From an uncultured Gemmatimonadales bacterium (GTDB taxonomy: Bacteria > Gemmatimonadota > Gemmatimonadetes > Gemmatimonadales > GWC2-71-9): a stretch of 64,000 nucleotides of DNA. The stretch covers positions 768,001 to 832,000 of the forward strand of contig CAWHFW010000002.1 of the NCBI GenBank assembly GCA_963828735.1, written 5' to 3'. Shown here piece by piece: positions 1 to 64,000 of this stretch (the first letter of the stretch is position 1; every line of letters starts with the position of its first letter). The translations under genes were made by a program, and so were the position numbers. The notes beneath the pieces were generated by a model. The model searched no databases, had not been told where the DNA came from, and saw only the letters and a list, made by a program, of their open reading frames with translations.

Positions 1-2
1 GG

Positions 3-596
3 CTGGTCATGGTGGCCCGCCTAGGCGCGCAGAAGGACCACCCCACCCTGCTCCGGGCGCTTGCGAGCCTCGGCGATCGGCCATGGGGACTCGATCTGAT
101 CGGGGAGGGTCCCCTGCTGGGGGAGATGCAGGCGCTCGCGGCGACCCTCGGCATCGCAGACCGCGTGCGTTTCCTGGGTCAGCGTCTGGACGTCGATCGA
201 CTCCTGGCTGAGGCGCAAGTCGGCCTCCTGGTCACCAACTGGGAAGGGTTCCCACTGAGCAATCTCGAGATCATGCGGGCGGGCTTGCCGCTGGTCGCGA
301 CATCCGTCGGTGGCACCGAGGAAGCGGTCGAGGACGGGGCCACCGGCTATCTGGTTCGTCGGGGCGATGCTGACATGCTCCGGGACCGGATCGCTCGCCT
401 GCTGACGGACCCGGCGTTGCGGACTCGGATGGGCGCGGCCGGACGGGCGAGGTTCGAGCAGCACTTCACCCTGGACCGCATGGTCGCCAAGACGCTCTCG
501 GTCTACGGAGATGTCGTCGCGAGGTTCTCGAGTCCCGCGCCTGCCCGATCCACCTCGCTCCACCCGGCCACCACCGACGACACCGGGGCGACCTGA
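3..596 (+). CDS. Glycosyltransferase family 4 (GT-B fold), 5'-truncated by the window edge
   Basis: C-terminal GT4 motifs VARLGAQKDH, EGFPLSNLEIMRAGLP (E-x7-E) and VGGTEE; frame is open to the window start. Confidence 0.9.
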   Translation: MVMVARLGAQKDHPTLLRALASLGDRPWGLDLIGEGPLLGEMQALAATLGIADRVRFLGQRLDVDRLLAEAQVGLLVTNWEGFPLSNLEIMRAGLPLVATSVGGTEEAVEDGATGYLVRRGDADMLRDRIARLLTDPALRTRMGAAGRARFEQHFTLDRMVAKTLSVYGDVVARFSSPAPARSTSLHPATTDDTGAT

Positions 597-619
597 TCGA
601 GGCGCGGGTTCGGCGGACG

Positions 620-659
620 AAGCGAAAGGGGCCTCGGTCGATCCTGCACCGAGGCCCCT
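620..659 (-). terminator. Intrinsic terminator between convergent genes
   Basis: Perfect 12-bp stem AGGGGCCTCGGT (627-638)/ACCGAGGCCCCT (648-659), followed on the minus strand by TTTCGCTT-like T-rich tail. Confidence 0.7.
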
Positions 660-697
660 CTGCTACCCTCCTACTGACGGACCCCCGGCTACTGGGA

Positions 698-1744
698 TTA
701 CTTGCACGGGCGGCGCGACTTCGAGGCCAGCGTCGAGGCCACGTCCCTCATGGCCTGCTGGTTGTCGGACCGCGAGAACCACTTGCTGTCGAAGCGCCAC
801 ATCACCAGCTGGCACGCCGAGGGTCCGAGGGTCCGGCCATAGTCCCGCAGCTGATCGGCCGTCATCCGGCAGTTCGGCTTCCGAGTTCCCACGCCGGCCT
901 GTCCAGCGCCCGAGCAGGTCCAGCTGCCATCGGTGTCCTGCCTGCCACCGTTCAGGACGTTGAGGCTGAAGCTGGTGGCCGTTCCATCGCGCTGACCCCG
1001 CGCAAGGGCCTTGTCGCGGAAGGAGCTGACGCTGCCCAGCCGGGTGGAGTACTGATAGTTGACGTAGTCGAGCTTGTAATAGCGGGTCGACGACTGCCAG
1101 TCGAGGCCGCCGCCACCGTGGCTTACGCCCATCGGGAGCGTCGGGAACAGCGACTTGCCGTAGGCCGCCGCGTTGTCGATCACCGCCTTGGTCATCGTGC
1201 CCCAGCTCGCGCTCCGCTCGGGCTCATCAAACATCGAGTTCCCGATCACCGTCCCATCGGAGACGCCGGCTGCGATGGCGTTGCGAATGGTGGAGGTGTT
1301 GAACTGGTTCATCCTGGACTTCCACTTATTCAGATCGAACTTGCCGCCCGACTTGAACTCGCTCGGGTCGGCGCAGGTCATCTGGAGCAGCAGACTCTGA
1401 CCCTGTGAACGCGCGGCGGAGATGAGGCGGACGATGTAGCTCGGAGCGACACAATTCTGGGCGTTGGTCAGCGGCTTCGGGCCCCACAACGTGTTTCCGC
1501 TCGACGACCACAGCCCGAAGGCGCCGAAGGGAACGCCGTTGGTGCTGGCGAGCGCGGTTTCGATCGACTCGACCGGTGCGGCCGCGTCGGTGGCGGCGAC
1601 CGGCGCCGGCACATCGGTGGGCTCGCTGTTGGCGAGTGGATCGGTGTTGTCACAGGCGCTGGCGGCGGCGACAGCGGCAAGGACGCCCAACGCGGAGAAT
1701 CGAAGCCTGGTCAGACGGCGGACATGAGCGAGCGCGTGAATCAT
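698..1744 (-). CDS. Hypothetical lipoprotein
   Basis: ATG 1744 after AAGGGA; basic N-terminus, hydrophobic stretch and lipobox-like AASA-C; ~300 aa globular domain with several Cys. Confidence 0.7.
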   Translation of the reverse strand: MIHALAHVRRLTRLRFSALGVLAAVAAASACDNTDPLANSEPTDVPAPVAATDAAAPVESIETALASTNGVPFGAFGLWSSSGNTLWGPKPLTNAQNCVAPSYIVRLISAARSQGQSLLLQMTCADPSEFKSGGKFDLNKWKSRMNQFNTSTIRNAIAAGVSDGTVIGNSMFDEPERSASWGTMTKAVIDNAAAYGKSLFPTLPMGVSHGGGGLDWQSSTRYYKLDYVNYQYSTRLGSVSSFRDKALARGQRDGTATSFSLNVLNGGRQDTDGSWTCSGAGQAGVGTRKPNCRMTADQLRDYGRTLGPSACQLVMWRFDSKWFSRSDNQQAMRDVASTLASKSRRPCK

Positions 1745-2385
1745 GTGGAGTATCCCTTGTCCAAGATTCCGTGGCCGTAGCGCGGCAGGCGAGGGGCCGG
1801 AGCGCGGCACGGCCGCACGACGGCTCTTCGTCAGAGGGGGGTCCTGACGCGCAGGGGGTAGGGCATCGCCGCTTACGCGGTCGAACCCGCTAGCCCCTCA
1901 GGAGGTTGTAAGTGAGTGGTTCGCTGGGACGAACTAGAGTGCTTCCCCAGAGCGAGGGAATGGCCGCCGGGATGAGCGCCATCTCGTGTTCTGTGATGCC
2001 TCGCGCGGGACGAAATTCGTGAGGCCGGTCACAAATGTCAAGGGGCTATGCAAAATTTGACACCGTGTAGGGGTTCCAGCCGGCGGCCATAATGGCCTCG
2101 TAGCCAGACCATCGACGGGGCGCCAACCGCCTGATGGACCGTATGTTGCAGGGCAAACCGGTGTAGCTTTTGGGGCGCTGGCGGCATCCTCGGCCAATAG
2201 CGTTGACGCGGAGAGCGAGTAATAATCAGATTGACAGCGGGGAGGCCGGACATCGACGGAACGCGTCCACTTGGACCTCCGTGAAACAGCCCGGCTATGC
2301 GCGGCAAGTTTCACTATTCTCAAGCTCAGACGTCACTATTCCGGAAGTCCAGCCGACTGAATCGGGCCAGCCACGGATTCGACAA

Positions 2386-4704
2386 ATGACTGTTCGCAGG
2401 ATCACGGTTGGGATGTTGGTCACGGGCGCCGCAGCCTTCCTGCTGACGTGTTCGGAGGCAACCGGCCCTGAGCCGGCGGCGCTCCTGATGGTTTCCGGTG
2501 ACAATCAGAGTGGCGTCGTCAATCAGTCCTTGCCGGACTCGCTCGTCGCCCGGGTGAATGGGACGGACGGTCAACCGCTCAAAGGCGTGAAAGTGAGCTG
2601 GGCCGTGCTGGGTGATGGCACGGTCAGTTCAAGCGTGATGGAGACCGGCACCGACGGTCAGGTCGCCGTCGTGCGCGTTCTGGGCTCCAGTGCCGGTACC
2701 CAGATCACGACGGCGACCGTCGAGGGCCTCCCCGCGGTCGAGTTCACCGCCATCGCCGAAGCCGGAACCAGCCCGCAGCTGATCGTGGCGACCCAGCCCT
2801 CAGCGACGGCCGCGAGCGGTGTGGCACTCGCCCAGCAACCGATCATTCGGGTGGACGACGGAAGTGGCGAAGCCCTGGGCGGCGGCATTCCCGTCACGGC
2901 CTCTGTGGGTGCGGGCGCGACGCTGGCGGGCACTGTAACGATCCAGAGCGACGCGTATGGTGAAGTTCACTTCACCGACCTGGCCCTGACAGGACCCGAC
3001 GGCACCTACACGTTGACCTTCTCGGCGCCGAACGTGGTCAGCGTTCAGTCGACCGCGATCGCGCTCAGTGCGGGCGCCAGCCAGCCTGGGCAGCTCGTGC
3101 TCGTCACGCAGCCGTCGAGCGCCGCCGTGGGAGGCATCGCGCTTTCGCAGCAGCCCGTGGTGGCTGCCAAGGACGGAGCCGGTCAGGCGCTCGGGGCCGG
3201 CATACCCGTGACCGCAGCCGTTTCGGGCGGCGCCGCGCTCTCGGGAACGGCCACCGTCTCGACCGACGCGACCGGCAAGGCGCATTTTACCGATCTCGCG
3301 CTGAGCGGTTCGGGCGGCACCTACACGCTCACCTTCTCCGCGACCGACCTGACGCCGGTCCAGTCGAACCCCATCACCCTGGCCACGACCGGCTCGGACA
3401 TCGGCAGCTGGACCGCGCCGTTCCCGTGGCCGATCGTCGCGATCCACATGATGCTGACGCCGGATGGGCGAGTCCTCTCGATGGGGCGCAGCGGAGCGCC
3501 GCAGGTGTGGGATCCCGCGACCGGCAACTTCGAGTCCGTGCCCGCGCCGGCGAACCTGTTTTGCGCGGGGCACGCCCTGCTCCCCGACGGCCGCGTATTC
3601 GTCGCGGGCGGTCACATCAAGGACGGTTTCGGACTCCCGAACATCACGCTCTTCTCAAGCGAAAACGACACGTGGACCTCGGGCGCTCCAATGGCCAGGG
3701 GCCGCTGGTATCCGACGACCACCGTCATGGGGAACGGGGACGTCGTGATTACATCGGGCACGGACCAGGACAGCGCGGTGGTCACCATACCCGAGGTGTG
3801 GAGCAACGGCTCGCTCCGACAGCTGACCAGTGCCGTGCACGCCTTCCCCTGGTATCCGCGCGCGTGGGCCGCGCCAAACGGCCTCATGTACATCGCCGGG
3901 CCGGGCCAGAATACGTTTTGGCTCTCCACCGCGGGCAACGGCAAGCTGACTCCGGGCCCGAGCCGCCTCTTCGGCGGACGGAACTACGGGTCGGCCGTGA
4001 TGTACGACGACGGAAGGATCATCTACGCCGGCGGTGCCAATACGACGAACACCGCGGAGGTGATCAATCTCAACGACGCCTCGCCGAGCTGGCAGTGGAC
4101 GAGCTCGATGCACTTCGCCCGGCGACACCACAACCTGACGGCCCTGCCGACCGGCGAGGTTCTGGCCACCGGCGGGGTGGCAGGCACCACCTTCGATGAC
4201 ATCAGCACGGGCGTCCACGCCGCCGAGGTGTGGAACCCGGAGTCCGGTGAGTGGACCGTACTGGCCAGCAACTCGGTCACGCGCGGCTACCACGGCACGT
4301 CGCTCCTGCTGCCGGATGGCAGGGTGCTCAACGCGGGCAGCGGCCAAGGCGCCGGGGCTCCGGACGAGTTCAACGCGGAGCTGTTCTCGCCGCCGTATCT
4401 CTCCCGAGGACCGCGGCCGACAATCACCAGCGCGCCCACCGAGGTCAACTATGGCGGGCAGTTCCGTGTGGAAACCCCGGACGCCGCGACGATCACCCAC
4501 GTGAGCTTCATCCGATTGGGTGCCGTCACTCATGCGTTCGACGAAAACCAGCGGTTCCAGCGCCTCACGTTCACCGCAGACGCGACGGGACTCACCATCA
4601 CCGCGCCGACCTCGAGCAACCGAGCGCCCCCAGGCCATTACATGGTGTTCATCCTGACCGGCAACGACGTGCCGTCGGTGGCGAAGATCGTTCGGATCTT
4701 CTAG
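2386..4704 (+). CDS. Exported copper radical oxidase (AA5, galactose/glyoxal oxidase-like) with N-terminal Ig-like domains
   Basis: Signal/lipobox-like FLLT-C; kelch repeats; motifs NLFCAGH, RWYPT, RGYHGTSLLLPDGRV and AVTHAFDENQR; C-terminal APPGHYMVF domain. Confidence 0.9.
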   Translation: MTVRRITVGMLVTGAAAFLLTCSEATGPEPAALLMVSGDNQSGVVNQSLPDSLVARVNGTDGQPLKGVKVSWAVLGDGTVSSSVMETGTDGQVAVVRVLGSSAGTQITTATVEGLPAVEFTAIAEAGTSPQLIVATQPSATAASGVALAQQPIIRVDDGSGEALGGGIPVTASVGAGATLAGTVTIQSDAYGEVHFTDLALTGPDGTYTLTFSAPNVVSVQSTAIALSAGASQPGQLVLVTQPSSAAVGGIALSQQPVVAAKDGAGQALGAGIPVTAAVSGGAALSGTATVSTDATGKAHFTDLALSGSGGTYTLTFSATDLTPVQSNPITLATTGSDIGSWTAPFPWPIVAIHMMLTPDGRVLSMGRSGAPQVWDPATGNFESVPAPANLFCAGHALLPDGRVFVAGGHIKDGFGLPNITLFSSENDTWTSGAPMARGRWYPTTTVMGNGDVVITSGTDQDSAVVTIPEVWSNGSLRQLTSAVHAFPWYPRAWAAPNGLMYIAGPGQNTFWLSTAGNGKLTPGPSRLFGGRNYGSAVMYDDGRIIYAGGANTTNTAEVINLNDASPSWQWTSSMHFARRHHNLTALPTGEVLATGGVAGTTFDDISTGVHAAEVWNPESGEWTVLASNSVTRGYHGTSLLLPDGRVLNAGSGQGAGAPDEFNAELFSPPYLSRGPRPTITSAPTEVNYGGQFRVETPDAATITHVSFIRLGAVTHAFDENQRFQRLTFTADATGLTITAPTSSNRAPPGHYMVFILTGNDVPSVAKIVRIF
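2773..3381 (+). repeat. Two tandem ~100-aa Ig-like repeats within the oxidase
   Basis: QLIVATQPS...IPVTA...HFTDLALTG..GTYTLTFSA versus QLVLVTQPS...IPVTA...HFTDLALSG..GTYTLTFSA. Confidence 0.85.
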
Positions 4705-4727
4705 CCGACCCGAGGCCTCATGGCCAC

Positions 4728-4765
4728 CACCCGGAGGGGAGTCTCCTCTCCGGGTGTTCGTTCGT
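4728..4765 (+). terminator. Putative intrinsic terminator
   Basis: Stem CACCCGGAGGGGA/TCCTCTCCGGGTG (one G-U pair) followed by TTCGTTCGT, 23 nt after the oxidase stop. Confidence 0.55.
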
Positions 4766-4920
4766 CCGGCACGGGCACGCCGTACGCCGGAGCTACTCCG
4801 GATTGGGGGCGCGGAGAGCCTGTGTCCACCCTTGCCTGGTCACCTGGGCATCTCCACATTGCGGGGGCGTCCAGCCCTGATCCCCAACGCCACCGCCCGC
4901 TCGTGGATAACGTGAAATCA

Positions 4921-6738
4921 ATGCACATTCTTGGTCTTTCCGCCTTCTATCACGACAGTGCCGCCTGCCTCCTCAAGGATGGCGAGATCGTCGCGGCGGC
5001 GCAGGAAGAGCGGTTCACCCGGAAGAAGGGCGACGCCGCGTTCCCACGACTGGCCGTGGACTACTGCCTCCAGGCCGGCGGGATCTCGGTGAAGGACCTC
5101 GCGCTCGTGGGCTTCTACGACAAGCCGCTGCTCAAGTTCGAGCGGATCCTCGAGACCTACCTCGGCACAGCCCCCCGCGGATTCCGGTCCTTCCTGATGG
5201 CCGGCCCGCTCTGGATCAAGGAAAAGCTCTTCACGGACCGCCAGCTGCGGGACGAGTTGGGATTCGACGGCGAGATCCTGTACAGCGAGCACCACGAGTC
5301 GCACGCGGCGAGCGCATTCTTTCCGTCGCCGTTCGCGGAGGCCGCGTTCCTGACGATGGACGGCGTGGGCGAATGGGCCACCGCATCGTTTGGTGTCGGG
5401 CGAGGCAACGACCTGGAGATCCTCAGGGAGATTCACTGGCCGGACTCCCTCGGGCTGCTCTACTCGGCCTTTACCTACTACACCGGCTTCAAGGTCAACT
5501 CGGGCGAGTACAAGGTGATGGGGCTCGCACCGTACGGCGAACCCAAATACGTGGACCTGATCTACCGCGAGCTGATCGACCTCAAGGAGGACGGGTCCTT
5601 CACGCTCAATCAGCGGTATTTCAACTACCTGACCGGACTGACGATGACGAACAGCGCGTTCGACCGGCTGTTCGGCGGCCCGCCCCGTGAGCCGGAAACG
5701 AAGCTGACGCAGCGCGAGATGGACCTCGCCCGCTCGGTCCAGGTGGTCTGCGAGGAGATCATGCTCCGCATGGCCCGCACGGTGCACCGCGAGACCGGAA
5801 TGGATCGGCTGTGCCTCGCGGGCGGTGTGGCCCTCAACTGCGTGGGCAACGGTCGGCTCCTCCGGGAAGGGCCCTTCAAGGAGCTCTGGATCCAGCCAGC
5901 CGCCGGCGATGCCGGCGGAGCCCTCGGCGTGGCGCAGCTCGCCTGGCACCGGCATCAGAAGCAGCCTCGCCAGGTGACGGGCGGAAGGGACAGCATGAAG
6001 GGCGCCTACCTGGGACCGGCCTACAGCGACGCGGAAATCGTCACCTTTCTCGAGGCCACGAAGGCGAAGTACCGGCGCCTGGAGCGGGCGGAGCTTCTCC
6101 AAACGGTCGCGCGCGACCTCGCCGAGGGGAAGGTGGTCGGGTGGTTCAACGGGCGCATGGAGTTCGGACCCCGCGCACTCGGGGCGCGAAGCATTCTCGG
6201 CGACCCACGCAGTCCACAGATGCAGGCCGCCATGAATATCAAGATCAAGTTTCGCGAGGGCTTCCGCCCGTTCGCGCCCAGTGTGCTCCGTGAGCGGGTG
6301 AGCGACTATTTCGAGCTCGACGTCGATTCGCCCTACATGCTCCTGGTGGCCCCGGTCAAGCAGTCGCGGCAGATCCCGATGGACTCGGCCGCCGAGCGGC
6401 TCTGGGGCATCGACAAGCTGAATGTCCCGCGCTCCGACATCCCGGCCGTCACCCATATCGACTATTCCGCGCGGATTCAGACCGTGAGCGCCGACACCAA
6501 CCCGGACTATCACGATCTCATTCGCGAGTTCGAGTGCCTCACGGGTTGTGCCGTCCTCGTCAATACGTCCTTCAACGTCCGCGGCGAGCCGATCGTCTGC
6601 TCCCCGGCGGACGCGTACCGCTGCTTCATGCGAACTCACCTCGACCGATTGGTTCTCGGATCGTTCCTTCTCGACAAGGAGGGGCAGCCCGAGTGGAAGG
6701 AGAGCGGGAATTGGAAAGCCGAATTCCAACTCGACTGA
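4921..6738 (+). CDS. O-carbamoyltransferase (NodU/CmcH/SxtI family)
   Basis: MHILGLSAFYHDSAA, AAQEERFTRKK, EHHESHAASAF, GGVALNC, MEFGPRALG, FRPFAPS, NTSFNVRGEPIV. Confidence 0.95.
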   Translation: MHILGLSAFYHDSAACLLKDGEIVAAAQEERFTRKKGDAAFPRLAVDYCLQAGGISVKDLALVGFYDKPLLKFERILETYLGTAPRGFRSFLMAGPLWIKEKLFTDRQLRDELGFDGEILYSEHHESHAASAFFPSPFAEAAFLTMDGVGEWATASFGVGRGNDLEILREIHWPDSLGLLYSAFTYYTGFKVNSGEYKVMGLAPYGEPKYVDLIYRELIDLKEDGSFTLNQRYFNYLTGLTMTNSAFDRLFGGPPREPETKLTQREMDLARSVQVVCEEIMLRMARTVHRETGMDRLCLAGGVALNCVGNGRLLREGPFKELWIQPAAGDAGGALGVAQLAWHRHQKQPRQVTGGRDSMKGAYLGPAYSDAEIVTFLEATKAKYRRLERAELLQTVARDLAEGKVVGWFNGRMEFGPRALGARSILGDPRSPQMQAAMNIKIKFREGFRPFAPSVLRERVSDYFELDVDSPYMLLVAPVKQSRQIPMDSAAERLWGIDKLNVPRSDIPAVTHIDYSARIQTVSADTNPDYHDLIREFECLTGCAVLVNTSFNVRGEPIVCSPADAYRCFMRTHLDRLVLGSFLLDKEGQPEWKESGNWKAEFQLD

Positions 6739-7115
6739 CGTCCGCGGAAGGCCGGAAATTCGGGCTCCTGGTCGGCGGAGCGTTCGTCCTTCTGGCCTTG
6801 CTTCTCTGGCGGCGCACTCACGTGACGGCGGCCTGGGTCGCCGCAGGGCTGGGCGTGAGCCTGCTGGTCACCGGGCTCCTGGTGCCGACGCGGCTCGGCC
6901 CCGTCTACCGTGCCTGGATGGGACTCGCGACCGTGATCTCGAAGGTCACGACGCCAGTGTTCATGGGGGTAATGTTCTACCTGGTGCTCACGCCGGCCGG
7001 CTTCATCGCCCGCCTGGTCGGCCACCGGCCTATGTCGCGGGTTGCTGACGGGAATACGTACTGGCAGAGCCGCCCCGTCGGCGAGCGGCAGGGCAACATG
7101 GACCATCAATTCTGA
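6711..7115 (+). CDS. SxtJ-like membrane protein
   Basis: TTG start 8 nt after AAGGAG, overlapping the carbamoyltransferase end; RKFGL, hydrophobic helices, PVYRAWM, FYLVLTP, TYW...MDHQF. Confidence 0.8.
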   Translation: MESRIPTRLTSAEGRKFGLLVGGAFVLLALLLWRRTHVTAAWVAAGLGVSLLVTGLLVPTRLGPVYRAWMGLATVISKVTTPVFMGVMFYLVLTPAGFIARLVGHRPMSRVADGNTYWQSRPVGERQGNMDHQF

Positions 7116-7132
7116 TCTGAGGCGCCGAGTCT

Positions 7133-7288
7133 ATGAGTCGCGGCATCGCGCAAGAGCTGTGGAGTTTCATGCGGGTGCGGAAGAAATGGTGGCTCATCCC
7201 CATCATCCTCATCCTCCTGCTCGTGGGGGCGCTTCTCGTGTTTGCCCAGGGGTCGGTCCTGGCGCCATTCATCTACACGATCTTCTGA
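7133..7288 (+). CDS. SxtK-like (DUF5989-type) 51-aa membrane protein; not in the supplied ORF track
   Basis: Translated by hand: MSRGIAQELWSFMRVRKKWWLIPIILILLLVGALLVFAQGSVLAPFIYTIF; RKKWWL and APFIYT.F are characteristic. Confidence 0.85.
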   Translation: MSRGIAQELWSFMRVRKKWWLIPIILILLLVGALLVFAQGSVLAPFIYTIF

Positions 7289-7339
7289 GCTCCGGTCCGC
7301 CGAAGCCGACGCGCGGCGGCGGACCCTCCGCCCGACCCA

Positions 7340-8572
7340 TCAGGGACGGGAGCGCGCGGTCGTGGTGGACTCGGCTGGAAACACTCGAGCGAGCCACGCG
7401 GCGATCAGCGTTCCGGCCACTCGATTCCCCTCCTCGTTCCAGTGACCGATGCCGATGCTGTCGCCTTCGGCGTGAAAGTAGACGTGGCGGCGCTCCGCCT
7501 CCTCGGCCATTGTCGGCGCCAGGTTGAGCACCGGGATGCCCTCCCGCTTCCCGAAATCGGCGAGACGTCGTTCCGGATAGTAGAGGTCCGGCACTCCGAG
7601 CTGATGGAGGTACTTCTCCTTCTCCTCGGACACCGGGGAGACCTGGATCGCCCGGGTCAGCGTCACAATGGCGAAGGGCTTGTCCTTCCTGCGGCACTCG
7701 TCGCGCATCAGCTCCAGAACGCCCTCGGTGATGCGCCACGCCTCCTGCCACTCCGGCGTGGTCGGGGGCAGCTGGACCTTGTTGGATAGCCCCACTTCAT
7801 CACCAGGCACCGTACTGATTCGCTGCTGCTTGCGATCGCGTTTGCGACCCTGGTGTCGCACACGGTTGAGCAGCTGGACCAGCCGCGACTCCTGGACCAC
7901 GCCCAGGAGCCTGCGCGTCCATACGGCTCGACTCTGGTATGATCCCGATTGCAGAAACGTCGTGTCGAGGGCGAGCGCCCCGTCCCGGAAGACGTAGTAC
8001 GGCCGGTAGGCTCCCGGATCCAGCGGACGATAGTTGTCCGTCACATCATTGCCGACGGTGAACCCCAACACGACCAGATCCGGCGAGTACTTCCAGACCT
8101 GCTGCTTGAGCGTGAGCAGCTCCTGTGTAGTGCCATAGCCTCCGACGCCGAAGTTCACGACCTCGACCGGCGTGCCGCGCAGGGTGGACAGCTCCCGTCC
8201 GAGAACCTCCCCGACGGTCTTCTCGAAGGGAACCTGGAACGCTTCGATGAAGGAATCGCCAAGCAACGCTATCCGGAGGGTTCCCGGGGGATGGGCCAGG
8301 GGCACTTCCGGCCCCCTGAGGCCGTCGCTGTTGATCTCGATCCAGCTCCGACCATGATACTTGGCCGCGCTCTTCGCGCCCGGGATGTGCGCGAGCCCTC
8401 GCGCGGGATCGGTCCACACGTACACGGGAAAACCAACCCCGAGAAAGCGTAACAGCCCCTCGCAGATCAGCAGGCCGATCACGACGGCGACGCCAACGAC
8501 GGCGATATTTCCCGCCACCCGCGAAAGCGTCCCCCTCTGGCCGGGACCCATGTCCTTGCGATCTTCGGTCAC
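7340..8572 (-). CDS. Membrane-anchored SGNH/GDSL hydrolase-fold protein
   Basis: N-terminal TM helix; LLGDSF (block I), NFGVGGYGTTQE (block II), GND (block III), GHWNEEGN (block V). Confidence 0.85.
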   Translation of the reverse strand: MTEDRKDMGPGQRGTLSRVAGNIAVVGVAVVIGLLICEGLLRFLGVGFPVYVWTDPARGLAHIPGAKSAAKYHGRSWIEINSDGLRGPEVPLAHPPGTLRIALLGDSFIEAFQVPFEKTVGEVLGRELSTLRGTPVEVVNFGVGGYGTTQELLTLKQQVWKYSPDLVVLGFTVGNDVTDNYRPLDPGAYRPYYVFRDGALALDTTFLQSGSYQSRAVWTRRLLGVVQESRLVQLLNRVRHQGRKRDRKQQRISTVPGDEVGLSNKVQLPPTTPEWQEAWRITEGVLELMRDECRRKDKPFAIVTLTRAIQVSPVSEEKEKYLHQLGVPDLYYPERRLADFGKREGIPVLNLAPTMAEEAERRHVYFHAEGDSIGIGHWNEEGNRVAGTLIAAWLARVFPAESTTTARSRP

Positions 8573-8624
8573 CTCACCCCCTCGACCCTCGACACTTTGT
8601 GAACGCCAGGGCTACTGCGGTCGA

Positions 8625-9581
8625 TCAGATCTCCCAGTTCGACAGCACGATCCCATGCTGCTGCGGCGGCGGAAACCCGCGGAGGATCATCCGCAGGTCG
8701 GTCCAGTGCACCCGGTAGCCGGCCGCGATGAGACGCAGGTAGGCGTCGGCGTACTCGGTTTGACAGCGGATCGCCAGTCGGCCGACGCGCTCCGCCGCGG
8801 CCGTCCCATGCAGCGCCTCGAGGAGGCGCTCGAACGCGGACAGCGAGGCCGCCGCGAGCTTGAGCACCCGGACCTCGTCCTTGGCCCTCCCGGCTGCCAG
8901 CGGAGTCGAATGCCACAGCGCGAATGCGACGAGCTCACCCGCTTCGCGCACCAGCGTGGTATCGCCGATGCCCAGGTCCCGCGTGAGCGCGATCTCGCGG
9001 GTGAAGTCCACGCCCGGCGCGAGCGCATCCGTCAGGCTGCGACACTCCTCGATCCGTCGCGCGAGCTGGCCACCGGACACCGAGAGCAGCTCGGGCGGAG
9101 CGCCCGCCCGCCGCGGCACATCGTGCACCAGGGTCACGGTCAGCGGCCCGGGCACGAGGCCGATCCGGCTGTAGAAGCCGATGTTCTCGACGGTGCGGGG
9201 CATCGTCTCGAGGCCGATGGTCGTCGCACCCTGCCCTTTCAGCCAGTCGATGCCCAGCCGCACCATCGTGGAACCCAGGCCCTCGCTCTGGCGGTCGGGC
9301 CGCACGGCGAGCGGTCCCATCCAGCCCTCGAGGCCGGACTGGTGCACCATGTTGAAGGCCACCACCTGTCCGTCCGCGTCCCGCCAGATCATGGCGCCGT
9401 CGCCAGCGTCCTCGAGCGCGTAACGCCAGACGAGGGTGTTGAGGTGGGGGACGCGCACGCCGACGAGGCCGTCGCGGCTGTAGCGGTCGGTGAACGCGTC
9501 GGCGAACACGCGGTTGAGCGACTCGATGTCGCGCAGCGTGGGCCGATCGGGCCCGCGCAGGCTGCGATCAGGCCGCCACAT
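8625..9581 (-). CDS. GNAT family N-acetyltransferase
   Basis: ATG 9581 overlaps the sbcC stop by 14 nt; acetyl-CoA-binding motif PLAVRPDRQSEGLG and NIGFYSRIG. Confidence 0.85.
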   Translation of the reverse strand: MWRPDRSLRGPDRPTLRDIESLNRVFADAFTDRYSRDGLVGVRVPHLNTLVWRYALEDAGDGAMIWRDADGQVVAFNMVHQSGLEGWMGPLAVRPDRQSEGLGSTMVRLGIDWLKGQGATTIGLETMPRTVENIGFYSRIGLVPGPLTVTLVHDVPRRAGAPPELLSVSGGQLARRIEECRSLTDALAPGVDFTREIALTRDLGIGDTTLVREAGELVAFALWHSTPLAAGRAKDEVRVLKLAAASLSAFERLLEALHGTAAAERVGRLAIRCQTEYADAYLRLIAAGYRVHWTDLRMILRGFPPPQQHGIVLSNWEI

Positions 9582-11988
9582 CGTGCCCCCCGACCGGCTC
9601 GTCGCGGACCGTGGCCGCGCCTCGCGCCACGTCGAACCCGACGCGGATGACGCGATCGAAGCCTTCGCGCACCGAGTCGATGTGGGTGATGAGGATGACC
9701 TGCGGGAACCGGTCGGCCAGACTCCGCAGGAGGTCCACCACGGCGGCCCGCCGATCTTCATCGAGTGACCCGAAGATCTCGTCGAGGATCAGGAGCGAGA
9801 GCGGCTGACCCGCGCGCTCGGCGATCATCTGGCTGATCGCGAGGCGCAGCGCGAGGTTCGCCACGTCCTCCTCGCCGCCCGAGATGACCGCCTTGGGATC
9901 GCCGTCGTCGAGGAGGGTGGCGCCGTAGTCTTCGTCGAGCTCGAGGTCGGTATAGCGCCCGTTGGTGAGATCCCGGAGGAAGCCGGAGGCGAGCTCGCTC
10001 AGATCGGGCCGCAGCGTGGCGTTGAGCTCGGTCCGAAGCTCGGAGAGCGCACGATCGAGCTCCTGATGCAAGGCGAGCTCGGCGCCCGTGGCCTGCGCCT
10101 CCCGCTCGCGCTCGGCCCGCTCGGCACGGCGGCGCACGGCGGCCTCGATGGCTTCCGCCGCGGCAGCGGACTCGCCCCGCGCGCGCACGAGCGCCAGCTC
10201 CGCCTCCCGGCCTCCCTGCTCCGCGGCCGACTCGGCTTCGCGGGCCTCCCGAAAGACCTGCTCGGTGTAGCCCAGCTCGTCGAGGCGCGCACGCAGGTCG
10301 GCGGCGGCCGCCGCCGCGGCGGCGCGCTCGGTCGTGACCGTCTCGAGCTCGGCCACGGCGGCATGCCGGCGATCGGCGAGCACGCGGAGGCCCTCGGCCT
10401 GCGGTACCAATGGCTCGAGCTCCCGGATCCGACCGAGCAACGCCTCGTGACGAGCCTGGTCGTAGGACCCCGCCACACGTCCCAGCGACTGCTCCAGCTC
10501 GGTGACGCGAAGCACCAGCCGCTCCCGCTCGTCCCGCAGCGTCGCCCCGTCCTGGGCGAGCGCGTCGAGGCGCCCGACCTCGCCGGTCACCTGGGACAGC
10601 TCGCGCTCGAGCACGATGCGTTGACGGTCCACCTCGTCCAATTCGCGGGGCTCGATCTGGAGCTGCTCGATGCGCTGCTTGTAGAAGTTGCCGTTGGCGA
10701 TCACGTCCTCCATCTGCCGGTCGAGCAGACCAAGAACCTTGTCGTACTCCGCGCCAAGCGGCCGGGCGCACGTGGGGCAATCGCCTTCCGGGCCCGCCTT
10801 GACGATACGCTGGCGCTGGTCCTTCAGCTCCTGGTACTGATCCAACAGGCCCTGACGCTTGGTCCGCGCGTCCTGCGCGTCCCGCACCCAGGCCGTCCGC
10901 ATGTTCTCGCCTTCCACCACCACGCCGGTGAGCGCCGCACGTACGTCGCTCACGCGCGCTCGCACGGCATCGAGGTCCTCGCGGCCGGGCAGCCGCCCTA
11001 GACGCTCTTCGACCGAGGTGAAGTGGCGTCGCACGTCCTCGAGCTGGGCGAGCAGGCCCTTCCGCGCCGCATATGCCTCGGCGTCGCGCTCGAGTCCGGC
11101 CACTTCCTGCCTGAGCGACGCCAGGGGTGCGAGGCGCTGGATGACGTCCTGGAGCTGTTGAGCGGCGGTACCGGCCTCGGCGACCTCCCGGCCAAGCCGC
11201 TCGGCCCGCTCGGCCCCGGTCTCCGCACGGTGGGCCGCGACCCGCAGCTCCGCCTCGAGCTTGAGCGCGGCCTCGCGCTGCCGCTGCAGGCGCTCCCAGC
11301 GCGGGCGCACCTCGGCCACGACCGCGTCGGCGGCGGCCGCCCGTTCGCATGCGGCTTGTTCGGCCGCTTGCGCGGTCGCCGCGCGCTCTCGGGCGCGCGC
11401 CTCCGCTGCCTCGATCTCGGCGAGATCACCCAGGGCCGCCCGAAGCGCGTCGTAGCGCGCGCGAAGCGCGGAGCGCCGCTCCTTGAGGCGGTCCTGGGCC
11501 GCCCGGATCCGCTCGTAGCCCAGGACGCGCGACAGGAACTGCGCGCGCTCGGGCGCGGACATCGCCGCCATGACGGCGAGCTCTTTCTGCCCCGTAAAGT
11601 AGGTGTTGAAGAATTCTTCCCGCGTCATGGCCAGCAGGCGCGTCACCCGCTCGGTCACGGCCCCGATCGAGTTCGCGATCGGCGCCGGATCACCATCCTG
11701 GTACAGCTCGGCGCCGTTCAGGGTGCGGAGGATACGGTACTGATGCGCGCCGAGACTGAATTCCATCTCGACCTCCACGCGCGACCGGGGCGGCGCGCCG
11801 CGCCGGCGAATGGTCTCGCGGCTGCCGCGCGCCGCGGGCATGCCGTACATCGCCCACGCGATGGCCTCGAGAATGGTCGTCTTGCCGGCGCCGTTCGGGC
11901 CGACGATGCCCGTGAGGCCCGCGCCGAGCACCAGCTCGGTATGCTCGTGCTGCCGAAAATTGGCGAGCCGCAGCCGGTGGATCTGCAT
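9568..11988 (-). CDS. sbcC: Rad50/SbcC SMC-like ATPase
   Basis: MQIHRLRLANFRQH, Walker A GPNGAGKT, Q-loop, coiled coils, zinc hook CPTC, signature ISGGE, Walker B LILDE; ATG overlaps the sbcD TGA. Confidence 0.93.
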   Translation of the reverse strand: MQIHRLRLANFRQHEHTELVLGAGLTGIVGPNGAGKTTILEAIAWAMYGMPAARGSRETIRRRGAPPRSRVEVEMEFSLGAHQYRILRTLNGAELYQDGDPAPIANSIGAVTERVTRLLAMTREEFFNTYFTGQKELAVMAAMSAPERAQFLSRVLGYERIRAAQDRLKERRSALRARYDALRAALGDLAEIEAAEARARERAATAQAAEQAACERAAAADAVVAEVRPRWERLQRQREAALKLEAELRVAAHRAETGAERAERLGREVAEAGTAAQQLQDVIQRLAPLASLRQEVAGLERDAEAYAARKGLLAQLEDVRRHFTSVEERLGRLPGREDLDAVRARVSDVRAALTGVVVEGENMRTAWVRDAQDARTKRQGLLDQYQELKDQRQRIVKAGPEGDCPTCARPLGAEYDKVLGLLDRQMEDVIANGNFYKQRIEQLQIEPRELDEVDRQRIVLERELSQVTGEVGRLDALAQDGATLRDERERLVLRVTELEQSLGRVAGSYDQARHEALLGRIRELEPLVPQAEGLRVLADRRHAAVAELETVTTERAAAAAAAADLRARLDELGYTEQVFREAREAESAAEQGGREAELALVRARGESAAAAEAIEAAVRRRAERAEREREAQATGAELALHQELDRALSELRTELNATLRPDLSELASGFLRDLTNGRYTDLELDEDYGATLLDDGDPKAVISGGEEDVANLALRLAISQMIAERAGQPLSLLILDEIFGSLDEDRRAAVVDLLRSLADRFPQVILITHIDSVREGFDRVIRVGFDVARGAATVRDEPVGGHDVAA

Positions 11989-13163
11989 CAGCCGGCCAGC
12001 TCGCGCTCGATGCCGTCCATGAGGCTGTCGCCGAGCCGCACGAACGCCTCGCGATCGAGCTCCGCGGGCAGCGGACGTCGTTCGAGGTACGAGTGTACCA
12101 GCTCCGGCAGCGTCTGCCGGCGACCGGGGGCGCCGGTGCCGACGACCCGGTGGATCTCGGGTCGTCGAAGGTCCAGATGAAAATGCAGCGCGGTCGCCTT
12201 GAGGGCCCGGATGGCCGCATGGTCGAGCTCCCGCGCCACGTGCCGCGGAATATTCTGGACGCGGAGGCGCACCACCTTGTCGGAGATGCCGCCGCGGACG
12301 GCAGCCACCCGTTCGGCGATGAGCGCGTTGACGGCCGCGGCCTGGATTCCGTCGGCTTCGATGGGCTCGAGGTCGAGGATCTCGCGAGCCAGTGGCACCG
12401 GGCGCCGCTGCGCGGTTCCCCGGTCGACGTCCACCAGCAGCCAGCCTTTGCCTCGAGAGCCGTGGTTCGACTCGTCCACCAGCTCGCCCCAGAGGTTGGG
12501 ACTCACGTACTCGAGCGAGCCCGCGTACCAGACGCGCGGCGCCACCTGGTGCTGTACGTGGTAGTGCCCGAGGGCGACGTAGCTCCACTCGTCCGGCGCC
12601 AGCTCCTGGAGGCCGAGGATTGCCCCGCCGTATTCGGCGGCGCTCCGGTCGAATGGGAAAACGCCTTCGATCTCCCCGTGCAGCACCAGCACCCGCCGAC
12701 GCTCGTCCCCCTCCGGCCGGAGCGACGGCCGGGTGCCGCCCATCAGCGCCTGATGGGGCACGGCGAGGACGCTGAGGTCCAGCGCGGGGTACACGAACCG
12801 GCGTGCCTCGTCGCTCGCGACGTCGACGCCGAGCTCCTCGAAGAGCCGGAGGATCGATCCGGTCTCGGTCGAACGGGGGGTGTCGTGATTTCCGGCGATC
12901 AGCACCACCGGCGCCTCGGGCAGCGCCTCGCGCAGCCGCTGAAACTGTCGGAACGCGAAGACGATCGCCCCGTTGGTCGGGCGGACCGAGTGGAACAGGT
13001 CGCCGGCCACGACGACGGCGTCGGGGCGCGCCTCGATGACGCCGTCGATCGCCGCGCGGAACGCACGGGCGATGTCGGCCTCGCGCTGATTGATGCCGGA
13101 GGGGGTCAGACGATGGTACTGCCGGATGCCGAGATGCGGATCGGCGATGTGGGCCAGTTTCAC
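11988..13163 (-). CDS. sbcD: Mre11/SbcD metallophosphoesterase nuclease
   Basis: Motifs ADPHLG, AGDLFH, AGNHD, LHG, LGHYH and YAGS. Confidence 0.93.
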   Translation of the reverse strand: MKLAHIADPHLGIRQYHRLTPSGINQREADIARAFRAAIDGVIEARPDAVVVAGDLFHSVRPTNGAIVFAFRQFQRLREALPEAPVVLIAGNHDTPRSTETGSILRLFEELGVDVASDEARRFVYPALDLSVLAVPHQALMGGTRPSLRPEGDERRRVLVLHGEIEGVFPFDRSAAEYGGAILGLQELAPDEWSYVALGHYHVQHQVAPRVWYAGSLEYVSPNLWGELVDESNHGSRGKGWLLVDVDRGTAQRRPVPLAREILDLEPIEADGIQAAAVNALIAERVAAVRGGISDKVVRLRVQNIPRHVARELDHAAIRALKATALHFHLDLRRPEIHRVVGTGAPGRRQTLPELVHSYLERRPLPAELDREAFVRLGDSLMDGIERELAG

Positions 13164-13186
13164 TCTCGAAATGTCTCGCCGCCGGC

Positions 13187-13215
13187 CGATTAAGCAAGAC
13201 CCGCGGTGGTGTCAA
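13187..13215 (-). promoter_or_regulatory. Putative sigma70 promoter for sbcD-sbcC-GNAT
   Basis: Consensus -35 TTGACA, 17-nt spacer, weak -10 TAATCG, 23 nt before the GTG. Confidence 0.4.
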
Positions 13216-13371
13216 ACGGGCGACCCGGCAACGAGTTAGAGCCCTCGCTGGCGGGGTCCGCCCCGCCGGTCACTTCGAGTCCGACAACACCTGCGACACC
13301 TTGCGCCGCAACAGCCGGGTCCGGCTGGTGATCCATCCGGCCTCGCGGCCCGCGGGCACGGATCCTCGAGC

Positions 13372-15315
13372 TCAGAACCCGTAGTCGTCCTCGCCACGGC
13401 GCACCGCCGGAACGGCGCGGCGAGCCGAAACGACCTCACCGTTCACGCGGCGGCCAAGGCAGGCCGAGAAGAACGCGAGCGCGTCGTCGGGGCGCTCGCG
13501 CCGGGTGGCGCCGAGGGCGCGCCGCACGTCCTCCTCGCGCCGGCCGTCGACCAGCGCACGCACGGCATCCGAGGTGACCCGGCGATCCAGCCGACGAAGC
13601 TGCCGGGCCACCGCATCGGCGAAGGCCAGCTCGGGCGTGGGAGGGAACCGCTCGATACCCTCGCGACTTCCCAGCACCGCGGGCCGCGGGAACCTGACGA
13701 AGATCGGCTGGGTGAAGTGCGGATGGCGGACCATGAGCTCGCCCTTGGGCAGCGTGGCGAGCTTGATCTTCGTGGCCGGCGACAGCGTGGCGTAGGCGGG
13801 CGTGGAGAGCTCGTCCATGTCCATGCGACCGAAGACGCCCGTCCCCGCGTTCCCCACAACCCGCCGCTGCACCTGCGAGCGAAACTGCTGCGCCGAGAAC
13901 AGGACCAGCCCGAGGTAGCGACCGCGCTCGGAGAGATCGAGCAGCATCTTGCGGACGTACGTATCGGGCCCCTCGGCCGGCGCGTACTTGTTGAGCTCGT
14001 CCACGAACACGACCACGTGATCCACACCAAGGTCGCGGCGCTCGAGATGCTCGCGGAGCTTGGAGACCACGCGGGCGAAGACGAGATCCTGCGCCAGGGG
14101 GTCGAGTCCGGCCACGTCCACAACGTGTACGCTCCGGTCGGCGAACTGACCCCAGGGGAGATCGTGAGCCGCGCCGTCGTCGGTCACCAGGCCCTTGGAC
14201 CGGGTCGAGATGTTGCTCAGCCGGTTTCGTATCTTGCGGATGGTCGCGAGGTGGTGGGTCTTCCACACTTCCCCGCCCTTCCCCAACGCCTCCATGAAAT
14301 CGAAAATGGCCCGGAAGAACTCCTCGAGATCGGCGAAGCTCTGCACCTGGAACGGCCGACCGCGCAACATGTCGTCCTGATACTCGCGACCCACTACGCG
14401 ATCGGCCAGGAAATCGATGAAGGCGTCCGCCTTCGCGTCCACATCGTCACGGTTGAGCACAACCTCGGCGTAGTCGAGCACCTCACGAAGTCCCCACACG
14501 AGCGGATGCGTGTTGGCCGCCAGAGCTTCGTTCGTGCGCAGCGTGTTGAGGTTCACTCCGTCGGCCTTGAACGGCGCATAGTAGTGCACGTCCGCGAACG
14601 GTTCCGGACGCAGTCCGAGCCGGGCGTACTGGCGGCAGTCCTCGGCGGTGAGCGTCGCCGCCTGGTCGAGGAAGCAGAGGTCGGGGCCCTTCACGTTGAA
14701 GCAGAGGGCGGCCACCGAGCCCTTGTGCCTCGGAAAGGTCTGGAAGATGCTCCCGAGCATGAACTCGACCGCGCTGGTCTTGGTGGCGAGGCCCGAGACG
14801 CCCGTGATGTTGAGATGCGCTGCCTCGGGCCCGAGCAGGAAGTCGCAGTCCAGGTACACCGGCGACTCGAGACCGCCCGCGGCGTAGAGGCCGACCGGGA
14901 TTCCCGTCGGCCGCTCGCCCACCGTGTAGGAATCCATGCGGAGCGCGAGCACCACATCCTCGTCGCTCGCGAGCCAGACGGGGCCGAGCGGCACCGGCTG
15001 AAGCGGCTCCTCCGGCATCTGGCGGAGCACCGCCGCGGTGAATAACCGGATCTCGGCGCGCTCGCTGGGCTCCAGACCCACCGCCGCCGGATCGCCGTCG
15101 GCGCCGATGACCGCGTGCATCGGCGTCACGAGGTCCGAATAAGCAAACCCGTCGGTCACCACCCCGAAGACGACGCGCCCGGCATCCTCGACGCGAACGA
15201 TCGCGCCGATGCCGATGGGCGTCTCACGCGCGGTCCAGAAGTGGAACTGGTGCGGCGTGGAGGGCTTGAGCTCGGTGGCGACGACTCGGCCGAGCGGCGA
15301 TTGGCCTGGGGTCAT
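13372..15315 (-). CDS. herA: HerA-family hexameric DNA translocase/helicase
   Basis: N-terminal beta-rich HAS-barrel-like region, variant Walker A HLNITGVSGLATKTS, Walker B VVFVDELNKY, RGRYLGLVLFSAQQ; located next to nurA. Confidence 0.85.
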   Translation of the reverse strand: MTPGQSPLGRVVATELKPSTPHQFHFWTARETPIGIGAIVRVEDAGRVVFGVVTDGFAYSDLVTPMHAVIGADGDPAAVGLEPSERAEIRLFTAAVLRQMPEEPLQPVPLGPVWLASDEDVVLALRMDSYTVGERPTGIPVGLYAAGGLESPVYLDCDFLLGPEAAHLNITGVSGLATKTSAVEFMLGSIFQTFPRHKGSVAALCFNVKGPDLCFLDQAATLTAEDCRQYARLGLRPEPFADVHYYAPFKADGVNLNTLRTNEALAANTHPLVWGLREVLDYAEVVLNRDDVDAKADAFIDFLADRVVGREYQDDMLRGRPFQVQSFADLEEFFRAIFDFMEALGKGGEVWKTHHLATIRKIRNRLSNISTRSKGLVTDDGAAHDLPWGQFADRSVHVVDVAGLDPLAQDLVFARVVSKLREHLERRDLGVDHVVVFVDELNKYAPAEGPDTYVRKMLLDLSERGRYLGLVLFSAQQFRSQVQRRVVGNAGTGVFGRMDMDELSTPAYATLSPATKIKLATLPKGELMVRHPHFTQPIFVRFPRPAVLGSREGIERFPPTPELAFADAVARQLRRLDRRVTSDAVRALVDGRREEDVRRALGATRRERPDDALAFFSACLGRRVNGEVVSARRAVPAVRRGEDDYGF

Positions 15316-15372
15316 GCCGCAATGTGGCGAGCCGGAGGGCAAATCAGTAGGGGCCTCGGGGACGCCCGGAGA

Positions 15373-16317
15373 CTAGGCCAAGCTCCGGTAGCCGGCCCGG
15401 AGATAGCTCTCGACGGAGTGGATCCCGTACAGCAGGCGATCCCAGCGGTGATCCGGGGTGCTGAGGGGCGCCCGCTCAGCGAGGATGCGACGCGAGAGCG
15501 CATCGGCCGTGTCCGGGGTCCCGTTCGTCGGAGCGACCTGGATCCGCACCAATCCGTGAAAGACATCCTTCCCTTCCCACGGCCACAGCCGCAACGCCCA
15601 CTCGTGCACGGGCGTGAGGCTGCGCGTCATGGGCCCATAGATCGAGGTCCGATGGGCCAGCGGAACGCGGAGGAACCGCTCGAGGTCGGCACCATCGAAG
15701 GGCAGCGTCGCATGGCTCTTGGAGACGGCCAGCATGCGCGCATCGGCCGCCCAGACCGGGCTCTCGGTGAGCGTCCCGTCCACGATCAGCCAGGCGTCGG
15801 AGCGGGCACGATAGGTCTCCGCCAGCGCGCGCTCCAGCGCGCCGCGCGCCCGATCGAGGGCACGGGCGGCATTGGCGAGGTCGCGGACCGGGTGCGCCGG
15901 CTCATCGGTAGGAAGCGCGACCGTATCCAGGTCGGGTGGCAGCTCTCCCGCGGCTCCGAGCGCCTCGGGGCGCGCGATGAGCAGCAGCCGCCGCTGCTCG
16001 AGAACCGTGGCGAGCCGCCGGTCCTGCCGCTCCCGGACGGCCGCCGCCACCTCACCCACGACCAGGGGGGCCGACCCCGCGTAGGCGAGCAGGACCGAGC
16101 GCTGGACGCCATCGAGAAAGGCGAGCGAGCCCGGCCAGGCCTCCGCGGTGCCCACGGCGTGCCAGGCCAGCGTTTCGTCCTCGAGCAGCCGCGCGGGCCG
16201 GATACAGGCCTCTTCGGTACGACCACCGCTCGACTCGGGAACCACGGACGCGGGCGTGAGACCCCTCACGGCGAGGACACGGCGGAGATGGGCTAAATTG
16301 ACTAATGACCCCGGCAT
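15373..16317 (-). CDS. nurA: NurA-family nuclease (RNase H fold)
   Basis: AFLDGVQR, LIVDGTL, AVSKSH and C-terminal LLYGIHSVESYLR; immediately upstream of herA. Confidence 0.75.
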   Translation of the reverse strand: MPGSLVNLAHLRRVLAVRGLTPASVVPESSGGRTEEACIRPARLLEDETLAWHAVGTAEAWPGSLAFLDGVQRSVLLAYAGSAPLVVGEVAAAVRERQDRRLATVLEQRRLLLIARPEALGAAGELPPDLDTVALPTDEPAHPVRDLANAARALDRARGALERALAETYRARSDAWLIVDGTLTESPVWAADARMLAVSKSHATLPFDGADLERFLRVPLAHRTSIYGPMTRSLTPVHEWALRLWPWEGKDVFHGLVRIQVAPTNGTPDTADALSRRILAERAPLSTPDHRWDRLLYGIHSVESYLRAGYRSLA

Positions 16318-16333
16318 GGAGACAATTGTAGCA
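16298..16333. promoter_or_regulatory. Overlapping divergent sigma70-type promoters (luxR-like on +, nurA on -)
   Basis: Plus strand TTGACT(16298)-N17-GACAAT(16321); minus strand extended -10 TGC-TACAAT (16333-16325), 7 nt before the nurA ATG. Confidence 0.6.
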
Positions 16334-16380
16334 GGGCCGACCCGGAGGCAGCAGTGAACGTCCGATCCTTCGACCGTACC

Positions 16381-16758
16381 ATGCCCATCACGGCGCGACA
16401 CCTTTCCGCCCTGCTTGGCAGCTTCGAAGAGCTTCGTAGCCAACGGCGCGTCCTCATCTCGAACCTTCGCGCCCTGATGGACGAAACGCTCTCCCAGAGC
16501 GAGCAGTTGCGGGACGCGTGGTATCCAAAGCCAACGCCACCCTCGTCCGCGTCACTCGCCGGTCGGCTCCGCAGCGACCACGGCCTGACCCCACGCGAGG
16601 TGCAGGTGGCCTTGCTCCTCGCCGAGGGCCTGTCGAACAGCGCCCTCGCGAGGCGACTGGAGATCAGCCCCCACACCGCCCGCCACCATACGCAGCGTGT
16701 GCTCGGCAAACTGGCGGTCCATTCCCGAGCCGAGGCCGGCGCGAAACTCCGGCGTTGA
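16381..16758 (+). CDS. LuxR-type HTH regulator without a recognisable receiver domain (alternative start GTG 16354)
   Basis: LTPREVQVALLLAEGLSNSALARRLEISPHTARHHTQRVLGKL. Confidence 0.85.
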   Translation: MPITARHLSALLGSFEELRSQRRVLISNLRALMDETLSQSEQLRDAWYPKPTPPSSASLAGRLRSDHGLTPREVQVALLLAEGLSNSALARRLEISPHTARHHTQRVLGKLAVHSRAEAGAKLRR

Positions 16759-17087
16759 GTCACCCGTGGGCGCAATTGCCCATGCAACGTCGCTCGTTCG
16801 CCTTCGCGGTCAGTCCCCTAGAAAGCCAGCAGAAAGCGACCTCTAGTACCCATTTCTCAGCGGCCAGGCACTGGTCGCCCAGCCGGGGGCCCACGGTTGC
16901 CGGTTGACCTGGGCATACGGGAACTCCGCGCGCTCGCAGGATGCATTTCACCGTGCGACTTGACATAGCCTACAGGCCCACATGAGGCTCGCATGCCCAT
17001 GCGGTTGTGGGCATTGAACTTGCATAGCATTCCGCCACCGCCGAGTCGCACCCCCGACGTCTCGGGTTTCCCGTCAACACCCGGACC

Positions 17088-18857
17088 ATGCAGCCGCCGC
17101 GTCCCTGCCTCGCCGTTCGATCCCTGGAATTCGTCCGCCCGTACGCCCGGCCGCTCGTCGTCGTGCTGGCGCTCGCACTGATCCTCGCCGCGCTGAGCGC
17201 GGTGGACCCCCTCATCATGAAGTACCTCATCGACCTGCTGAGCCAACCGAACGGGGCCCACGCGTTCGCCGTTGCCATGGTCCTCCTGATCGTCCTCGAG
17301 CTGGTCCGCGCAGCGATCCAGTGGTGGCTCGGCGTGGTGAGCTGGGACGTGCGGCTCGGTGTCGAGTACACGGTGCGCGAGCGGGTGGTCAGCAAGCTGA
17401 ACAGCCTGCCACTGGCCTATCACCAGCGGGAGGCCGTGGGTGGCACGATCAACCGCATGAACCAGGGCATCAACGGGTATGTCGCGGCGTTCAGCGATCT
17501 CGCGTTCAATCTGTTGCCTACCACCCTGTACCTGGTGCTCTCGATCCTGGCGATGTACCGATTGGACTGGCGTCTCGCGACCGCGGTCATCGCGTTCACG
17601 CCGCTCCCCGCCCTCATCGGCGCCCGGGCCGCCCCCGAGCAGATCCAGCGCGAGCGTCGACTCGTCGAGCGGTGGAGCTCCATCTACGGCCGGTTCAACG
17701 AGGTCCTGGCCGGGATGATGACGGTGAAGGTCTTCGACATGGAGGAGGCGGAGAAGGAGCGCTTCCTCGACGGCGTCCGGGAGGGAAACGAGGTGGTTCG
17801 GCGCGGCGTCCGGACGGACACGCGAAATGGAGCGATCCGCGGCCTCGGGGCCACGGCGGCTCGGCTCGCGGCGCTCGCGCTTGGCGGGTATTTCGTGTTT
17901 CAGGGTCAGATCGGGCTCGGCACCCTGGTCGCTTTCCTCGGCTACATCGGCGGGCTGTTCGGGCCGGTCCAGGGCGTCACCAACACCTACCAGACCTTCC
18001 GCCGCGCGACGGTATCGCTCGAAAGCATCTACGGCATTCTCGACGTCGAGGACTCGGTCGGCGACCAGCCGAATGCCAGGCAGGTCCCCCCGCTCCGAGG
18101 CGAGGTGCAGTTCCGGCAGGTCGGCTTCGCGTATCAGGCGGGCTCGCCCGTGCTCCGAGGGATAGATCTCGAGGTGCGCCCGGGCGAAACGGTGGCGCTC
18201 GTCGGGCCGAGCGGGAGCGGCAAGACGACGCTCGTCACCCTCCTGCAGCGGCTCCATCCGGTCTCGAGCGGCAGCATCCTGATCGACGGCATCGATGTCC
18301 GCGCCATGACCCAGCGCTCGCTGCGGAACCAGATCGGCGTGGTGTTTCAGGACCCGCACCTGTTCAACGACACGGTGCGCGCCAACATCGCGTACGGGCG
18401 CCCGAACGCGACGGCGCACCAGATCGAAGCGGCCGCGCGGGCCGCGCAGGCCCACGACTTCATCATGGCGCTGCCGGACGGGTACGACACGATCGTGCGC
18501 GAGCGCGGCAGCCGGCTTTCGGGCGGCCAGCGCCAGCGGATCGCGATCGCCCGCGCACTGCTCAAGGACCCACCCATCTTGATTCTCGACGAGGCCACGG
18601 CGGCGCTCGATGCCGAGTCGGAGTACCTGATTCAGCTCGCCCTCAGGCGGCTGCTCCACGGGCGCACCGCACTGGTGATCGCCCACCGGCTGTCGACGGT
18701 TCGGGAGGCGGATCGGATCGTGGTGGTTGATGGCGGGGTCATTACGGAGACGGGGACGCACGAGGAGCTGTGTGCGCGGGCGGGCTACTATGCCTCGGTA
18801 GTGCAGCGGCAGCGGCTCGGGTTCCTGGCGGAGCCGGAGGCCGGGAAGGCGGCGTAA
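17088..18857 (+). CDS. ABC exporter, fused permease and ATPase (MsbA/Sav1866-like)
   Basis: TM domain; [35 protein letters not shown]. Confidence 0.95.
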   Translation: MQPPRPCLAVRSLEFVRPYARPLVVVLALALILAALSAVDPLIMKYLIDLLSQPNGAHAFAVAMVLLIVLELVRAAIQWWLGVVSWDVRLGVEYTVRERVVSKLNSLPLAYHQREAVGGTINRMNQGINGYVAAFSDLAFNLLPTTLYLVLSILAMYRLDWRLATAVIAFTPLPALIGARAAPEQIQRERRLVERWSSIYGRFNEVLAGMMTVKVFDMEEAEKERFLDGVREGNEVVRRGVRTDTRNGAIRGLGATAARLAALALGGYFVFQGQIGLGTLVAFLGYIGGLFGPVQGVTNTYQTFRRATVSLESIYGILDVEDSVGDQPNARQVPPLRGEVQFRQVGFAYQAGSPVLRGIDLEVRPGETVALVGPSGSGKTTLVTLLQRLHPVSSGSILIDGIDVRAMTQRSLRNQIGVVFQDPHLFNDTVRANIAYGRPNATAHQIEAAARAAQAHDFIMALPDGYDTIVRERGSRLSGGQRQRIAIARALLKDPPILILDEATAALDAESEYLIQLALRRLLHGRTALVIAHRLSTVREADRIVVVDGGVITETGTHEELCARAGYYASVVQRQRLGFLAEPEAGKAA

Positions 18858-18909
18858 CCGGACTGACCAAGCGAAGGTGCCGTCGTCCCGAGGGCCGGCC
18901 CAATCCTCC

Positions 18910-19443
18910 CTACATCTCCTCCTCGAACGCCGTGAAGGGCGGGACGTTGGCCAGCCAGAACCCGGCCAGTCCGCCCTGCTGATCCACCTCGACGTAGAAG
19001 TTGTCGGCCACCCTCACGACCTCGACTGCCCGCCGGGGGCCGATCCGCAGATGGAACAGACTCTCGGCGCCGTTGGTCTCGACCGACAGCGTGGTATCCA
19101 CCTCCATCGAGGCCACGCCGGGACGGGACGGCCGCGACGGCAGCACCACGCGGCCGTCGGTGAGCCGTACGGGGATCTGCAGGCTCGAGCTGGTGGTGAC
19201 CTCAGGCCACACCACCACGTCCAATCCGCAGATCACGCCGTTGTTCACGTCCAGCACCGCGACCGAGCCCTCGGCGTCGGTCAGCTCCACGGTGCCCGTC
19301 AGGCCACCGCTCTTTCGGTTGCCCTTGAAGGCACCCGACAGGATGTCGGTCTCCGGATCCCATCGCCATGCGATCGACGGCAGGCCTCCCGTCAGCGGCT
19401 CGACTCGCGCCTCGACGTTCACCGTGGCGACCTCAGGCCGCAC
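18910..19443 (-). CDS. Hypothetical protein (beta-rich, possibly two related halves)
   Basis: Overlaps the aminotransferase stop; typical codon usage; halves end in LDVNNGVICGLDV and VEVDQQGGLAGFWL. Confidence 0.7.
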   Translation of the reverse strand: MRPEVATVNVEARVEPLTGGLPSIAWRWDPETDILSGAFKGNRKSGGLTGTVELTDAEGSVAVLDVNNGVICGLDVVVWPEVTTSSSLQIPVRLTDGRVVLPSRPSRPGVASMEVDTTLSVETNGAESLFHLRIGPRRAVEVVRVADNFYVEVDQQGGLAGFWLANVPPFTAFEEEM

Positions 19444-20644
19444 GCGCGGACGCGAGCCGATGGATCAGTCCGAAGATCTTGTCCAAGGCCCTCTCCAGTT
19501 CGGCGTCCGAGACGGCGTAGCTCAAGCGCACCCAGCGATCGTCGGCGAACGCCCCGCCCGGCACCAGGGCGACGCCCTCCTGCTTCATGAGCTGCTCGCA
19601 GAAGGCGCTGCCGGTCAGCGGCTCCTTCTCGCGGATGCCGTCCACCCGGAAGAAGAAATAGAAGGCGCCGTGGGGCTCCACGAACTCGATCCCGGGAGCC
19701 TCGCGGCGAAACCGCTCCACCAGCATGTCCCGCCTTTGGCGGAAGGCGGCCACCATCCTGGTGACCTCCGCGTCCACCTTGTCGTCGGAGAAGGCGGTCG
19801 CGGCAGCCCACATCGCGGGCTGGTTGGCGCCCGTGGTCGTGTGAGACTGGAGTGCAGCCATCGCCTTGGTGAGGTGGGGCGGCGCGAGCGCCGCGCCGAT
19901 CCGCCACCCCGTCATCGCGTACGCCTTGCTCGCGCCGTAGATGATCACCGTGCGCTCGAGCAGGTCGTCCGGCAGGTCCAGCAGCGAGGGCGCCGGACCG
20001 GGCCCGTAATTGATGCGCCGATAGATCTCGTCCGAAATGATCCAGACGTCATTCGCCTTGGCCCACTCGGCGATCGACCGGAGCTCGGCGAGGGTGTACA
20101 CGGCCCCCGTCGGGTTGCACGGCGAGCAGAGGATGAGGCCGCGGGTCAGCTTGTTGCTGGCCCGGTCCAGATCCCGGGCGCTTACCTTGAGACCCCACTC
20201 GAGGTCTCCCGGCACCAGCACCGGCTCGGCCCGCGAGAGATGCACGATCTGCGGATAGGAGACCCAGGCCGGCGCGGGAATCAGCACGCGATCCTTCGGC
20301 CCGAACAACGTGAAGCACGCGTTGAAGATCGACTGCTTCGATCCCGAGCTGACGGTGATCTGGTCGGGGTCGACCGGCCGCCCACCCGACATCCGGCTCA
20401 TGTTCTGCGCGATCGCCTTCCGCAGCTCCGGAATGCCGACATTGGGAGGATAGCGCGTCAGGCCCTTCTGGATGGCCTGAATGCCCGCCTGCGCGCCCGC
20501 CGCCGGCGTATCGAAGTCGGGCTCGCCGACGCCGAGATCGAGGACGTCCTCGCCTGCCGCCTTGCGCCGCTTCGCCTCGTTGCTGATGGCGACGGTTTCC
20601 GAGGCCTTGAGGTGCTGGACGTTCAGCGAAAGCGGGTCGGGCAT
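19433..20644 (-). CDS. PLP-dependent class I/II (aspartate-type) aminotransferase
   Basis: LGVGEPDFDTP, SPCNPTG, ISDEIY, SKAYAMTGWRIG (PLP lysine), VRLSYA. Confidence 0.95.
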   Translation of the reverse strand: MPDPLSLNVQHLKASETVAISNEAKRRKAAGEDVLDLGVGEPDFDTPAAGAQAGIQAIQKGLTRYPPNVGIPELRKAIAQNMSRMSGGRPVDPDQITVSSGSKQSIFNACFTLFGPKDRVLIPAPAWVSYPQIVHLSRAEPVLVPGDLEWGLKVSARDLDRASNKLTRGLILCSPCNPTGAVYTLAELRSIAEWAKANDVWIISDEIYRRINYGPGPAPSLLDLPDDLLERTVIIYGASKAYAMTGWRIGAALAPPHLTKAMAALQSHTTTGANQPAMWAAATAFSDDKVDAEVTRMVAAFRQRRDMLVERFRREAPGIEFVEPHGAFYFFFRVDGIREKEPLTGSAFCEQLMKQEGVALVPGGAFADDRWVRLSYAVSDAELERALDKIFGLIHRLASARAA

Positions 20645-20850
20645 GCACGAAATCCGGAGATGAGAGAGTCGATGGAAGGTCGGGGGAAAGGTCAGGCCCC
20701 GGAAGGGCGATGTCAACCGGGCGCCGGGCCCGGACGATGACCGCGGCGCGGAGGCGCAACGTCGCCTTGCGAATCCGAGTCGGCATTGCCGGTGATGCTG
20801 CGCGCTCTTAGCTTGGCGGGGCCGTATCCACCCATCCCGCCGAGGCACGT

Positions 20851-22302
20851 GTGACCGCTCTGGAGGACCTGCACCTCACCCCGCCGATCGCCGACGCCCT
20901 CGCCCGCCTCGGCTGGAGCGTGGACGACGCGCGGCTGCGCGAGGCGGCCCCGACGGCGGCCCGCGGTCACAATCTCGTCCTCGTCGTCCCTCCGTCGCCG
21001 GCGGCGGCAGCGCCGGCCCTGGCGGGCATGCTCACCCGGCTCGGAGAGGGCCACGGCGGCCTGGTGCTGGCGCCGGCCAGCCAGCTGGACGAATGGGGCC
21101 GTGTCGCTCGCCAGGTCGCGGGCGCGTCCGCGCTGCGGATCCACGTTGCCCGCGGCACGTCACGCGCCACACGACGCCTGCGGGACGATGCCGTCGACCT
21201 GCTGATCGCGACACCCGAGACCGCTCTCGCGCTCCAGCGGCGCGCCGCGCTGCACGCGGACGCGCTCGCCGCCGTGCTCCTGGCCTGGCCGGAAGCGTGG
21301 GAGGACGAAGAGGCGGTGGGTCCGCTGATGCAGGACATGAAGGAGGTGCAGCGGATCGTCGTCACGTCCGCGCCCGAGCGAGCGACAGCCCTGGTGGAGC
21401 GCTATGCCCGCCGCGCCCTGACCCTGGGCGCCGACGCGCTGCACGCCGAGCCAGTCGGTCCCGTACGAACCGTTACGGTCCCATGGAGTCGCCGCATCGC
21501 CGCCCTCGCCGATCTGGTCGAGCTGCTGGATCCGACGTCGCTCGTGATCTGGACCGCGGACCGCGGCCTCCACGACGCGATCACCGCCGTCGTCGGCCTG
21601 GACGAACGCGACGCGAGCGTGGTGACCGGCGACGCGCCGGCGGCAGGCACCATCATCGCCTTCGATCTGCCCGACGCGCCGAGGCTCGCGCAGCTCGTGG
21701 GCGCGGGCGAGCTCGTGCTTCTGGTGCCGCCCGGTGCCGAGGGATACCTCGAGCGGCTCGCCACACCGCGTCGCCCGCTTCGCCTGCCGGGCGCGCTCGA
21801 GGCCGCCACGACCGCGGCCGCGGCGCGCCGGGCGGCCATCGTCCGGGCCATCGAGACGGGCACACCCGACCGCGCGCTCCTGACCCTGGCGCCGCTCTTC
21901 GAGCGGCACGACCCCGCCGCGGTGGCGGCGGCGCTGTACGAGCTCTGGACGAGCGCAGCCGGGGCGGCGGGGCCGGCAGCGTTACCGGACATCCCGGCCA
22001 CGGCCCGGATCTACGTCGGTGTGGGGAAGAAGGACGGAGCGACGGTCAACGATCTCGTCGCCGTGCTGACCAAGGATATCCGCGTGGAGCGCGGGAAGAT
22101 CGGACGGGTCGAGCTGCGCGACGCGTTCTCGCTGGTCGAGCTCCCGGCCCAGGACGCCGAGCGGGTCGCGACTGCGCTCAACGGGACGACGATCCGGCGG
22201 CGGCGGGTGACGGCGCGGGTGGACCGCGGCGGGTCATCGCGCGGGCCCACGCCGCGCCCTGGAGCGCCGCGCCGCGGGGGCCGACCGCCGGAGAAGCGCT
22301 AG
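20851..22302 (+). CDS. DEAD-box-derived protein with degenerate helicase motifs and a C-terminal DbpA/DeaD RNA-binding domain
   Basis: N-terminus [27 protein letters not shown]-terminus [32 protein letters not shown]. Confidence 0.75.
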
Positions 22303-22589
22303 CGCTTCCGGTTGACCAGCTCCTTCAGAACCCGACCGGCGCGAAACGCCGGCACCATCGACGCCTTGATCGTGATGCTCTTGCCGGTGCGCGGATTGCG
22401 CCCCTCGCGCGCCGCCCGCTTGCGGAGCTCGAAGTTCCCGAAGCCGCTGATCGCCACCTTCCCGCCGCGCTTGAGCTCGGCCGCGATCACTCCGTCCGCC
22501 GCGAAGAAGAGCTCGGTGATTTCGGCCGCCCGCGTGCGCGTCACGTCGAGCCGCTTGGCCACGACGCCGATCAACTCCTGCTTGTTCAC
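22299..22589 (-). CDS. hup: DNA-binding protein HU
   Basis: GTG after AAGGAG; MNKQELI...ISGFGNF...REGRNPRTG...PAFRAG. Confidence 0.95.
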
Positions 22590-22709
22590 GGGCTCTCCTT
22601 GAGGGCGGGCGACGAATATCGCCGCGCGTGCGAACGCGCCGCAAGACCGCTGGCGCCGCGGCGGCGGCCCTCTAGATTGCGTCCTCGCCCCGACGAATGG
22701 AGATCCTGG

Positions 22710-23315
22710 ATGTACTACGGCTCGCACCCCGGCTGGATCGAGGTGATCAGCGGCGTCATGTTCGCCGGCAAGAGCGAGGAGTTGATCCGGCGGGTCCGGC
22801 GGGGGATCATTGCGCGCCGGCGGGTGCAGGTCTTCAAATCCCATCTCGACGCCCGTTACACGGGCCTCTACTCGGTCTCCAGCCACGACGGCACCGAGCT
22901 GGACGCGTCGCCGGTCGACTCGGCCGCCGAGATCTTCCGCCTGGTACGGCCCGAGTCGCAGCTCGTCGCCATCGACGAGGCCCAGTTTCTGGATCCGGAC
23001 ATCGTCATCGTCGCCACGACGCTCGCGAGCCGCGGCGTGCGCGTGATCCTGGCCGGCACGGACACCGATTTCCGCGGCGAGCCGTTCGGCTCGATGGGCG
23101 AGCTCATGGCCATCGCGGAAGTCGTCGACAAGCTGCAGGCCATCTGCGTCGTCTGTGGCGATCCGGCCTGCCGGAATCAGCGCCTCCTCAACGGGAAACC
23201 GGCGCGCTACGACTCTCCGACCATCATGGTGGGCGGCCGCGAGAGCTACGAGGCGCGCTGCCGACACTGCCACCAGGTACCTCGGCGGGACGAGGACCAG
23301 ACGGCGCTCCTCTAG
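22710..23315 (+). CDS. tdk: Thymidine kinase
   Basis: [32 protein letters not shown], Zn ligands CVVC and CRHC. Confidence 0.95.
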
Positions 23316-23325
23316 CCTGCCGACG

Positions 23326-23940
23326 ATGCTCAACGTCGCGCTCACGGGCAACATCGCCGCCGGGAAATCCACGGTGGCCGAGCTGTTTGAGCGCTGGGGG
23401 GCGACGCTCATCGACGCCGACCGCCTGGTCCGCGAGGCGCAGGCCCCGGGCACCGCGGTGCTGCGCGCGATCGCCGACCGCTTCGGGCCGGGCGTGCTCG
23501 ACCGCTCGGGCGCGCTCGACCGACCGGTCCTCCGCCGGCTGGTCATGGCCGATCCGGCCGCCCTCGCCGACCTCAACCGGATCGTGCACCCGGACGTGCT
23601 TCGGCGCCGGGCGGCGCTCGAAGCGGAAGCCCGCGCGCGGGGCGACCGGGTCGTGGTGAGCGACATCCCGCTGCTGTTCGAGGCGGGGGACCCCGCCGCG
23701 TTCGACGCCGTCGTGCTGGTGGACGCTCCCGTCGAGGTTCGGCGGGCGCGGCTCCTGACCGAGCGCGGCCTCGCCGCCGAGGACGCCGATCGCATGCTCG
23801 CGGCGCAGGCCCCGAGCGTCCCCAAGCGCGCGCGGAGCACCCACGTGATCGACAACGACGGCGACCGCACGGCGCTCGAGGCGCGAGCACGCGAGGTGTG
23901 GATGCAGCTCGTCGCGCTCGCGTCGCGCGGCGACGCTTGA
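23326..23940 (+). CDS. coaE: Dephospho-CoA kinase
   Basis: LTGNIAAGKST, IDAD, LNRIVHP, DIPLLFE. Confidence 0.95.
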   Translation: MLNVALTGNIAAGKSTVAELFERWGATLIDADRLVREAQAPGTAVLRAIADRFGPGVLDRSGALDRPVLRRLVMADPAALADLNRIVHPDVLRRRAALEAEARARGDRVVVSDIPLLFEAGDPAAFDAVVLVDAPVEVRRARLLTERGLAAEDADRMLAAQAPSVPKRARSTHVIDNDGDRTALEARAREVWMQLVALASRGDA

Positions 23941-23965
23941 CCTCGCTTCCTCGCCCGCCTATCCT
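23937..23965 (+). promoter_or_regulatory. Putative sigma70 promoter of gcvH
   Basis: TTGACC-N17-TATCCT, ending 32 nt before the gcvH start. Confidence 0.6.
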
Positions 23966-23997
23966 CCCACGCGCGTCCTCGAGCACACGAGTCTTCC

Positions 23998-24387
23998 GTG
24001 TCGAACGTCCCTGACGACCTGCAGTACACCGCCGAGCACGAGTACGTCGCCCGTACGAGCGATCCCGCGGTCGTGCGCGTGGGCATCACCGACTACGCGC
24101 AGGGCGAGCTCGGCGACGTCGTGTTCGTCAACCTGCCGAAGCCCGGCCAGCAGCTGGGCGCCCACGAGTCGTTCGGGACGATCGAGGCCGTGAAGGCGGT
24201 CTCCGAGCTGTACAGCCCGGTGCCCGGCGAGGTCGTGGAGGTGAACGGCACCCTCGACGGCGACCCGGCGGTGGTCAACCGCGATCCCTACGGCGATGGC
24301 TGGATGGTGGCCCTGCGGGTCACGGATGCGAGCTCGCTGGCGGGACTGCTCTCGCCCTCCGCGTACCGGGCGCACATCGGAGAGTGA
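23998..24387 (+). CDS. gcvH: Glycine cleavage system H protein
   Basis: GITDYAQGELGDVVFV, lipoyl-lysine motif IEAVKAVSELYSP, VNRDPYGDGW. Confidence 0.97.
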   Translation: MSNVPDDLQYTAEHEYVARTSDPAVVRVGITDYAQGELGDVVFVNLPKPGQQLGAHESFGTIEAVKAVSELYSPVPGEVVEVNGTLDGDPAVVNRDPYGDGWMVALRVTDASSLAGLLSPSAYRAHIGE

Positions 24388-24434
24388 TCGCCGTGAGCAG
24401 GAACAACCCCTGTGACAGCCGAAGTCTGAACGAT

Positions 24435-24464
24435 GCCCCGAGCGCGTGGTCTCGGGGCTTTTTT
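24435..24464 (+). terminator. Intrinsic terminator between gcvH and gcvP
   Basis: 8-bp stem GCCCCGAG/CTCGGGGC, 8-nt loop, TTTTTT tail. Confidence 0.8.
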
Positions 24465-24520
24465 GTGTCCCGCCCGACCGCCGTGCCGTCCACGTTTACC
24501 CGCTGGAGCGCGATGCACCG

Positions 24521-27420
<2,900 letters not shown>

Positions 27421-27424
<4 letters not shown>

Positions 27425-28230
27425 GGCCGGCGCCCACCACTGCAGGACTGCTCCAGCCCTATCTGGTCTGGTCCGACCCCGTGCCCCGGCCCGGGTGGCT
27501 GAACATGGCCATCGACTCGACCCTGCTCGAGCGGGCCGAGGCGGGGGAGCGGTGGCTCCGGCTCTACGCGTGGGAGCCGACGCTCTCGTTCGGACGCCAC
27601 GAGCCGGCCGCTCGTCGGTACGATGCCGGGTGCATCGAGACGATGGGACTCGCCGTCGTCCGGCGACCGACCGGAGGACGTGCGGTGTGGCACGCCGGCG
27701 AGCTCACCTATGCCGTGGCCGCGCCCGCCGAGGAGCTCGGCTCGCTCCGTGACGCCTACATCGCGATCCATCTCGTCCTGCGGGACGCCATTCGACGGCT
27801 CGGCGCCCGGGCGGAGCTCGCGCCGCTCGGCCGCGCGCGGGGCGTGGATGCCGGCGCCTGTTTCGCGAGTCCAGCCGGCGGCGAGGTGATGGTGATGGGC
27901 CGGAAGGCCGTCGGAAGCGCGCAGCTGCGGCGCGGCGCGGCGCTGCTCCAGCACGGCAGCATCCTGCTGGAAGACGACCAGGCCATCGTCGGGCAGGTGA
28001 CGCGAGGCGAGGCGCCGGCCGACCTGTCGCTCCCGCTCCGCCGCGCGCTGGGCCGCATCGTTCCCTGGGCCGAGGCCGCGAGCGCAGTGACCGCCGCGGC
28101 CGCGGACGCCTGGGGTGCGGGATCGCGGCCAGGCCGCGACGAGGAAGCCGCGGTCCTCGCGCGCGCCACAGATTCGAGCGAGCGCTTCCGCGCTCCTGCC
28201 TGGACCTGGTCAGGCGCCCCCGGCGGCTGA
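27421..28230 (+). CDS. Lipoate-protein ligase family (LipM-like octanoyltransferase)
   Basis: [41 protein letters not shown] overlap with gcvP. Confidence 0.85.
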
Positions 28231-28255
28231 CGCCGCCGGCCCACCCTGCTACATT
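28227..28255 (+). promoter_or_regulatory. Putative sigma70 promoter of the peptide ABC operon
   Basis: CTGACG-N17-TACATT with extended -10 TG. Confidence 0.5.
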
Positions 28256-28293
28256 TTCGGCATCCCCTCCGCATCGCTCACATCGGAGCTGCC

Positions 28294-29955
28294 GTGACGT
28301 GCTGGACGCTCAGAGCCTGGCTCGGCGCTGGCCTCGCCGCGACCGTGTCGGTCGTCAACCCGCCGCGCGTGTACGCGCAGGCGTCGACCGCCCCGACCAG
28401 CGTCGTGATCGTGACCGGTGGTGAGGCATCGGTCCCGGTACCGACCCTCATGGAGGGGCCGCAGGCCTCCGTCGCCAACAGCGACATCGCCGACCAGCTC
28501 TTTCTGCATCTCGCCGAGCTGGGCCCGACCCTGATCACCTCGGGCGACCGCGCCTTCGAGCCTCGCCTGGCCCGGAGCTGGACCCGGCGCGACTCGGTGA
28601 CGCTGGCCTTCGATCTCGATCCGCGCGCCACCTGGCAGGACGGCGTCCCCGTCACCGCGAACGACGTCGTTTTCACGTTCGACCGCGCGCGCGACCCCGC
28701 CGTGGCGCCGAGGCTCTCGCAGCTGCTGCGGAACATCGTCTCGGTCGCCGCCGAAGGCGAGCGCCGCGTCGTGTTCCGCTACTCGCGGCCGTACGGGGAG
28801 CAGCTCTACGACGCCGTGTTTCACGTGGCGCCGATTCCCGCCCACCTGCTCGCGAAGATCCCGCCGGATTCGCTCGCGCGCTCGCCGTTCGTCCAGGCCC
28901 CGGTCGGCAGCGGCCCGTATCGGTGGGTTCGGCGCGTTCCGGGCGAATTCATCGAGCTCGCCGCGAACGAGCGGTTCTTCCTGGGCGCGCCGGCCATCCA
29001 GCGCGTCATCTACCGGCTAGCGACCGATGCCGACGCTCGACTCAATCTCGTCCTCAGCGGCGAGGCGGACGTGATGGACAACATTCCGCCGCCGCGGACG
29101 AACGTGGACCGCGTCACGGCGAGGCCGAACCTGCGCGTGGTCACCTTCCCTTCACCAGTCCTCGGCTTCCTGCTCTTCAACCAGCGGGACCCGCACGACC
29201 GCGATCGGCCACACCCCATCCTGAGCGATCTCGACGTTCGGCGGGCGATCGGCCTCGCACTCGACCGGCGGGCGATGGTGCGGGCCACGTTCGGCAGCGC
29301 GGCGGAGGTACCGTTCGGCCCGGCCTCTTCGCTCCTCTGGATCCGTCACGGGGCCCCCTCACCCGCCGCGGCCAATGTCGGCGAGGCGCGCCGGCTGCTC
29401 GCCGCGCGTGGCTGGTCGGATCACGACGGCGACGGCACCGTCGATCGCGCCGGCAGGCCCCTGGCCCTCACCCTCATTCTTCCGACCACCAGCGCGATCC
29501 GGCAGCAGATCGCCCTGCAGGTGCAGGAGCAGCTCCGACAGGTCGGCATCCGGATCGACCTCGAGCGCATGGACTACCCGCTCTGGAACGAGCGCCGCAC
29601 CGCGGGGCGCTTCGACGTGGACTTCGCGGCGACGAGCCAGGATCCGTCGCCGACGGGCCTGTCACAGGGCTGGTCGTGCAGCGGCGGCACGAACGTGGGC
29701 CGCTACTGCGATCCCGCGGTGGACTCGCTGATGGACGCCGCCGCCCGCACCATGGACGGCGCGGCCAAGCCGTGGCAGGCGGTGCTGCGCCGCATCGAGG
29801 CGGACGCGCCGGCCGTGTTCATGTACTCCCTCACCTATCTCGCGGCTGTGGACCGCCGGTTCGGCAACGTCCGGATCCGTCCCGAGTCGCTCTGGCTCGG
29901 CCTGCGGGAGTGGACGGTGACCGGCACTCCAACCGGCCGGCCCGCGGGCTACTGA
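28294..29955 (+). CDS. Peptide/nickel ABC transporter substrate-binding protein (family 5)
   Basis: Signal peptide; PRLARSW, WQDGVPVTANDVVFTF, PVGSGPY, VRRAIGLALDR. Confidence 0.93.
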   Translation: MTCWTLRAWLGAGLAATVSVVNPPRVYAQASTAPTSVVIVTGGEASVPVPTLMEGPQASVANSDIADQLFLHLAELGPTLITSGDRAFEPRLARSWTRRDSVTLAFDLDPRATWQDGVPVTANDVVFTFDRARDPAVAPRLSQLLRNIVSVAAEGERRVVFRYSRPYGEQLYDAVFHVAPIPAHLLAKIPPDSLARSPFVQAPVGSGPYRWVRRVPGEFIELAANERFFLGAPAIQRVIYRLATDADARLNLVLSGEADVMDNIPPPRTNVDRVTARPNLRVVTFPSPVLGFLLFNQRDPHDRDRPHPILSDLDVRRAIGLALDRRAMVRATFGSAAEVPFGPASSLLWIRHGAPSPAAANVGEARRLLAARGWSDHDGDGTVDRAGRPLALTLILPTTSAIRQQIALQVQEQLRQVGIRIDLERMDYPLWNERRTAGRFDVDFAATSQDPSPTGLSQGWSCSGGTNVGRYCDPAVDSLMDAAARTMDGAAKPWQAVLRRIEADAPAVFMYSLTYLAAVDRRFGNVRIRPESLWLGLREWTVTGTPTGRPAGY

Positions 29956-30918
29956 GTGCGCCGCTGGCTGGTGCGCCGAACGCTGCAGGCGGCGCTCACG
30001 CTGGCGCTCGCCCTCGTGCTCCTCTTCCTGCTGGTCCACGTCCTTCCCGGCGATCCGCTCGCGCGCGAGGGCGATCGGGCGCTGACCCCGCAACAGATCG
30101 AAGCGCTTCGCGCACGGTATGGACTCGACCGCCCGCTCGCCGGGCAGCTCCTCACCTTCCTCGCCGGTCTGGGCCGCGGGGACCTCGGCACCTCGATCGA
30201 GTACGGTCGCCCGGTGACGGGTCTGCTGCTCGAGCGCCTGCCGGCGACCTTGCTGCTGGGCGGGACGGTCCTGCTGCTCAACTTTACGGTCGGACTCTGG
30301 CTCGGGGTGCGGCAGGCAGTGCGTAAGGACAGCCGCGAGGATCGCTGGCTCACCACGGTCTCCCTGGCGGGCTACGCCACGCCCTCCTTCTGGCTCGGAC
30401 TCGTGCTGGCGGGATTCGTGGGGGTACGCTGGCGGTTACTTCCCCCGGCCGGGATGCGGGATCCGCTGGGCGCCGGGGGGCTGCTCGCAACCTCGGTCGA
30501 CGTCCTCCGGCACCTCATCCTGCCGGCGCTCACGCTCTCGATCGTGAGCATCGCCGGGACGATGCGGTTCCAGCGGAGTGCCATGCTCGAGGCCCTTCGG
30601 CTTCCTTATATAATGACGGCTCGGGCCAAGGGCGTGGGGGAGCGTGAGGTCGTGTGGCGGCATGCCTGGCGAAACGCGCTGTTCCCGGTGTTGACCCTGT
30701 TCGGCCTCTGGCTCCCCATCGTAGTCAGTGGCTCGGTGTTCGTCGAAGCGGTGTTCGCGTGGCCTGGATTGGGGTCCCTCGCGGCCAGCGCTGTCGGAAA
30801 CCGGGACTATCCCCTGCTGATGGGCTCAGCGGTGCTGGTGGCGACGATCGTGGTGCTGGGCAGCCTGCTCAGCGACCTCGCCTACGCCGTGCTCGACCCG
30901 CGGGTCCGGGTCTCGTGA
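29956..30918 (+). CDS. Peptide ABC transporter permease (DppB/OppB-like)
   Basis: LPGDP, YGLDRPL, GDLGTS, YIMTARAKG, FVEAVFAWPGLG, RDYPLLMG. Confidence 0.93.
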   Translation: MRRWLVRRTLQAALTLALALVLLFLLVHVLPGDPLAREGDRALTPQQIEALRARYGLDRPLAGQLLTFLAGLGRGDLGTSIEYGRPVTGLLLERLPATLLLGGTVLLLNFTVGLWLGVRQAVRKDSREDRWLTTVSLAGYATPSFWLGLVLAGFVGVRWRLLPPAGMRDPLGAGGLLATSVDVLRHLILPALTLSIVSIAGTMRFQRSAMLEALRLPYIMTARAKGVGEREVVWRHAWRNALFPVLTLFGLWLPIVVSGSVFVEAVFAWPGLGSLAASAVGNRDYPLLMGSAVLVATIVVLGSLLSDLAYAVLDPRVRVS

Positions 30919-31758
30919 GCACCGCCGCCGAGGCGTTGGACGCGGTCTGGCGGATGCCGCGCGGACGGGCCGGCCTCGTCTTCCTGGCGTTTCTCGTGAT
31001 GCTCGCCGCATTCGGTCCCCTGCTCCTCCCCGATCCCGCCCGGCAGTTCGATCTCGAGCGACTCGCCAGCAACCCGCCCACGAGCGAGCATCCGTTCGGC
31101 ACGGACCAGTTGAGCCGCGACGTCCTCTCGCGTGTCGTGAATGGGGCGCGCATCTCGCTCGCGGTCGCGGCGCTGGCCGTCGGCCTGTCGATCAGCCTCG
31201 GCGCCGGGATCGGGCTCGTCGCCGGCTACTGGGGCGGGGTCGCGGACGCGGTGCTCATGCGACTCGTCGACGGCGCCCTGGCCGTGCCTCGGCTGTTCCT
31301 CCTGCTGCTCGTGCTGTCGGTGCCCGAGCGGGTCCCGCTCGCCGCCCTGATCCTGCTGATCGGCACCACCGGCTGGTTCGCGACCAGTCGGATCGTGCGC
31401 GCCGAGGTGCTTCGCCTCAAGGAGGAGACGTTCGTGCGCGCCGCCGAGGCGCTCGGCGCGTCGCGGCGGAGGGTTATCTTCCGGCACCTGCTCGTGAACG
31501 CGGCCGGTCCGCTGCTGGTCACCGCCACCCTCGGCGTGGGTGACGTGATCCTGCTCGAGGCCGGCCTCTCGTTCCTCGGGCTCGGCGTGCAGCCGCCGAC
31601 GCCCTCCGTGGGGCGGCATGATCCTGGACTCGCGCGCCGTGCTCGAGTCCGCACCGTGGGTCGGTATCTTCCCGGGGATCGCCATCACCGTGACCGTTCT
31701 CGCGACCAATCTGGTCGGCGACGCCCTGCGCGACGCCTTCGATCCCCGAGGCGCATGA
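30915..31758 (+). pseudogene. Peptide ABC transporter permease (DppC/OppC-like) with an apparent +1 frameshift at ~31606-31608
   Basis: HPFGTDQLSRDV, EAGLSFLGLG; removing one base restores PSWGGMI...[13 protein letters not shown] with ATGA overlap to the next gene; likely a sequencing error. Confidence 0.85.
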
Positions 31759-32729
31759 CCCGAGTCCTCGACGTCCGCGATCTGCGCGTCTCCTTCCCCG
31801 CTCCCGGCGGCCGCTGGTTCCATCCCGTGGACGGCGTGAGCTTCACGCTCGATCGCGGTGAGACTCTGGCGCTGGTCGGCGAATCCGGGAGCGGCAAGAG
31901 CCTCACCAGCCTGGCGTTGCTCAAGTTGATTCCGCCGCCCGGCCGGGTGGATCCGTCGAGCAGCATCCGCCTCGGCGAGGCCGACGTGCTCGCGCTCCAG
32001 GGCGAGGCGCTCCGGCAGATCCGCGGCAAACGGATCGGAATGATCTTTCAGGACCCCATGACCAGCCTGAATCCGGTCTTCACCGTCGGCGACCAGATCG
32101 CCGAAGGCGTGCGCGCACACCTCCCGGTGACCAGGGCCGAGGCGCGGGAGCGCGCGCTGGCGCTGCTGCAGGAGGTCGGCATTCCGGACCCGGCGGGCCG
32201 GCTCGATGCGTATCCGCATCAGCTCAGCGGGGGGATGCGGCAGCGGGTGATGATCGCGATCGCGCTGTCCGCCGAGCCCGAGATCCTGGTCGCGGACGAG
32301 CCCACGACGGCGCTGGACGTGACCGTGCAGGCGCAGATCCTCGAGGTCCTCGATCGGCTCCGACGCGCCAGGGGCATGGCCGTGCTGTTGATCACGCACG
32401 ATCTCGGCATCGTCGCGGGCCGCGCGGATCGGGTGGCGGTGATGTACGCCGGACAGATCGTCGAGGAGGCCACCACCGCGGAGCTGTTCGCGCGCCCGTC
32501 GCACCCGTACACGAAGGGCCTGTTCGCCTCGGTGCCCAGGATCACCGGCCCGGTGCAGCGGCTCACGCCGATCGGCGGGACGGTGCCGCCACCGACCGCG
32601 TGGCCGTCTGGCTGCCGGTTCCGGCCGCGCTGCCCGCAGGCGTTCGAGAAGAGCGAGCTACCGCCCGAGATGCTCCCGGTCGGCCCGGGACACCGGATGC
32701 GCTGCTGGCTGGCGGAGGGGAGTGAATGA
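31755..32729 (+). CDS. Peptide ABC transporter ATP-binding protein (DppD/OppD-like)
   Basis: [43 protein letters not shown]. Confidence 0.95.
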
Positions 32730-33727
32730 CGGCGCTCCTCGAGGTGCAGGATCTCGTCAAGCACTACACGAGCGGCGGCCTCTTCGGACGCGCCGCCGCG
32801 CCCGTGCGGGCGGTGGAGGGCGTCTCGTTCCACGTGGAGCGCGGCGAGACGCTCGCGCTCGTAGGCGAGAGCGGGTGCGGCAAGTCGTCGGTGGGGCGCA
32901 CCATCTTGCGCCTCCAGGAACCGACCAGCGGCCAGGCGACGTTCGAGGGCACGAATGTGTTCACGCTGGACCGTGCCTCGTTGCGGCGGCTTCGCCGCCG
33001 GATGCAGATCATCTTCCAGGATCCGTACAGCAGCCTCAACCCCCGCATGACCGTTGGGGCCGCTGTGGCGGAGGGCATCGAGATCCATGGGCTGGCGCGC
33101 GGCGCCGACGTCGGTCGTCGCGTTGCCGCCCTGCTCGAGGAGGTCGGACTCGATCCCGGATACGCGAGGCGTTATCCCCATGAGTTCAGCGGTGGCCAAC
33201 GCCAGCGCATCGGGATCGCGCGGGCGCTCGCCGTCGAACCGAGCTTCATCGTCTGCGACGAACCCGTCTCCGCGCTCGACGTCTCCGTCCAGGCGCAGGT
33301 GCTCAACCTGCTGGCCGACCTGCAGCGCGAGCGCGGGTTGTCCTACCTCTTCATCGCGCACGACCTCGCCGTCGTGCGGCAGATCGCCCAGCGGGTCGAG
33401 GTGATGTATCTGGGCCGCATCGTGGAGTCGGGGCCGACGGAGGCGCTTCTCTCGTCGCCCCGGCATCCGTACACGGTTGCCCTGCTCTCGGCGGTCCCCG
33501 AGCCCGACCCGACGCGGCGCCGGTCGCGCATCGTGCTGGGCGGCGACCTGCCGAGTCCGTCGAACCCTCCCCCCGGCTGTCCCTTCCACACCCGCTGCTT
33601 CCACCCGGCACGCAATGAGCGCTGCCGTACCGAGCTGCCCGTCCTCCGGCCCGTCGGAGCCACGATGGCTGCCTGCCACTATGCCGAAACCACCCCCATA
33701 GCCGCACCGGCGGCCGCAGCGGGGTGA
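32726..33727 (+). CDS. Peptide ABC transporter ATP-binding protein (DppF/OppF-like)
   Basis: [43 protein letters not shown]. Confidence 0.95.
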
Positions 33728-33841
33728 GCCCTCTCCCTTCCTCGCAACGGCTCGCATCGATGCGGTGAGTGTCGTCACGGCCCCACCAGCCGTACCGCCG
33801 CAGTATGTCCTCGAAGGATCGACCCTGACTACGAGGACACT

Positions 33842-34063
33842 ATGGCTGACGACAAGGACCTGGCAACCGAGGGCATGAAGGACCGGCTGAAGGGCGCGGC
33901 CAAGCAAGCCGAGGGCCGCGTGCGCGGCACGGTCGGAGGGGCCACCGGGGACACCAGCGAGCAATTGAAGGGCAAGGCGCAGGAGATCAAGGGAAAGGTC
34001 CAGCAGGAAATCGGCAAGGCAAAGCAGCGCGCCGATCCGGAGCCTGGCGTAGACGACGAGTGA
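33842..34063 (+). CDS. CsbD family general stress protein
   Basis: GAGGA RBS; DRLKGAAKQAEGRVRGTVGGATGD..LKGKAQEIKGKVQ. Confidence 0.85.
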   Translation: MADDKDLATEGMKDRLKGAAKQAEGRVRGTVGGATGDTSEQLKGKAQEIKGKVQQEIGKAKQRADPEPGVDDE

Positions 34064-34343
34064 CGCGTCGCCGGCGCGACCTCGCACCTGTCGTGTGGTA
34101 CCAGTCGAGGCTCGCACAGCTGCACACTGATCCATGGGAGGTCGTCGGCCGAGTGGCCGGCGGCCTCTCGACGTTTCCGTCGGTCGATCTCGACAGGGCG
34201 CCGCTCCGAACGGCGATGCCGCACGCTGGGAGGGACGCGGGATCGCACCGAGGGGAATACTGAAAGAAGGTGATCCGCCGGCGCTTGCCTAGCGGCCGCC
34301 GTGGCGCTACAACTGACGGAGCGACATTGACGGAGGCGGACCG

Positions 34344-35426
34344 GTGGACAGCGAACATTGGCAACCTTGGGCCTGGATTGCGATCGCGCTTTTCGGCGGC
34401 GTCGGGGCGGCGCTGCTGGTGCACGCGCTGCTCTACCATCTGTTCGACCGGATCGCCAAGAAAAGCCTGACCGAGGTGGACGACGTGCTCGTCCGTCACA
34501 CGTACTCGCCCACGCGCCTCCTCCTACCGATGCTCGCCTGCGTCGCCGTCTTCGACAGCTTCCTGAGCGTCTCCGTCTGGATCGTCCTCCTGCGCCGGGC
34601 GGCGGTCGTTGGCGTCATTTACTCTGCGGCTTGGCTCGTGGTCGGCTTGATCGGCGCGTTCGCGACGGTCATCGAGGACCGCTACCAACTCGGCGCTTCC
34701 GACAACCTGCAGGCGCGGCGGATCCGTACCCAGGTCGAGCTGCTGCAGCGCGTGGCCGTCGGCATCGTGGTGGTCATCGCGCTGGCTGCGGCCCTCATGA
34801 GCCTTCCCAGTGTCCGCCAGGTGGGATACAGCCTGTTCGCGTCCGCGGGGGTCGCCGGCCTGGCGCTTGGCATGGCGGCCCGGCCGACTCTCGGAAACAT
34901 GATCGCCGGCGTCCAGATCGCCCTCTCACAGCCCATCCGGCTTGACGACATGGTGGCCGTCGACAACGAATTCGGGCGGGTCGAGGAAATCAACGCAACC
35001 TACGTCGTGCTCAAGCTGGGGGACGAGCGGCGGATGGTGGTCCCACTCACCCGGTTCATCGAGCAGCCGTTCATCAACTGGACCCGGACCGGCACCTCGA
35101 CCCTTGGCTCGGTGCTGGTCTATGTCGACTACGACACCGACGTCGAATTGGTGCGCGCTGAGCTGAGCCGGATCGTCGAGGGCACTGAGCTCTGGGACCG
35201 ACGCGTCGCGATCGTTCAGGTCACCGATGCCAGCGAGCGCGCGATGCAGCTCCGCGCCCAGGTGAGCTCCGCGAACCCAGGCGAGGCATTCGACCTACGC
35301 TGCCTCGTACGGGAGCAGCTCATTGCGTTTCTGCAGCGCCAGCCAAGTGGACTCCCGCGCGTCCGCGTGGCAATTCAGCCCGAGGTTCTGCCGACGGCCA
35401 GTGACGGAGTGTCCGTCGGCGGTTGA
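34344..35426 (+). CDS. MscS family small-conductance mechanosensitive channel
   Basis: TM helices; LFASAGVAGLALGMAA, NMIAGVQIA, GRVEEI, PFINWTR. Confidence 0.9.
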   Translation: MDSEHWQPWAWIAIALFGGVGAALLVHALLYHLFDRIAKKSLTEVDDVLVRHTYSPTRLLLPMLACVAVFDSFLSVSVWIVLLRRAAVVGVIYSAAWLVVGLIGAFATVIEDRYQLGASDNLQARRIRTQVELLQRVAVGIVVVIALAAALMSLPSVRQVGYSLFASAGVAGLALGMAARPTLGNMIAGVQIALSQPIRLDDMVAVDNEFGRVEEINATYVVLKLGDERRMVVPLTRFIEQPFINWTRTGTSTLGSVLVYVDYDTDVELVRAELSRIVEGTELWDRRVAIVQVTDASERAMQLRAQVSSANPGEAFDLRCLVREQLIAFLQRQPSGLPRVRVAIQPEVLPTASDGVSVGG

Positions 35427-35545
35427 AAATCCTGCCAGCCTAGCCCTCGCTGGCCACGCCGTGGTCGCGGCATAGATGCCACGCGCGAGCACCTGGGCTT
35501 GGCTCGAGACGCCAGTTCGGCACGGTGGTGATCCGATCCGGCGTG

Positions 35546-36661
35546 CTACGGCCGCCCCGTCGGCGCGAACTCCTCCATCGGCACCCAGGCTCCCGGCGTC
35601 CTCGTCCAGAACCCGGTGGCGTAGACGTAGACCTCACCGGACGGTCCGATGTAGAGCCCTGCCCCAGCGGCGAGATTGCAGTAGGTACACCGCAACAATC
35701 GCTCTCCCGTCTTTCGGACGAGGATGCGCTGGCGGTCATCGATCTCGAGGCGGTACCAGTGTACATGGTCGTGGCCCCGTGAGGGCGGTGGGACGGCCGT
35801 GTTATGAGTGCCCACCATGTAGAGGGCGCCGTCGCACTGGGTGAGAACCGCAAGGTTCTGGAAGCCACCGACACCCTGCCCCACGCGAATGCCAAGGCGG
35901 TGGAACGCCAGCCCCGGCGACTCCAGAGAGCCGCTGTCGGAGACGAAGAACTCGAGGATCTTCGAGCTGTGTACCCCGAGGATCATGAGGTAGCGACCGT
36001 CGGCAAGGCGGCCGAGTCCAACGGCGCTGGCCTGGATCGAGGTGGAGGGCGCCGGCACGTCACCGTGATCGAACGCGCCGAGGCGGCGCGGCCGCTTTGG
36101 GGTGCTGACGTCGTAGAAGGCGACCTGGGAATGGCCCTCCCCGTCCATCGGCACGGCGAGGACGGTCCCGACCAGCGACAGTCCGCCCGCGTGCGTGTAC
36201 CCGGAATCGAAGGGAATCCGCGCCACGACCCGATCCGCTTCCGGCGGCGCGCCGTTGCCTCCCCCTTCGGCCGGCACCCAGCTGGTGCCGAGCACACCGC
36301 CTCCCGGCGGCCGCGATCCAAATGACGCGATGAGGACCGCGGTCTGACTGCCGCTCCGGGAGATGAAGAAGTAGGTCGTGTCCCCCGTGCTGAGCCGCTG
36401 GATCCCCTGCCAGTGGCGCCGGTATCCGCCGACCCCTTCGGCGCCGGCGAGATGAAACCCGAGCGCCGTCCCCTGCTGTGGCAGGTGCGCGAGCGCGACC
36501 GGCACGTCAGGAATACAACGTTCCCCGGCCGTGTCCCTCCAAGCCAGCGTCGCGTCGCCGCGCATCACGATCGCGGGCGCACCTGGGGAAACGTGGTAGG
36601 TGGCAGCGCAACCCGGCAGCGCGGTCCAGAGGAACGCGACGCACCAGTGCCACCCATGCAT
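35546..36661 (-). CDS. Hypothetical lipoprotein, beta-rich (start uncertain, 36661 or 36682)
   Basis: Lipobox-like LPG-C; HWQGIQR and HAGG motifs; long ORF. Confidence 0.6.
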   Translation of the reverse strand: MHGWHWCVAFLWTALPGCAATYHVSPGAPAIVMRGDATLAWRDTAGERCIPDVPVALAHLPQQGTALGFHLAGAEGVGGYRRHWQGIQRLSTGDTTYFFISRSGSQTAVLIASFGSRPPGGGVLGTSWVPAEGGGNGAPPEADRVVARIPFDSGYTHAGGLSLVGTVLAVPMDGEGHSQVAFYDVSTPKRPRRLGAFDHGDVPAPSTSIQASAVGLGRLADGRYLMILGVHSSKILEFFVSDSGSLESPGLAFHRLGIRVGQGVGGFQNLAVLTQCDGALYMVGTHNTAVPPPSRGHDHVHWYRLEIDDRQRILVRKTGERLLRCTYCNLAAGAGLYIGPSGEVYVYATGFWTRTPGAWVPMEEFAPTGRP

Positions 36662-37093
36662 CACCCGCCAGTTACGACCCACGAATCCATCCTGGAAGCG
36701 GAGCCCGGTGCCGATCGGGAAGAATCGTGCGCTCGCTGTGGACCGCGCCGCACGGGCGACGTCCCCGACGATCGCCCGAAGCTATCCGAACCGAGCGCGC
36801 CCGAACGATCACAATGACCGGATCGGCCGGTGGCCCGGCCTCTCGCATACATCGTCCTCGCCATCGAGGCTCCCCGCGGCAATGAGCAGATACGCGAGCT
36901 CGATCGGAACGTCAGGGGCGGCCTCCCTCGAATCAAGGGTGCGGCACCAGGCTCGGACCTAGACCTTGGGTCACGTTCAGGGGACGGTCGCTCGCGAGAT
37001 TAGCCGGCTCTACCGAGCGGGGGCCGAATGCGCGAGGTCCCCTTGGGTGTTCCGGACGGAACGAGGGACGAGGTCGAGAGGAAGGCAGAGACT

Positions 37094-37522
37094 ATGACGC
37101 ACGACGATGGGTCGGATCGGTGGGCCGCGGGGTCCTACGAGCTGGTGGGGGTGGGCGGCTCCCTGCTTCCGGCCAGAGCGGCCGTTGTACATCGCCAGAC
37201 CCGGCGGGTGGACCCATGCAGAATGCTCTCGGGCAACCTGCGGCTCAGTCCCGACAAGACGTACGTCGTGGAGTTGACCTCCGAGCACGATGGGGCGCCT
37301 GACATCACGTTCACCCAGGTGATGTCCGACTGCGGAACCTGGCGGTACGTGGCGTCCGGTCTCGATCGGACCAGCGGCTCGATTCTCATGACGGCCGTCA
37401 ACGGCGAACAGACCGCGGCAGCGTTGACCGGCGTCTCACTGGTCCACTACGCACCCGTTTCCATGCGCGCCGTGCAGTGGACCGTCTTCAACTGGGTGTA
37501 CCTGAGGCAGGACCTGGCCTGA
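37094..37522 (+). CDS. Hypothetical protein
   Basis: ATG after a purine-rich stretch; beta-strand-rich sequence (AGSYELVGVGG..LP, GTWRY). Confidence 0.5.
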   Translation: MTHDDGSDRWAAGSYELVGVGGSLLPARAAVVHRQTRRVDPCRMLSGNLRLSPDKTYVVELTSEHDGAPDITFTQVMSDCGTWRYVASGLDRTSGSILMTAVNGEQTAAALTGVSLVHYAPVSMRAVQWTVFNWVYLRQDLA

Positions 37523-37681
37523 TCCGCGGGGTGAGCGACCCGCGCTTTGAACCATTGAGAGGCCCCGATCCTCCCGGAGACCTCCCGCGCGCCTCGTGAA
37601 CGCCCCCTTCACTTCCCTCCGTTTCTTTCCTTACTTCAATCCGCACTTCAATCCGCTCCAACCCCCGTTCACGAGCGCCCC

Positions 37682-38479
37682 ATGCCCGTCGTCCAAGCGT
37701 TCACCCAAGTGGACGCGTTCACCGACCGACCCTTCGCCGGCAACCCGGCGGCGGTCTGCGTACTGCCCACGGCCCGTGACGCGACGTGGATGCAGCTGGT
37801 GGCGCGCGAGATGAATCTGGCCGCGACGGCCTTTCTCGTTCGCCGAGACGTCGAGTTCGATCTCCGATGGTTTACGCCGACGGCCGAGGTGGATCTGTGC
37901 GGTCACGCGACGCTGGCGAGCGCGCACGTGTTCTGGGAGGACGGGCATCTTCCCCCCGACGCCACCGTGCGTTTCCACACGCACAGCGGGCTCCTGACCG
38001 CTGAGCGACGGGAGGGACTCATCTGGCTCGACTTTCCCGCCACGCCTCCGGCCGCGGTGGCCGCGCCGGACGCGCTTCGCGACGCACTCGGCATTCCCCT
38101 CGGCTTCGTCGGCCGCACGCGCTTCGATTACCTGGTGGAGGTGGACGGGGAGGCCGCCGTGCGCGACCTGGTGCCGGACCTCTCGCGGCTGGCGAGGCTT
38201 CCGGTGCGGGGCGTGATCGTCACGGCCCGCTCCTCGACGGCCGACCACGATTTCGTGAGCCGGTTCTTCGCTCCCGCCGTCGGCATCCCGGAGGACCCCG
38301 CCACCGGCTCGGCGCATTGCGCGCTGGCACCCTACTGGGCCGCAAAGCTGGGCCGGTCCGAGCTCCGCGGCTATCAGGCGTCCGCGCGCAGCGGACGGAT
38401 CCGCGTCCGGCACGCGGGCGACCGGGTCCTGCTCGGCGGACAGGCGGTGACCGTCATGAGGGGGGAGCTGATGGCATGA
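37682..38479 (+). CDS. PhzF family epimerase/isomerase
   Basis: QVDAFTDRPFAGNPAAV, RWFTPTAEVDLCGHATLA, EDPATGSAH. Confidence 0.93.
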   Translation: MPVVQAFTQVDAFTDRPFAGNPAAVCVLPTARDATWMQLVAREMNLAATAFLVRRDVEFDLRWFTPTAEVDLCGHATLASAHVFWEDGHLPPDATVRFHTHSGLLTAERREGLIWLDFPATPPAAVAAPDALRDALGIPLGFVGRTRFDYLVEVDGEAAVRDLVPDLSRLARLPVRGVIVTARSSTADHDFVSRFFAPAVGIPEDPATGSAHCALAPYWAAKLGRSELRGYQASARSGRIRVRHAGDRVLLGGQAVTVMRGELMA

Positions 38480-38805
38480 ACCCGATCGAGGCCTTCGAGA
38501 CGCTGGACCTCAGGGTGGGACGCGTGCTGCGGGCGGAGCCAAACGAGCGCGCGCGAAAGCCGTCCTACAAGCTCTGGATCGATTTCGGTCCGCTGGGAGA
38601 GAAGACCTCGAGCGCGCAGCTCCGAGCGATCTATGCCGCCGAGGAGCTCGTCGGACGCCTGGTGATCGGTGCCGTGAACCTGGGCACACGGAACATCGCC
38701 GGATTCACCTCGGAGGTGCTCGTGCTGGGCCTGCCCGACGAAGGCGGGAACGTCGTCCTGCTGGCGGTCGAGCGTGAGGTGCCGCTCGGCGGGCAAGTTT
38801 ATTAG
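38476..38805 (+). CDS. csaA: CsaA/Trbp111-like tRNA-binding chaperone
   Basis: LDLRVGRV, ARKPSYKLWIDFG, SSAQL, SEVLVLG; ATGA overlap with the phzF-like gene. Confidence 0.9.
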   Translation: MNPIEAFETLDLRVGRVLRAEPNERARKPSYKLWIDFGPLGEKTSSAQLRAIYAAEELVGRLVIGAVNLGTRNIAGFTSEVLVLGLPDEGGNVVLLAVEREVPLGGQVY

Positions 38806-38818
38806 TGCGGGGAGACCG

Positions 38819-39226
38819 TCAGGGCTGCTCGTCCGGGACCGGCCGCACCACCAGACCGGTGACGGCGCCATCCCGATCGAGACTCCACTCGATGAGCATG
38901 GGCCGGAGCGACATCTTGAAGGACGCCGTGCGCTGGTAGACGCTGAAGGGCGTTACCCCGTTCACCCGCTCGTCGAGCGCGCGCTTCTCCGGTCCGAGCC
39001 GTGAGACCGCACGGCCCGCGAACGAGGCGAGATCACCCACGCTGCCGAACGTCTGCTGCATCTCCGGCGAGAACCGGTCCCACAACTTCTGGTACTGGCT
39101 GCCGTAGAGCCAGCTGGTGTACAATCGTCCCTGCTCCAGCAGGGTGGGGGGCTGCTTGTCACCCCGCGGGGCGCAGGCCGAGAGGGCCGCGATACCGACG
39201 AGTCCCCATACACGCGCACGCATCAC
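38819..39226 (-). CDS. Hypothetical lipoprotein
   Basis: Lipobox ALSA-C after a hydrophobic stretch. Confidence 0.7.
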   Translation of the reverse strand: MMRARVWGLVGIAALSACAPRGDKQPPTLLEQGRLYTSWLYGSQYQKLWDRFSPEMQQTFGSVGDLASFAGRAVSRLGPEKRALDERVNGVTPFSVYQRTASFKMSLRPMLIEWSLDRDGAVTGLVVRPVPDEQP

Positions 39227-39275
39227 TCACTCTCCACGGTCCACTGGACCAGATCCCCTGACCACAGGAGCCGCC

Positions 39276-40101
39276 ATGCGGGTGTACATCTCCGTCGACA
39301 TGGAAGGTGTGGCCGGCGTCGTTCACGAGGACCAGACCGACCCGATCGATCCCCGCCATGCGGGAGAGTATAACAGATTTCGCCGCCTCATGACGGCCGA
39401 AGCCAATGCGGCCATCGAGGGCGCGCTCGCCGCCGGGGCCGAGCGCGTGCTGGTGAACGACAGCCACTGGCTCATGCGGAACCTGCTCGCCGAGGAGCTG
39501 CACCCGGCGGCCGAGCTTCTGAGCGGCGGGCCCAAGGCGCAGTCGATGGTGGAAGGTGTCGAGCTCGGCTTCGACGCGGCTCTGTTCGTGGGATACCACG
39601 CCATGGGCGGCACCGGCCACGCGATCATCGATCACACCTACACGAGCCTGGTGCACGAAGCCAGGCTGAACGGGCGCGCCGTGGGCGAGCTCGCCATCAA
39701 CGCCGCTCTGGCGGGCACCTACGATGTGCCGGTCGCGCTCGTGAGTGGTGACCAGGCGCTTGCGGCCGAGGCGCGCGAGCTGCTCGGTCCCTCCGTCGAG
39801 ACCGTGGTGGTGAAGCATGCGGTCGGTCGCTTCGCCGCCCGCAGCGTCGCGCCTGCCGAGGCCTGCCGCCGCATTCGCGAAGGAGCGAGCACGGCTCTGC
39901 GCCGCTCGCATGCGCCGTTCCGGCTGGCGGCGCCCATCCGCCTCGAGGTGGACTTCGCCGAGACCCAAATGGCCGACATGGCGGAGTTGGCCCCGGGGTC
40001 GGTTCGCGTCGGCCGGGCGTACGGTGACGTTCACGCACGATGACTACCGTGAGGTCTTTCGCGCCTGGAGGGCACTGTACAACCTGGCCGGCGTGAAGTA
40101 A
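39276..40101 (+). pseudogene. M55 family D-aminopeptidase (DppA-like) with an apparent +1 frameshift at ~40013
   Basis: AGGAG RBS; YISVDMEG, VNDSH, FVGYHA, DHTY, GELAIN; removing one base restores VGGRTVTFTHDDYREVFRAWRALYNLAGVK*. Confidence 0.85.
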
Positions 40102-40138
40102 GGCGGTTCCCGCCCTTCACCGGCCTGACCCCGCTGCT

Positions 40139-40164
40139 GGAACCAATCCCGCTCCCACGGCATT
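40139..40164 (+). promoter_or_regulatory. ECF-sigma-like promoter, copy 1
   Basis: GGAACC-AATCCCGCTCCCACGG-CATT, 49 nt before ATG 40214. Confidence 0.75.
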
Positions 40165-40213
40165 AGAGCCCGCGTCACCGGGCACCCATTCTCCACGCCG
40201 AGGAGCGACACCC

Positions 40214-40708
40214 ATGAGACTTTCTCCCTCCATTCTCACCGCCGCGGCGCTCCTGGCCCTGGGCGGTCGAGCCCATGCGCAGACTACCGAGACGAAATCG
40301 ACGCTCACGCTCGAGGGCGCGAAGAGCATCGCGGCCGCCGCATCTGCCGAAGCGAAGAAAGGCAACGAAGGCGCCTCTATCGCCATCGTCGATGACGGCG
40401 GCAACCTGATGTACCTCGAGCGGTTGCAGCCCACCTTTCCGATGGGCGCCACGATCTCCACCGAAAAAGCTCGCACGGCCGCTCTGTTCCAGAAGCCGAC
40501 CAAGATCCTCGAGGACGCCATCGTCGGCGGCCGGACGCCGTTGCTGAACGTCTGGTCCGCGCCGCTCAACGGCGGCGAGCCGATCGTCGTGAACGGACAG
40601 GTCGTCGGCGCCATCGGGGTGAGCGGAGCCTCGAGCGCCGCGCGTGATGCCGTCATCGCCCTGGCCGGCGCAGCCGCGCTCGGTGGCAAGACCAGCGCGT
40701 CCAGGTGA
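40214..40708 (+). CDS. Exported GlcG/HbpS-like haem-binding protein
   Basis: Signal peptide (AHA); SIAIVDDGGNL, KARTAA, GGEPIVVNGQVVGAIGVSG. Confidence 0.9.
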   Translation: MRLSPSILTAAALLALGGRAHAQTTETKSTLTLEGAKSIAAAASAEAKKGNEGASIAIVDDGGNLMYLERLQPTFPMGATISTEKARTAALFQKPTKILEDAIVGGRTPLLNVWSAPLNGGEPIVVNGQVVGAIGVSGASSAARDAVIALAGAAALGGKTSASR

Positions 40709-40719
40709 GGAGCCCTCCG

Positions 40720-41199
40720 ATGCGATACCGGAACTGGCTTGCCGCCGCCCTGGCGACCCTGCCCGTCGTGGCTGGCGCGCAAACGACCGCCCAGGTGAGC
40801 GACGCGGCCGTGACCTATCTCCCCGCCGACCAGGTGAAGACCGCGTTCGCGAAGGGCGTGCCGATGGTCGAGGTGGGCGACTACAAGATCCACGCGAGCC
40901 GGCGCGAAGCCCCCGGCATGGCGGAGATCCACACTCGCGATACCGATATCGCGTACATCATCCAGGGGTCGGCGACGCTCGTCACCGGCGGCACCGCCGT
41001 CGGCGTCAAGGCGATCGGCCCGGAGGAGCTGCGTGGCACCGCCATCGAGGGCGGATCGACGCGCCAGCTCGAGGTAGGCGACGTCGTCGTCATCCCGAAC
41101 GGTACCCCGCACTGGTTCAAGAGCGTGCGTGGGCCCTTGCTGTACTACGTCGTGAAGGTGCGCCAGGCCGCCCGCGAGACGGCAACGGGGGCCATGTGA
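40720..41199 (+). CDS. Exported cupin-fold protein
   Basis: Signal peptide; AEIHTRDTDIAYIIQG and GDVVVIPNGTPHWF. Confidence 0.85.
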   Translation: MRYRNWLAAALATLPVVAGAQTTAQVSDAAVTYLPADQVKTAFAKGVPMVEVGDYKIHASRREAPGMAEIHTRDTDIAYIIQGSATLVTGGTAVGVKAIGPEELRGTAIEGGSTRQLEVGDVVVIPNGTPHWFKSVRGPLLYYVVKVRQAARETATGAM

Positions 41200-42851
41200 G
41201 CCGCCGTGCGCTCGCGCCGCTCGCGGCCGGCATCATTGCGGCCACGCTGCCGCCCATCGCCGCCGGGCCGGTCCTGGCACAGGCCACGGTCGATCTTCCG
41301 GTCGTCCTTCCCTCGGCGGTCATCGACCTGCGGACAACGGACGGGGCGGCGCTGGCGGGGGCGCGGTGGCGCTACAGCGACGCGAAGGTCGTGGAGGTGG
41401 ATCACCGCGGCGCCGGGGCGGATCTCCGTGCGTCCGGCCCGCCGAACCGCACCAATGACATCACCCCGCACGCCGGCCCGGCGGATTTCGACGATTCCGG
41501 CTGGGAGGTCATCCCGCCCGAGGGCCTCGAGGCGCGCCGCGGGCACGGTCGCCTCGCGTTCAACTGGTACCGAACCAAGGTGACGTTGCCCGCGAAGGTG
41601 GCCGGCTTCGACGTCGCCGGCGCCACGGTGCTCTTCGAGCTGGTCGTGGACGACTACGCGGAGGTCTGGGTTGACGGGCAGCTCCCGCTCGTGCTCGGCC
41701 AGACCGGCGGCCAGCTCGTGAAGGGCTTCAACGCGCCGAACCGCGTCGTCCTCACGCGCGACGCGCGGCCCGGGCAGACGATCCAGCTCGCCGTGTTCGG
41801 GATCAACGGCCCCGTGTCCAATCCCCCAGCCAACTTCATCTGGATCCGCTCGGCGACGCTCGACTTCTACAGCAGGGGTGCAGTCGGCCCCGCGCAGCCC
41901 ACGACTGGGAAGGTCGTGCGGCTCGATCCCCGCGTCGACGGGATCGTGCCCAGGGGTGCGAAGATCGAGAAGGTCGCCGGAGGGTTCCAGTTCATCGAAG
42001 GCCCGGTGTGGCACCCGGACGGCTACCTGCTCTTCAGCGATCCCAACGCGAACACGATCTACCGCTGGACGCCCGATGGCGCGGTCTCGGTCTACCGCTC
42101 CAAGAGCGGCTACACCGGCCCCGACATCGGCCAGTACCACCAGCCCGGCTCCAACGGCCTCACGCTCGACCCGGACGGGCTCCTCACGATCGACGAGCAC
42201 GGCAACCGCCGCGTGACACGGCTCGAGCGAACCGGCAAGATCACGGTCCTCGCCGACCGCTACGACGGCAAGCGGCTCAACAGCCCGAACGACCTCGTGT
42301 ATCGCTCCGATGGGACGCTCTATTTCACCGATCCGCCGTTCGGCCTCCCCAAGGCGTTCGACGACCCGCGGAAGGAGCTCCCGTTCAGCGGCGTGTACAT
42401 GGTGCGAGACGGGCAGGTGAGGCTTCTCACGAAGGAGCTGCGTGGGCCCAATGGCATCGCTCTGTCGCCGGACGAGCGCTACCTGTACGTGGACAACTGG
42501 GACCTGGAGCACAAGGTGCTCATGCGCTACGACGTCGCCGGCGACGGGAGCATCTCGAACGGGCGGGTGTTCCACGATTTCACGGGGCTCGCGGAGCCCG
42601 TCGCGCTCGACGGCATCAAGGTGGACCAGCGCGGCAACGTCTACATCTCGGCGCCGGGCGGGATCTGGATCCTCTCGCCGGAGGGCGAGGCCCTCGGTCG
42701 GCTCGAGCCTCCCGAGCACGACGCGAACTTCGCCTGGGGTGATGCGGACGGACGAGCGTTATACCTGACGGCGAGCACGGGACTCTATCGCATCCGGTTG
42801 AGTGTGCCGGGCGTGAGACCGGGCATGGCGCAGCAGTCAGCGGCAAGGTAA
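41196..42851 (+). CDS. SMP-30/gluconolactonase family protein with an N-terminal carbohydrate-binding-like domain
   Basis: GTGA overlap; SRR (Tat-like) signal; WYRTKV..VDDYAEVWVDG domain; FIEGPVW, SNGL, NSPNDL, PNGIALSPD, DGIKVD. Confidence 0.9.
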   Translation: MSRRALAPLAAGIIAATLPPIAAGPVLAQATVDLPVVLPSAVIDLRTTDGAALAGARWRYSDAKVVEVDHRGAGADLRASGPPNRTNDITPHAGPADFDDSGWEVIPPEGLEARRGHGRLAFNWYRTKVTLPAKVAGFDVAGATVLFELVVDDYAEVWVDGQLPLVLGQTGGQLVKGFNAPNRVVLTRDARPGQTIQLAVFGINGPVSNPPANFIWIRSATLDFYSRGAVGPAQPTTGKVVRLDPRVDGIVPRGAKIEKVAGGFQFIEGPVWHPDGYLLFSDPNANTIYRWTPDGAVSVYRSKSGYTGPDIGQYHQPGSNGLTLDPDGLLTIDEHGNRRVTRLERTGKITVLADRYDGKRLNSPNDLVYRSDGTLYFTDPPFGLPKAFDDPRKELPFSGVYMVRDGQVRLLTKELRGPNGIALSPDERYLYVDNWDLEHKVLMRYDVAGDGSISNGRVFHDFTGLAEPVALDGIKVDQRGNVYISAPGGIWILSPEGEALGRLEPPEHDANFAWGDADGRALYLTASTGLYRIRLSVPGVRPGMAQQSAAR

Positions 42852-42987
42852 GGCGGGCGGACGTTCAAGCAGTCAGGCCGGTAAGGTGCGCACCGACGGA
42901 ACGTCGTTTTGTTCGGAGCGAGGGGTCTTTCCGCCAGCTCGAATCTGGTGGACAGGATCCCTCGCTTTACCCGAGGTCACACCGCGC

Positions 42988-44517
42988 TCACCCTCGCCCG
43001 ACGTGCTCCATCTTCCGCTCCGCCTCGAGGCTCGCCTTGTCCCTGCCGACCGTCACCACCGCCAGCACCTGCTTCCCACGGAGATACCTGAGCGTACAGT
43101 CCTTGGCCGACACGTCCCCGTCGACGTCGATTCGATCCCACCGCTCGGCGTGCCCACTGTAATTGATGGCCACCGAGTAATGCTGGCTCCAGAAGAACGG
43201 AACCGCGTCAAAATGATCGGCCGGTCCGAGGATGCTTCGGGCGGCGGCCTGACCCTGGCGCTGCGCCAGCACCCAGTGCTCCACCCGAATCCGTCCGCCG
43301 GTGTGCGGATCCGGCCACCGGGCGATGTCGCCCGCGGCGTAGATGCCCGGTGCGCTGGTCTCCAGCCGTTCGTCCACGAGCACGCCGCGGTCGAGCGCCA
43401 GACCCGCCTCGTCCGCCAGCCCGACGTTGGGCCGCACTCCGATACCCGCCACCAGGAGGTCGGCGGGGAGGGACTGGCCATCATCCAGGACCACCAGGCC
43501 ATCCGCGATCCTGACCGCCCTGCGACCGAGGTGGAAGACCACACCCTGCTCCTCGTGGATCTGCCGGATCATGTCGCCGAGCGCCGGGCCGAGCACCCGT
43601 TCCAGCGGCCGCGCGTCCGGGGCGACGACCCGGACATCCATCTTTCGCGCCCGGAGCGAGGCCGCCACCTCGAGACCGATGAAGCTCGCGCCGAGCACGA
43701 CCGCGCGGCCGCCTTCGCGCGCGGCACCGACGATCCGGCGGCTGTCGGCCAGCGAGCGGAGATAGTGCACCCGAGGCGTGCCGGCCTCGAGGTCGGGCTC
43801 GAGATGCACGGGACTGGCCCCGGTGGCGAGCAGCAGCGCGCCGTAGCTAAGGTCGGTTCCATCGTCGAGGCGCACGCGACGGCCGCGCGGGTCGAGGGAG
43901 GCGACGCGGGGTCCGCGCCGCAGCTGGATCCCCCGCTGCTGGTAGAAGTCGGGTGGATGCAGTGGGATCCATTCTTCGGGCGCGTTCCCCGCCAGGTAGT
44001 CCTTGGACAGGTTGGGCCGATCGTAGGGCGCGTCCCCATCCGGATCGACGATCGTCACGGGCCCCTCGTACCCCTCGCGTCGAAGGGTTTCCGCGGCGCA
44101 CTCACCGGCAGCCCCACCGCCGACGATGACGACCGACTCGGGAGCCTTGGCGCGCCGGCTCGGCCGCGGCGGCGGCTGGCGCTTGGCGCCGACCCTGACC
44201 ATTCCGTCGCTGACGGCGACGTCCCAGCACGACAGATCGTTGAGCGCGGGCGGTCGGAGCGGTTGGCCCGTGCGCAAGCTGAAACAGCCGTGGTGCCAGG
44301 GACACCGGACGGTGTCGCCCACCATCAATCCCTCCGCCAACGGCCCGCCGTAGTGACTGCAGGTGGCTCCGATCGCGAACCACTCGTCGCCCCGGTGGGC
44401 CAGCAGCACGGCTTCCTCTCCCACACGCCCCGCGATCATTCCACCGTCCGCCACGTCCGTCGTCGGAATGCCGGCCTGCAGGTCCGGGCCTTCCGGTGCT
44501 TCCTGTCCCGATGCCAT
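42988..44517 (-). CDS. Rieske [2Fe-2S] plus FAD/NAD(P)-dependent ferredoxin reductase fusion
   Basis: GGAGG RBS; CSHYGG...CPWH, GGGAAG, YDRPNLSK, GASFIGLE, YAAGD. Confidence 0.92.
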   Translation of the reverse strand: MASGQEAPEGPDLQAGIPTTDVADGGMIAGRVGEEAVLLAHRGDEWFAIGATCSHYGGPLAEGLMVGDTVRCPWHHGCFSLRTGQPLRPPALNDLSCWDVAVSDGMVRVGAKRQPPPRPSRRAKAPESVVIVGGGAAGECAAETLRREGYEGPVTIVDPDGDAPYDRPNLSKDYLAGNAPEEWIPLHPPDFYQQRGIQLRRGPRVASLDPRGRRVRLDDGTDLSYGALLLATGASPVHLEPDLEAGTPRVHYLRSLADSRRIVGAAREGGRAVVLGASFIGLEVAASLRARKMDVRVVAPDARPLERVLGPALGDMIRQIHEEQGVVFHLGRRAVRIADGLVVLDDGQSLPADLLVAGIGVRPNVGLADEAGLALDRGVLVDERLETSAPGIYAAGDIARWPDPHTGGRIRVEHWVLAQRQGQAAARSILGPADHFDAVPFFWSQHYSVAINYSGHAERWDRIDVDGDVSAKDCTLRYLRGKQVLAVVTVGRDKASLEAERKMEHVGRG

Positions 44518-44570
44518 TCCGTTGCCCTCCGCTTTCGGTCCGTCGTAGGTACCCCACGGTGGGGCGCCCT

Positions 44571-44596
44571 GGAACCTTTTCAGACCGGCCGGCATT
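44571..44596 (+). promoter_or_regulatory. ECF-sigma-like promoter, copy 2
   Basis: GGAACC-TTTTCAGACCGGCCGG-CATT upstream of the small ORF/zf-HC2 pair. Confidence 0.7.
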
Positions 44597-44640
44597 CCAT
44601 TCCCCGGGTGCGAGCGTCCGGCTTACTTTTTCGAGGTGCC

Positions 44641-44943
44641 GTGGCAACATCATTTCCCGCAGCCGCCCGGTGGGCGGCGGTTTCCCTCGTGGACGTAGAG
44701 GTCGCCATCCAGACAGACCGGCGGGAGGCTCCACTGGCCGGGGAGCCCACGCTCATCCGGCTCCTTCGCCGGCCCGGGTGGACACCTGCGCAGGAGCCGG
44801 GTGGGACATTCGAGAAACTGCCCCGTCTGGACGATACACCGGACCTGTACCTTCGCGCCCGCTCCGGAAATCTCCGGCATGTCGCTCCGGACGACGAACC
44901 GGACGACGGCATCGTACCGGCGAACAAGGAGGCGGCGACATGA
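44641..44943 (+). pseudogene. Short ORF in the position expected for an ECF sigma gene; possible sigma remnant
   Basis: Lies between the ECF promoter and the anti-sigma gene; its TGA overlaps the anti-sigma ATG (ATGA); no intact sigma2/sigma4 regions; start uncertain. Confidence 0.35.
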
Positions 44944-45218
44944 ACCGGCGTCTGGACCGTACGACGTGCGAGGAGACCTTCCGTCGCCTCGATGATTACC
45001 TCGACCGACAGTTGAGCGCGGAGGACACGCGTCTCATCGAGGAGCACCTCCAGCACTGTGCGGCGTGCAGCCAGGAGTTCGTGTTCGAGGCCGGGGTGAT
45101 CCGGGGGGTGCGACACAAGCTCAGCAGGCTGGACGCCCCGCCCACCCTGCTCGACCGGATCTCCAAGGAGATCGCGCGCGCGGCTCGGGAGGAGGATACG
45201 CCCAAGGAATCCCCCTGA
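44940..45218 (+). CDS. zf-HC2 (ZAS, RsrA-like) anti-sigma factor
   Basis: AAGGAGG RBS; TCEETFRRLDDYLD...HLQHCAAC (Hx3Cx2C)...APPTLLDRI. Confidence 0.88.
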   Translation: MNRRLDRTTCEETFRRLDDYLDRQLSAEDTRLIEEHLQHCAACSQEFVFEAGVIRGVRHKLSRLDAPPTLLDRISKEIARAAREEDTPKESP

Positions 45219-45245
45219 GCCGAGCGCAAGTCTCGGCGGGGGCGG

Positions 45246-45530
45246 TCAGCGACCCAGCAGGTCGTGGAGCCCGCGCATCACGATGTAGACCAGCGGCGCG
45301 GCCAGCAGCACGCGCGGCATCAGCGCCCGAGCGCGCAGACCGTGAACCAATCGAGCGTGTGTGGCGGCGGTGAGCGTGGTGCCGACCGCGAGGGCCACGT
45401 TGGCGGCCGTCGCGGCGCTCACCCGTGACGCGAGCAGCTGACCCACGAGGAGGCCGGAGAGACTGCCCACGAAGACGGCGGCCAGGAAGCCGCCGAGCTC
45501 GCTCGCGAGAGGATGTCGCGGCGGGGTCAT
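45246..45530 (-). CDS. Small hypothetical membrane protein (about 3 TM)
   Basis: Three hydrophobic segments; ATGA overlap with the upstream ORF. Confidence 0.65.
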   Translation of the reverse strand: MTPPRHPLASELGGFLAAVFVGSLSGLLVGQLLASRVSAATAANVALAVGTTLTAATHARLVHGLRARALMPRVLLAAPLVYIVMRGLHDLLGR

Positions 45531-45796
45531 CGATCTTCTCGCCGTGGCCTCACCGGGAGCGTCGAGGTCGACGCCGCCCCGCCACGAAATTCGAAGTGCG
45601 CGTCCACCAGCATCCTCCCGGCGGGCCGGAGATCGTCACCGCGAAGGAGTCGCCCGGCGAGCACGCGGTCGGCCGTGATGGCGGCAGACTCCCACTCTCC
45701 GGCGACGAGCCCCGGATAGAGGTGTCGATGCTCGGGTCGAAGGCGGGCTTCCCGACGATCGGCCGCCCGCCCCTGAAGAGGCAGGGCGGCCGCCAT
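45527..45796 (-). CDS. Small hypothetical protein (alternative GTG start 45826)
   Basis: REARLRPEHRHLYPGL..GEW...HFEFRGG; co-oriented and coupled to the next gene. Confidence 0.55.
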   Translation of the reverse strand: MAAALPLQGRAADRREARLRPEHRHLYPGLVAGEWESAAITADRVLAGRLLRGDDLRPAGRMLVDAHFEFRGGAASTSTLPVRPRREDR

Positions 45797-45831
45797 CCGC
45801 CCCACGCTGGTCGTCACGGCCGGCACGACGG

Positions 45832-47019
45832 TCAGTCCCCCGCCACTTCGCAGTAGACTTTGATGGCTCCCTTGGCGGAGGTGAGCGTATGGAGCAGGAG
45901 CTGCCAGTTCTCCAGGCCGCGCACCGGATGCGTCAGCAGGCGACGGAGCCACCCCGGATATTCGGCCTCGGCCTGCGCGAGGTCCTTGACGCCGGTCTCG
46001 AAATACTCGCGATTCGCATTGACCGTGCCGACCATCACCTTGTTGCCCAGCACGAACTCCAGATTGATCCGATCGGCGGGGACCCGGATGCAGTTGTCGC
46101 CGCCGGTGACGCTGGACAGCACGAGGACGCCGTTCTTGGCCAGGACCCGCATGCTCGCGAACACGACCACGGACGACCCGGTGGCCTCGAAGATGATGTC
46201 GAACGGCCCGTACCGGACCCCACCCTCCATGATCGTCCTCGCCTCCGTCGACTCGTAACGCGCGCCGATCGCCTCGACCAGATCCGAGTTGAGGTAGGGC
46301 CGGGCGGTCCGCCCGAACACGGTCACCTCGAGGCCACGGAGCCGGAGCGCCAGCGCCGCCAGCAGCCCGATGGTCCCGGCCCCCATCACCGCGGCCTTGC
46401 GCGGATGCCAGACCCGGAGCCGGCGCTGGACCTCGTACGCCTGGGCGATCCCCTTCTCCACGACCGTGGTCGGCTCGAGCAGCACGCCGACCTCCTTCAG
46501 ACCCTTGGGGACCTTGACGATGTACTCGGGATCGTCGACGTAGTACTCGGTGAGGTACCCGTGGCGCAGGTTGATCCCGCGCTCGTAGTACACGTCATCG
46601 GTTGTCATGTCGTAGGTGCCGATCGTATCGTAGATGCTCGACCCCGGCCGACGCACCGTGGCCACCACGTAGTCGCCCGGGGCGAGTTCCGTGACGTTCG
46701 GACCCACGGCTTCTACCCGGCCGAAGCTCTCGTGTCCCGTCACGAGAAAGTCGTAGCCCGGAGGCGCCGCGCCGTACTCCGCCGCGTTGATTTCCTTGTC
46801 CGTACCGTCGACTCCGACCTTCAGCACCTTCACGAGCACGCCGCGCCCGTTCGGCACCTCGTCCAGGGATGGCCTGGCCAGCTGCGCCAGGTGCATCGAG
46901 TTCGGTGTGCCGGGAAAGACGGCGATCGCCTTCATCATCGTCGCGTCCGCCTTCGTTGCGGCCGCCGGCGCGCGGACCGGGGTCGTGAGGGCGGCGCCGC
47001 CTCGGTCACTGCTGGGCAT
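45832..47019 (-). CDS. Zn-dependent MDR glucose 1-dehydrogenase (archaeal-type)
   Basis: AAGGAG RBS; MKAIAV, GVDGTD, GHE, VRRP, ERGI, GAGTIG, GTVNA. Confidence 0.85.
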
Positions 47020-48181
47020 GAGCGACTCCTTCGTGCTCGACGAGTTGGACGGCGTGGCCGTCGGGATCGCGGACCAGGAGCCCGCGCGAGAATCCAAGGG
47101 TGGTATCCGGCAGCGCGATCGCCGACGACGAGAGCAGGCGAAAGCTGCCGCGGCGCACCGCCGCCGCCGCCGCGTCCGCGTCGGGCACCAGCACGGTGGT
47201 CTGCCAGTGCACTAGGTCGTTGGGCCGCTCGTCGGCCGGGTAGGGCCGGCCGTCGCGCGGGGCGTCGTACTCGAGGAACTCGATGCCGGGGCCCGAGGGC
47301 GCCCGGAGGCTGGTAATGTGGAGGCGAGCTCCTTTCACGTTGTTCAAGTGCTCCTGCTCGGTGCCCGCATTCATGCTCTCACCCGCGACGCGGAAGCCGA
47401 GCACGTCGCGATAGAACGCCAGGCTCGCCCGGGTATCGGCGACGACGATCGCGGTGTGATCGATACCGAGGAACAGGCGATTCGTCGCGGCGTGCCACTT
47501 GGGGTCGCCCTTGTCCGGCGGGAACTGGAGGGCCTCGAGCGGATGGCCGTCCGGGTCGCGAAAGTAGAACGCCCGGATGCCGGCGGCGTTCGGAATGGTC
47601 TCGGGCAGCCGCTGCGGACCGGTCGACGCGTAGCGCACCTTGTACCGGCGGAGACGCGCATAGGCGCTGTCCATGTCGCGGACGATGATGGCCACGTGCT
47701 GGAACCACCGGTCGTTGCTCCGACTGTCGAGCGGTGCCGGCCGGCCAGACGAGGCGATGTACTGCGTGAGCTGCAGGGACTCGTCACCGAGGGCGAGCCG
47801 GACGACGCGGAGGCGCACGCCGAAGACGCCGGTCAGCTCCTCGTACGGAGCGCCGGCGACCTCGTCGTCGCTCACCTTGGTGAAGTCGAGGACCCGGGTG
47901 TAGAACGCGACCGAGCTGTCCATGTCCGACACCGTCAGTCCGATCATGGCGACGGCCTGCGCGCGGCCGGCCGGGTCGCCCGACGGCCCCGACGCATTGC
48001 GCGCCGTGACGCCGTGGCCGGCCCACGGTTGAGGCGACTGGGCCGGCAACCTGGAGGCCATGAGGGCCAGGACGATCGTCCACAGGATCGTTGCGAAGCC
48101 CAGCGCCGACGAATGCGTCCGGGCCCGGCCCGGCTCCGCGGAGCGGCCGCCGTAGGGCAGACTCGCGACAAATGCGTTCAT
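47006..48181 (-). CDS. Two-domain VOC/glyoxalase family protein with an N-terminal hydrophobic segment
   Basis: [55 protein letters not shown] overlap with the GMC gene. Confidence 0.88.
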
Positions 48182-49797
48182 GCCATTGCTCCCGCAGTCT
48201 CCCCTGCAACGATCCTCTCCCGCCTGCTCGCGCCCAGCCGCTCGAGGATCCGATCCCCCACGCGGAGCGCATTCGCCATGATCGTGAGCGCCGGGTTCAC
48301 CGCGCCGCTCGAGGGGAAGAAGCTTCCGTCGACTACGTACAGGTTGTCCACCTCGTGCGCCCGGCAGTTCACGTCGAGCGCGGACGTCTCGAGATCGCGA
48401 CCGAACCGGATGGTGCCATTCTGGTGCGCGACCCCGGCGAGAGGGATCCTCTGCCCGACGAAAAGGTTGCGTGCGAACAGTCCCTGGTGGCAGGCGTCCC
48501 CGTGAATGTCGCACCGCGTCTGCTGTTGCATCAGCCGCTCCAGCTTCTTGATGAGGCGCGCGTGGCCTTCCCCGTTATTGGGCGTGTAGGCGAGCACGAT
48601 GCGGCCGTCACGATCGAGGGTTACGCGGTTGTTCGGATCGGGCAGGTCCTCGGACGTCAGCCAGAAATCGAGCGAGTGCTTGCCCATGAGGTCCAGGGTC
48701 CACCCGGGAGCGATGGCGGGCGCGCCGGCCGAGAGGGTCACCCCGTCGAGCTTGCCAACGAAGGAGATGTGACCCATCGGGAACGGCCACTCCGGCGCAC
48801 CAAAGTAGAAGTCGTTGAGGGCGAGCGTCTTCTGGAAAATCGTCGGGTTGGCACAGCGGGAGAGCGCCATGAGCACCGAGTTCAGGTGCCCCATGTAGTG
48901 CCGGCCGACCACGTCCGACCCGTTCGCGAGCCCGCGCGGGTGCCGGTCGCTCGCCGAGCGGAGCAGCAGCGCCGCCGAATTGATGGCGCCGGCGGAGACC
49001 ACCACGATGTCGGCGGAATACTCCTCCCGGCGGCCGTCGCGCTCCACCACGACGCGCGTCACCTCGCGACCGGAGGCACTGGTCTCGAGCCGCGAGACGT
49101 ACGCCCGGGGGAGCAGGGTGACGTTGGGATGGCGGTCGAGCGTGGGATCTACGCACACCACCTGCGCGTCGGACTTGGCCTTGACCAGACAGGGATGGCC
49201 GTCGCACGTCGCACAGCGGATGCACGCGCTCCGGCCGCGATCGGCCTCGTTGAGCATGATGCCGAGTGGCACGTGGAAGGGCTTGCAGCCAAGCCGGGCA
49301 AAATCCTCGCTGAGCTGCCGGATCCGTGGCTCATGACTCACCGGGGGATGCAGGTACGGGGCACTCGTCGGCGGCTCGGTCGGGTCGACGCCCCGCTCGC
49401 CGTGCACCTGGTAGAGATGCTCAGCCTCGGTGTAGTAGGGCTCGAGCTCCTCATAGGTGATCGGCCACGCGGGCGATACACCACCATGATGCCGCAGCTC
49501 GCCGAAGTCTTCGCGCCGGAGCCGGAACAACGCCGCGCCGTAGAACTTCGTGTTGCCACCCACCCAGTAGTTCGTGTGCGGGTGAAGATCCTGCCCCGCT
49601 CTGTCCCGCCAGTGCTCCGCCGTCTGGTAGCGACCTTCGACGTTGACCGCTCGGGTGCTCCAGTTCTCGGGCTCGCGGGGCACGTAGTCGCCACGCTCGA
49701 GAAGGAGGATGCGCTTGCCGGAAGGCGCCAGACGGTGGAAGAGCGTGCCGCCGCCCGCGCCGGAGCCGATGATGATGACGTCGTAATGGATTGGCAT
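48178..49797 (-). CDS. GMC family flavin oxidoreductase
   Basis: YDVIIIGSGAGGG, VGGNTKFYGA, CIRCATCDGHPC, HQNGT, NLYVVDGSFFPS, NPALT. Confidence 0.93.
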   Translation of the reverse strand: MPIHYDVIIIGSGAGGGTLFHRLAPSGKRILLLERGDYVPREPENWSTRAVNVEGRYQTAEHWRDRAGQDLHPHTNYWVGGNTKFYGAALFRLRREDFGELRHHGGVSPAWPITYEELEPYYTEAEHLYQVHGERGVDPTEPPTSAPYLHPPVSHEPRIRQLSEDFARLGCKPFHVPLGIMLNEADRGRSACIRCATCDGHPCLVKAKSDAQVVCVDPTLDRHPNVTLLPRAYVSRLETSASGREVTRVVVERDGRREEYSADIVVVSAGAINSAALLLRSASDRHPRGLANGSDVVGRHYMGHLNSVLMALSRCANPTIFQKTLALNDFYFGAPEWPFPMGHISFVGKLDGVTLSAGAPAIAPGWTLDLMGKHSLDFWLTSEDLPDPNNRVTLDRDGRIVLAYTPNNGEGHARLIKKLERLMQQQTRCDIHGDACHQGLFARNLFVGQRIPLAGVAHQNGTIRFGRDLETSALDVNCRAHEVDNLYVVDGSFFPSSGAVNPALTIMANALRVGDRILERLGASRRERIVAGETAGAMA

Positions 49798-49831
49798 GGC
49801 GTGCTGCCTTCGCTGGAAGATGACTGCCACC

Positions 49832-49899
49832 GCCATCCTGAGCCCGAAGCGAGCGATCGGGAACGGCCGGGACGATCCTTCGCTTCGCTCGGGATTGGC
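49832..49899. repeat. REP-like imperfect intergenic palindrome
   Basis: Arms GCCATCCTGAGCCCGAAGCGAGCGATCG and CGATCCTTCGCTTCGCTCGGGATTGGC. Confidence 0.55.
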
Positions 49900-49917
49900 C
49901 CCGCGCTCAGCGCGAGG

Positions 49918-50646
49918 TCACTTGCTGCTCATCGCGTCCGTCGCCGGGGTGATCGTCATGCGGAGGACGCCGGCGATCGACGGATACGTGAATCCGTCAC
50001 GCACGTGGGCCACCGCCTGATGCTCGGCGACACCCGCGTCCGGCGTCTTCTGCCGCGGCCCCTGGTTCGGACCGAGGCCGGGCTCCTCGTTCACCTCGGT
50101 GCCGGCATCCCACAGGCTGAGCTGGGCCGTCATGTCGCCGCGCACGGGCTTGCCCGCGGCATCGAACAAGGCGACCGGCCGATCGTTCGAGTAGAACAGG
50201 TCGTTGGACTGGCCGAACATCCACGCCACCGAGAGCGACTGGCCCGGGGTGGCCTCGATCTCGAACGAGTAGCCGTTGCCCGGGGCGATCGGCCCGGCGT
50301 GAGTGGCACCGACCGACACCGCGGCGACCCCCAGGGTGACGATGCCGCCAGTGCCCGCGAGCGATTTGGCGAGGGGCTCGGGGTTGCCGGTCTCCGCGAG
50401 CGTCTCGAGGCCTTGGCCGGCATCGGGCTTCCCGCCGGTGAAGATCGGATTGACGCCCCCCGCGTGCACCGCCCAGAAGACCGGAGCCGATACGAACGGC
50501 GCCGTCTTCCCGTTCGAGAGCTTCAACGCTTCGCCCTTCGAGATGTTCTCCACCGTGATCGTGAATCGGGTGCCGGTTTGCGCCTCGGCGGCTTGGCCCA
50601 GGGCCAGCATGGCCGCCGACAGCGTCAGTGCGCGAGCGAACGACAT
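49918..50646 (-). CDS. Exported Spondin_N domain protein
   Basis: Signal peptide; GLETLAETG, MFGQSNDLF, LWDAGTEVNE. Confidence 0.85.
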   Translation of the reverse strand: MSFARALTLSAAMLALGQAAEAQTGTRFTITVENISKGEALKLSNGKTAPFVSAPVFWAVHAGGVNPIFTGGKPDAGQGLETLAETGNPEPLAKSLAGTGGIVTLGVAAVSVGATHAGPIAPGNGYSFEIEATPGQSLSVAWMFGQSNDLFYSNDRPVALFDAAGKPVRGDMTAQLSLWDAGTEVNEEPGLGPNQGPRQKTPDAGVAEHQAVAHVRDGFTYPSIAGVLRMTITPATDAMSSK

Positions 50647-50659
50647 GGAGGTCTCCTGG

Positions 50660-51169
50660 TCAGGACGCCGGGGAAAGCGGCGCCGTGGCGAAGTTCACGT
50701 TGAAGCGGTAGCACCAGATCGTGACCGCCCGATACTTGGTCAGGTCCAGGTCCGCCGGGATGTCGTAGTTCTGGTCGCCCTGGTTGCCCTTGAGCTTGCC
50801 CAGCTCGACGAACCCGGAGCGGGTGACGGATGCGTTGTCGCTCGCGTCGGCCGCCGCGACGAGATAGACCCGGACGTCGGGACCGTTCGATGTCGTGAAG
50901 TCCGTGAACCGGAGCACGCGGTGGCCGTTCCCCAGGTCGTGGACGGTGGCGGTGCCCCTGGTTTCATGCGCGACCGAGTGGAACTGGCCGGAGAGGAGCG
51001 AGGCCGGCACGGCCGGCGCGCCCATGGTCATCCCTTCCGAGACGTCCGCGCCGCTCGTCGTGAGAGTCTCATTCACCCTCTTGTTCACGAACAGGAGCTC
51101 CGGGCGGAACAGGTACCACCCGATCCCCCCGAGTACGACTACGGCGGCGATCCAGATGCGGCGTTTCAT
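50660..51169 (-). CDS. Membrane-anchored DM13 domain protein
   Basis: N-terminal TM; GQF..HETRG, NGPDVRVYL, LGKLKGNQGDQNY, VTIWCYRFNVNFA. Confidence 0.9.
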   Translation of the reverse strand: MKRRIWIAAVVVLGGIGWYLFRPELLFVNKRVNETLTTSGADVSEGMTMGAPAVPASLLSGQFHSVAHETRGTATVHDLGNGHRVLRFTDFTTSNGPDVRVYLVAAADASDNASVTRSGFVELGKLKGNQGDQNYDIPADLDLTKYRAVTIWCYRFNVNFATAPLSPAS

Positions 51170-51228
51170 CCTTCCTTCTCCTTCGGCTGACGGTGGCGAG
51201 CCTTCACGAGCTTGGCGATCGATGGCGG

Positions 51229-52071
51229 CTATAATGCCGCAGGCCCGCCGAAGGTTCCCCGCGTCGCGCGGTACTCGCAGTGGATGCAGCGCCGGGCGTT
51301 CTGATGGTGGAGCTTCGCGCAGAACAGTCGCCCGTTGCGCCGCAGGTGGAGCTCGGCCGCGCCCAGCATGCCCAGCAGCGGCGCGGCGAAGTAGATCCAG
51401 AGCGCGGTCCACTCCCCCGCCCACAGCGCCGAGCCGACCGTACGCGCCGGGTTCATGCTCATGCCGCTGAGCGGTGCCTCGACCGTGATGAACGCCGCCA
51501 CGAGCACGCCCGCGCAGGCACCGGTCAGCCATCCATGACGCGGGTCGCTCGAGACGATCAGCACGACGGTCATGAGGAGAAACGAGATCGCGACCTCCGC
51601 CGCGAATGCCGCACCCACCCCCAGCGGCCCGGGAACCGTCACGGCGTACCGCACCGACTCGTCGGCCACCAGCGGGCCCGCCATCAGCGTGGCGCCCAGC
51701 ACACCGAGCGCCGACCCGACGAACTGCGCGGCGATGTACGCGCCCGCATCCCATCCGCCGATCCGGCCGAGCCGGAGGAACGCCAGGGTGACCGCGGGGT
51801 TGTAGTGCGCCCCGGATTGCTTGCCCCAGCCGGAGTAGTTGAGCGCCACCGCCGTTCCACCCATGGCGATTCCCATGAGCAGTCGGCGTGTGAAGGGACT
51901 CGGCACCATGGCCGGGAGCGGACTCGCGGGATGAAACAGGAATACCGTGAAGAGGCACGCCGACAGCATGAACGTGCCCAGCAGCGCGGCCTCGATGGCG
52001 TACTCGGGCCAGTGCCGCGCCATCGCGCTCGAGGCGAGTGTGGTGGCGGCGGTGGCCGGGCGCGCACTCAC
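51229..52071 (-). CDS. MIP/aquaporin family channel
   Basis: SGAHYNPAVT and SMNPAR; about 6 TM; GTGA overlap with the upstream gene; C-terminal CAKLHH...CIHC. Confidence 0.92.
   Translation of the reverse strand: MSARPATAATTLASSAMARHWPEYAIEAALLGTFMLSACLFTVFLFHPASPLPAMVPSPFTRRLLMGIAMGGTAVALNYSGWGKQSGAHYNPAVTLAFLRLGRIGGWDAGAYIAAQFVGSALGVLGATLMAGPLVADESVRYAVTVPGPLGVGAAFAAEVAISFLLMTVVLIVSSDPRHGWLTGACAGVLVAAFITVEAPLSGMSMNPARTVGSALWAGEWTALWIYFAAPLLGMLGAAELHLRRNGRLFCAKLHHQNARRCIHCEYRATRGTFGGPAAL
51233..51258 (-). promoter_or_regulatory. ECF-sigma-like promoter, copy 3 (within the 3' end of the MIP gene)
   Basis: GGAACC-TTCGGCGGGCCTGCGG-CATT, 63 nt before the DM13 ATG. Confidence 0.72.
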
Positions 52072-54047
52072 GAGTGCACCAGCTCAAGCTCCGCGTGGGC
52101 GCCGGCCAGGACCTGCTGGTCGAGGCGGAGGAGCTCGCCCACGGACCACGCCTGGAACGGGCAGCCGCGCGGCGTGTGCGGCGGCTCGGCATCGGCGATC
52201 TCCGACACGTGCCCGATGCCCGCGCGCGAGAGATGCAGCTGCAGCGGCGTCAGGAAGCGGGACCGCGCCTCGGCGACCGAGTCGGCCGTGGCGCCCCGGA
52301 CCCGCACCCAGGCCTCGACGAACGGTCCAAGCAGCCAGGGCCAGACTGTGCCCTGATGATAGGCGCTGTCGCGCGAGCGAACGTCGCCCTCGTACCGGGG
52401 CCGATAGTCGTCCGCGTCCGCGGCGAGCGTTCGGAGACCGAGCGGGGTCCACAGCCGCCGCTCGACGGCATCCACGATCCGGCGGGCACGATCGCCCGTG
52501 ACGAGCGGGAACGGCAAGCCGCCGACAGCCAGGATCTGATTGGGCCGCATGGCCGCCTCCAGCGCTCCTGCCACGTGACCCGCGTCCACCACGTCGTAGA
52601 GGCAGCCCTCGGCCTCGTTCCAGAACCGGTCCGCAAAGGCGGCCAGGCCGCGCCTGCGAAGCGAGGCGTAGGCGCCGGTGAACGCCTCCGCGATCGTGAG
52701 CGCGTTGAGCCAGAGGGCCTGGATCTCGACCGGCTTCCCGATCCGGGGCGTCACCACCCAATCGCCCACCTTCGCGTCCATCCAGGTGAGTTGAACGCCG
52801 GGCTCACCCGAGGCCAGCAAGCCGTCCTCCATCGCCCGAATGCCGTACCGCGTGCCCCGGACATGCCCGTCGACAATGGCCCGCACCGCCTCGCCGAGGC
52901 GGGCGCGGTCTGCGGCGGCGGGCTTCCGGCCCTCGGCCTCGACGGCGCGCAGGTAGTCGTGCACCGCGACGACGTACCAGAGCGAGGCATCCACCGTGTT
53001 GTACTCTGGCCCGTCGCCCTGATCCACGAATCGGTTGGGCAGCATCCCTTCGGAGACGAGCCCGGCCCACTCGAGCAGGATGGACCGCGCGTCGCTCAGG
53101 CGCCCCGTCGCCAGACATAACCCGCGGAGCGAGATGAGCGTGTCGCGCCCCCAGTCGGTGAACCATGGATATCCTGCGACGATGGTCTTTCCCTGGCCTC
53201 GCCGGACCAGGTACGCGTCAGCCGCCCGATGCAGCGGCGTCGGGAATCGCGACCGGCGATTCCGCTCGGCGCGACGGAGGCGCGCGTACGCGGAGGCCGC
53301 CTCGGAGCCGGAAGGCACCGTGCCCGCGACGGAGAGCAGGAGGACCGCGTCGCCGTCCGCCAGATCCCAATGCAGCATTCCCGGCGCCGCCAGGTCCTCC
53401 ACGAAATCGAGACCCCGCGCACGCTCCTCGTCATACTGAAAGCCGCGATACCACTGGGGATCGGGCGCGTAGCTCCCGTTGGTGAGCGCCTCGACCGCCG
53501 GCACTCCCTGGTAGGGAGTCCAGGTCACCCGGCCGTGCCCGATGTCCGCGGCGAACCGGAAGGCGGGATTCTCGTGGTGCAGCGCGTGGGAATCGCGGCC
53601 GGAAAGGAACAGGCGCACGGCGAGAGGCACTGGGCCGCGCCGAGCGCTCGCCCGCCATCGCAGCGCCACGAGCGGTTGCCCCGACGGCACGAACAGCTCG
53701 TGCTCGATCCGCGTCCCGTCGGCGAGTCGCCAGGTCCACGTGGGCCACGGCTCCGCACCGAACGATTCGAGCGCGGCGCCCTCCGCCGGCGCGACGAGGC
53801 CCGGCGCGTATCGCTGCCGGCTCAGGTACTCGGGCGCGGCGGCGTGCCCCTCGGCCGTCGCGTGGGCCACCCAGGCGTCGAAGCCGTTCACCAGCACCAT
53901 CCGCCCGGTCGGCGGCGTGGTGGCCACCTGGAGGAGCGCGTGATAGCGCCGGGTGCGGAGCCCGCTCGTCGTTCCGGTCGCGAAGCCGCCCAGACCGTCG
54001 GCCTCCAGCCACTCGGTGGCCTCGTCCAGAGGATAGGGTTCCCTCAT
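52068..54047 (-). CDS. Amylo-alpha-1,6-glucosidase / glycogen debranching enzyme (GH133-like)
   Basis: [60 protein letters not shown]. Confidence 0.92.
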
Positions 54048-56773
54048 CGCGCGCTCCCCGTCAGCCGCCGGCTCTCCGTCGGCGCGACCGCGGACCCACC
54101 CGCGGCACGGCGGCGCGCGGTACCCTCGATGCAGCGGAGCACGAGCGACGTCCAGCCGGTCTGATGGCTCGCTCCGACGCCCCGGCCGGTATCGCCGTGG
54201 AAATATTCGTGGAACAGGATCAGGTCCTTCCAATGCGGATCCGTCGCATAGCGCTCCTCGTCGCCATGACACGGCCGATGCCCGGAGCGGTCGGCCAGGA
54301 ACGTGTTCGCCAGCCGCTGCTCCAGCTCGTGGGCCACCTCCTGCAGATTCATCAACCGTCCCGAGCCGACCGGGCACTCGATGGTGAGCCCTTCACCGTA
54401 GAAGTGGTGGTAGCGCTCCAGCGCCTCGAGCAGGAGATAGTTGATCGGAAACCAGATCGGGCCTCGCCAGTTCGAGTTTCCGCCGAACAAGCCCGTGTTG
54501 CCCTCCGCGGGGACATAGTCCACGCGGTGCACCATGCCCTGGACCTCGATCTCGTACGGCCGGTCGCGGTGTACCCTGGACACCGAGCGAATGCCGTGCG
54601 GTGACAGGAACTCGCTTTCGTCCAGGACATAGCGGAGCACTCGCTGCAGCCGCTCGCGAGTCGGGATGGCGAGCAGGCGCTTGAGGAGGTGGCCCTCGCC
54701 CATCCGAGGCTCCATGCACGCGATGCGGGCCGCCAGATCCGACCGGTTGGTGAGAAACCATGTCACGCGCTTCCGAAAGCCCTCGAGCCGCTCGAACTTC
54801 GCCTCATCGAGCACCTCCACGGCAATGAGCGGAATGATGCCCACGAGCGACCGGACCTTGAGCGCGCGGTGCTCGCCATCCACATGCAGCTGGTCGTAGT
54901 AGAACCCGTCGTCGTCGCTCCAGAGGCCGGAGCCGCCCAGGCTGTTGATCGCATCCGCGATGGCGACAAAATGCTCGAAGAATTTCGACGCCACATCCTC
55001 GTACGCCGGATCCTCGCTGGCCAGCTCGAGCGCCATCGACAGCATCGTGTTGCAGTAGAACGCCATCCAGGCCGTGCCGTCGGCTTGCTCCAGATGCCCG
55101 CCCGTGGGAAGCGGTCGCGACCGGTCGAACACACCGATGTTGTCCAGGCCGAGGAACCCGCCGGCGAACAGGTTCCGTCCCTCGGGATCCTTCCGGTTCA
55201 CCCACCAGGTGAAGTTGAGCAACAGCTTCTGGAACACGCGCTCGAGGAACAGCCGGTCACGCTGACCCTTGGGGCCCGTCATCTTGTAGACCCGCCAGCA
55301 GGCCCACGCGTGGACCGGCGGGTTCACGTCGTCGAAGGCGAATTCGTAGGCCGGGATCTGCCCGTTCGGGTGCATGTACCACTCGCGGAGCAGCAGCACG
55401 AGCTGCTCCTTGGCGAAGTGGGGGTCCACCTTGGCGAACGGAATCATGTGGAACGCCAGGTCCCAGGCGGCGAACCACGGATACTCCCACTTGTCGGGCA
55501 TCGAGATGACGTCGCGGTTGTAGACATGCGGCCACTCGGTGTTGCGACCTGCCAACCGACTCGACGGCGGCGGCGGCTGCGCCGGGTCGCCCTCGAGCCA
55601 ATCGCGCTGCACGTAGTGGTAGAACTGCTTGCTCCACAGCAGCCCGGCATACCCCTGACGGAGCACGCGCCGCTCGTCTTCGGTGGCGGCCGAGGGAACG
55701 CGCTCCGCGTAGAACTCGTCGGCCTCGGAGATCCGGTCCGCGAACACGCTGTCGAACGCGGGGCCAAATGCCGATCCGGCGGAATGCCGCGCCGCGCGGA
55801 GCCGGAGGCGAACCATGCGTTCACCACCCGCCGGCACGACCAGTCGATAGCGGAAGGCGGCCTTGGTTCCCTCCTCGGCGGGATTGATCGCCGCCGACTC
55901 ACCGTTCACGATCGCGCGGTGGAAGGCGTCCTTCACGTATGGCTGCGGGTTCGGCGCGCCGAACAGTCGGGAGGCGTTGGTCTCGTTTTCGGTGAAGAGC
56001 AGCGCCGGGAGGCCATCGGAAGCCGTGTCCGCCTCGAGCACGTAGCGGCCGAGGCCGGCGTGCTCCGCCGCGATGGCTGCCCCGCCTCCGGCCAAGCGCC
56101 GGAGCGTTGGTTTCGGCCAGTAGCCTTCGCCCGAGCGGCCCCAACTCCAGGTGTTCCGAAACCACACGGTCGGGAGCACGTCCAGGGTCGCAGGCTCCGG
56201 ACCGCGATTGGCCACGGTGATGCGGATGAGAATGTCCTCCTCATCGGCCTTGGCGTACTCGGCGATGACATCGAAATACCGGCCATCATCGAAGACTCCG
56301 GTGTCGAGCAGCTCGTATTCGGGCTCGGTCTTGCTCCGCTCGCGGTTGACGCGGACCAGCGGCTCGTAGGGGTACTCGGCCTGGGGGTACTTGTAGAGGC
56401 CTTTCAGGTAGGAGTGCGTCGGCGTAGAGTCGAGATAGTAGTAGAGCTCCTTCACGTCCTCGCCGTGGTTCCCCTCCGGCCCGGTGAGGCCGAAGAGCCG
56501 CTCCTTCAGGATGGGGTCGCGCCCGTTCCACAGCGCGAGCGCGAAGCAGAGACGACATTGCCGGTCGGTGATGCCGAGCAGACCGTCTTCGCCCCAGCGA
56601 TAGGTTCGGCTCCGCGATTGCTCGTGCGAGAAATAGTCCCAGACGCTGCCGTCGCCCGAGTAGTCCTCTCGCACCGTCCCCCACTGCCGCTCGGCGAGGT
56701 ATGGCCCCCAGCGCTTCCAGTTTCCCTCACGGCGCGCGTCCGATGCCAGGCGTCCCGCTTCGGCTCCCATCAT
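54044..56773 (-). CDS. MGH1-like GH63 family glucosidase
   Basis: [68 protein letters not shown]. Confidence 0.9.
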
Positions 56774-56784
56774 CGACCTCCGTC

Positions 56785-57048
56785 CTAGTACATGGTCTCG
56801 ATCATGAGACGGGTGTGGATGGCCCCGCGCAGCGCTGCCGGCAATGCGATGCGGCGCAGTCGGGCGCGGATGCCCTCGATCACCCTCCGCTCGAACCGGA
56901 CCGCCGAGGCGCAGGCGCGGCAACCAGCCAGGTGCCGCTCGACCCGCCGAAGATCCTCGCCCCTGAGCGCTCGATCCACATAGTCGTCGAGCCGACGTAC
57001 AACGTTCTCGCAGTCGTTGCGGTCCATCGAGTCGGGTGCTGCAGTCAT
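56785..57048 (-). CDS. Second zf-HC2 (ZAS, RsrA-like) anti-sigma factor
   Basis: [14 protein letters not shown]...HLAGCRAC (Hx3Cx2C)...LPAALRGAI; clear paralog of 44940-45218. Confidence 0.85.
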
Positions 57049-57106
57049 GCACGTGCCTTTCGCGGACTGGAACGGGCCGATGCCGCTGGAACCCCGACAC
57101 GGCCGA

Positions 57107-57132
57107 AACGCCGGCAAACCGGGATTGGTTCC
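57107..57132 (-). promoter_or_regulatory. ECF-sigma-like promoter, copy 4
   Basis: GGAACC-AATCCCGGTTTGCCGG-CGTT, 58 nt before ATG 57048. Confidence 0.78.
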
Positions 57133-57339
57133 ACGCCGGAAGTGGGGTCCCGGGGGGTCTGGACCGGGGGGCCCCGGGCGGTATACTAGGCTGTCCCTCA
57201 AGCGGTCCTGCCGCGAGCTCCTGCAGGGCCCGGTTCCACGCCCAGACGTCGGTCTCGATCCCAACCCGGATATGCCCGGGCGGTACTGCCTCTCCTGTTC
57301 GTCCGAAGGCCACCAGCTGCCTGGTCCTGGAGATTGCCC

Positions 57340-58158
57340 ATGATCGAGATCCGCGCGAAGGACTCCGACGCCGTTCTCCTGCGCTTGCCCGCCGACACGC
57401 TTGCGGGTGCGACCCTCGCGGGCCTCGCGTTGCCTGGAGCGGACCTGGCGGGCGCCGACTTGCGCGGGAGCGACTTTCGAGGCGCGGACCTCTGCAAGGC
57501 GCGGCTCGTCGGGGCGGACCTTCGCGGGGCGCACCTTGACGGGGCAGACCTCACCTCGGCCGACCTCACGGATGCCGACCTGACCGGCGCTCACCTGAGC
57601 GACGTCACGTTCCTCGCAGCCACGTTCCTGCGTTCGCGGCTGGCGCGAGCCGACGCGCTGCGCGCGACGTTCGAGTTCGCCACGCTGCGTGACGCGGCGT
57701 GCGGCAGCGCCTCCTTCGTGCGGGCCGATTTCAGCCATTCCATCGTCGTGGGCTGCGATTTCTCCGGCGCCGACCTCTCGGCCGCCACCCTCAGTCACTC
57801 CACCTGGCGCCAGTGCAACCTCGCCTATGCCACGCTCGCGATGGCCGTGCTGGACGGGACCTGTCTTGCCGAGACCGACTTGAGCCATGCCGAGCTCTCG
57901 CGCGCCTTCCTGGCAGGCCCCACGCTGGCCGGCGCCGATTTCACCGGGGCCACTCTCGGCCGGACCGTGCTCGCGGCGTGCGCCGACCTCTCGCGTGCCC
58001 GCGGCCTCGAGGCGGTCGTGCACCACGGGCATTCGTGTGTGGATCTGGCGACACTTCGGGCGGGCTTGGACACGCTGCCTGAAAGCTTCCTGCAGGGTGC
58101 GGGGGTGGAGCGCGACGAGCTGGAGGCACTGAGGAGCGCCATGGCTCCGTCGCACTAG
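57340..58158 (+). CDS. Pentapeptide repeat protein
   Basis: Many A(D/T/E)(L/F)xx repeats ([20 protein letters not shown]...). Confidence 0.9.
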
Positions 58159-58281
58159 CGGCCGGTCGTTTTCAATCTAGCAGCGACTCGACGTCTTGAA
58201 GCGGGCTCGCCCTCGCGACCGGACGTGGGAGCAGTGTCAGGTCGTTCGGGGCGCGCCGGACTTCCGCGGATCGCCCGAACG

Positions 58282-58316
58282 AAAAAGGGGGCAAGCTCCC
58301 GAGGAGCATGCCCCCT
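58282..58316 (-). terminator. Intrinsic terminator of the uppS operon
   Basis: Stem AGGGGGCA.GCTCC/GGAGC.TGCCCCCT followed by a T run on the minus strand. Confidence 0.75.
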
Positions 58317-58337
58317 GCACACCGAGCCACCCCCGCG

Positions 58338-59795
58338 TCAGGTTCGACCGGAAGCGTCGCAGCCGATCGCCCCGCGTGGGGCTCGCGCGAGCGCGATGGT
58401 CCAGCGATTGGCGTTCTCGAACACATGACGCCAGCGCTCATCGAGCCTCGCCGCCGCGGTACACGCGTCCGCGCTCGCCAGCTTCGGCAGCCCCCGATGG
58501 AGCGCAGGCAGCGCGTCAGCGCTCAGCTCTTCCGCGTAGCTGACGTCGAACGGGCGGCCTCGCGCGGCGCGGTCCAGGTTCACGCTCGCGATGACACCGT
58601 CCGGATTGGCCAGATTGAGCCCCGCCAACACCAGCCAGCCCGCCAGCAGAGCGCCCGTGCCGAAACGCTCGCGCCGCCCCCGGAGCACGGTCGCTCCGAA
58701 CCAGCCGAAGACGAGCACCAGCCACCCCATGAAGGCCGTGGTGTAGAACCGGAGCTCGGTGAGACCGAACTCGATCGTGTACAGCCGCATGCGGTAGAGC
58801 GCGGAGGCGAGCATCACGTCGAGGAGGACCAGCATCAGCAGGGCGAGGCGACGGAAGGCGCGTGCCCGGCCGGGATCGCGCTGGTCGAGTGACCAGTCCG
58901 CCAGGAGGAGCAGCGGCAGCGAGAGTGCCGCCACCGTCACCAGCTCGAAGAACCCGCGCCGGGCGTACTCGGCGTAGCTCAGGCCCGTGACCTCGCGCAC
59001 CAGCTCGGCGCCCCCGAACAGATAACGGAATTGGACCGCCACGAACGCGAGGAAGAGCAGGTCCACCGCCGCCAGGACCACTCCGACCTGCGCCAGCCCG
59101 AGCGTGCCGCGCCGCGCCGCGACATCGACGGCAGCGTCCGGACGGCACAGGGCGCGCAGAATGCCGGCAGCGAGCCAGGCCCACAGGAAGATGACGCCGG
59201 TGTGCGACGCGAGCGCTCCCACATCGAAATTGAACGAGCGCACCACCAACCGATCGAACACCGGATCGGCCTGCATGAGCAGGCTTCCGAACACCGCGGC
59301 GACCGGTACCGCGGCCGCGAGGCCGACGGCCGCGCCACCCGCCTGCCGCATCCGGCCCCCGACCGGCAGCGTTCGCCAGTCCACCTCGCTGAACGCGACG
59401 ATCGGCGCGCCGCTCGCGGCGCCGCCGAGCAGCTCGCTCGCGCCGCGCGCGTAGTCGCCCAGGCCCGCCCGCCTGCGACCCACCGCGCGAAGTCTCGGAG
59501 ACGCGAGCGCCCCGACCGTCGCCACGCCGGCCAGATTAACGGCGAAGAGCGCCGGAGAGTCCCGCCATATAAGGGCGATGCCGAGCAGCGCGAGCGGTAA
59601 GCCGAGCGGCGTGAGAGATCCGGGTAATCGGACGGCGCCACTGTGCGCCATCGCCAACAGGATGAGAACGAGGGCTCCGAGGCCCAGTGCGGCGTCGAGC
59701 CGGCCCGGGACCGTTCGCGCGAGGACATCGGCGACCACTCCGAACGCCAGCGCTCCCGCGAGGACTGCGATTCCCTGCCGGGTCCGGTCCGTCAT
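58338..59795 (-). CDS. DUF4153/DUF4173-type polytopic membrane protein
   Basis: About 12 TM; ADPVF, QFRYLFGG, YAEYARRGFFEL, RMRLYTIEFGLTELR, LSADA. Confidence 0.8.
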   Translation of the reverse strand: MTDRTRQGIAVLAGALAFGVVADVLARTVPGRLDAALGLGALVLILLAMAHSGAVRLPGSLTPLGLPLALLGIALIWRDSPALFAVNLAGVATVGALASPRLRAVGRRRAGLGDYARGASELLGGAASGAPIVAFSEVDWRTLPVGGRMRQAGGAAVGLAAAVPVAAVFGSLLMQADPVFDRLVVRSFNFDVGALASHTGVIFLWAWLAAGILRALCRPDAAVDVAARRGTLGLAQVGVVLAAVDLLFLAFVAVQFRYLFGGAELVREVTGLSYAEYARRGFFELVTVAALSLPLLLLADWSLDQRDPGRARAFRRLALLMLVLLDVMLASALYRMRLYTIEFGLTELRFYTTAFMGWLVLVFGWFGATVLRGRRERFGTGALLAGWLVLAGLNLANPDGVIASVNLDRAARGRPFDVSYAEELSADALPALHRGLPKLASADACTAAARLDERWRHVFENANRWTIALARAPRGAIGCDASGRT

Positions 59796-59798
59796 GGG

Positions 59799-60509
59799 TC
59801 AGCCGGCCGCCGCGTCGGGCAGGCCACCGAAGCGGCGATCGCGCGCGCTGAAGTCGCGTACCGCTTGGGCTAACGCCTCGGGTCCGAACTCGGGCCACAT
59901 GAGCGGCGTGAAGTGCAGCTCGGCGTAGGCCGCCTCCCACAGGAGGAAATCGCTGAGCCGGCGCTCGCCGCCGGTACGTATGAGCAGGTCCACCTCTGGC
60001 GCGGGCACCCCATGGTCCACGATCGCGAGGAGGCGGCCGAACGATTCGCGCGACGGCACGGTCTCCGGCCGCAGGCACTGGGCCGCGCGGAGGATTGCGT
60101 CCCGCGAGGAATAGTCGAGGGCGATACGGAGGTGCAGTCGGGTTCCCCCGGCGGTCGCGCGCTGCGCCTCCTCGACGGCCTGACGGAGCGCGGGGCTGAG
60201 CCGGTCCCGCCGTCCGATCACCTCGAGCCGAACGCCGTTGGCGACGCAGCGCGGTGTCTCCATCCGCAGGTACTCACGGAAGAGACGCATCAGCCAACCG
60301 ACCTCCGCCTGCGGCCGGCGCCAGTTGTCAGCGGAGAAGGCGTACAGCGTGAGGACGCCGATGCCCGCGTCGGGCGCGGCCTCGACGATGCGCCGCACCA
60401 TCGCGGCTCCCGCCCGGTGCCCCGCCGACCGCGACCGGCCTTGTCGCGTGGCCCACCGGCCGTTGCCGTCCATGATGATGCCGACGTGAATCGCCGTGCT
60501 TTGCTGCAT
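59799..60509 (-). CDS. uppS: cis-prenyltransferase (undecaprenyl diphosphate synthase family)
   Basis: [49 protein letters not shown]. Confidence 0.93.
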
Positions 60510-60538
60510 AAAGTCGCTCCGCAAAAAAAAAGAGGGGT

Positions 60539-60934
60539 CTAGTGCTCGCGCGTGGCCCGAATCAGCGCTTCCATGTGCTCCAGGTAGCGCTCGAGCGCGC
60601 GGCGGCCCGCGGGGCTCAGCCGGAACTCGGTGCGGGGAACCCGGCCCTCGAACGTCTTGGTGCACACGACGTACCCGGCCTCCTCCAGCTTCCGGGCGTG
60701 CACGCTGAGATTGCCATCGGTCGTGTCGAGCAGGCGCTTGAGCTCGTTGAAGCTCAAAGCCTCGTTGACCGCGAGGGCGCTTACGATCGCGAGGCGCATC
60801 CGCTCGTGGATGAGTCGGTCGAGCTCGAGTGGGTCGGGCGCGGCGCCGCCGCGCTCGCCGCGGAGCGGCGCTGCCGGCGGCGAGGCGCCATGCGCGGGAC
60901 GCCCTTTGGGCGCCAGGTTGGAGTCAGCCACCAT
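60539..60934 (-). CDS. Winged-helix transcriptional regulator (MarR/ArsR-like)
   Basis: [48 protein letters not shown]. Confidence 0.9.
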
Positions 60935-61571
60935 ACCTCCGTGCGATGATCAAGCCGAACACGATGTGGAGCGCGCCGAACCCGGCGGCCATGAACGCAT
61001 TGCCCCAGATTGGCGGACCGAACAGGGCGGCGGCGCCGAGCGCCATGAAACAGAGACCCATGAGCGGGACGACCCGCACCGAAAAGGCGCCACCAGTCAC
61101 GACGCCCGTACCGTACAGCAGGAGCCACGTCCCGGGTAATGCCGACCAGAGCCCTGCGCGCACCAGCACACCGGTGAGCAGCGCTCCTACCAGCAGCGGC
61201 GGCACGTAGCTCAGCACGAACCGCCGCCCGGAATAGGAGAAGACCGTGGTACCTGCCCGCCGCGCCTTCGCCGCCATCGTCCACCCGCCAAGGGTGAACG
61301 CCAGGACCGAGGTCGCGAGCCAGGTCACGAGCCACTCGGTGGGTGTGAGCCTGGTCTCGGCCACTGCCGCGGCGCCGAGCGCCAGCACTCCCATCCCAAC
61401 CCCGCCCCACCCAGGGACGGCAGTGAAGGCGGTGGCCCGCTCCATCGTCTGCCGAATGAAGCTGAGGTTGTCCATGGCCCGGGCGTGGAGGGCCGGGTCT
61501 TCGGTGGGGCGGGTGGGCACGCGTTGGGGAGAGGCCATGGCCTTCACAGTAGGGGCGCGAGTCGCTTGCAT
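60924..61571 (-). CDS. Hypothetical membrane protein (about 6 TM)
   Basis: AMDNLSFIRQTMERA followed by hydrophobic helices, ending FGALHIVFG; overlaps the regulator start. Confidence 0.85.
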   Translation of the reverse strand: MQATRAPTVKAMASPQRVPTRPTEDPALHARAMDNLSFIRQTMERATAFTAVPGWGGVGMGVLALGAAAVAETRLTPTEWLVTWLATSVLAFTLGGWTMAAKARRAGTTVFSYSGRRFVLSYVPPLLVGALLTGVLVRAGLWSALPGTWLLLYGTGVVTGGAFSVRVVPLMGLCFMALGAAALFGPPIWGNAFMAAGFGALHIVFGLIIARRYGG

Positions 61572-61574
61572 CAA

Positions 61575-61612
61575 GTACTTTACAGTATAAAGTACGCTCT
61601 GGAATCCGTCAA
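61575..61612 (-). promoter_or_regulatory. Sigma70 promoter overlapped by a palindromic operator
   Basis: TTGACG-N17-TATACT on the minus strand; perfect inverted repeat GTACTTTA-N5-TAAAGTAC (61575-61595) covers the -10 and start site. Confidence 0.85.
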
Positions 61613-61634
61613 CCTGCCGGCTCCCCTACCCTCT

Positions 61635-61964
61635 TCAACTTCCCTCGACCACCACCGCGGTGCCGTAACAGAGTACCTCGGTCACTCCCTGCATCAGCTC
61701 GGTCGCGTCGTACCGGATGCCGATGATCGCGTTTGCCCCCGCGGCCTCGGCGTGCTCCACCATCATCTCGAACGCTTCCAACCGGGTCTTCTCGCAGAGC
61801 TCGGTGAACAGGGTGATGTTCCCGCCGAACAGCGTCTGCAGCGAGCCGCCGATCGTGCCGAAGATGTTGCGCGAGCGGACCGTGATGCCGCGGACGACGC
61901 CGAGCGTCTGGACGATGTGATAGCCGTCCAGTGTGAAGGCGGTCGTGGTGAGTCCGTGATCCAC
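61635..61964 (-). CDS. YbjQ/UPF0145 family protein
   Basis: [33 protein letters not shown]. Confidence 0.9.
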
Positions 61965-62414
61965 TCAGGCGCTCCGGAGGTCGGATGTGCAGTGCGGGCA
62001 GCGGCTCGCGGCGACCGGAACCGCCATCCGGCAGAAAGGACAGTCCTTCGTGTTCGGTGCCGCGGCCTCTTGCGGCTGCATCCGGTTGGCTGCCCGGACG
62101 ACGAGGAAGATGGCGAAGGCGGTGATCAGGAAGATCAGCACCGCGTTGAGGAAGAGACCGATGTTGATCGTGACGGCGCCGGCGGCTTTGGCGTCGGCCA
62201 GGGTGGCGTACGGTCCCGCGCCCTTGGCCCCCTCCTTCAGAACCAGGAACAGGTTGGAGAAATCGACGTTGCCCAGGACCAGGCCGATCGGGGGCATGAT
62301 GATGTCGTTGACCATCGAGTTGACGATCGTGCCGAACGCCGCACCGATGATGACGCCGACCGCGAGGTCGAGCACGTTGCCGCGCATTGCGAACGCTTTG
62401 AACTCTTTCAGCAT
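61965..62414 (-). CDS. mscL: Large-conductance mechanosensitive channel with a C-terminal CPxC...CPxC motif
   Basis: [28 protein letters not shown]; tail CPFC-x10-CPHC. Confidence 0.95.
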
Positions 62415-62604
62415 GCATCACCTTGCGTTGAGGAAGGGCTTGGCTCCAGGGGCATGCCACTGATATAAGGTCGGCGCGGTCCGCCGGGAAGTGCGGCGCG
62501 TGTGCCGACGCACGGGAAGCTGGCCTCCTCACGCGAGCGGGGGACACGACGTTGGTCGTGCCCCCCGCGCACACCCAGGATGGCCGCCTGTTCGCCGTGG
62601 CGCC

Positions 62605-63825
62605 CTACCCTGCGACCGCCATCTCGCCGTCGACCACCCACGGCCCATGGCCTCGTGCCTCGATGCAGCGGCGCTCGAGGTCGGTGAGGACGTTCATGAA
62701 CGCCACGAACGCATCGTAGGGCGACTGGTGCGGGTTGAAGTACTTGTGCACGTCGCCGTCCGCGAACCACTTGGTGCACATGTAGTAGCAGTGATCGCTG
62801 GTGGTGAGGCGGCGCCATGCCTCGAGGCGCGACGGATCGCCGAGTGCGCGGATGTCCGGGCCGAGCCGATAGAGGCGCTCGAACGCTGCCCGCTGCATCC
62901 GATTGCCGAGCCAGGCGCTGGTATCGCGATCGAGATCGGCCCATGATGTGGTCGTAGGAAACGACAGGGTCCCCACCGGCGGACGGGCGGCGAGGGTGGA
63001 TGGATGGACGCAGGCGGTGTTCCGTCGCGCGAGCGCGTCGGGGAGCGCCTGGAGGAAGTCGAAGATGCCCGTCTCCGCCCACTGGTGCTCCCCAAACGTC
63101 TCGTAGTCCATGAAGACGTGCACGCTCGACTCGGCCATGCGGGCGATCCAGTCGCACCACTTGTCCGCGGTGAGCGGCCACCCGTCCCAGTCCCGATTCG
63201 AAAACCGAAAGCCAAGGTCGTCGGTGATGCGGTAGTTGCGCGGGAGCAGTCTGAGGGTCGGCGCGGAGGCGGCCGCATACACGTAGTTGGGCGATCGCCA
63301 GCCAAGGGCCCGCTCGGCGCCTTCGACCAGCATCGCCGCGTAGCCGAGTCGCGCCACCATCGGCGCCAGATCGTCGTCGTAGAGCAGCTCCGTATTCCGG
63401 AACACGGTCGGCCGCTGGCCAAAGTGACGGCCGATGGCCGCGCGGTGCTGCTCCACCTGGATCAGGAACTCTGCCGGATCCCGAAGGCCGCTCAGGCTGT
63501 GATGGAAGGTCTCGCCGAGCAGCTCGACGCCCCCGGTCGATACCAGGTCCTGAAAGCTCGCGAGCGCATCAGGGGCGTCGGACTCGAGCTGGTCCAGCAG
63601 GACGCCGCTCAGGCTCATCGCGACCCGAAATCGGCCGTCCGACCGGCGGATGGCCTCGGCCAGCAGCCGGTTGCTGGGCAGGTAGCACTTGTCCGCGACC
63701 CGACGGAGGATGGCGCGGTTGGCATCGTCGTCGAAGTACCCGGCGGCGGTGCCGATGTCGAATACCTTGAATGGGCGCAGCCGGTACGGCTGGTGAACCT
63801 GGAAATAGAAGCAGATGTCAGGCAT
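62605..63825 (-). CDS. Glycoside hydrolase family 57 (alpha-amylase-like)
   Basis: FQVHQP, ETFHHSL, FRNTEL (nucleophile E), MDYETFGEH (acid/base D), SDHCYYMCTK. Confidence 0.92.
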   Translation of the reverse strand: MPDICFYFQVHQPYRLRPFKVFDIGTAAGYFDDDANRAILRRVADKCYLPSNRLLAEAIRRSDGRFRVAMSLSGVLLDQLESDAPDALASFQDLVSTGGVELLGETFHHSLSGLRDPAEFLIQVEQHRAAIGRHFGQRPTVFRNTELLYDDDLAPMVARLGYAAMLVEGAERALGWRSPNYVYAAASAPTLRLLPRNYRITDDLGFRFSNRDWDGWPLTADKWCDWIARMAESSVHVFMDYETFGEHQWAETGIFDFLQALPDALARRNTACVHPSTLAARPPVGTLSFPTTTSWADLDRDTSAWLGNRMQRAAFERLYRLGPDIRALGDPSRLEAWRRLTTSDHCYYMCTKWFADGDVHKYFNPHQSPYDAFVAFMNVLTDLERRCIEARGHGPWVVDGEMAVAG

Positions 63826-64000
63826 CGGAGCTCCGTAGCTGTCCAGCGGGTCGAGTGACCGTCGTTCGCACGGGCTGATCGGCGCTGGCGATGCGGACGT
63901 CGGGTGGGCCGCCTTGGTCGGGTCGCGGTGCGGCTGAGGCTATTGGGGCGGAGGCCGGCCGACGGCTCCGCACTGCCCGCCGGGCCGTCACGCTCGGGGA

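Follow-up and report, generated by a model that had tools for sequence, protein, structure and literature searches.

Four copies of a sequence resembling an ECF sigma factor promoter lie in the window, by which we mean the whole stretch of 64,000 nucleotides from an uncultured Gemmatimonadales bacterium analysed here, and the locus raises the question of which sigma factor reads them and what the genes behind them serve. A first-pass annotation of this DNA had proposed a thiol-sensing system of the SigR/SigH type, an interpretation that our analysis supports in part. We propose, with moderate confidence in the explanation as a whole, that the four sites are promoters of an accessory SigH-like ECF clade, which would switch on two zinc anti-sigma factors (ZAS) and the genes predicted to act on glucans and glucosides and in glucose oxidation. 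What the annotation missed is that the sigma factor of the island has likely decayed, with its activity supplied in trans.

The promoter-like sites and the genes behind them

Exact matches to GGAACC-N16-C(A/G)TT are found in the window at 40139(+), 44571(+), 51258(-) and 57132(-), as annotated, which is four matches against 0.19 expected, and none of 100 shuffles reached four. When the spacer was scanned from 8 to 25 within the island, four matches were obtained with spacer 16 only (spacer 21 gave one and the others none); genome-wide, spacer 16 gave 23 matches, not above spacers 9, 12, 15, 21 and 24 (23-31), and the motif signal is therefore local. A matrix built from relatives, applied in the genome scan that the annotation had called for, placed the four island sites at ranks 1-4, and the strict motif gave 32 matches in 24 genomes of the same genus versus 3 for a reversed control. 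The four sites are thus confirmed as a real motif cluster, and their likeness to ECF promoters is likewise supported. Each copy is correctly oriented ahead of a start codon, with gaps of 49, 44, 63 and 58 nt for copies 1-4, in agreement with the annotated range of 44-63 nt. The triplet CGG, described as always preceding the -10 box, is indeed present in 4/4 copies, and the island holds four of the five such sites in the 4.78-Mb genome; however, relatives carry TCG, CCG, TGG and others at that position, so that CGG is ruled out as a component of the motif.

The 13-base identity between copies 1 and 4 was confirmed as GGAACCAATCCCG (14 bases counting the preceding T), but these copies do not mark the ends of the island as had been suggested. 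Beyond copy 4, a pentapeptide-repeat gene (57340..58158, +; PF00805) is the convergent neighbour of the sigma-ZAS pair in most relatives and forms part of the conserved module; 8 kb past copy 4 lies a fifth site, GGAACC-N16-CGTT at C2:833336 (window-equivalent 65336), ahead of a GT4-GH57 operon. Terminal repeats of a mobile island were also rejected: what copies 1 and 4 have in common, 13-14 bases, consists of the -35 box and an A/T-rich start, GC content is flat, the window is without tRNA, and the flanks match two relatives on the left (G022, G049) and two on the right (G009, G049). Reading these sites as sigma-54 boxes fails as well, because GG-N10-GC is found in copy 3 only. The region 38000-60000 yielded no RNA families, and counts of sigma-70 promoters (2 vs 1.2 in shuffles) and terminators (9 vs 5.7) were not informative.

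Gene labels were checked against Pfam/NCBIfam and agree with those of the annotation, except for a "small ORF" discussed below. Copy 1 (40139..40164, +; CATT followed by AGAG; score 28.8, genome rank 1) precedes genes for a GlcG/HbpS-like haem-binding protein (40214..40708, +; PF03928), a cupin (40720..41199, +; PF00190/PF07883) and an SMP-30/gluconolactonase with an extra N-terminal domain (41196..42851, +; PF08450), and an orthologous site stands ahead of 9/9 labelled GlcG genes, in regions that were partly picked by motif matches. The next gene, encoding a Rieske + FAD oxidoreductase (42988..44517, -; PF00355/PF07992), is divergent from copy 2, lacks the motif on its own strand and holds the same position in five relatives (G001, G009, G022, G042, G049). 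Copy 2 (44571..44596, +; CATT; score 27.2) precedes the small ORF and the first anti-sigma gene, ZAS1. Copy 3 (51233..51258, -; CATT-ATAG) lies within the last codons of the MIP channel gene, ahead of genes for a DM13-domain protein (50660..51169, -; PF10517), a spondin-domain protein (49918..50646, -; NF038123, 122.6 bits vs a cut-off of 40), a GMC oxidoreductase (48178..49797, -; PF05199/PF00732), a two-domain VOC/glyoxalase-fold protein (47006..48181, -; PF00903 twice) and a Zn-dependent glucose 1-dehydrogenase-like protein (GDH; 45832..46938, -; PF16912), whose best PDB matches are glucose dehydrogenases (E 8e-55). This site is kept in 16/16 relatives with intact upstream DNA, where it scores 22.5-28 against at most 8.1 for the antisense.

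Copy 4 (57107..57132, -; CGTT; score 25.3) precedes ZAS2 (56785..57048, -), an MGH1-like GH63 glucosidase gene (54044..56773, -; PF22422/PF03200), a GH133-like amylo-alpha-1,6-glucosidase/debranching enzyme gene (52068..54047, -; PF06202 + PF12439) and the MIP family channel gene (51229..52071, -; PF00230). In the operon behind the fifth site, GH57 (62605..63825, -; PF03065) is the second gene, and the GT4 glycosyltransferase gene (PF00534/PF08323), of which the window holds the 3' end (63818..64000, -), runs to window-equivalent 65236; the single relative having this GT4 retains its site. The targets, annotated as glucoside mobilisation, sugar oxidation and envelope proteins, correspond to predicted glucoside, glucan and sugar-oxidation enzymes and exported proteins. 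In the mechanism that we propose, GT4, GH57, GH133 and GH63 would act in the turnover of a pool of alpha-glucan or glucoside, and the glucose set free from it would be oxidised by GDH, GMC and the lactonase.

A likely sigma factor remnant and a distant paralogue

The island is syntenic in Gemmatimonadales, and relatives place an ECF sigma gene immediately ahead of ZAS1 (44940..45218, +; PF13490), a soluble zinc anti-sigma with the pattern Cys...HxxxCxxC that is the orthologue of the anti-sigma beside the island sigma and clusters with ZAS1 of the relative G001 (support 99). Copy 2 corresponds in these relatives to the promoter of the sigma-ZAS1 operon, from which the sigma would transcribe its own gene and that of ZAS1 and hence be autoregulated. 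The annotation had advised looking for an ECF sigma behind the same motif; relatives provide one behind copy 2, but the island of the present genome (G000) holds no intact copy. Its place is taken by the small ORF (44641..44943, +), annotated as an ordinary gene forming a unit with the anti-sigma, which is likely a deleted remnant of the sigma. It has the slot and the ATGA overlap of the full sigma in relatives and keeps the linker motif (11/14 identical to the G001 linker), apparently joined to the C-terminal tail, as the DNA match to linker and tail also indicates; sigma-2 is unrecognisable and sigma-4 missing. Taken alone, the match is weak (E 5e-4 in a local test, ~0.5 genome-wide), and because a MAFFT-style whole-genome DNA alignment of the region misplaced the 5' part, only the 3' match was used. 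A conserved mini-protein was rejected, no homologue being found among 12 candidates of 55-175 aa.

In several genomes the sigma beside ZAS1 is lost or decayed, namely in G000, G001, G049 and one of the two modules of both G018 and G067. This recurrence would suit a scheme in which a near-universal core sigma (C5:1194073-1194886, including its more RsrA-like partner) reads all sites, leaving the island sigma dispensable and therefore decayed here. Most genomes of the genus do contain the core sigma, and in G000 it ranks second against the clade profile. Against this scheme, which we consider very unlikely, spondin-bearing genomes all have an intact clade sigma except G001 (sigma-2 decayed) and G053 (72% complete); among 60 genomes searched, the spondin gene and the full-length clade sigma coincide in 17 of 19 genomes each. 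The motif precedes the clade sigma in records of Longimicrobium, Chthonomonas and Fimbriimonadaceae and none of 10 core-sigma loci.

Our preferred reading assigns the activity to a paralogue at C5:1981611-1982210, the only intact member of the clade in this genome, which likely runs the island in place of the decayed sigma. It sits behind a sigma-54 box and a gene for an 1802-aa kinase-AAA-GAF-sigma-54 fusion activator (PF00158), and a -24/-12 box precedes such STAS-sigma pairs in 8/9 loci versus 20/4148 genes of G000. The paralogue would thus share a sigma-54 promoter with the STAS-like ORF, probably under the control of the adjacent activator, and is likely switched on by sigma-54; three relatives (G009, G049, G181) keep the STAS-sigma without an adjacent activator gene. 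In G049, G054 and G046, the paralogue type is the only one found and strong CATT sites are kept. That the paralogue and its sigma-54 box are both intact also argues against the view that the island is decaying here and its promoters are ancestral leftovers out of use, as do the large ORFs of the island, all of them intact, and the rank of its four sites as best in the genome. The remnant sigma gene agrees with such decay, as does the absence here of a separate GH63 promoter and an FMN-reductase gene that relatives possess, yet we regard it as extremely unlikely.

Both anti-sigmas carry PF13490 and are soluble, in line with the annotation of two ZAS genes. ZAS2 is likely a feedback brake on the C5 paralogue: the paralogue is directly followed by a site and a ZAS gene in G010 and G054, and by a site in G046. 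A complex of paralogue and ZAS2 was predicted with a score of 0.86 versus 0.09 for the best control (partner pLDDT 84; at least 99% of contacts shared between runs), above a mark reached by 51/78 solved pairs and 2/108 mismatched pairs. Binding of ZAS2 is thus predicted by the model, although resemblance to sigma/ZAS pairs of solved structure may account for the score, which does not discriminate among family members as binding partners; support for the placement of ZAS2 within the ZAS tree is weak. The sigma would thereby make its own inhibitors, ZAS1 from copy 2 and ZAS2 from copy 4, giving negative feedback in trans, and the locus would exemplify a regulon whose control likely passed from a sigma that regulates itself to a paralogue driven by sigma-54.

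A comparable cascade is that of HrpL in Pseudomonas syringae, where sigma-54 and an enhancer protein drive an ECF sigma (PMC5263251); the -24/-12 box and a linked enhancer-binding protein are both predicted in G000. The present system would differ in its kinase-AAA-GAF-sigma-54 fusion activator, co-transcribed STAS-like ORF, ZAS feedback and metabolic targets.

Recognition of the -11 base

The -10 boxes read ATT in 3/4 island sites, and SigH is inactive without G-11 (PMC6411747). The residue pair I91/N92, mapped by alignment in SigH numbering, is found in 9/9 core, 43/50 other and 0/42 clade sigmas. As the core sigma keeps the pair that makes G-11 essential in SigH, the A at -11 in 3/4 sites again speaks against its reading all of them. 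In our proposal, the clade would read GGAACC-N16-C(A/G)TT with the SigH contacts for the -35 GG and -10 TT kept, and A would be tolerated, as in EcfG, because the pair that demands G-11 has been lost. Chain A of PDB 5uxx, which we take to be an EcfG, carries Y-S at the two positions, as does the clade. A stronger version, with Y/F-S changing the preferred -11 base to A, was weakened to a relaxation because Y-S sigmas of other genera mostly adjoin CGTT sites (26 CGTT, 10 CATT, 3 CTTT); the CATT preference thus appears as a habit of this genus. The clade provides a natural test case for this structural rule of -11 recognition.

The density of GCATT is 1.13 per Mb in 19 clade-bearing genomes (control 0.61) and 0.43 in 40 genomes without the clade (control 0.57), the latter being at control level, as would not be expected if the core sigma read CATT; the excess is partly circular, since sigma and sites come together with the island and the genomes are related to one another. 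GCGTT exceeds control in genomes of either kind, which favours reading by the core sigma, and copy 4 and the GT4 site, both CGTT, could be readable by it. The CGTT variant carried by msrA and msrP-like genes is likely read by this separate core sigma, because these sites persist in genomes where the island sigma is not found. An A at -6, a position outside the matrix, is present in 62/73 CATT sites versus 7/22 CGTT sites. One CATT site, C2:144144, which overlaps a sigma-54-like box, is also kept by genomes that lack the clade.

Thiol sensing, general stress and known sigma families

Similarity to SigR/RsrA (Streptomyces coelicolor), SigH/RshA and ECF12 holds for the GGAA -35 element, the spacing to TT, the soluble ZAS at +1 and autoregulation. 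It does not extend to the ECF12 consensus GGAAYR-N17-18-GTT with its essential G-11, given ATT in 3/4 sites and C at position 6 in 4/4, nor to I91/N92, the RsrA redox signature or the thioredoxin and chaperone targets; Gemmatimonadetes is absent from the phyla listed for ECF12. The best PDB match of the clade sigma is SigH (E 7.5e-37) and TIGR02947 its best family, at 148-150 bits versus a cut-off of 251.55 in an actinobacterial model of which the core sigma (155.7) also falls short; the anti-sigmas reach 45.5 (ZAS1) and 38 bits versus 62.5 for TIGR03988, likewise actinobacterial. In a quick tree, the clade (45 rows, support 96) lies outside a group (support 91) of two actinobacterial SigH-like, core and Bacteroidota sigmas.

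With the sigma corrected, the idea of the annotation becomes one of the same clade and wiring in which the ZAS proteins would sense thiols or oxidants in the manner of SigR/RsrA, with the island supplying reducing power and envelope redox proteins; that reducing power would be NAD(P)H from the conversion of glucose to gluconate under oxidative stress. SigH/SigR and RsrA are the nearest named families, and an N-terminal Cys and HxxxCxxC are present in 55/55 short ZAS collected, the pattern itself having been used for collection. Some islands contain or adjoin redox-type genes (FMN reductase, Rieske reductase, HbpS-like, DM13, merA-like, msr), and those for FMN reductase, GMC, HbpS-like and DM13 proteins lie within some of the island operons. 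However, the RsrA redox determinants (acidic 39/40, hydrophobic 45, R/E 46; PMC3177212) number 0/4 in both ZAS1 and ZAS2, and hydrophobic 45 is present in 2/44 island-type versus 8/10 core ZAS, with the proviso that a signature from actinomycetes may not transfer. Moreover, trxA, trxB, clpB, clpC and dnaK, genes picked by short motifs, have no site (scores at most 5.6 under both matrices), and the msr sites persist where the clade is not found. A SigR/SigH-type thiol sensor is therefore not borne out, and we judge oxidant sensing by these ZAS proteins unlikely. Within our preferred explanation, analogy suggests that the programme is probably more one of stationary phase or general stress than of thiol repair.

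The motif fits the promoter of the alphaproteobacterial EcfG/RpoE2 (ECF15), GGAAC-N16/17-CGTT with CATT tolerated (PMC7083833), as also for the rpoE5 promoter tabulated in PMC6180224. Further points of likeness are Y-S at the -11-reading positions and a mixed protective output; points of difference are the phylum, a spacer fixed at 17 after GGAAC, a sigma closer to SigH than to 5uxx, and a ZAS neighbour in the loci read, where EcfG is partnered by NepR. PhyR was not seen in these loci. ECF270 and ECF271, compared by text description only, share the soluble ZAS at +1; both are assigned to other phyla, ECF270 has a promoter described as non-conserved, and the motif of ECF271 differs. Although ECF, ZAS and a sigma-54 cascade are all known kinds of part, no description of an ECF/ZAS regulon with this EcfG-like promoter was found in the largely open-access literature that we searched, in line with the annotation.

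A wider reading, which we hold clearly unlikely in its entirety, would have a separate general stress response arise in Gemmatimonadota and some neighbours in other phyla, derived from an ancestor resembling SigH. As parts of it, the EcfG promoter would have been reached convergently by loss of one base-reading pair; CATT sites would insulate targets from the core thiol sigma, with the kinase-GAF-sigma-54 activator as a second input; and sigma-2-dead, sigma-4-intact copies (P0121-P0123) would be PhyR-like decoys or promoter blockers, the remnant here being their end state.

Literature searches turned up almost nothing on gene regulation in Gemmatimonadota, for which this locus yields a candidate sigma clade, promoter, anti-sigmas, conserved target set and predicted upstream activator. 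GH63 as a general EcfG target was rejected, since GH63 homologue loci have a site on 0/4 alphaproteobacterial plasmids and none on a Gemmatirosa plasmid. The recurring neighbours of the clade sigma in other genera (n=18 loci) are GH63 (8), GH133 (7), GH57 (6, directly 5' of the sigma in 6/18) and GT4 (5); the locus thereby links a widespread GH63 subfamily without a solved relative (none in the PDB at E<=0.001) to GT4, GH57, GH133 and glucose oxidation.

Predicted promoter sites of the island and their conservation

The ECF sigma/zinc anti-sigma (ZAS) regulon of the island (40139..57132) is real and conserved. The four GGAACC-N16-CRTT sites reported by the first-pass annotation were found at 40139(+), 44571(+), 51258(-) and 57132(-) (0.19 expected), at gaps of 49, 44, 63 and 58 nt from start codons, matching the claimed 44-63 nt, and its island gene labels were borne out by Pfam and NCBIfam. 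The source genome (G000; 4.78 Mb, 7 contigs) holds 18 matches to the pattern, five with CGG, four of which lie in the island; with scan correction, the probability that at least 4 of the 18 fall together in a 17-kb stretch is about 2e-4, an optimistic figure given that the pattern was chosen post hoc. When the genome was scanned with a matrix, as that annotation had proposed, the window's four sites ranked 1-4 in G000 (28.8, 27.2, 25.3 and 24.5; next 22.3), a partly circular result because the 31 training sites from relatives' islands (one misaligned site removed) were selected by a similar pattern. An unbiased test of the DM13 site used relatives chosen by their spondin protein (19 of 60, three cut by contig ends): a CATT site lies 76-93 nt 5' of DM13 in all 16 uncut relatives, 12 of them outside the training set, with antisense scores of at most 8.1.

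The strict 13-base pattern is present in 19 of 24 same-genus genomes and 3 of 16 genomes from other families; in the same-genus set it gives 32 matches, its reversed control 3. In regions partly picked by motif matches, sites stand directly before 9 of 9 labelled GlcG, 11 of 13 DM13 and most GH63 genes. At -6, a position outside the matrix, A occurs in 62 of 73 CATT sites versus 7 of 22 CGTT sites. Other good-scoring sites in G000 (C5:1964432, C5:2317964, C5:2101589, C4:103733 and C5:1755060) precede genes for a flavoprotein disulfide reductase, a PNPOx-like protein, an alpha/beta hydrolase (frame apparently shifted) and two unknown genes. The site GGAAC...TGGCCCGCATT at C2:144144 (L076:2145), whose 3' half resembles a sigma-54 -24/-12 box, precedes a 152-aa unknown gene adjoining a glutamine-synthetase-like gene and is kept in about ten genomes, irrespective of the accessory SigH-like island sigmas (hereafter the clade).

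Island sigma, its likely remnant and the C5 paralogue

In eight relatives (G009, G010, G012, G013, G018, G019, G020 and G022), a full ECF sigma fills the slot before ZAS1 (44940..45218), and the motif stands before it directly or via an FMN-reductase operon. The motif also lies 5' of clade sigmas in Longimicrobium, Chthonomonas and Fimbriimonadaceae records, although not of every clade member. At E<1e-90, 19 of 60 relatives have a clade sigma, 17 of them together with a spondin gene; across the phylum, at least 36 of 301 genomes have one (G000 included; 10 candidates scored per genome). The closest titled relatives of the sigma come from uncultured Gemmatimonadales (top identity 78%).

In the window, the slot is occupied by a 100-codon ORF (44641-44943) that overlaps ZAS1 by ATGA and is likely a remnant of the island sigma. 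It keeps the sigma linker (11 of 14 residues identical to G001), seemingly fused, in the DNA alignment, to the sigma's C-terminal tail. Taken alone, its match to the sigma is weak (E 5e-4 locally, about 0.5 genome-wide) and no homologues of it were found; the remnant reading therefore rests on position and motif. G001 carries an intermediate (L066:3553-4260), still located before ZAS1, whose frame is open, its sigma-2 decayed and its sigma-4 intact; it belongs to one of three such clusters (P0121-P0123), which are candidate decoys or decay intermediates. Tandem duplicated ZAS-pentapeptide modules, one copy without a called sigma, occur in L062 (G018), L265 (G057) and L268 (G067).

The only intact clade member of G000 is the paralogue at C5:1981611-1982210, which has no ZAS beside it. 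Upstream lie a STAS-like ORF (no Pfam match) and an 1802-aa kinase-AAA-GAF-sigma-54 activator. Eight of nine loci, versus 20 of 4148 G000 genes, have a -24/-12 box, placed 50-67 nt 5' of the STAS-like ORF; the remaining locus deviates by one base. TTGGGA/TCCCAA-type inverted repeats, a candidate activator binding site, lie 5' of this box in G000 (C5:1982476-1982640; L012:10477-10640), G009 and G010. Immediately after the paralogue, G010 and G054 have a CGTT site plus a ZAS, and G046 has the site, where the contig ends; in G054 the paralogue sits inside the island. G049 resembles G000: its ZAS1 has no sigma, only the paralogue is present, and its CATT sites are strong. The predicted complex of the paralogue with ZAS2 (56785..57048) scored 0.86 versus 0.09 for the best control; runs shared at least 99% of their contacts, and the partner had a pLDDT of 84. 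Among solved pairs 51 of 78 pass the mark used, among mismatched pairs 2 of 108, and the score may reflect likeness to solved sigma/ZAS pairs.

Comparison with SigR/SigH and EcfG

The proposed SigR/SigH-type reading was not sustained. SigH is the best PDB match of the sigma (E 7.5e-37) and TIGR02947 its best family, yet the latter score falls 100 bits below the cut-off. None of the four redox determinants of RsrA, as set out in the accessible part of PMC3177212, is found in ZAS1 (HLQHCAACSQ) or ZAS2. SigH promoters require G-11, contacted by I91 and N92 (PMC6411747, accessible part). By alignment of the sigma with SigH, the clade retains the T-10/T-9 residues and S182/R186; the I91/N92 pair occurs in 0 of 42 clade members, 9 of 9 core sigmas (near-universal; C5:1194073 in G000) and 43 of 50 other sigmas, and 31 clade members have Y or F at 91. 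In a quick tree, the 45-row clade (support 96) falls outside the group of two actinobacterial SigH-like, core and Bacteroidota/Ignavibacteria sigmas. As the trigger, thiol oxidation seems to us less likely than a signal of general stress or stationary phase.

PDB 5uxx chain A, named in the database as a sigma factor and presumably an EcfG, has Y-S at the -11-reading positions, as in the clade. EcfG promoters read GGAAC-N16-CGTT, and CATT is one of the boxes they tolerate (PMC7083833; PMC6180224; accessible parts). The predominance of CGTT beside Y-S sigmas in other genera speaks against a simple Y-S switch of the -11 base (26 CGTT, 10 CATT and 3 CTTT in an 18-locus survey). The accessible part of the ECF classification supplement lists Gemmatimonadetes under ECF19, 25, 41, 56 and 248, and not ECF12. 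Our membership tests place the regulon in neither SigR nor EcfG; its mode of action would combine the ZAS brake of SigR with the promoter of EcfG and the sigma-54 input of HrpL, and the literature searched yielded no description of the regulon, in agreement with the first-pass annotation.

A probable overlapping CGTT regulon and the island genes

A second set of sites, (A/G)GAACC-N16-CGTT, lies 5' of a cytochrome b and MsrP-like pair, scoring at least 14 in 12 of 29 loci and in none antisense (more with AGAACC); in G000 it stands on the minus strand at C5:2235290-2235315 (L014:7316) before cytochrome b561 and an MsrP-like molybdoenzyme, and it is kept in most relatives examined. GGATCC-N16-CGTT, a -35 variant of the promoter family, precedes msrA(B) at C5:399686 (L071:3687; orthologues L110-L138) and is conserved across the genus, reaching 14 in 8 of 30 loci (0 antisense) and discernible in most; AGAACC-N16-CGTT occurs at a second msrA (C5:2139608-2140294). 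The msrA and cytb-msrP sites also occur in genomes in which no clade sigma was found. The density of GCGTT is 0.94 per Mb with the clade and 0.75 without, both exceeding the control, whereas GCATT exceeds its controls (about 0.6) only with the clade (1.13 vs 0.43 per Mb); in these densities kin genomes are not independent and some matches lie in coding DNA. A matrix from these sites, with nearly equal sense and antisense counts genome-wide at low thresholds, selects in G000 two msrA genes, cytb-msrP, GT4, a TlpA-like redoxin and others; trxA, trxB, clpB and dnaK were not selected. We infer that the core sigma, with its C-x-P-C-F ZAS, is the likely reader of these sites, other ECFs being possible; the motif precedes the core sigma in 0 of 10 core loci. 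A third orphan short ZAS (C5:1240496-1240783; L015), long-branched in the ZAS tree, lies near a thioredoxin-like gene without sigma or motif.

Recurring neighbours of the clade sigma at 18 loci of other genera or families are GH63 (8), pentapeptide (8), GH133 (7), GH57 (6, often immediately 5' of the sigma), and GT4, MIP, cupin and lactonase (5 each). Several distant loci lack all of these. In G332 the order is GMC-VOC-cupin-lactonase-GDH-Rieske-DM13-spondin-sigma-ZAS. A fifth G000 site, just beyond the window, precedes GT4-GH57 and is kept in the sole relative with that GT4. GT4, GH57 and GH133 build and trim alpha-glucan, MGH1-like GH63 enzymes cleave glucosyl or mannosyl glycerate, and the nearest solved structures to GDH are glucose 1-dehydrogenases; from these family functions, the island would free glucose and then oxidize it to gluconate.

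DM13 and spondin are fused in one ORF in G022 (L055:1787-2959). Nearly every sigma-ZAS pair has the pentapeptide-repeat gene (57340-58158 in the window) as a convergent neighbour, including one in a Vulcanimicrobiota record (L185). A small protein at 33842-34063, 6 kb left of the island, which we take by its appearance to be CsbD-like, has no strong site directly 5'. The M55 D-aminopeptidase frame (39276-40101) stops at 255 aa versus 274 aa in the G022 orthologue, possibly through a frameshift or sequence error near 40040.
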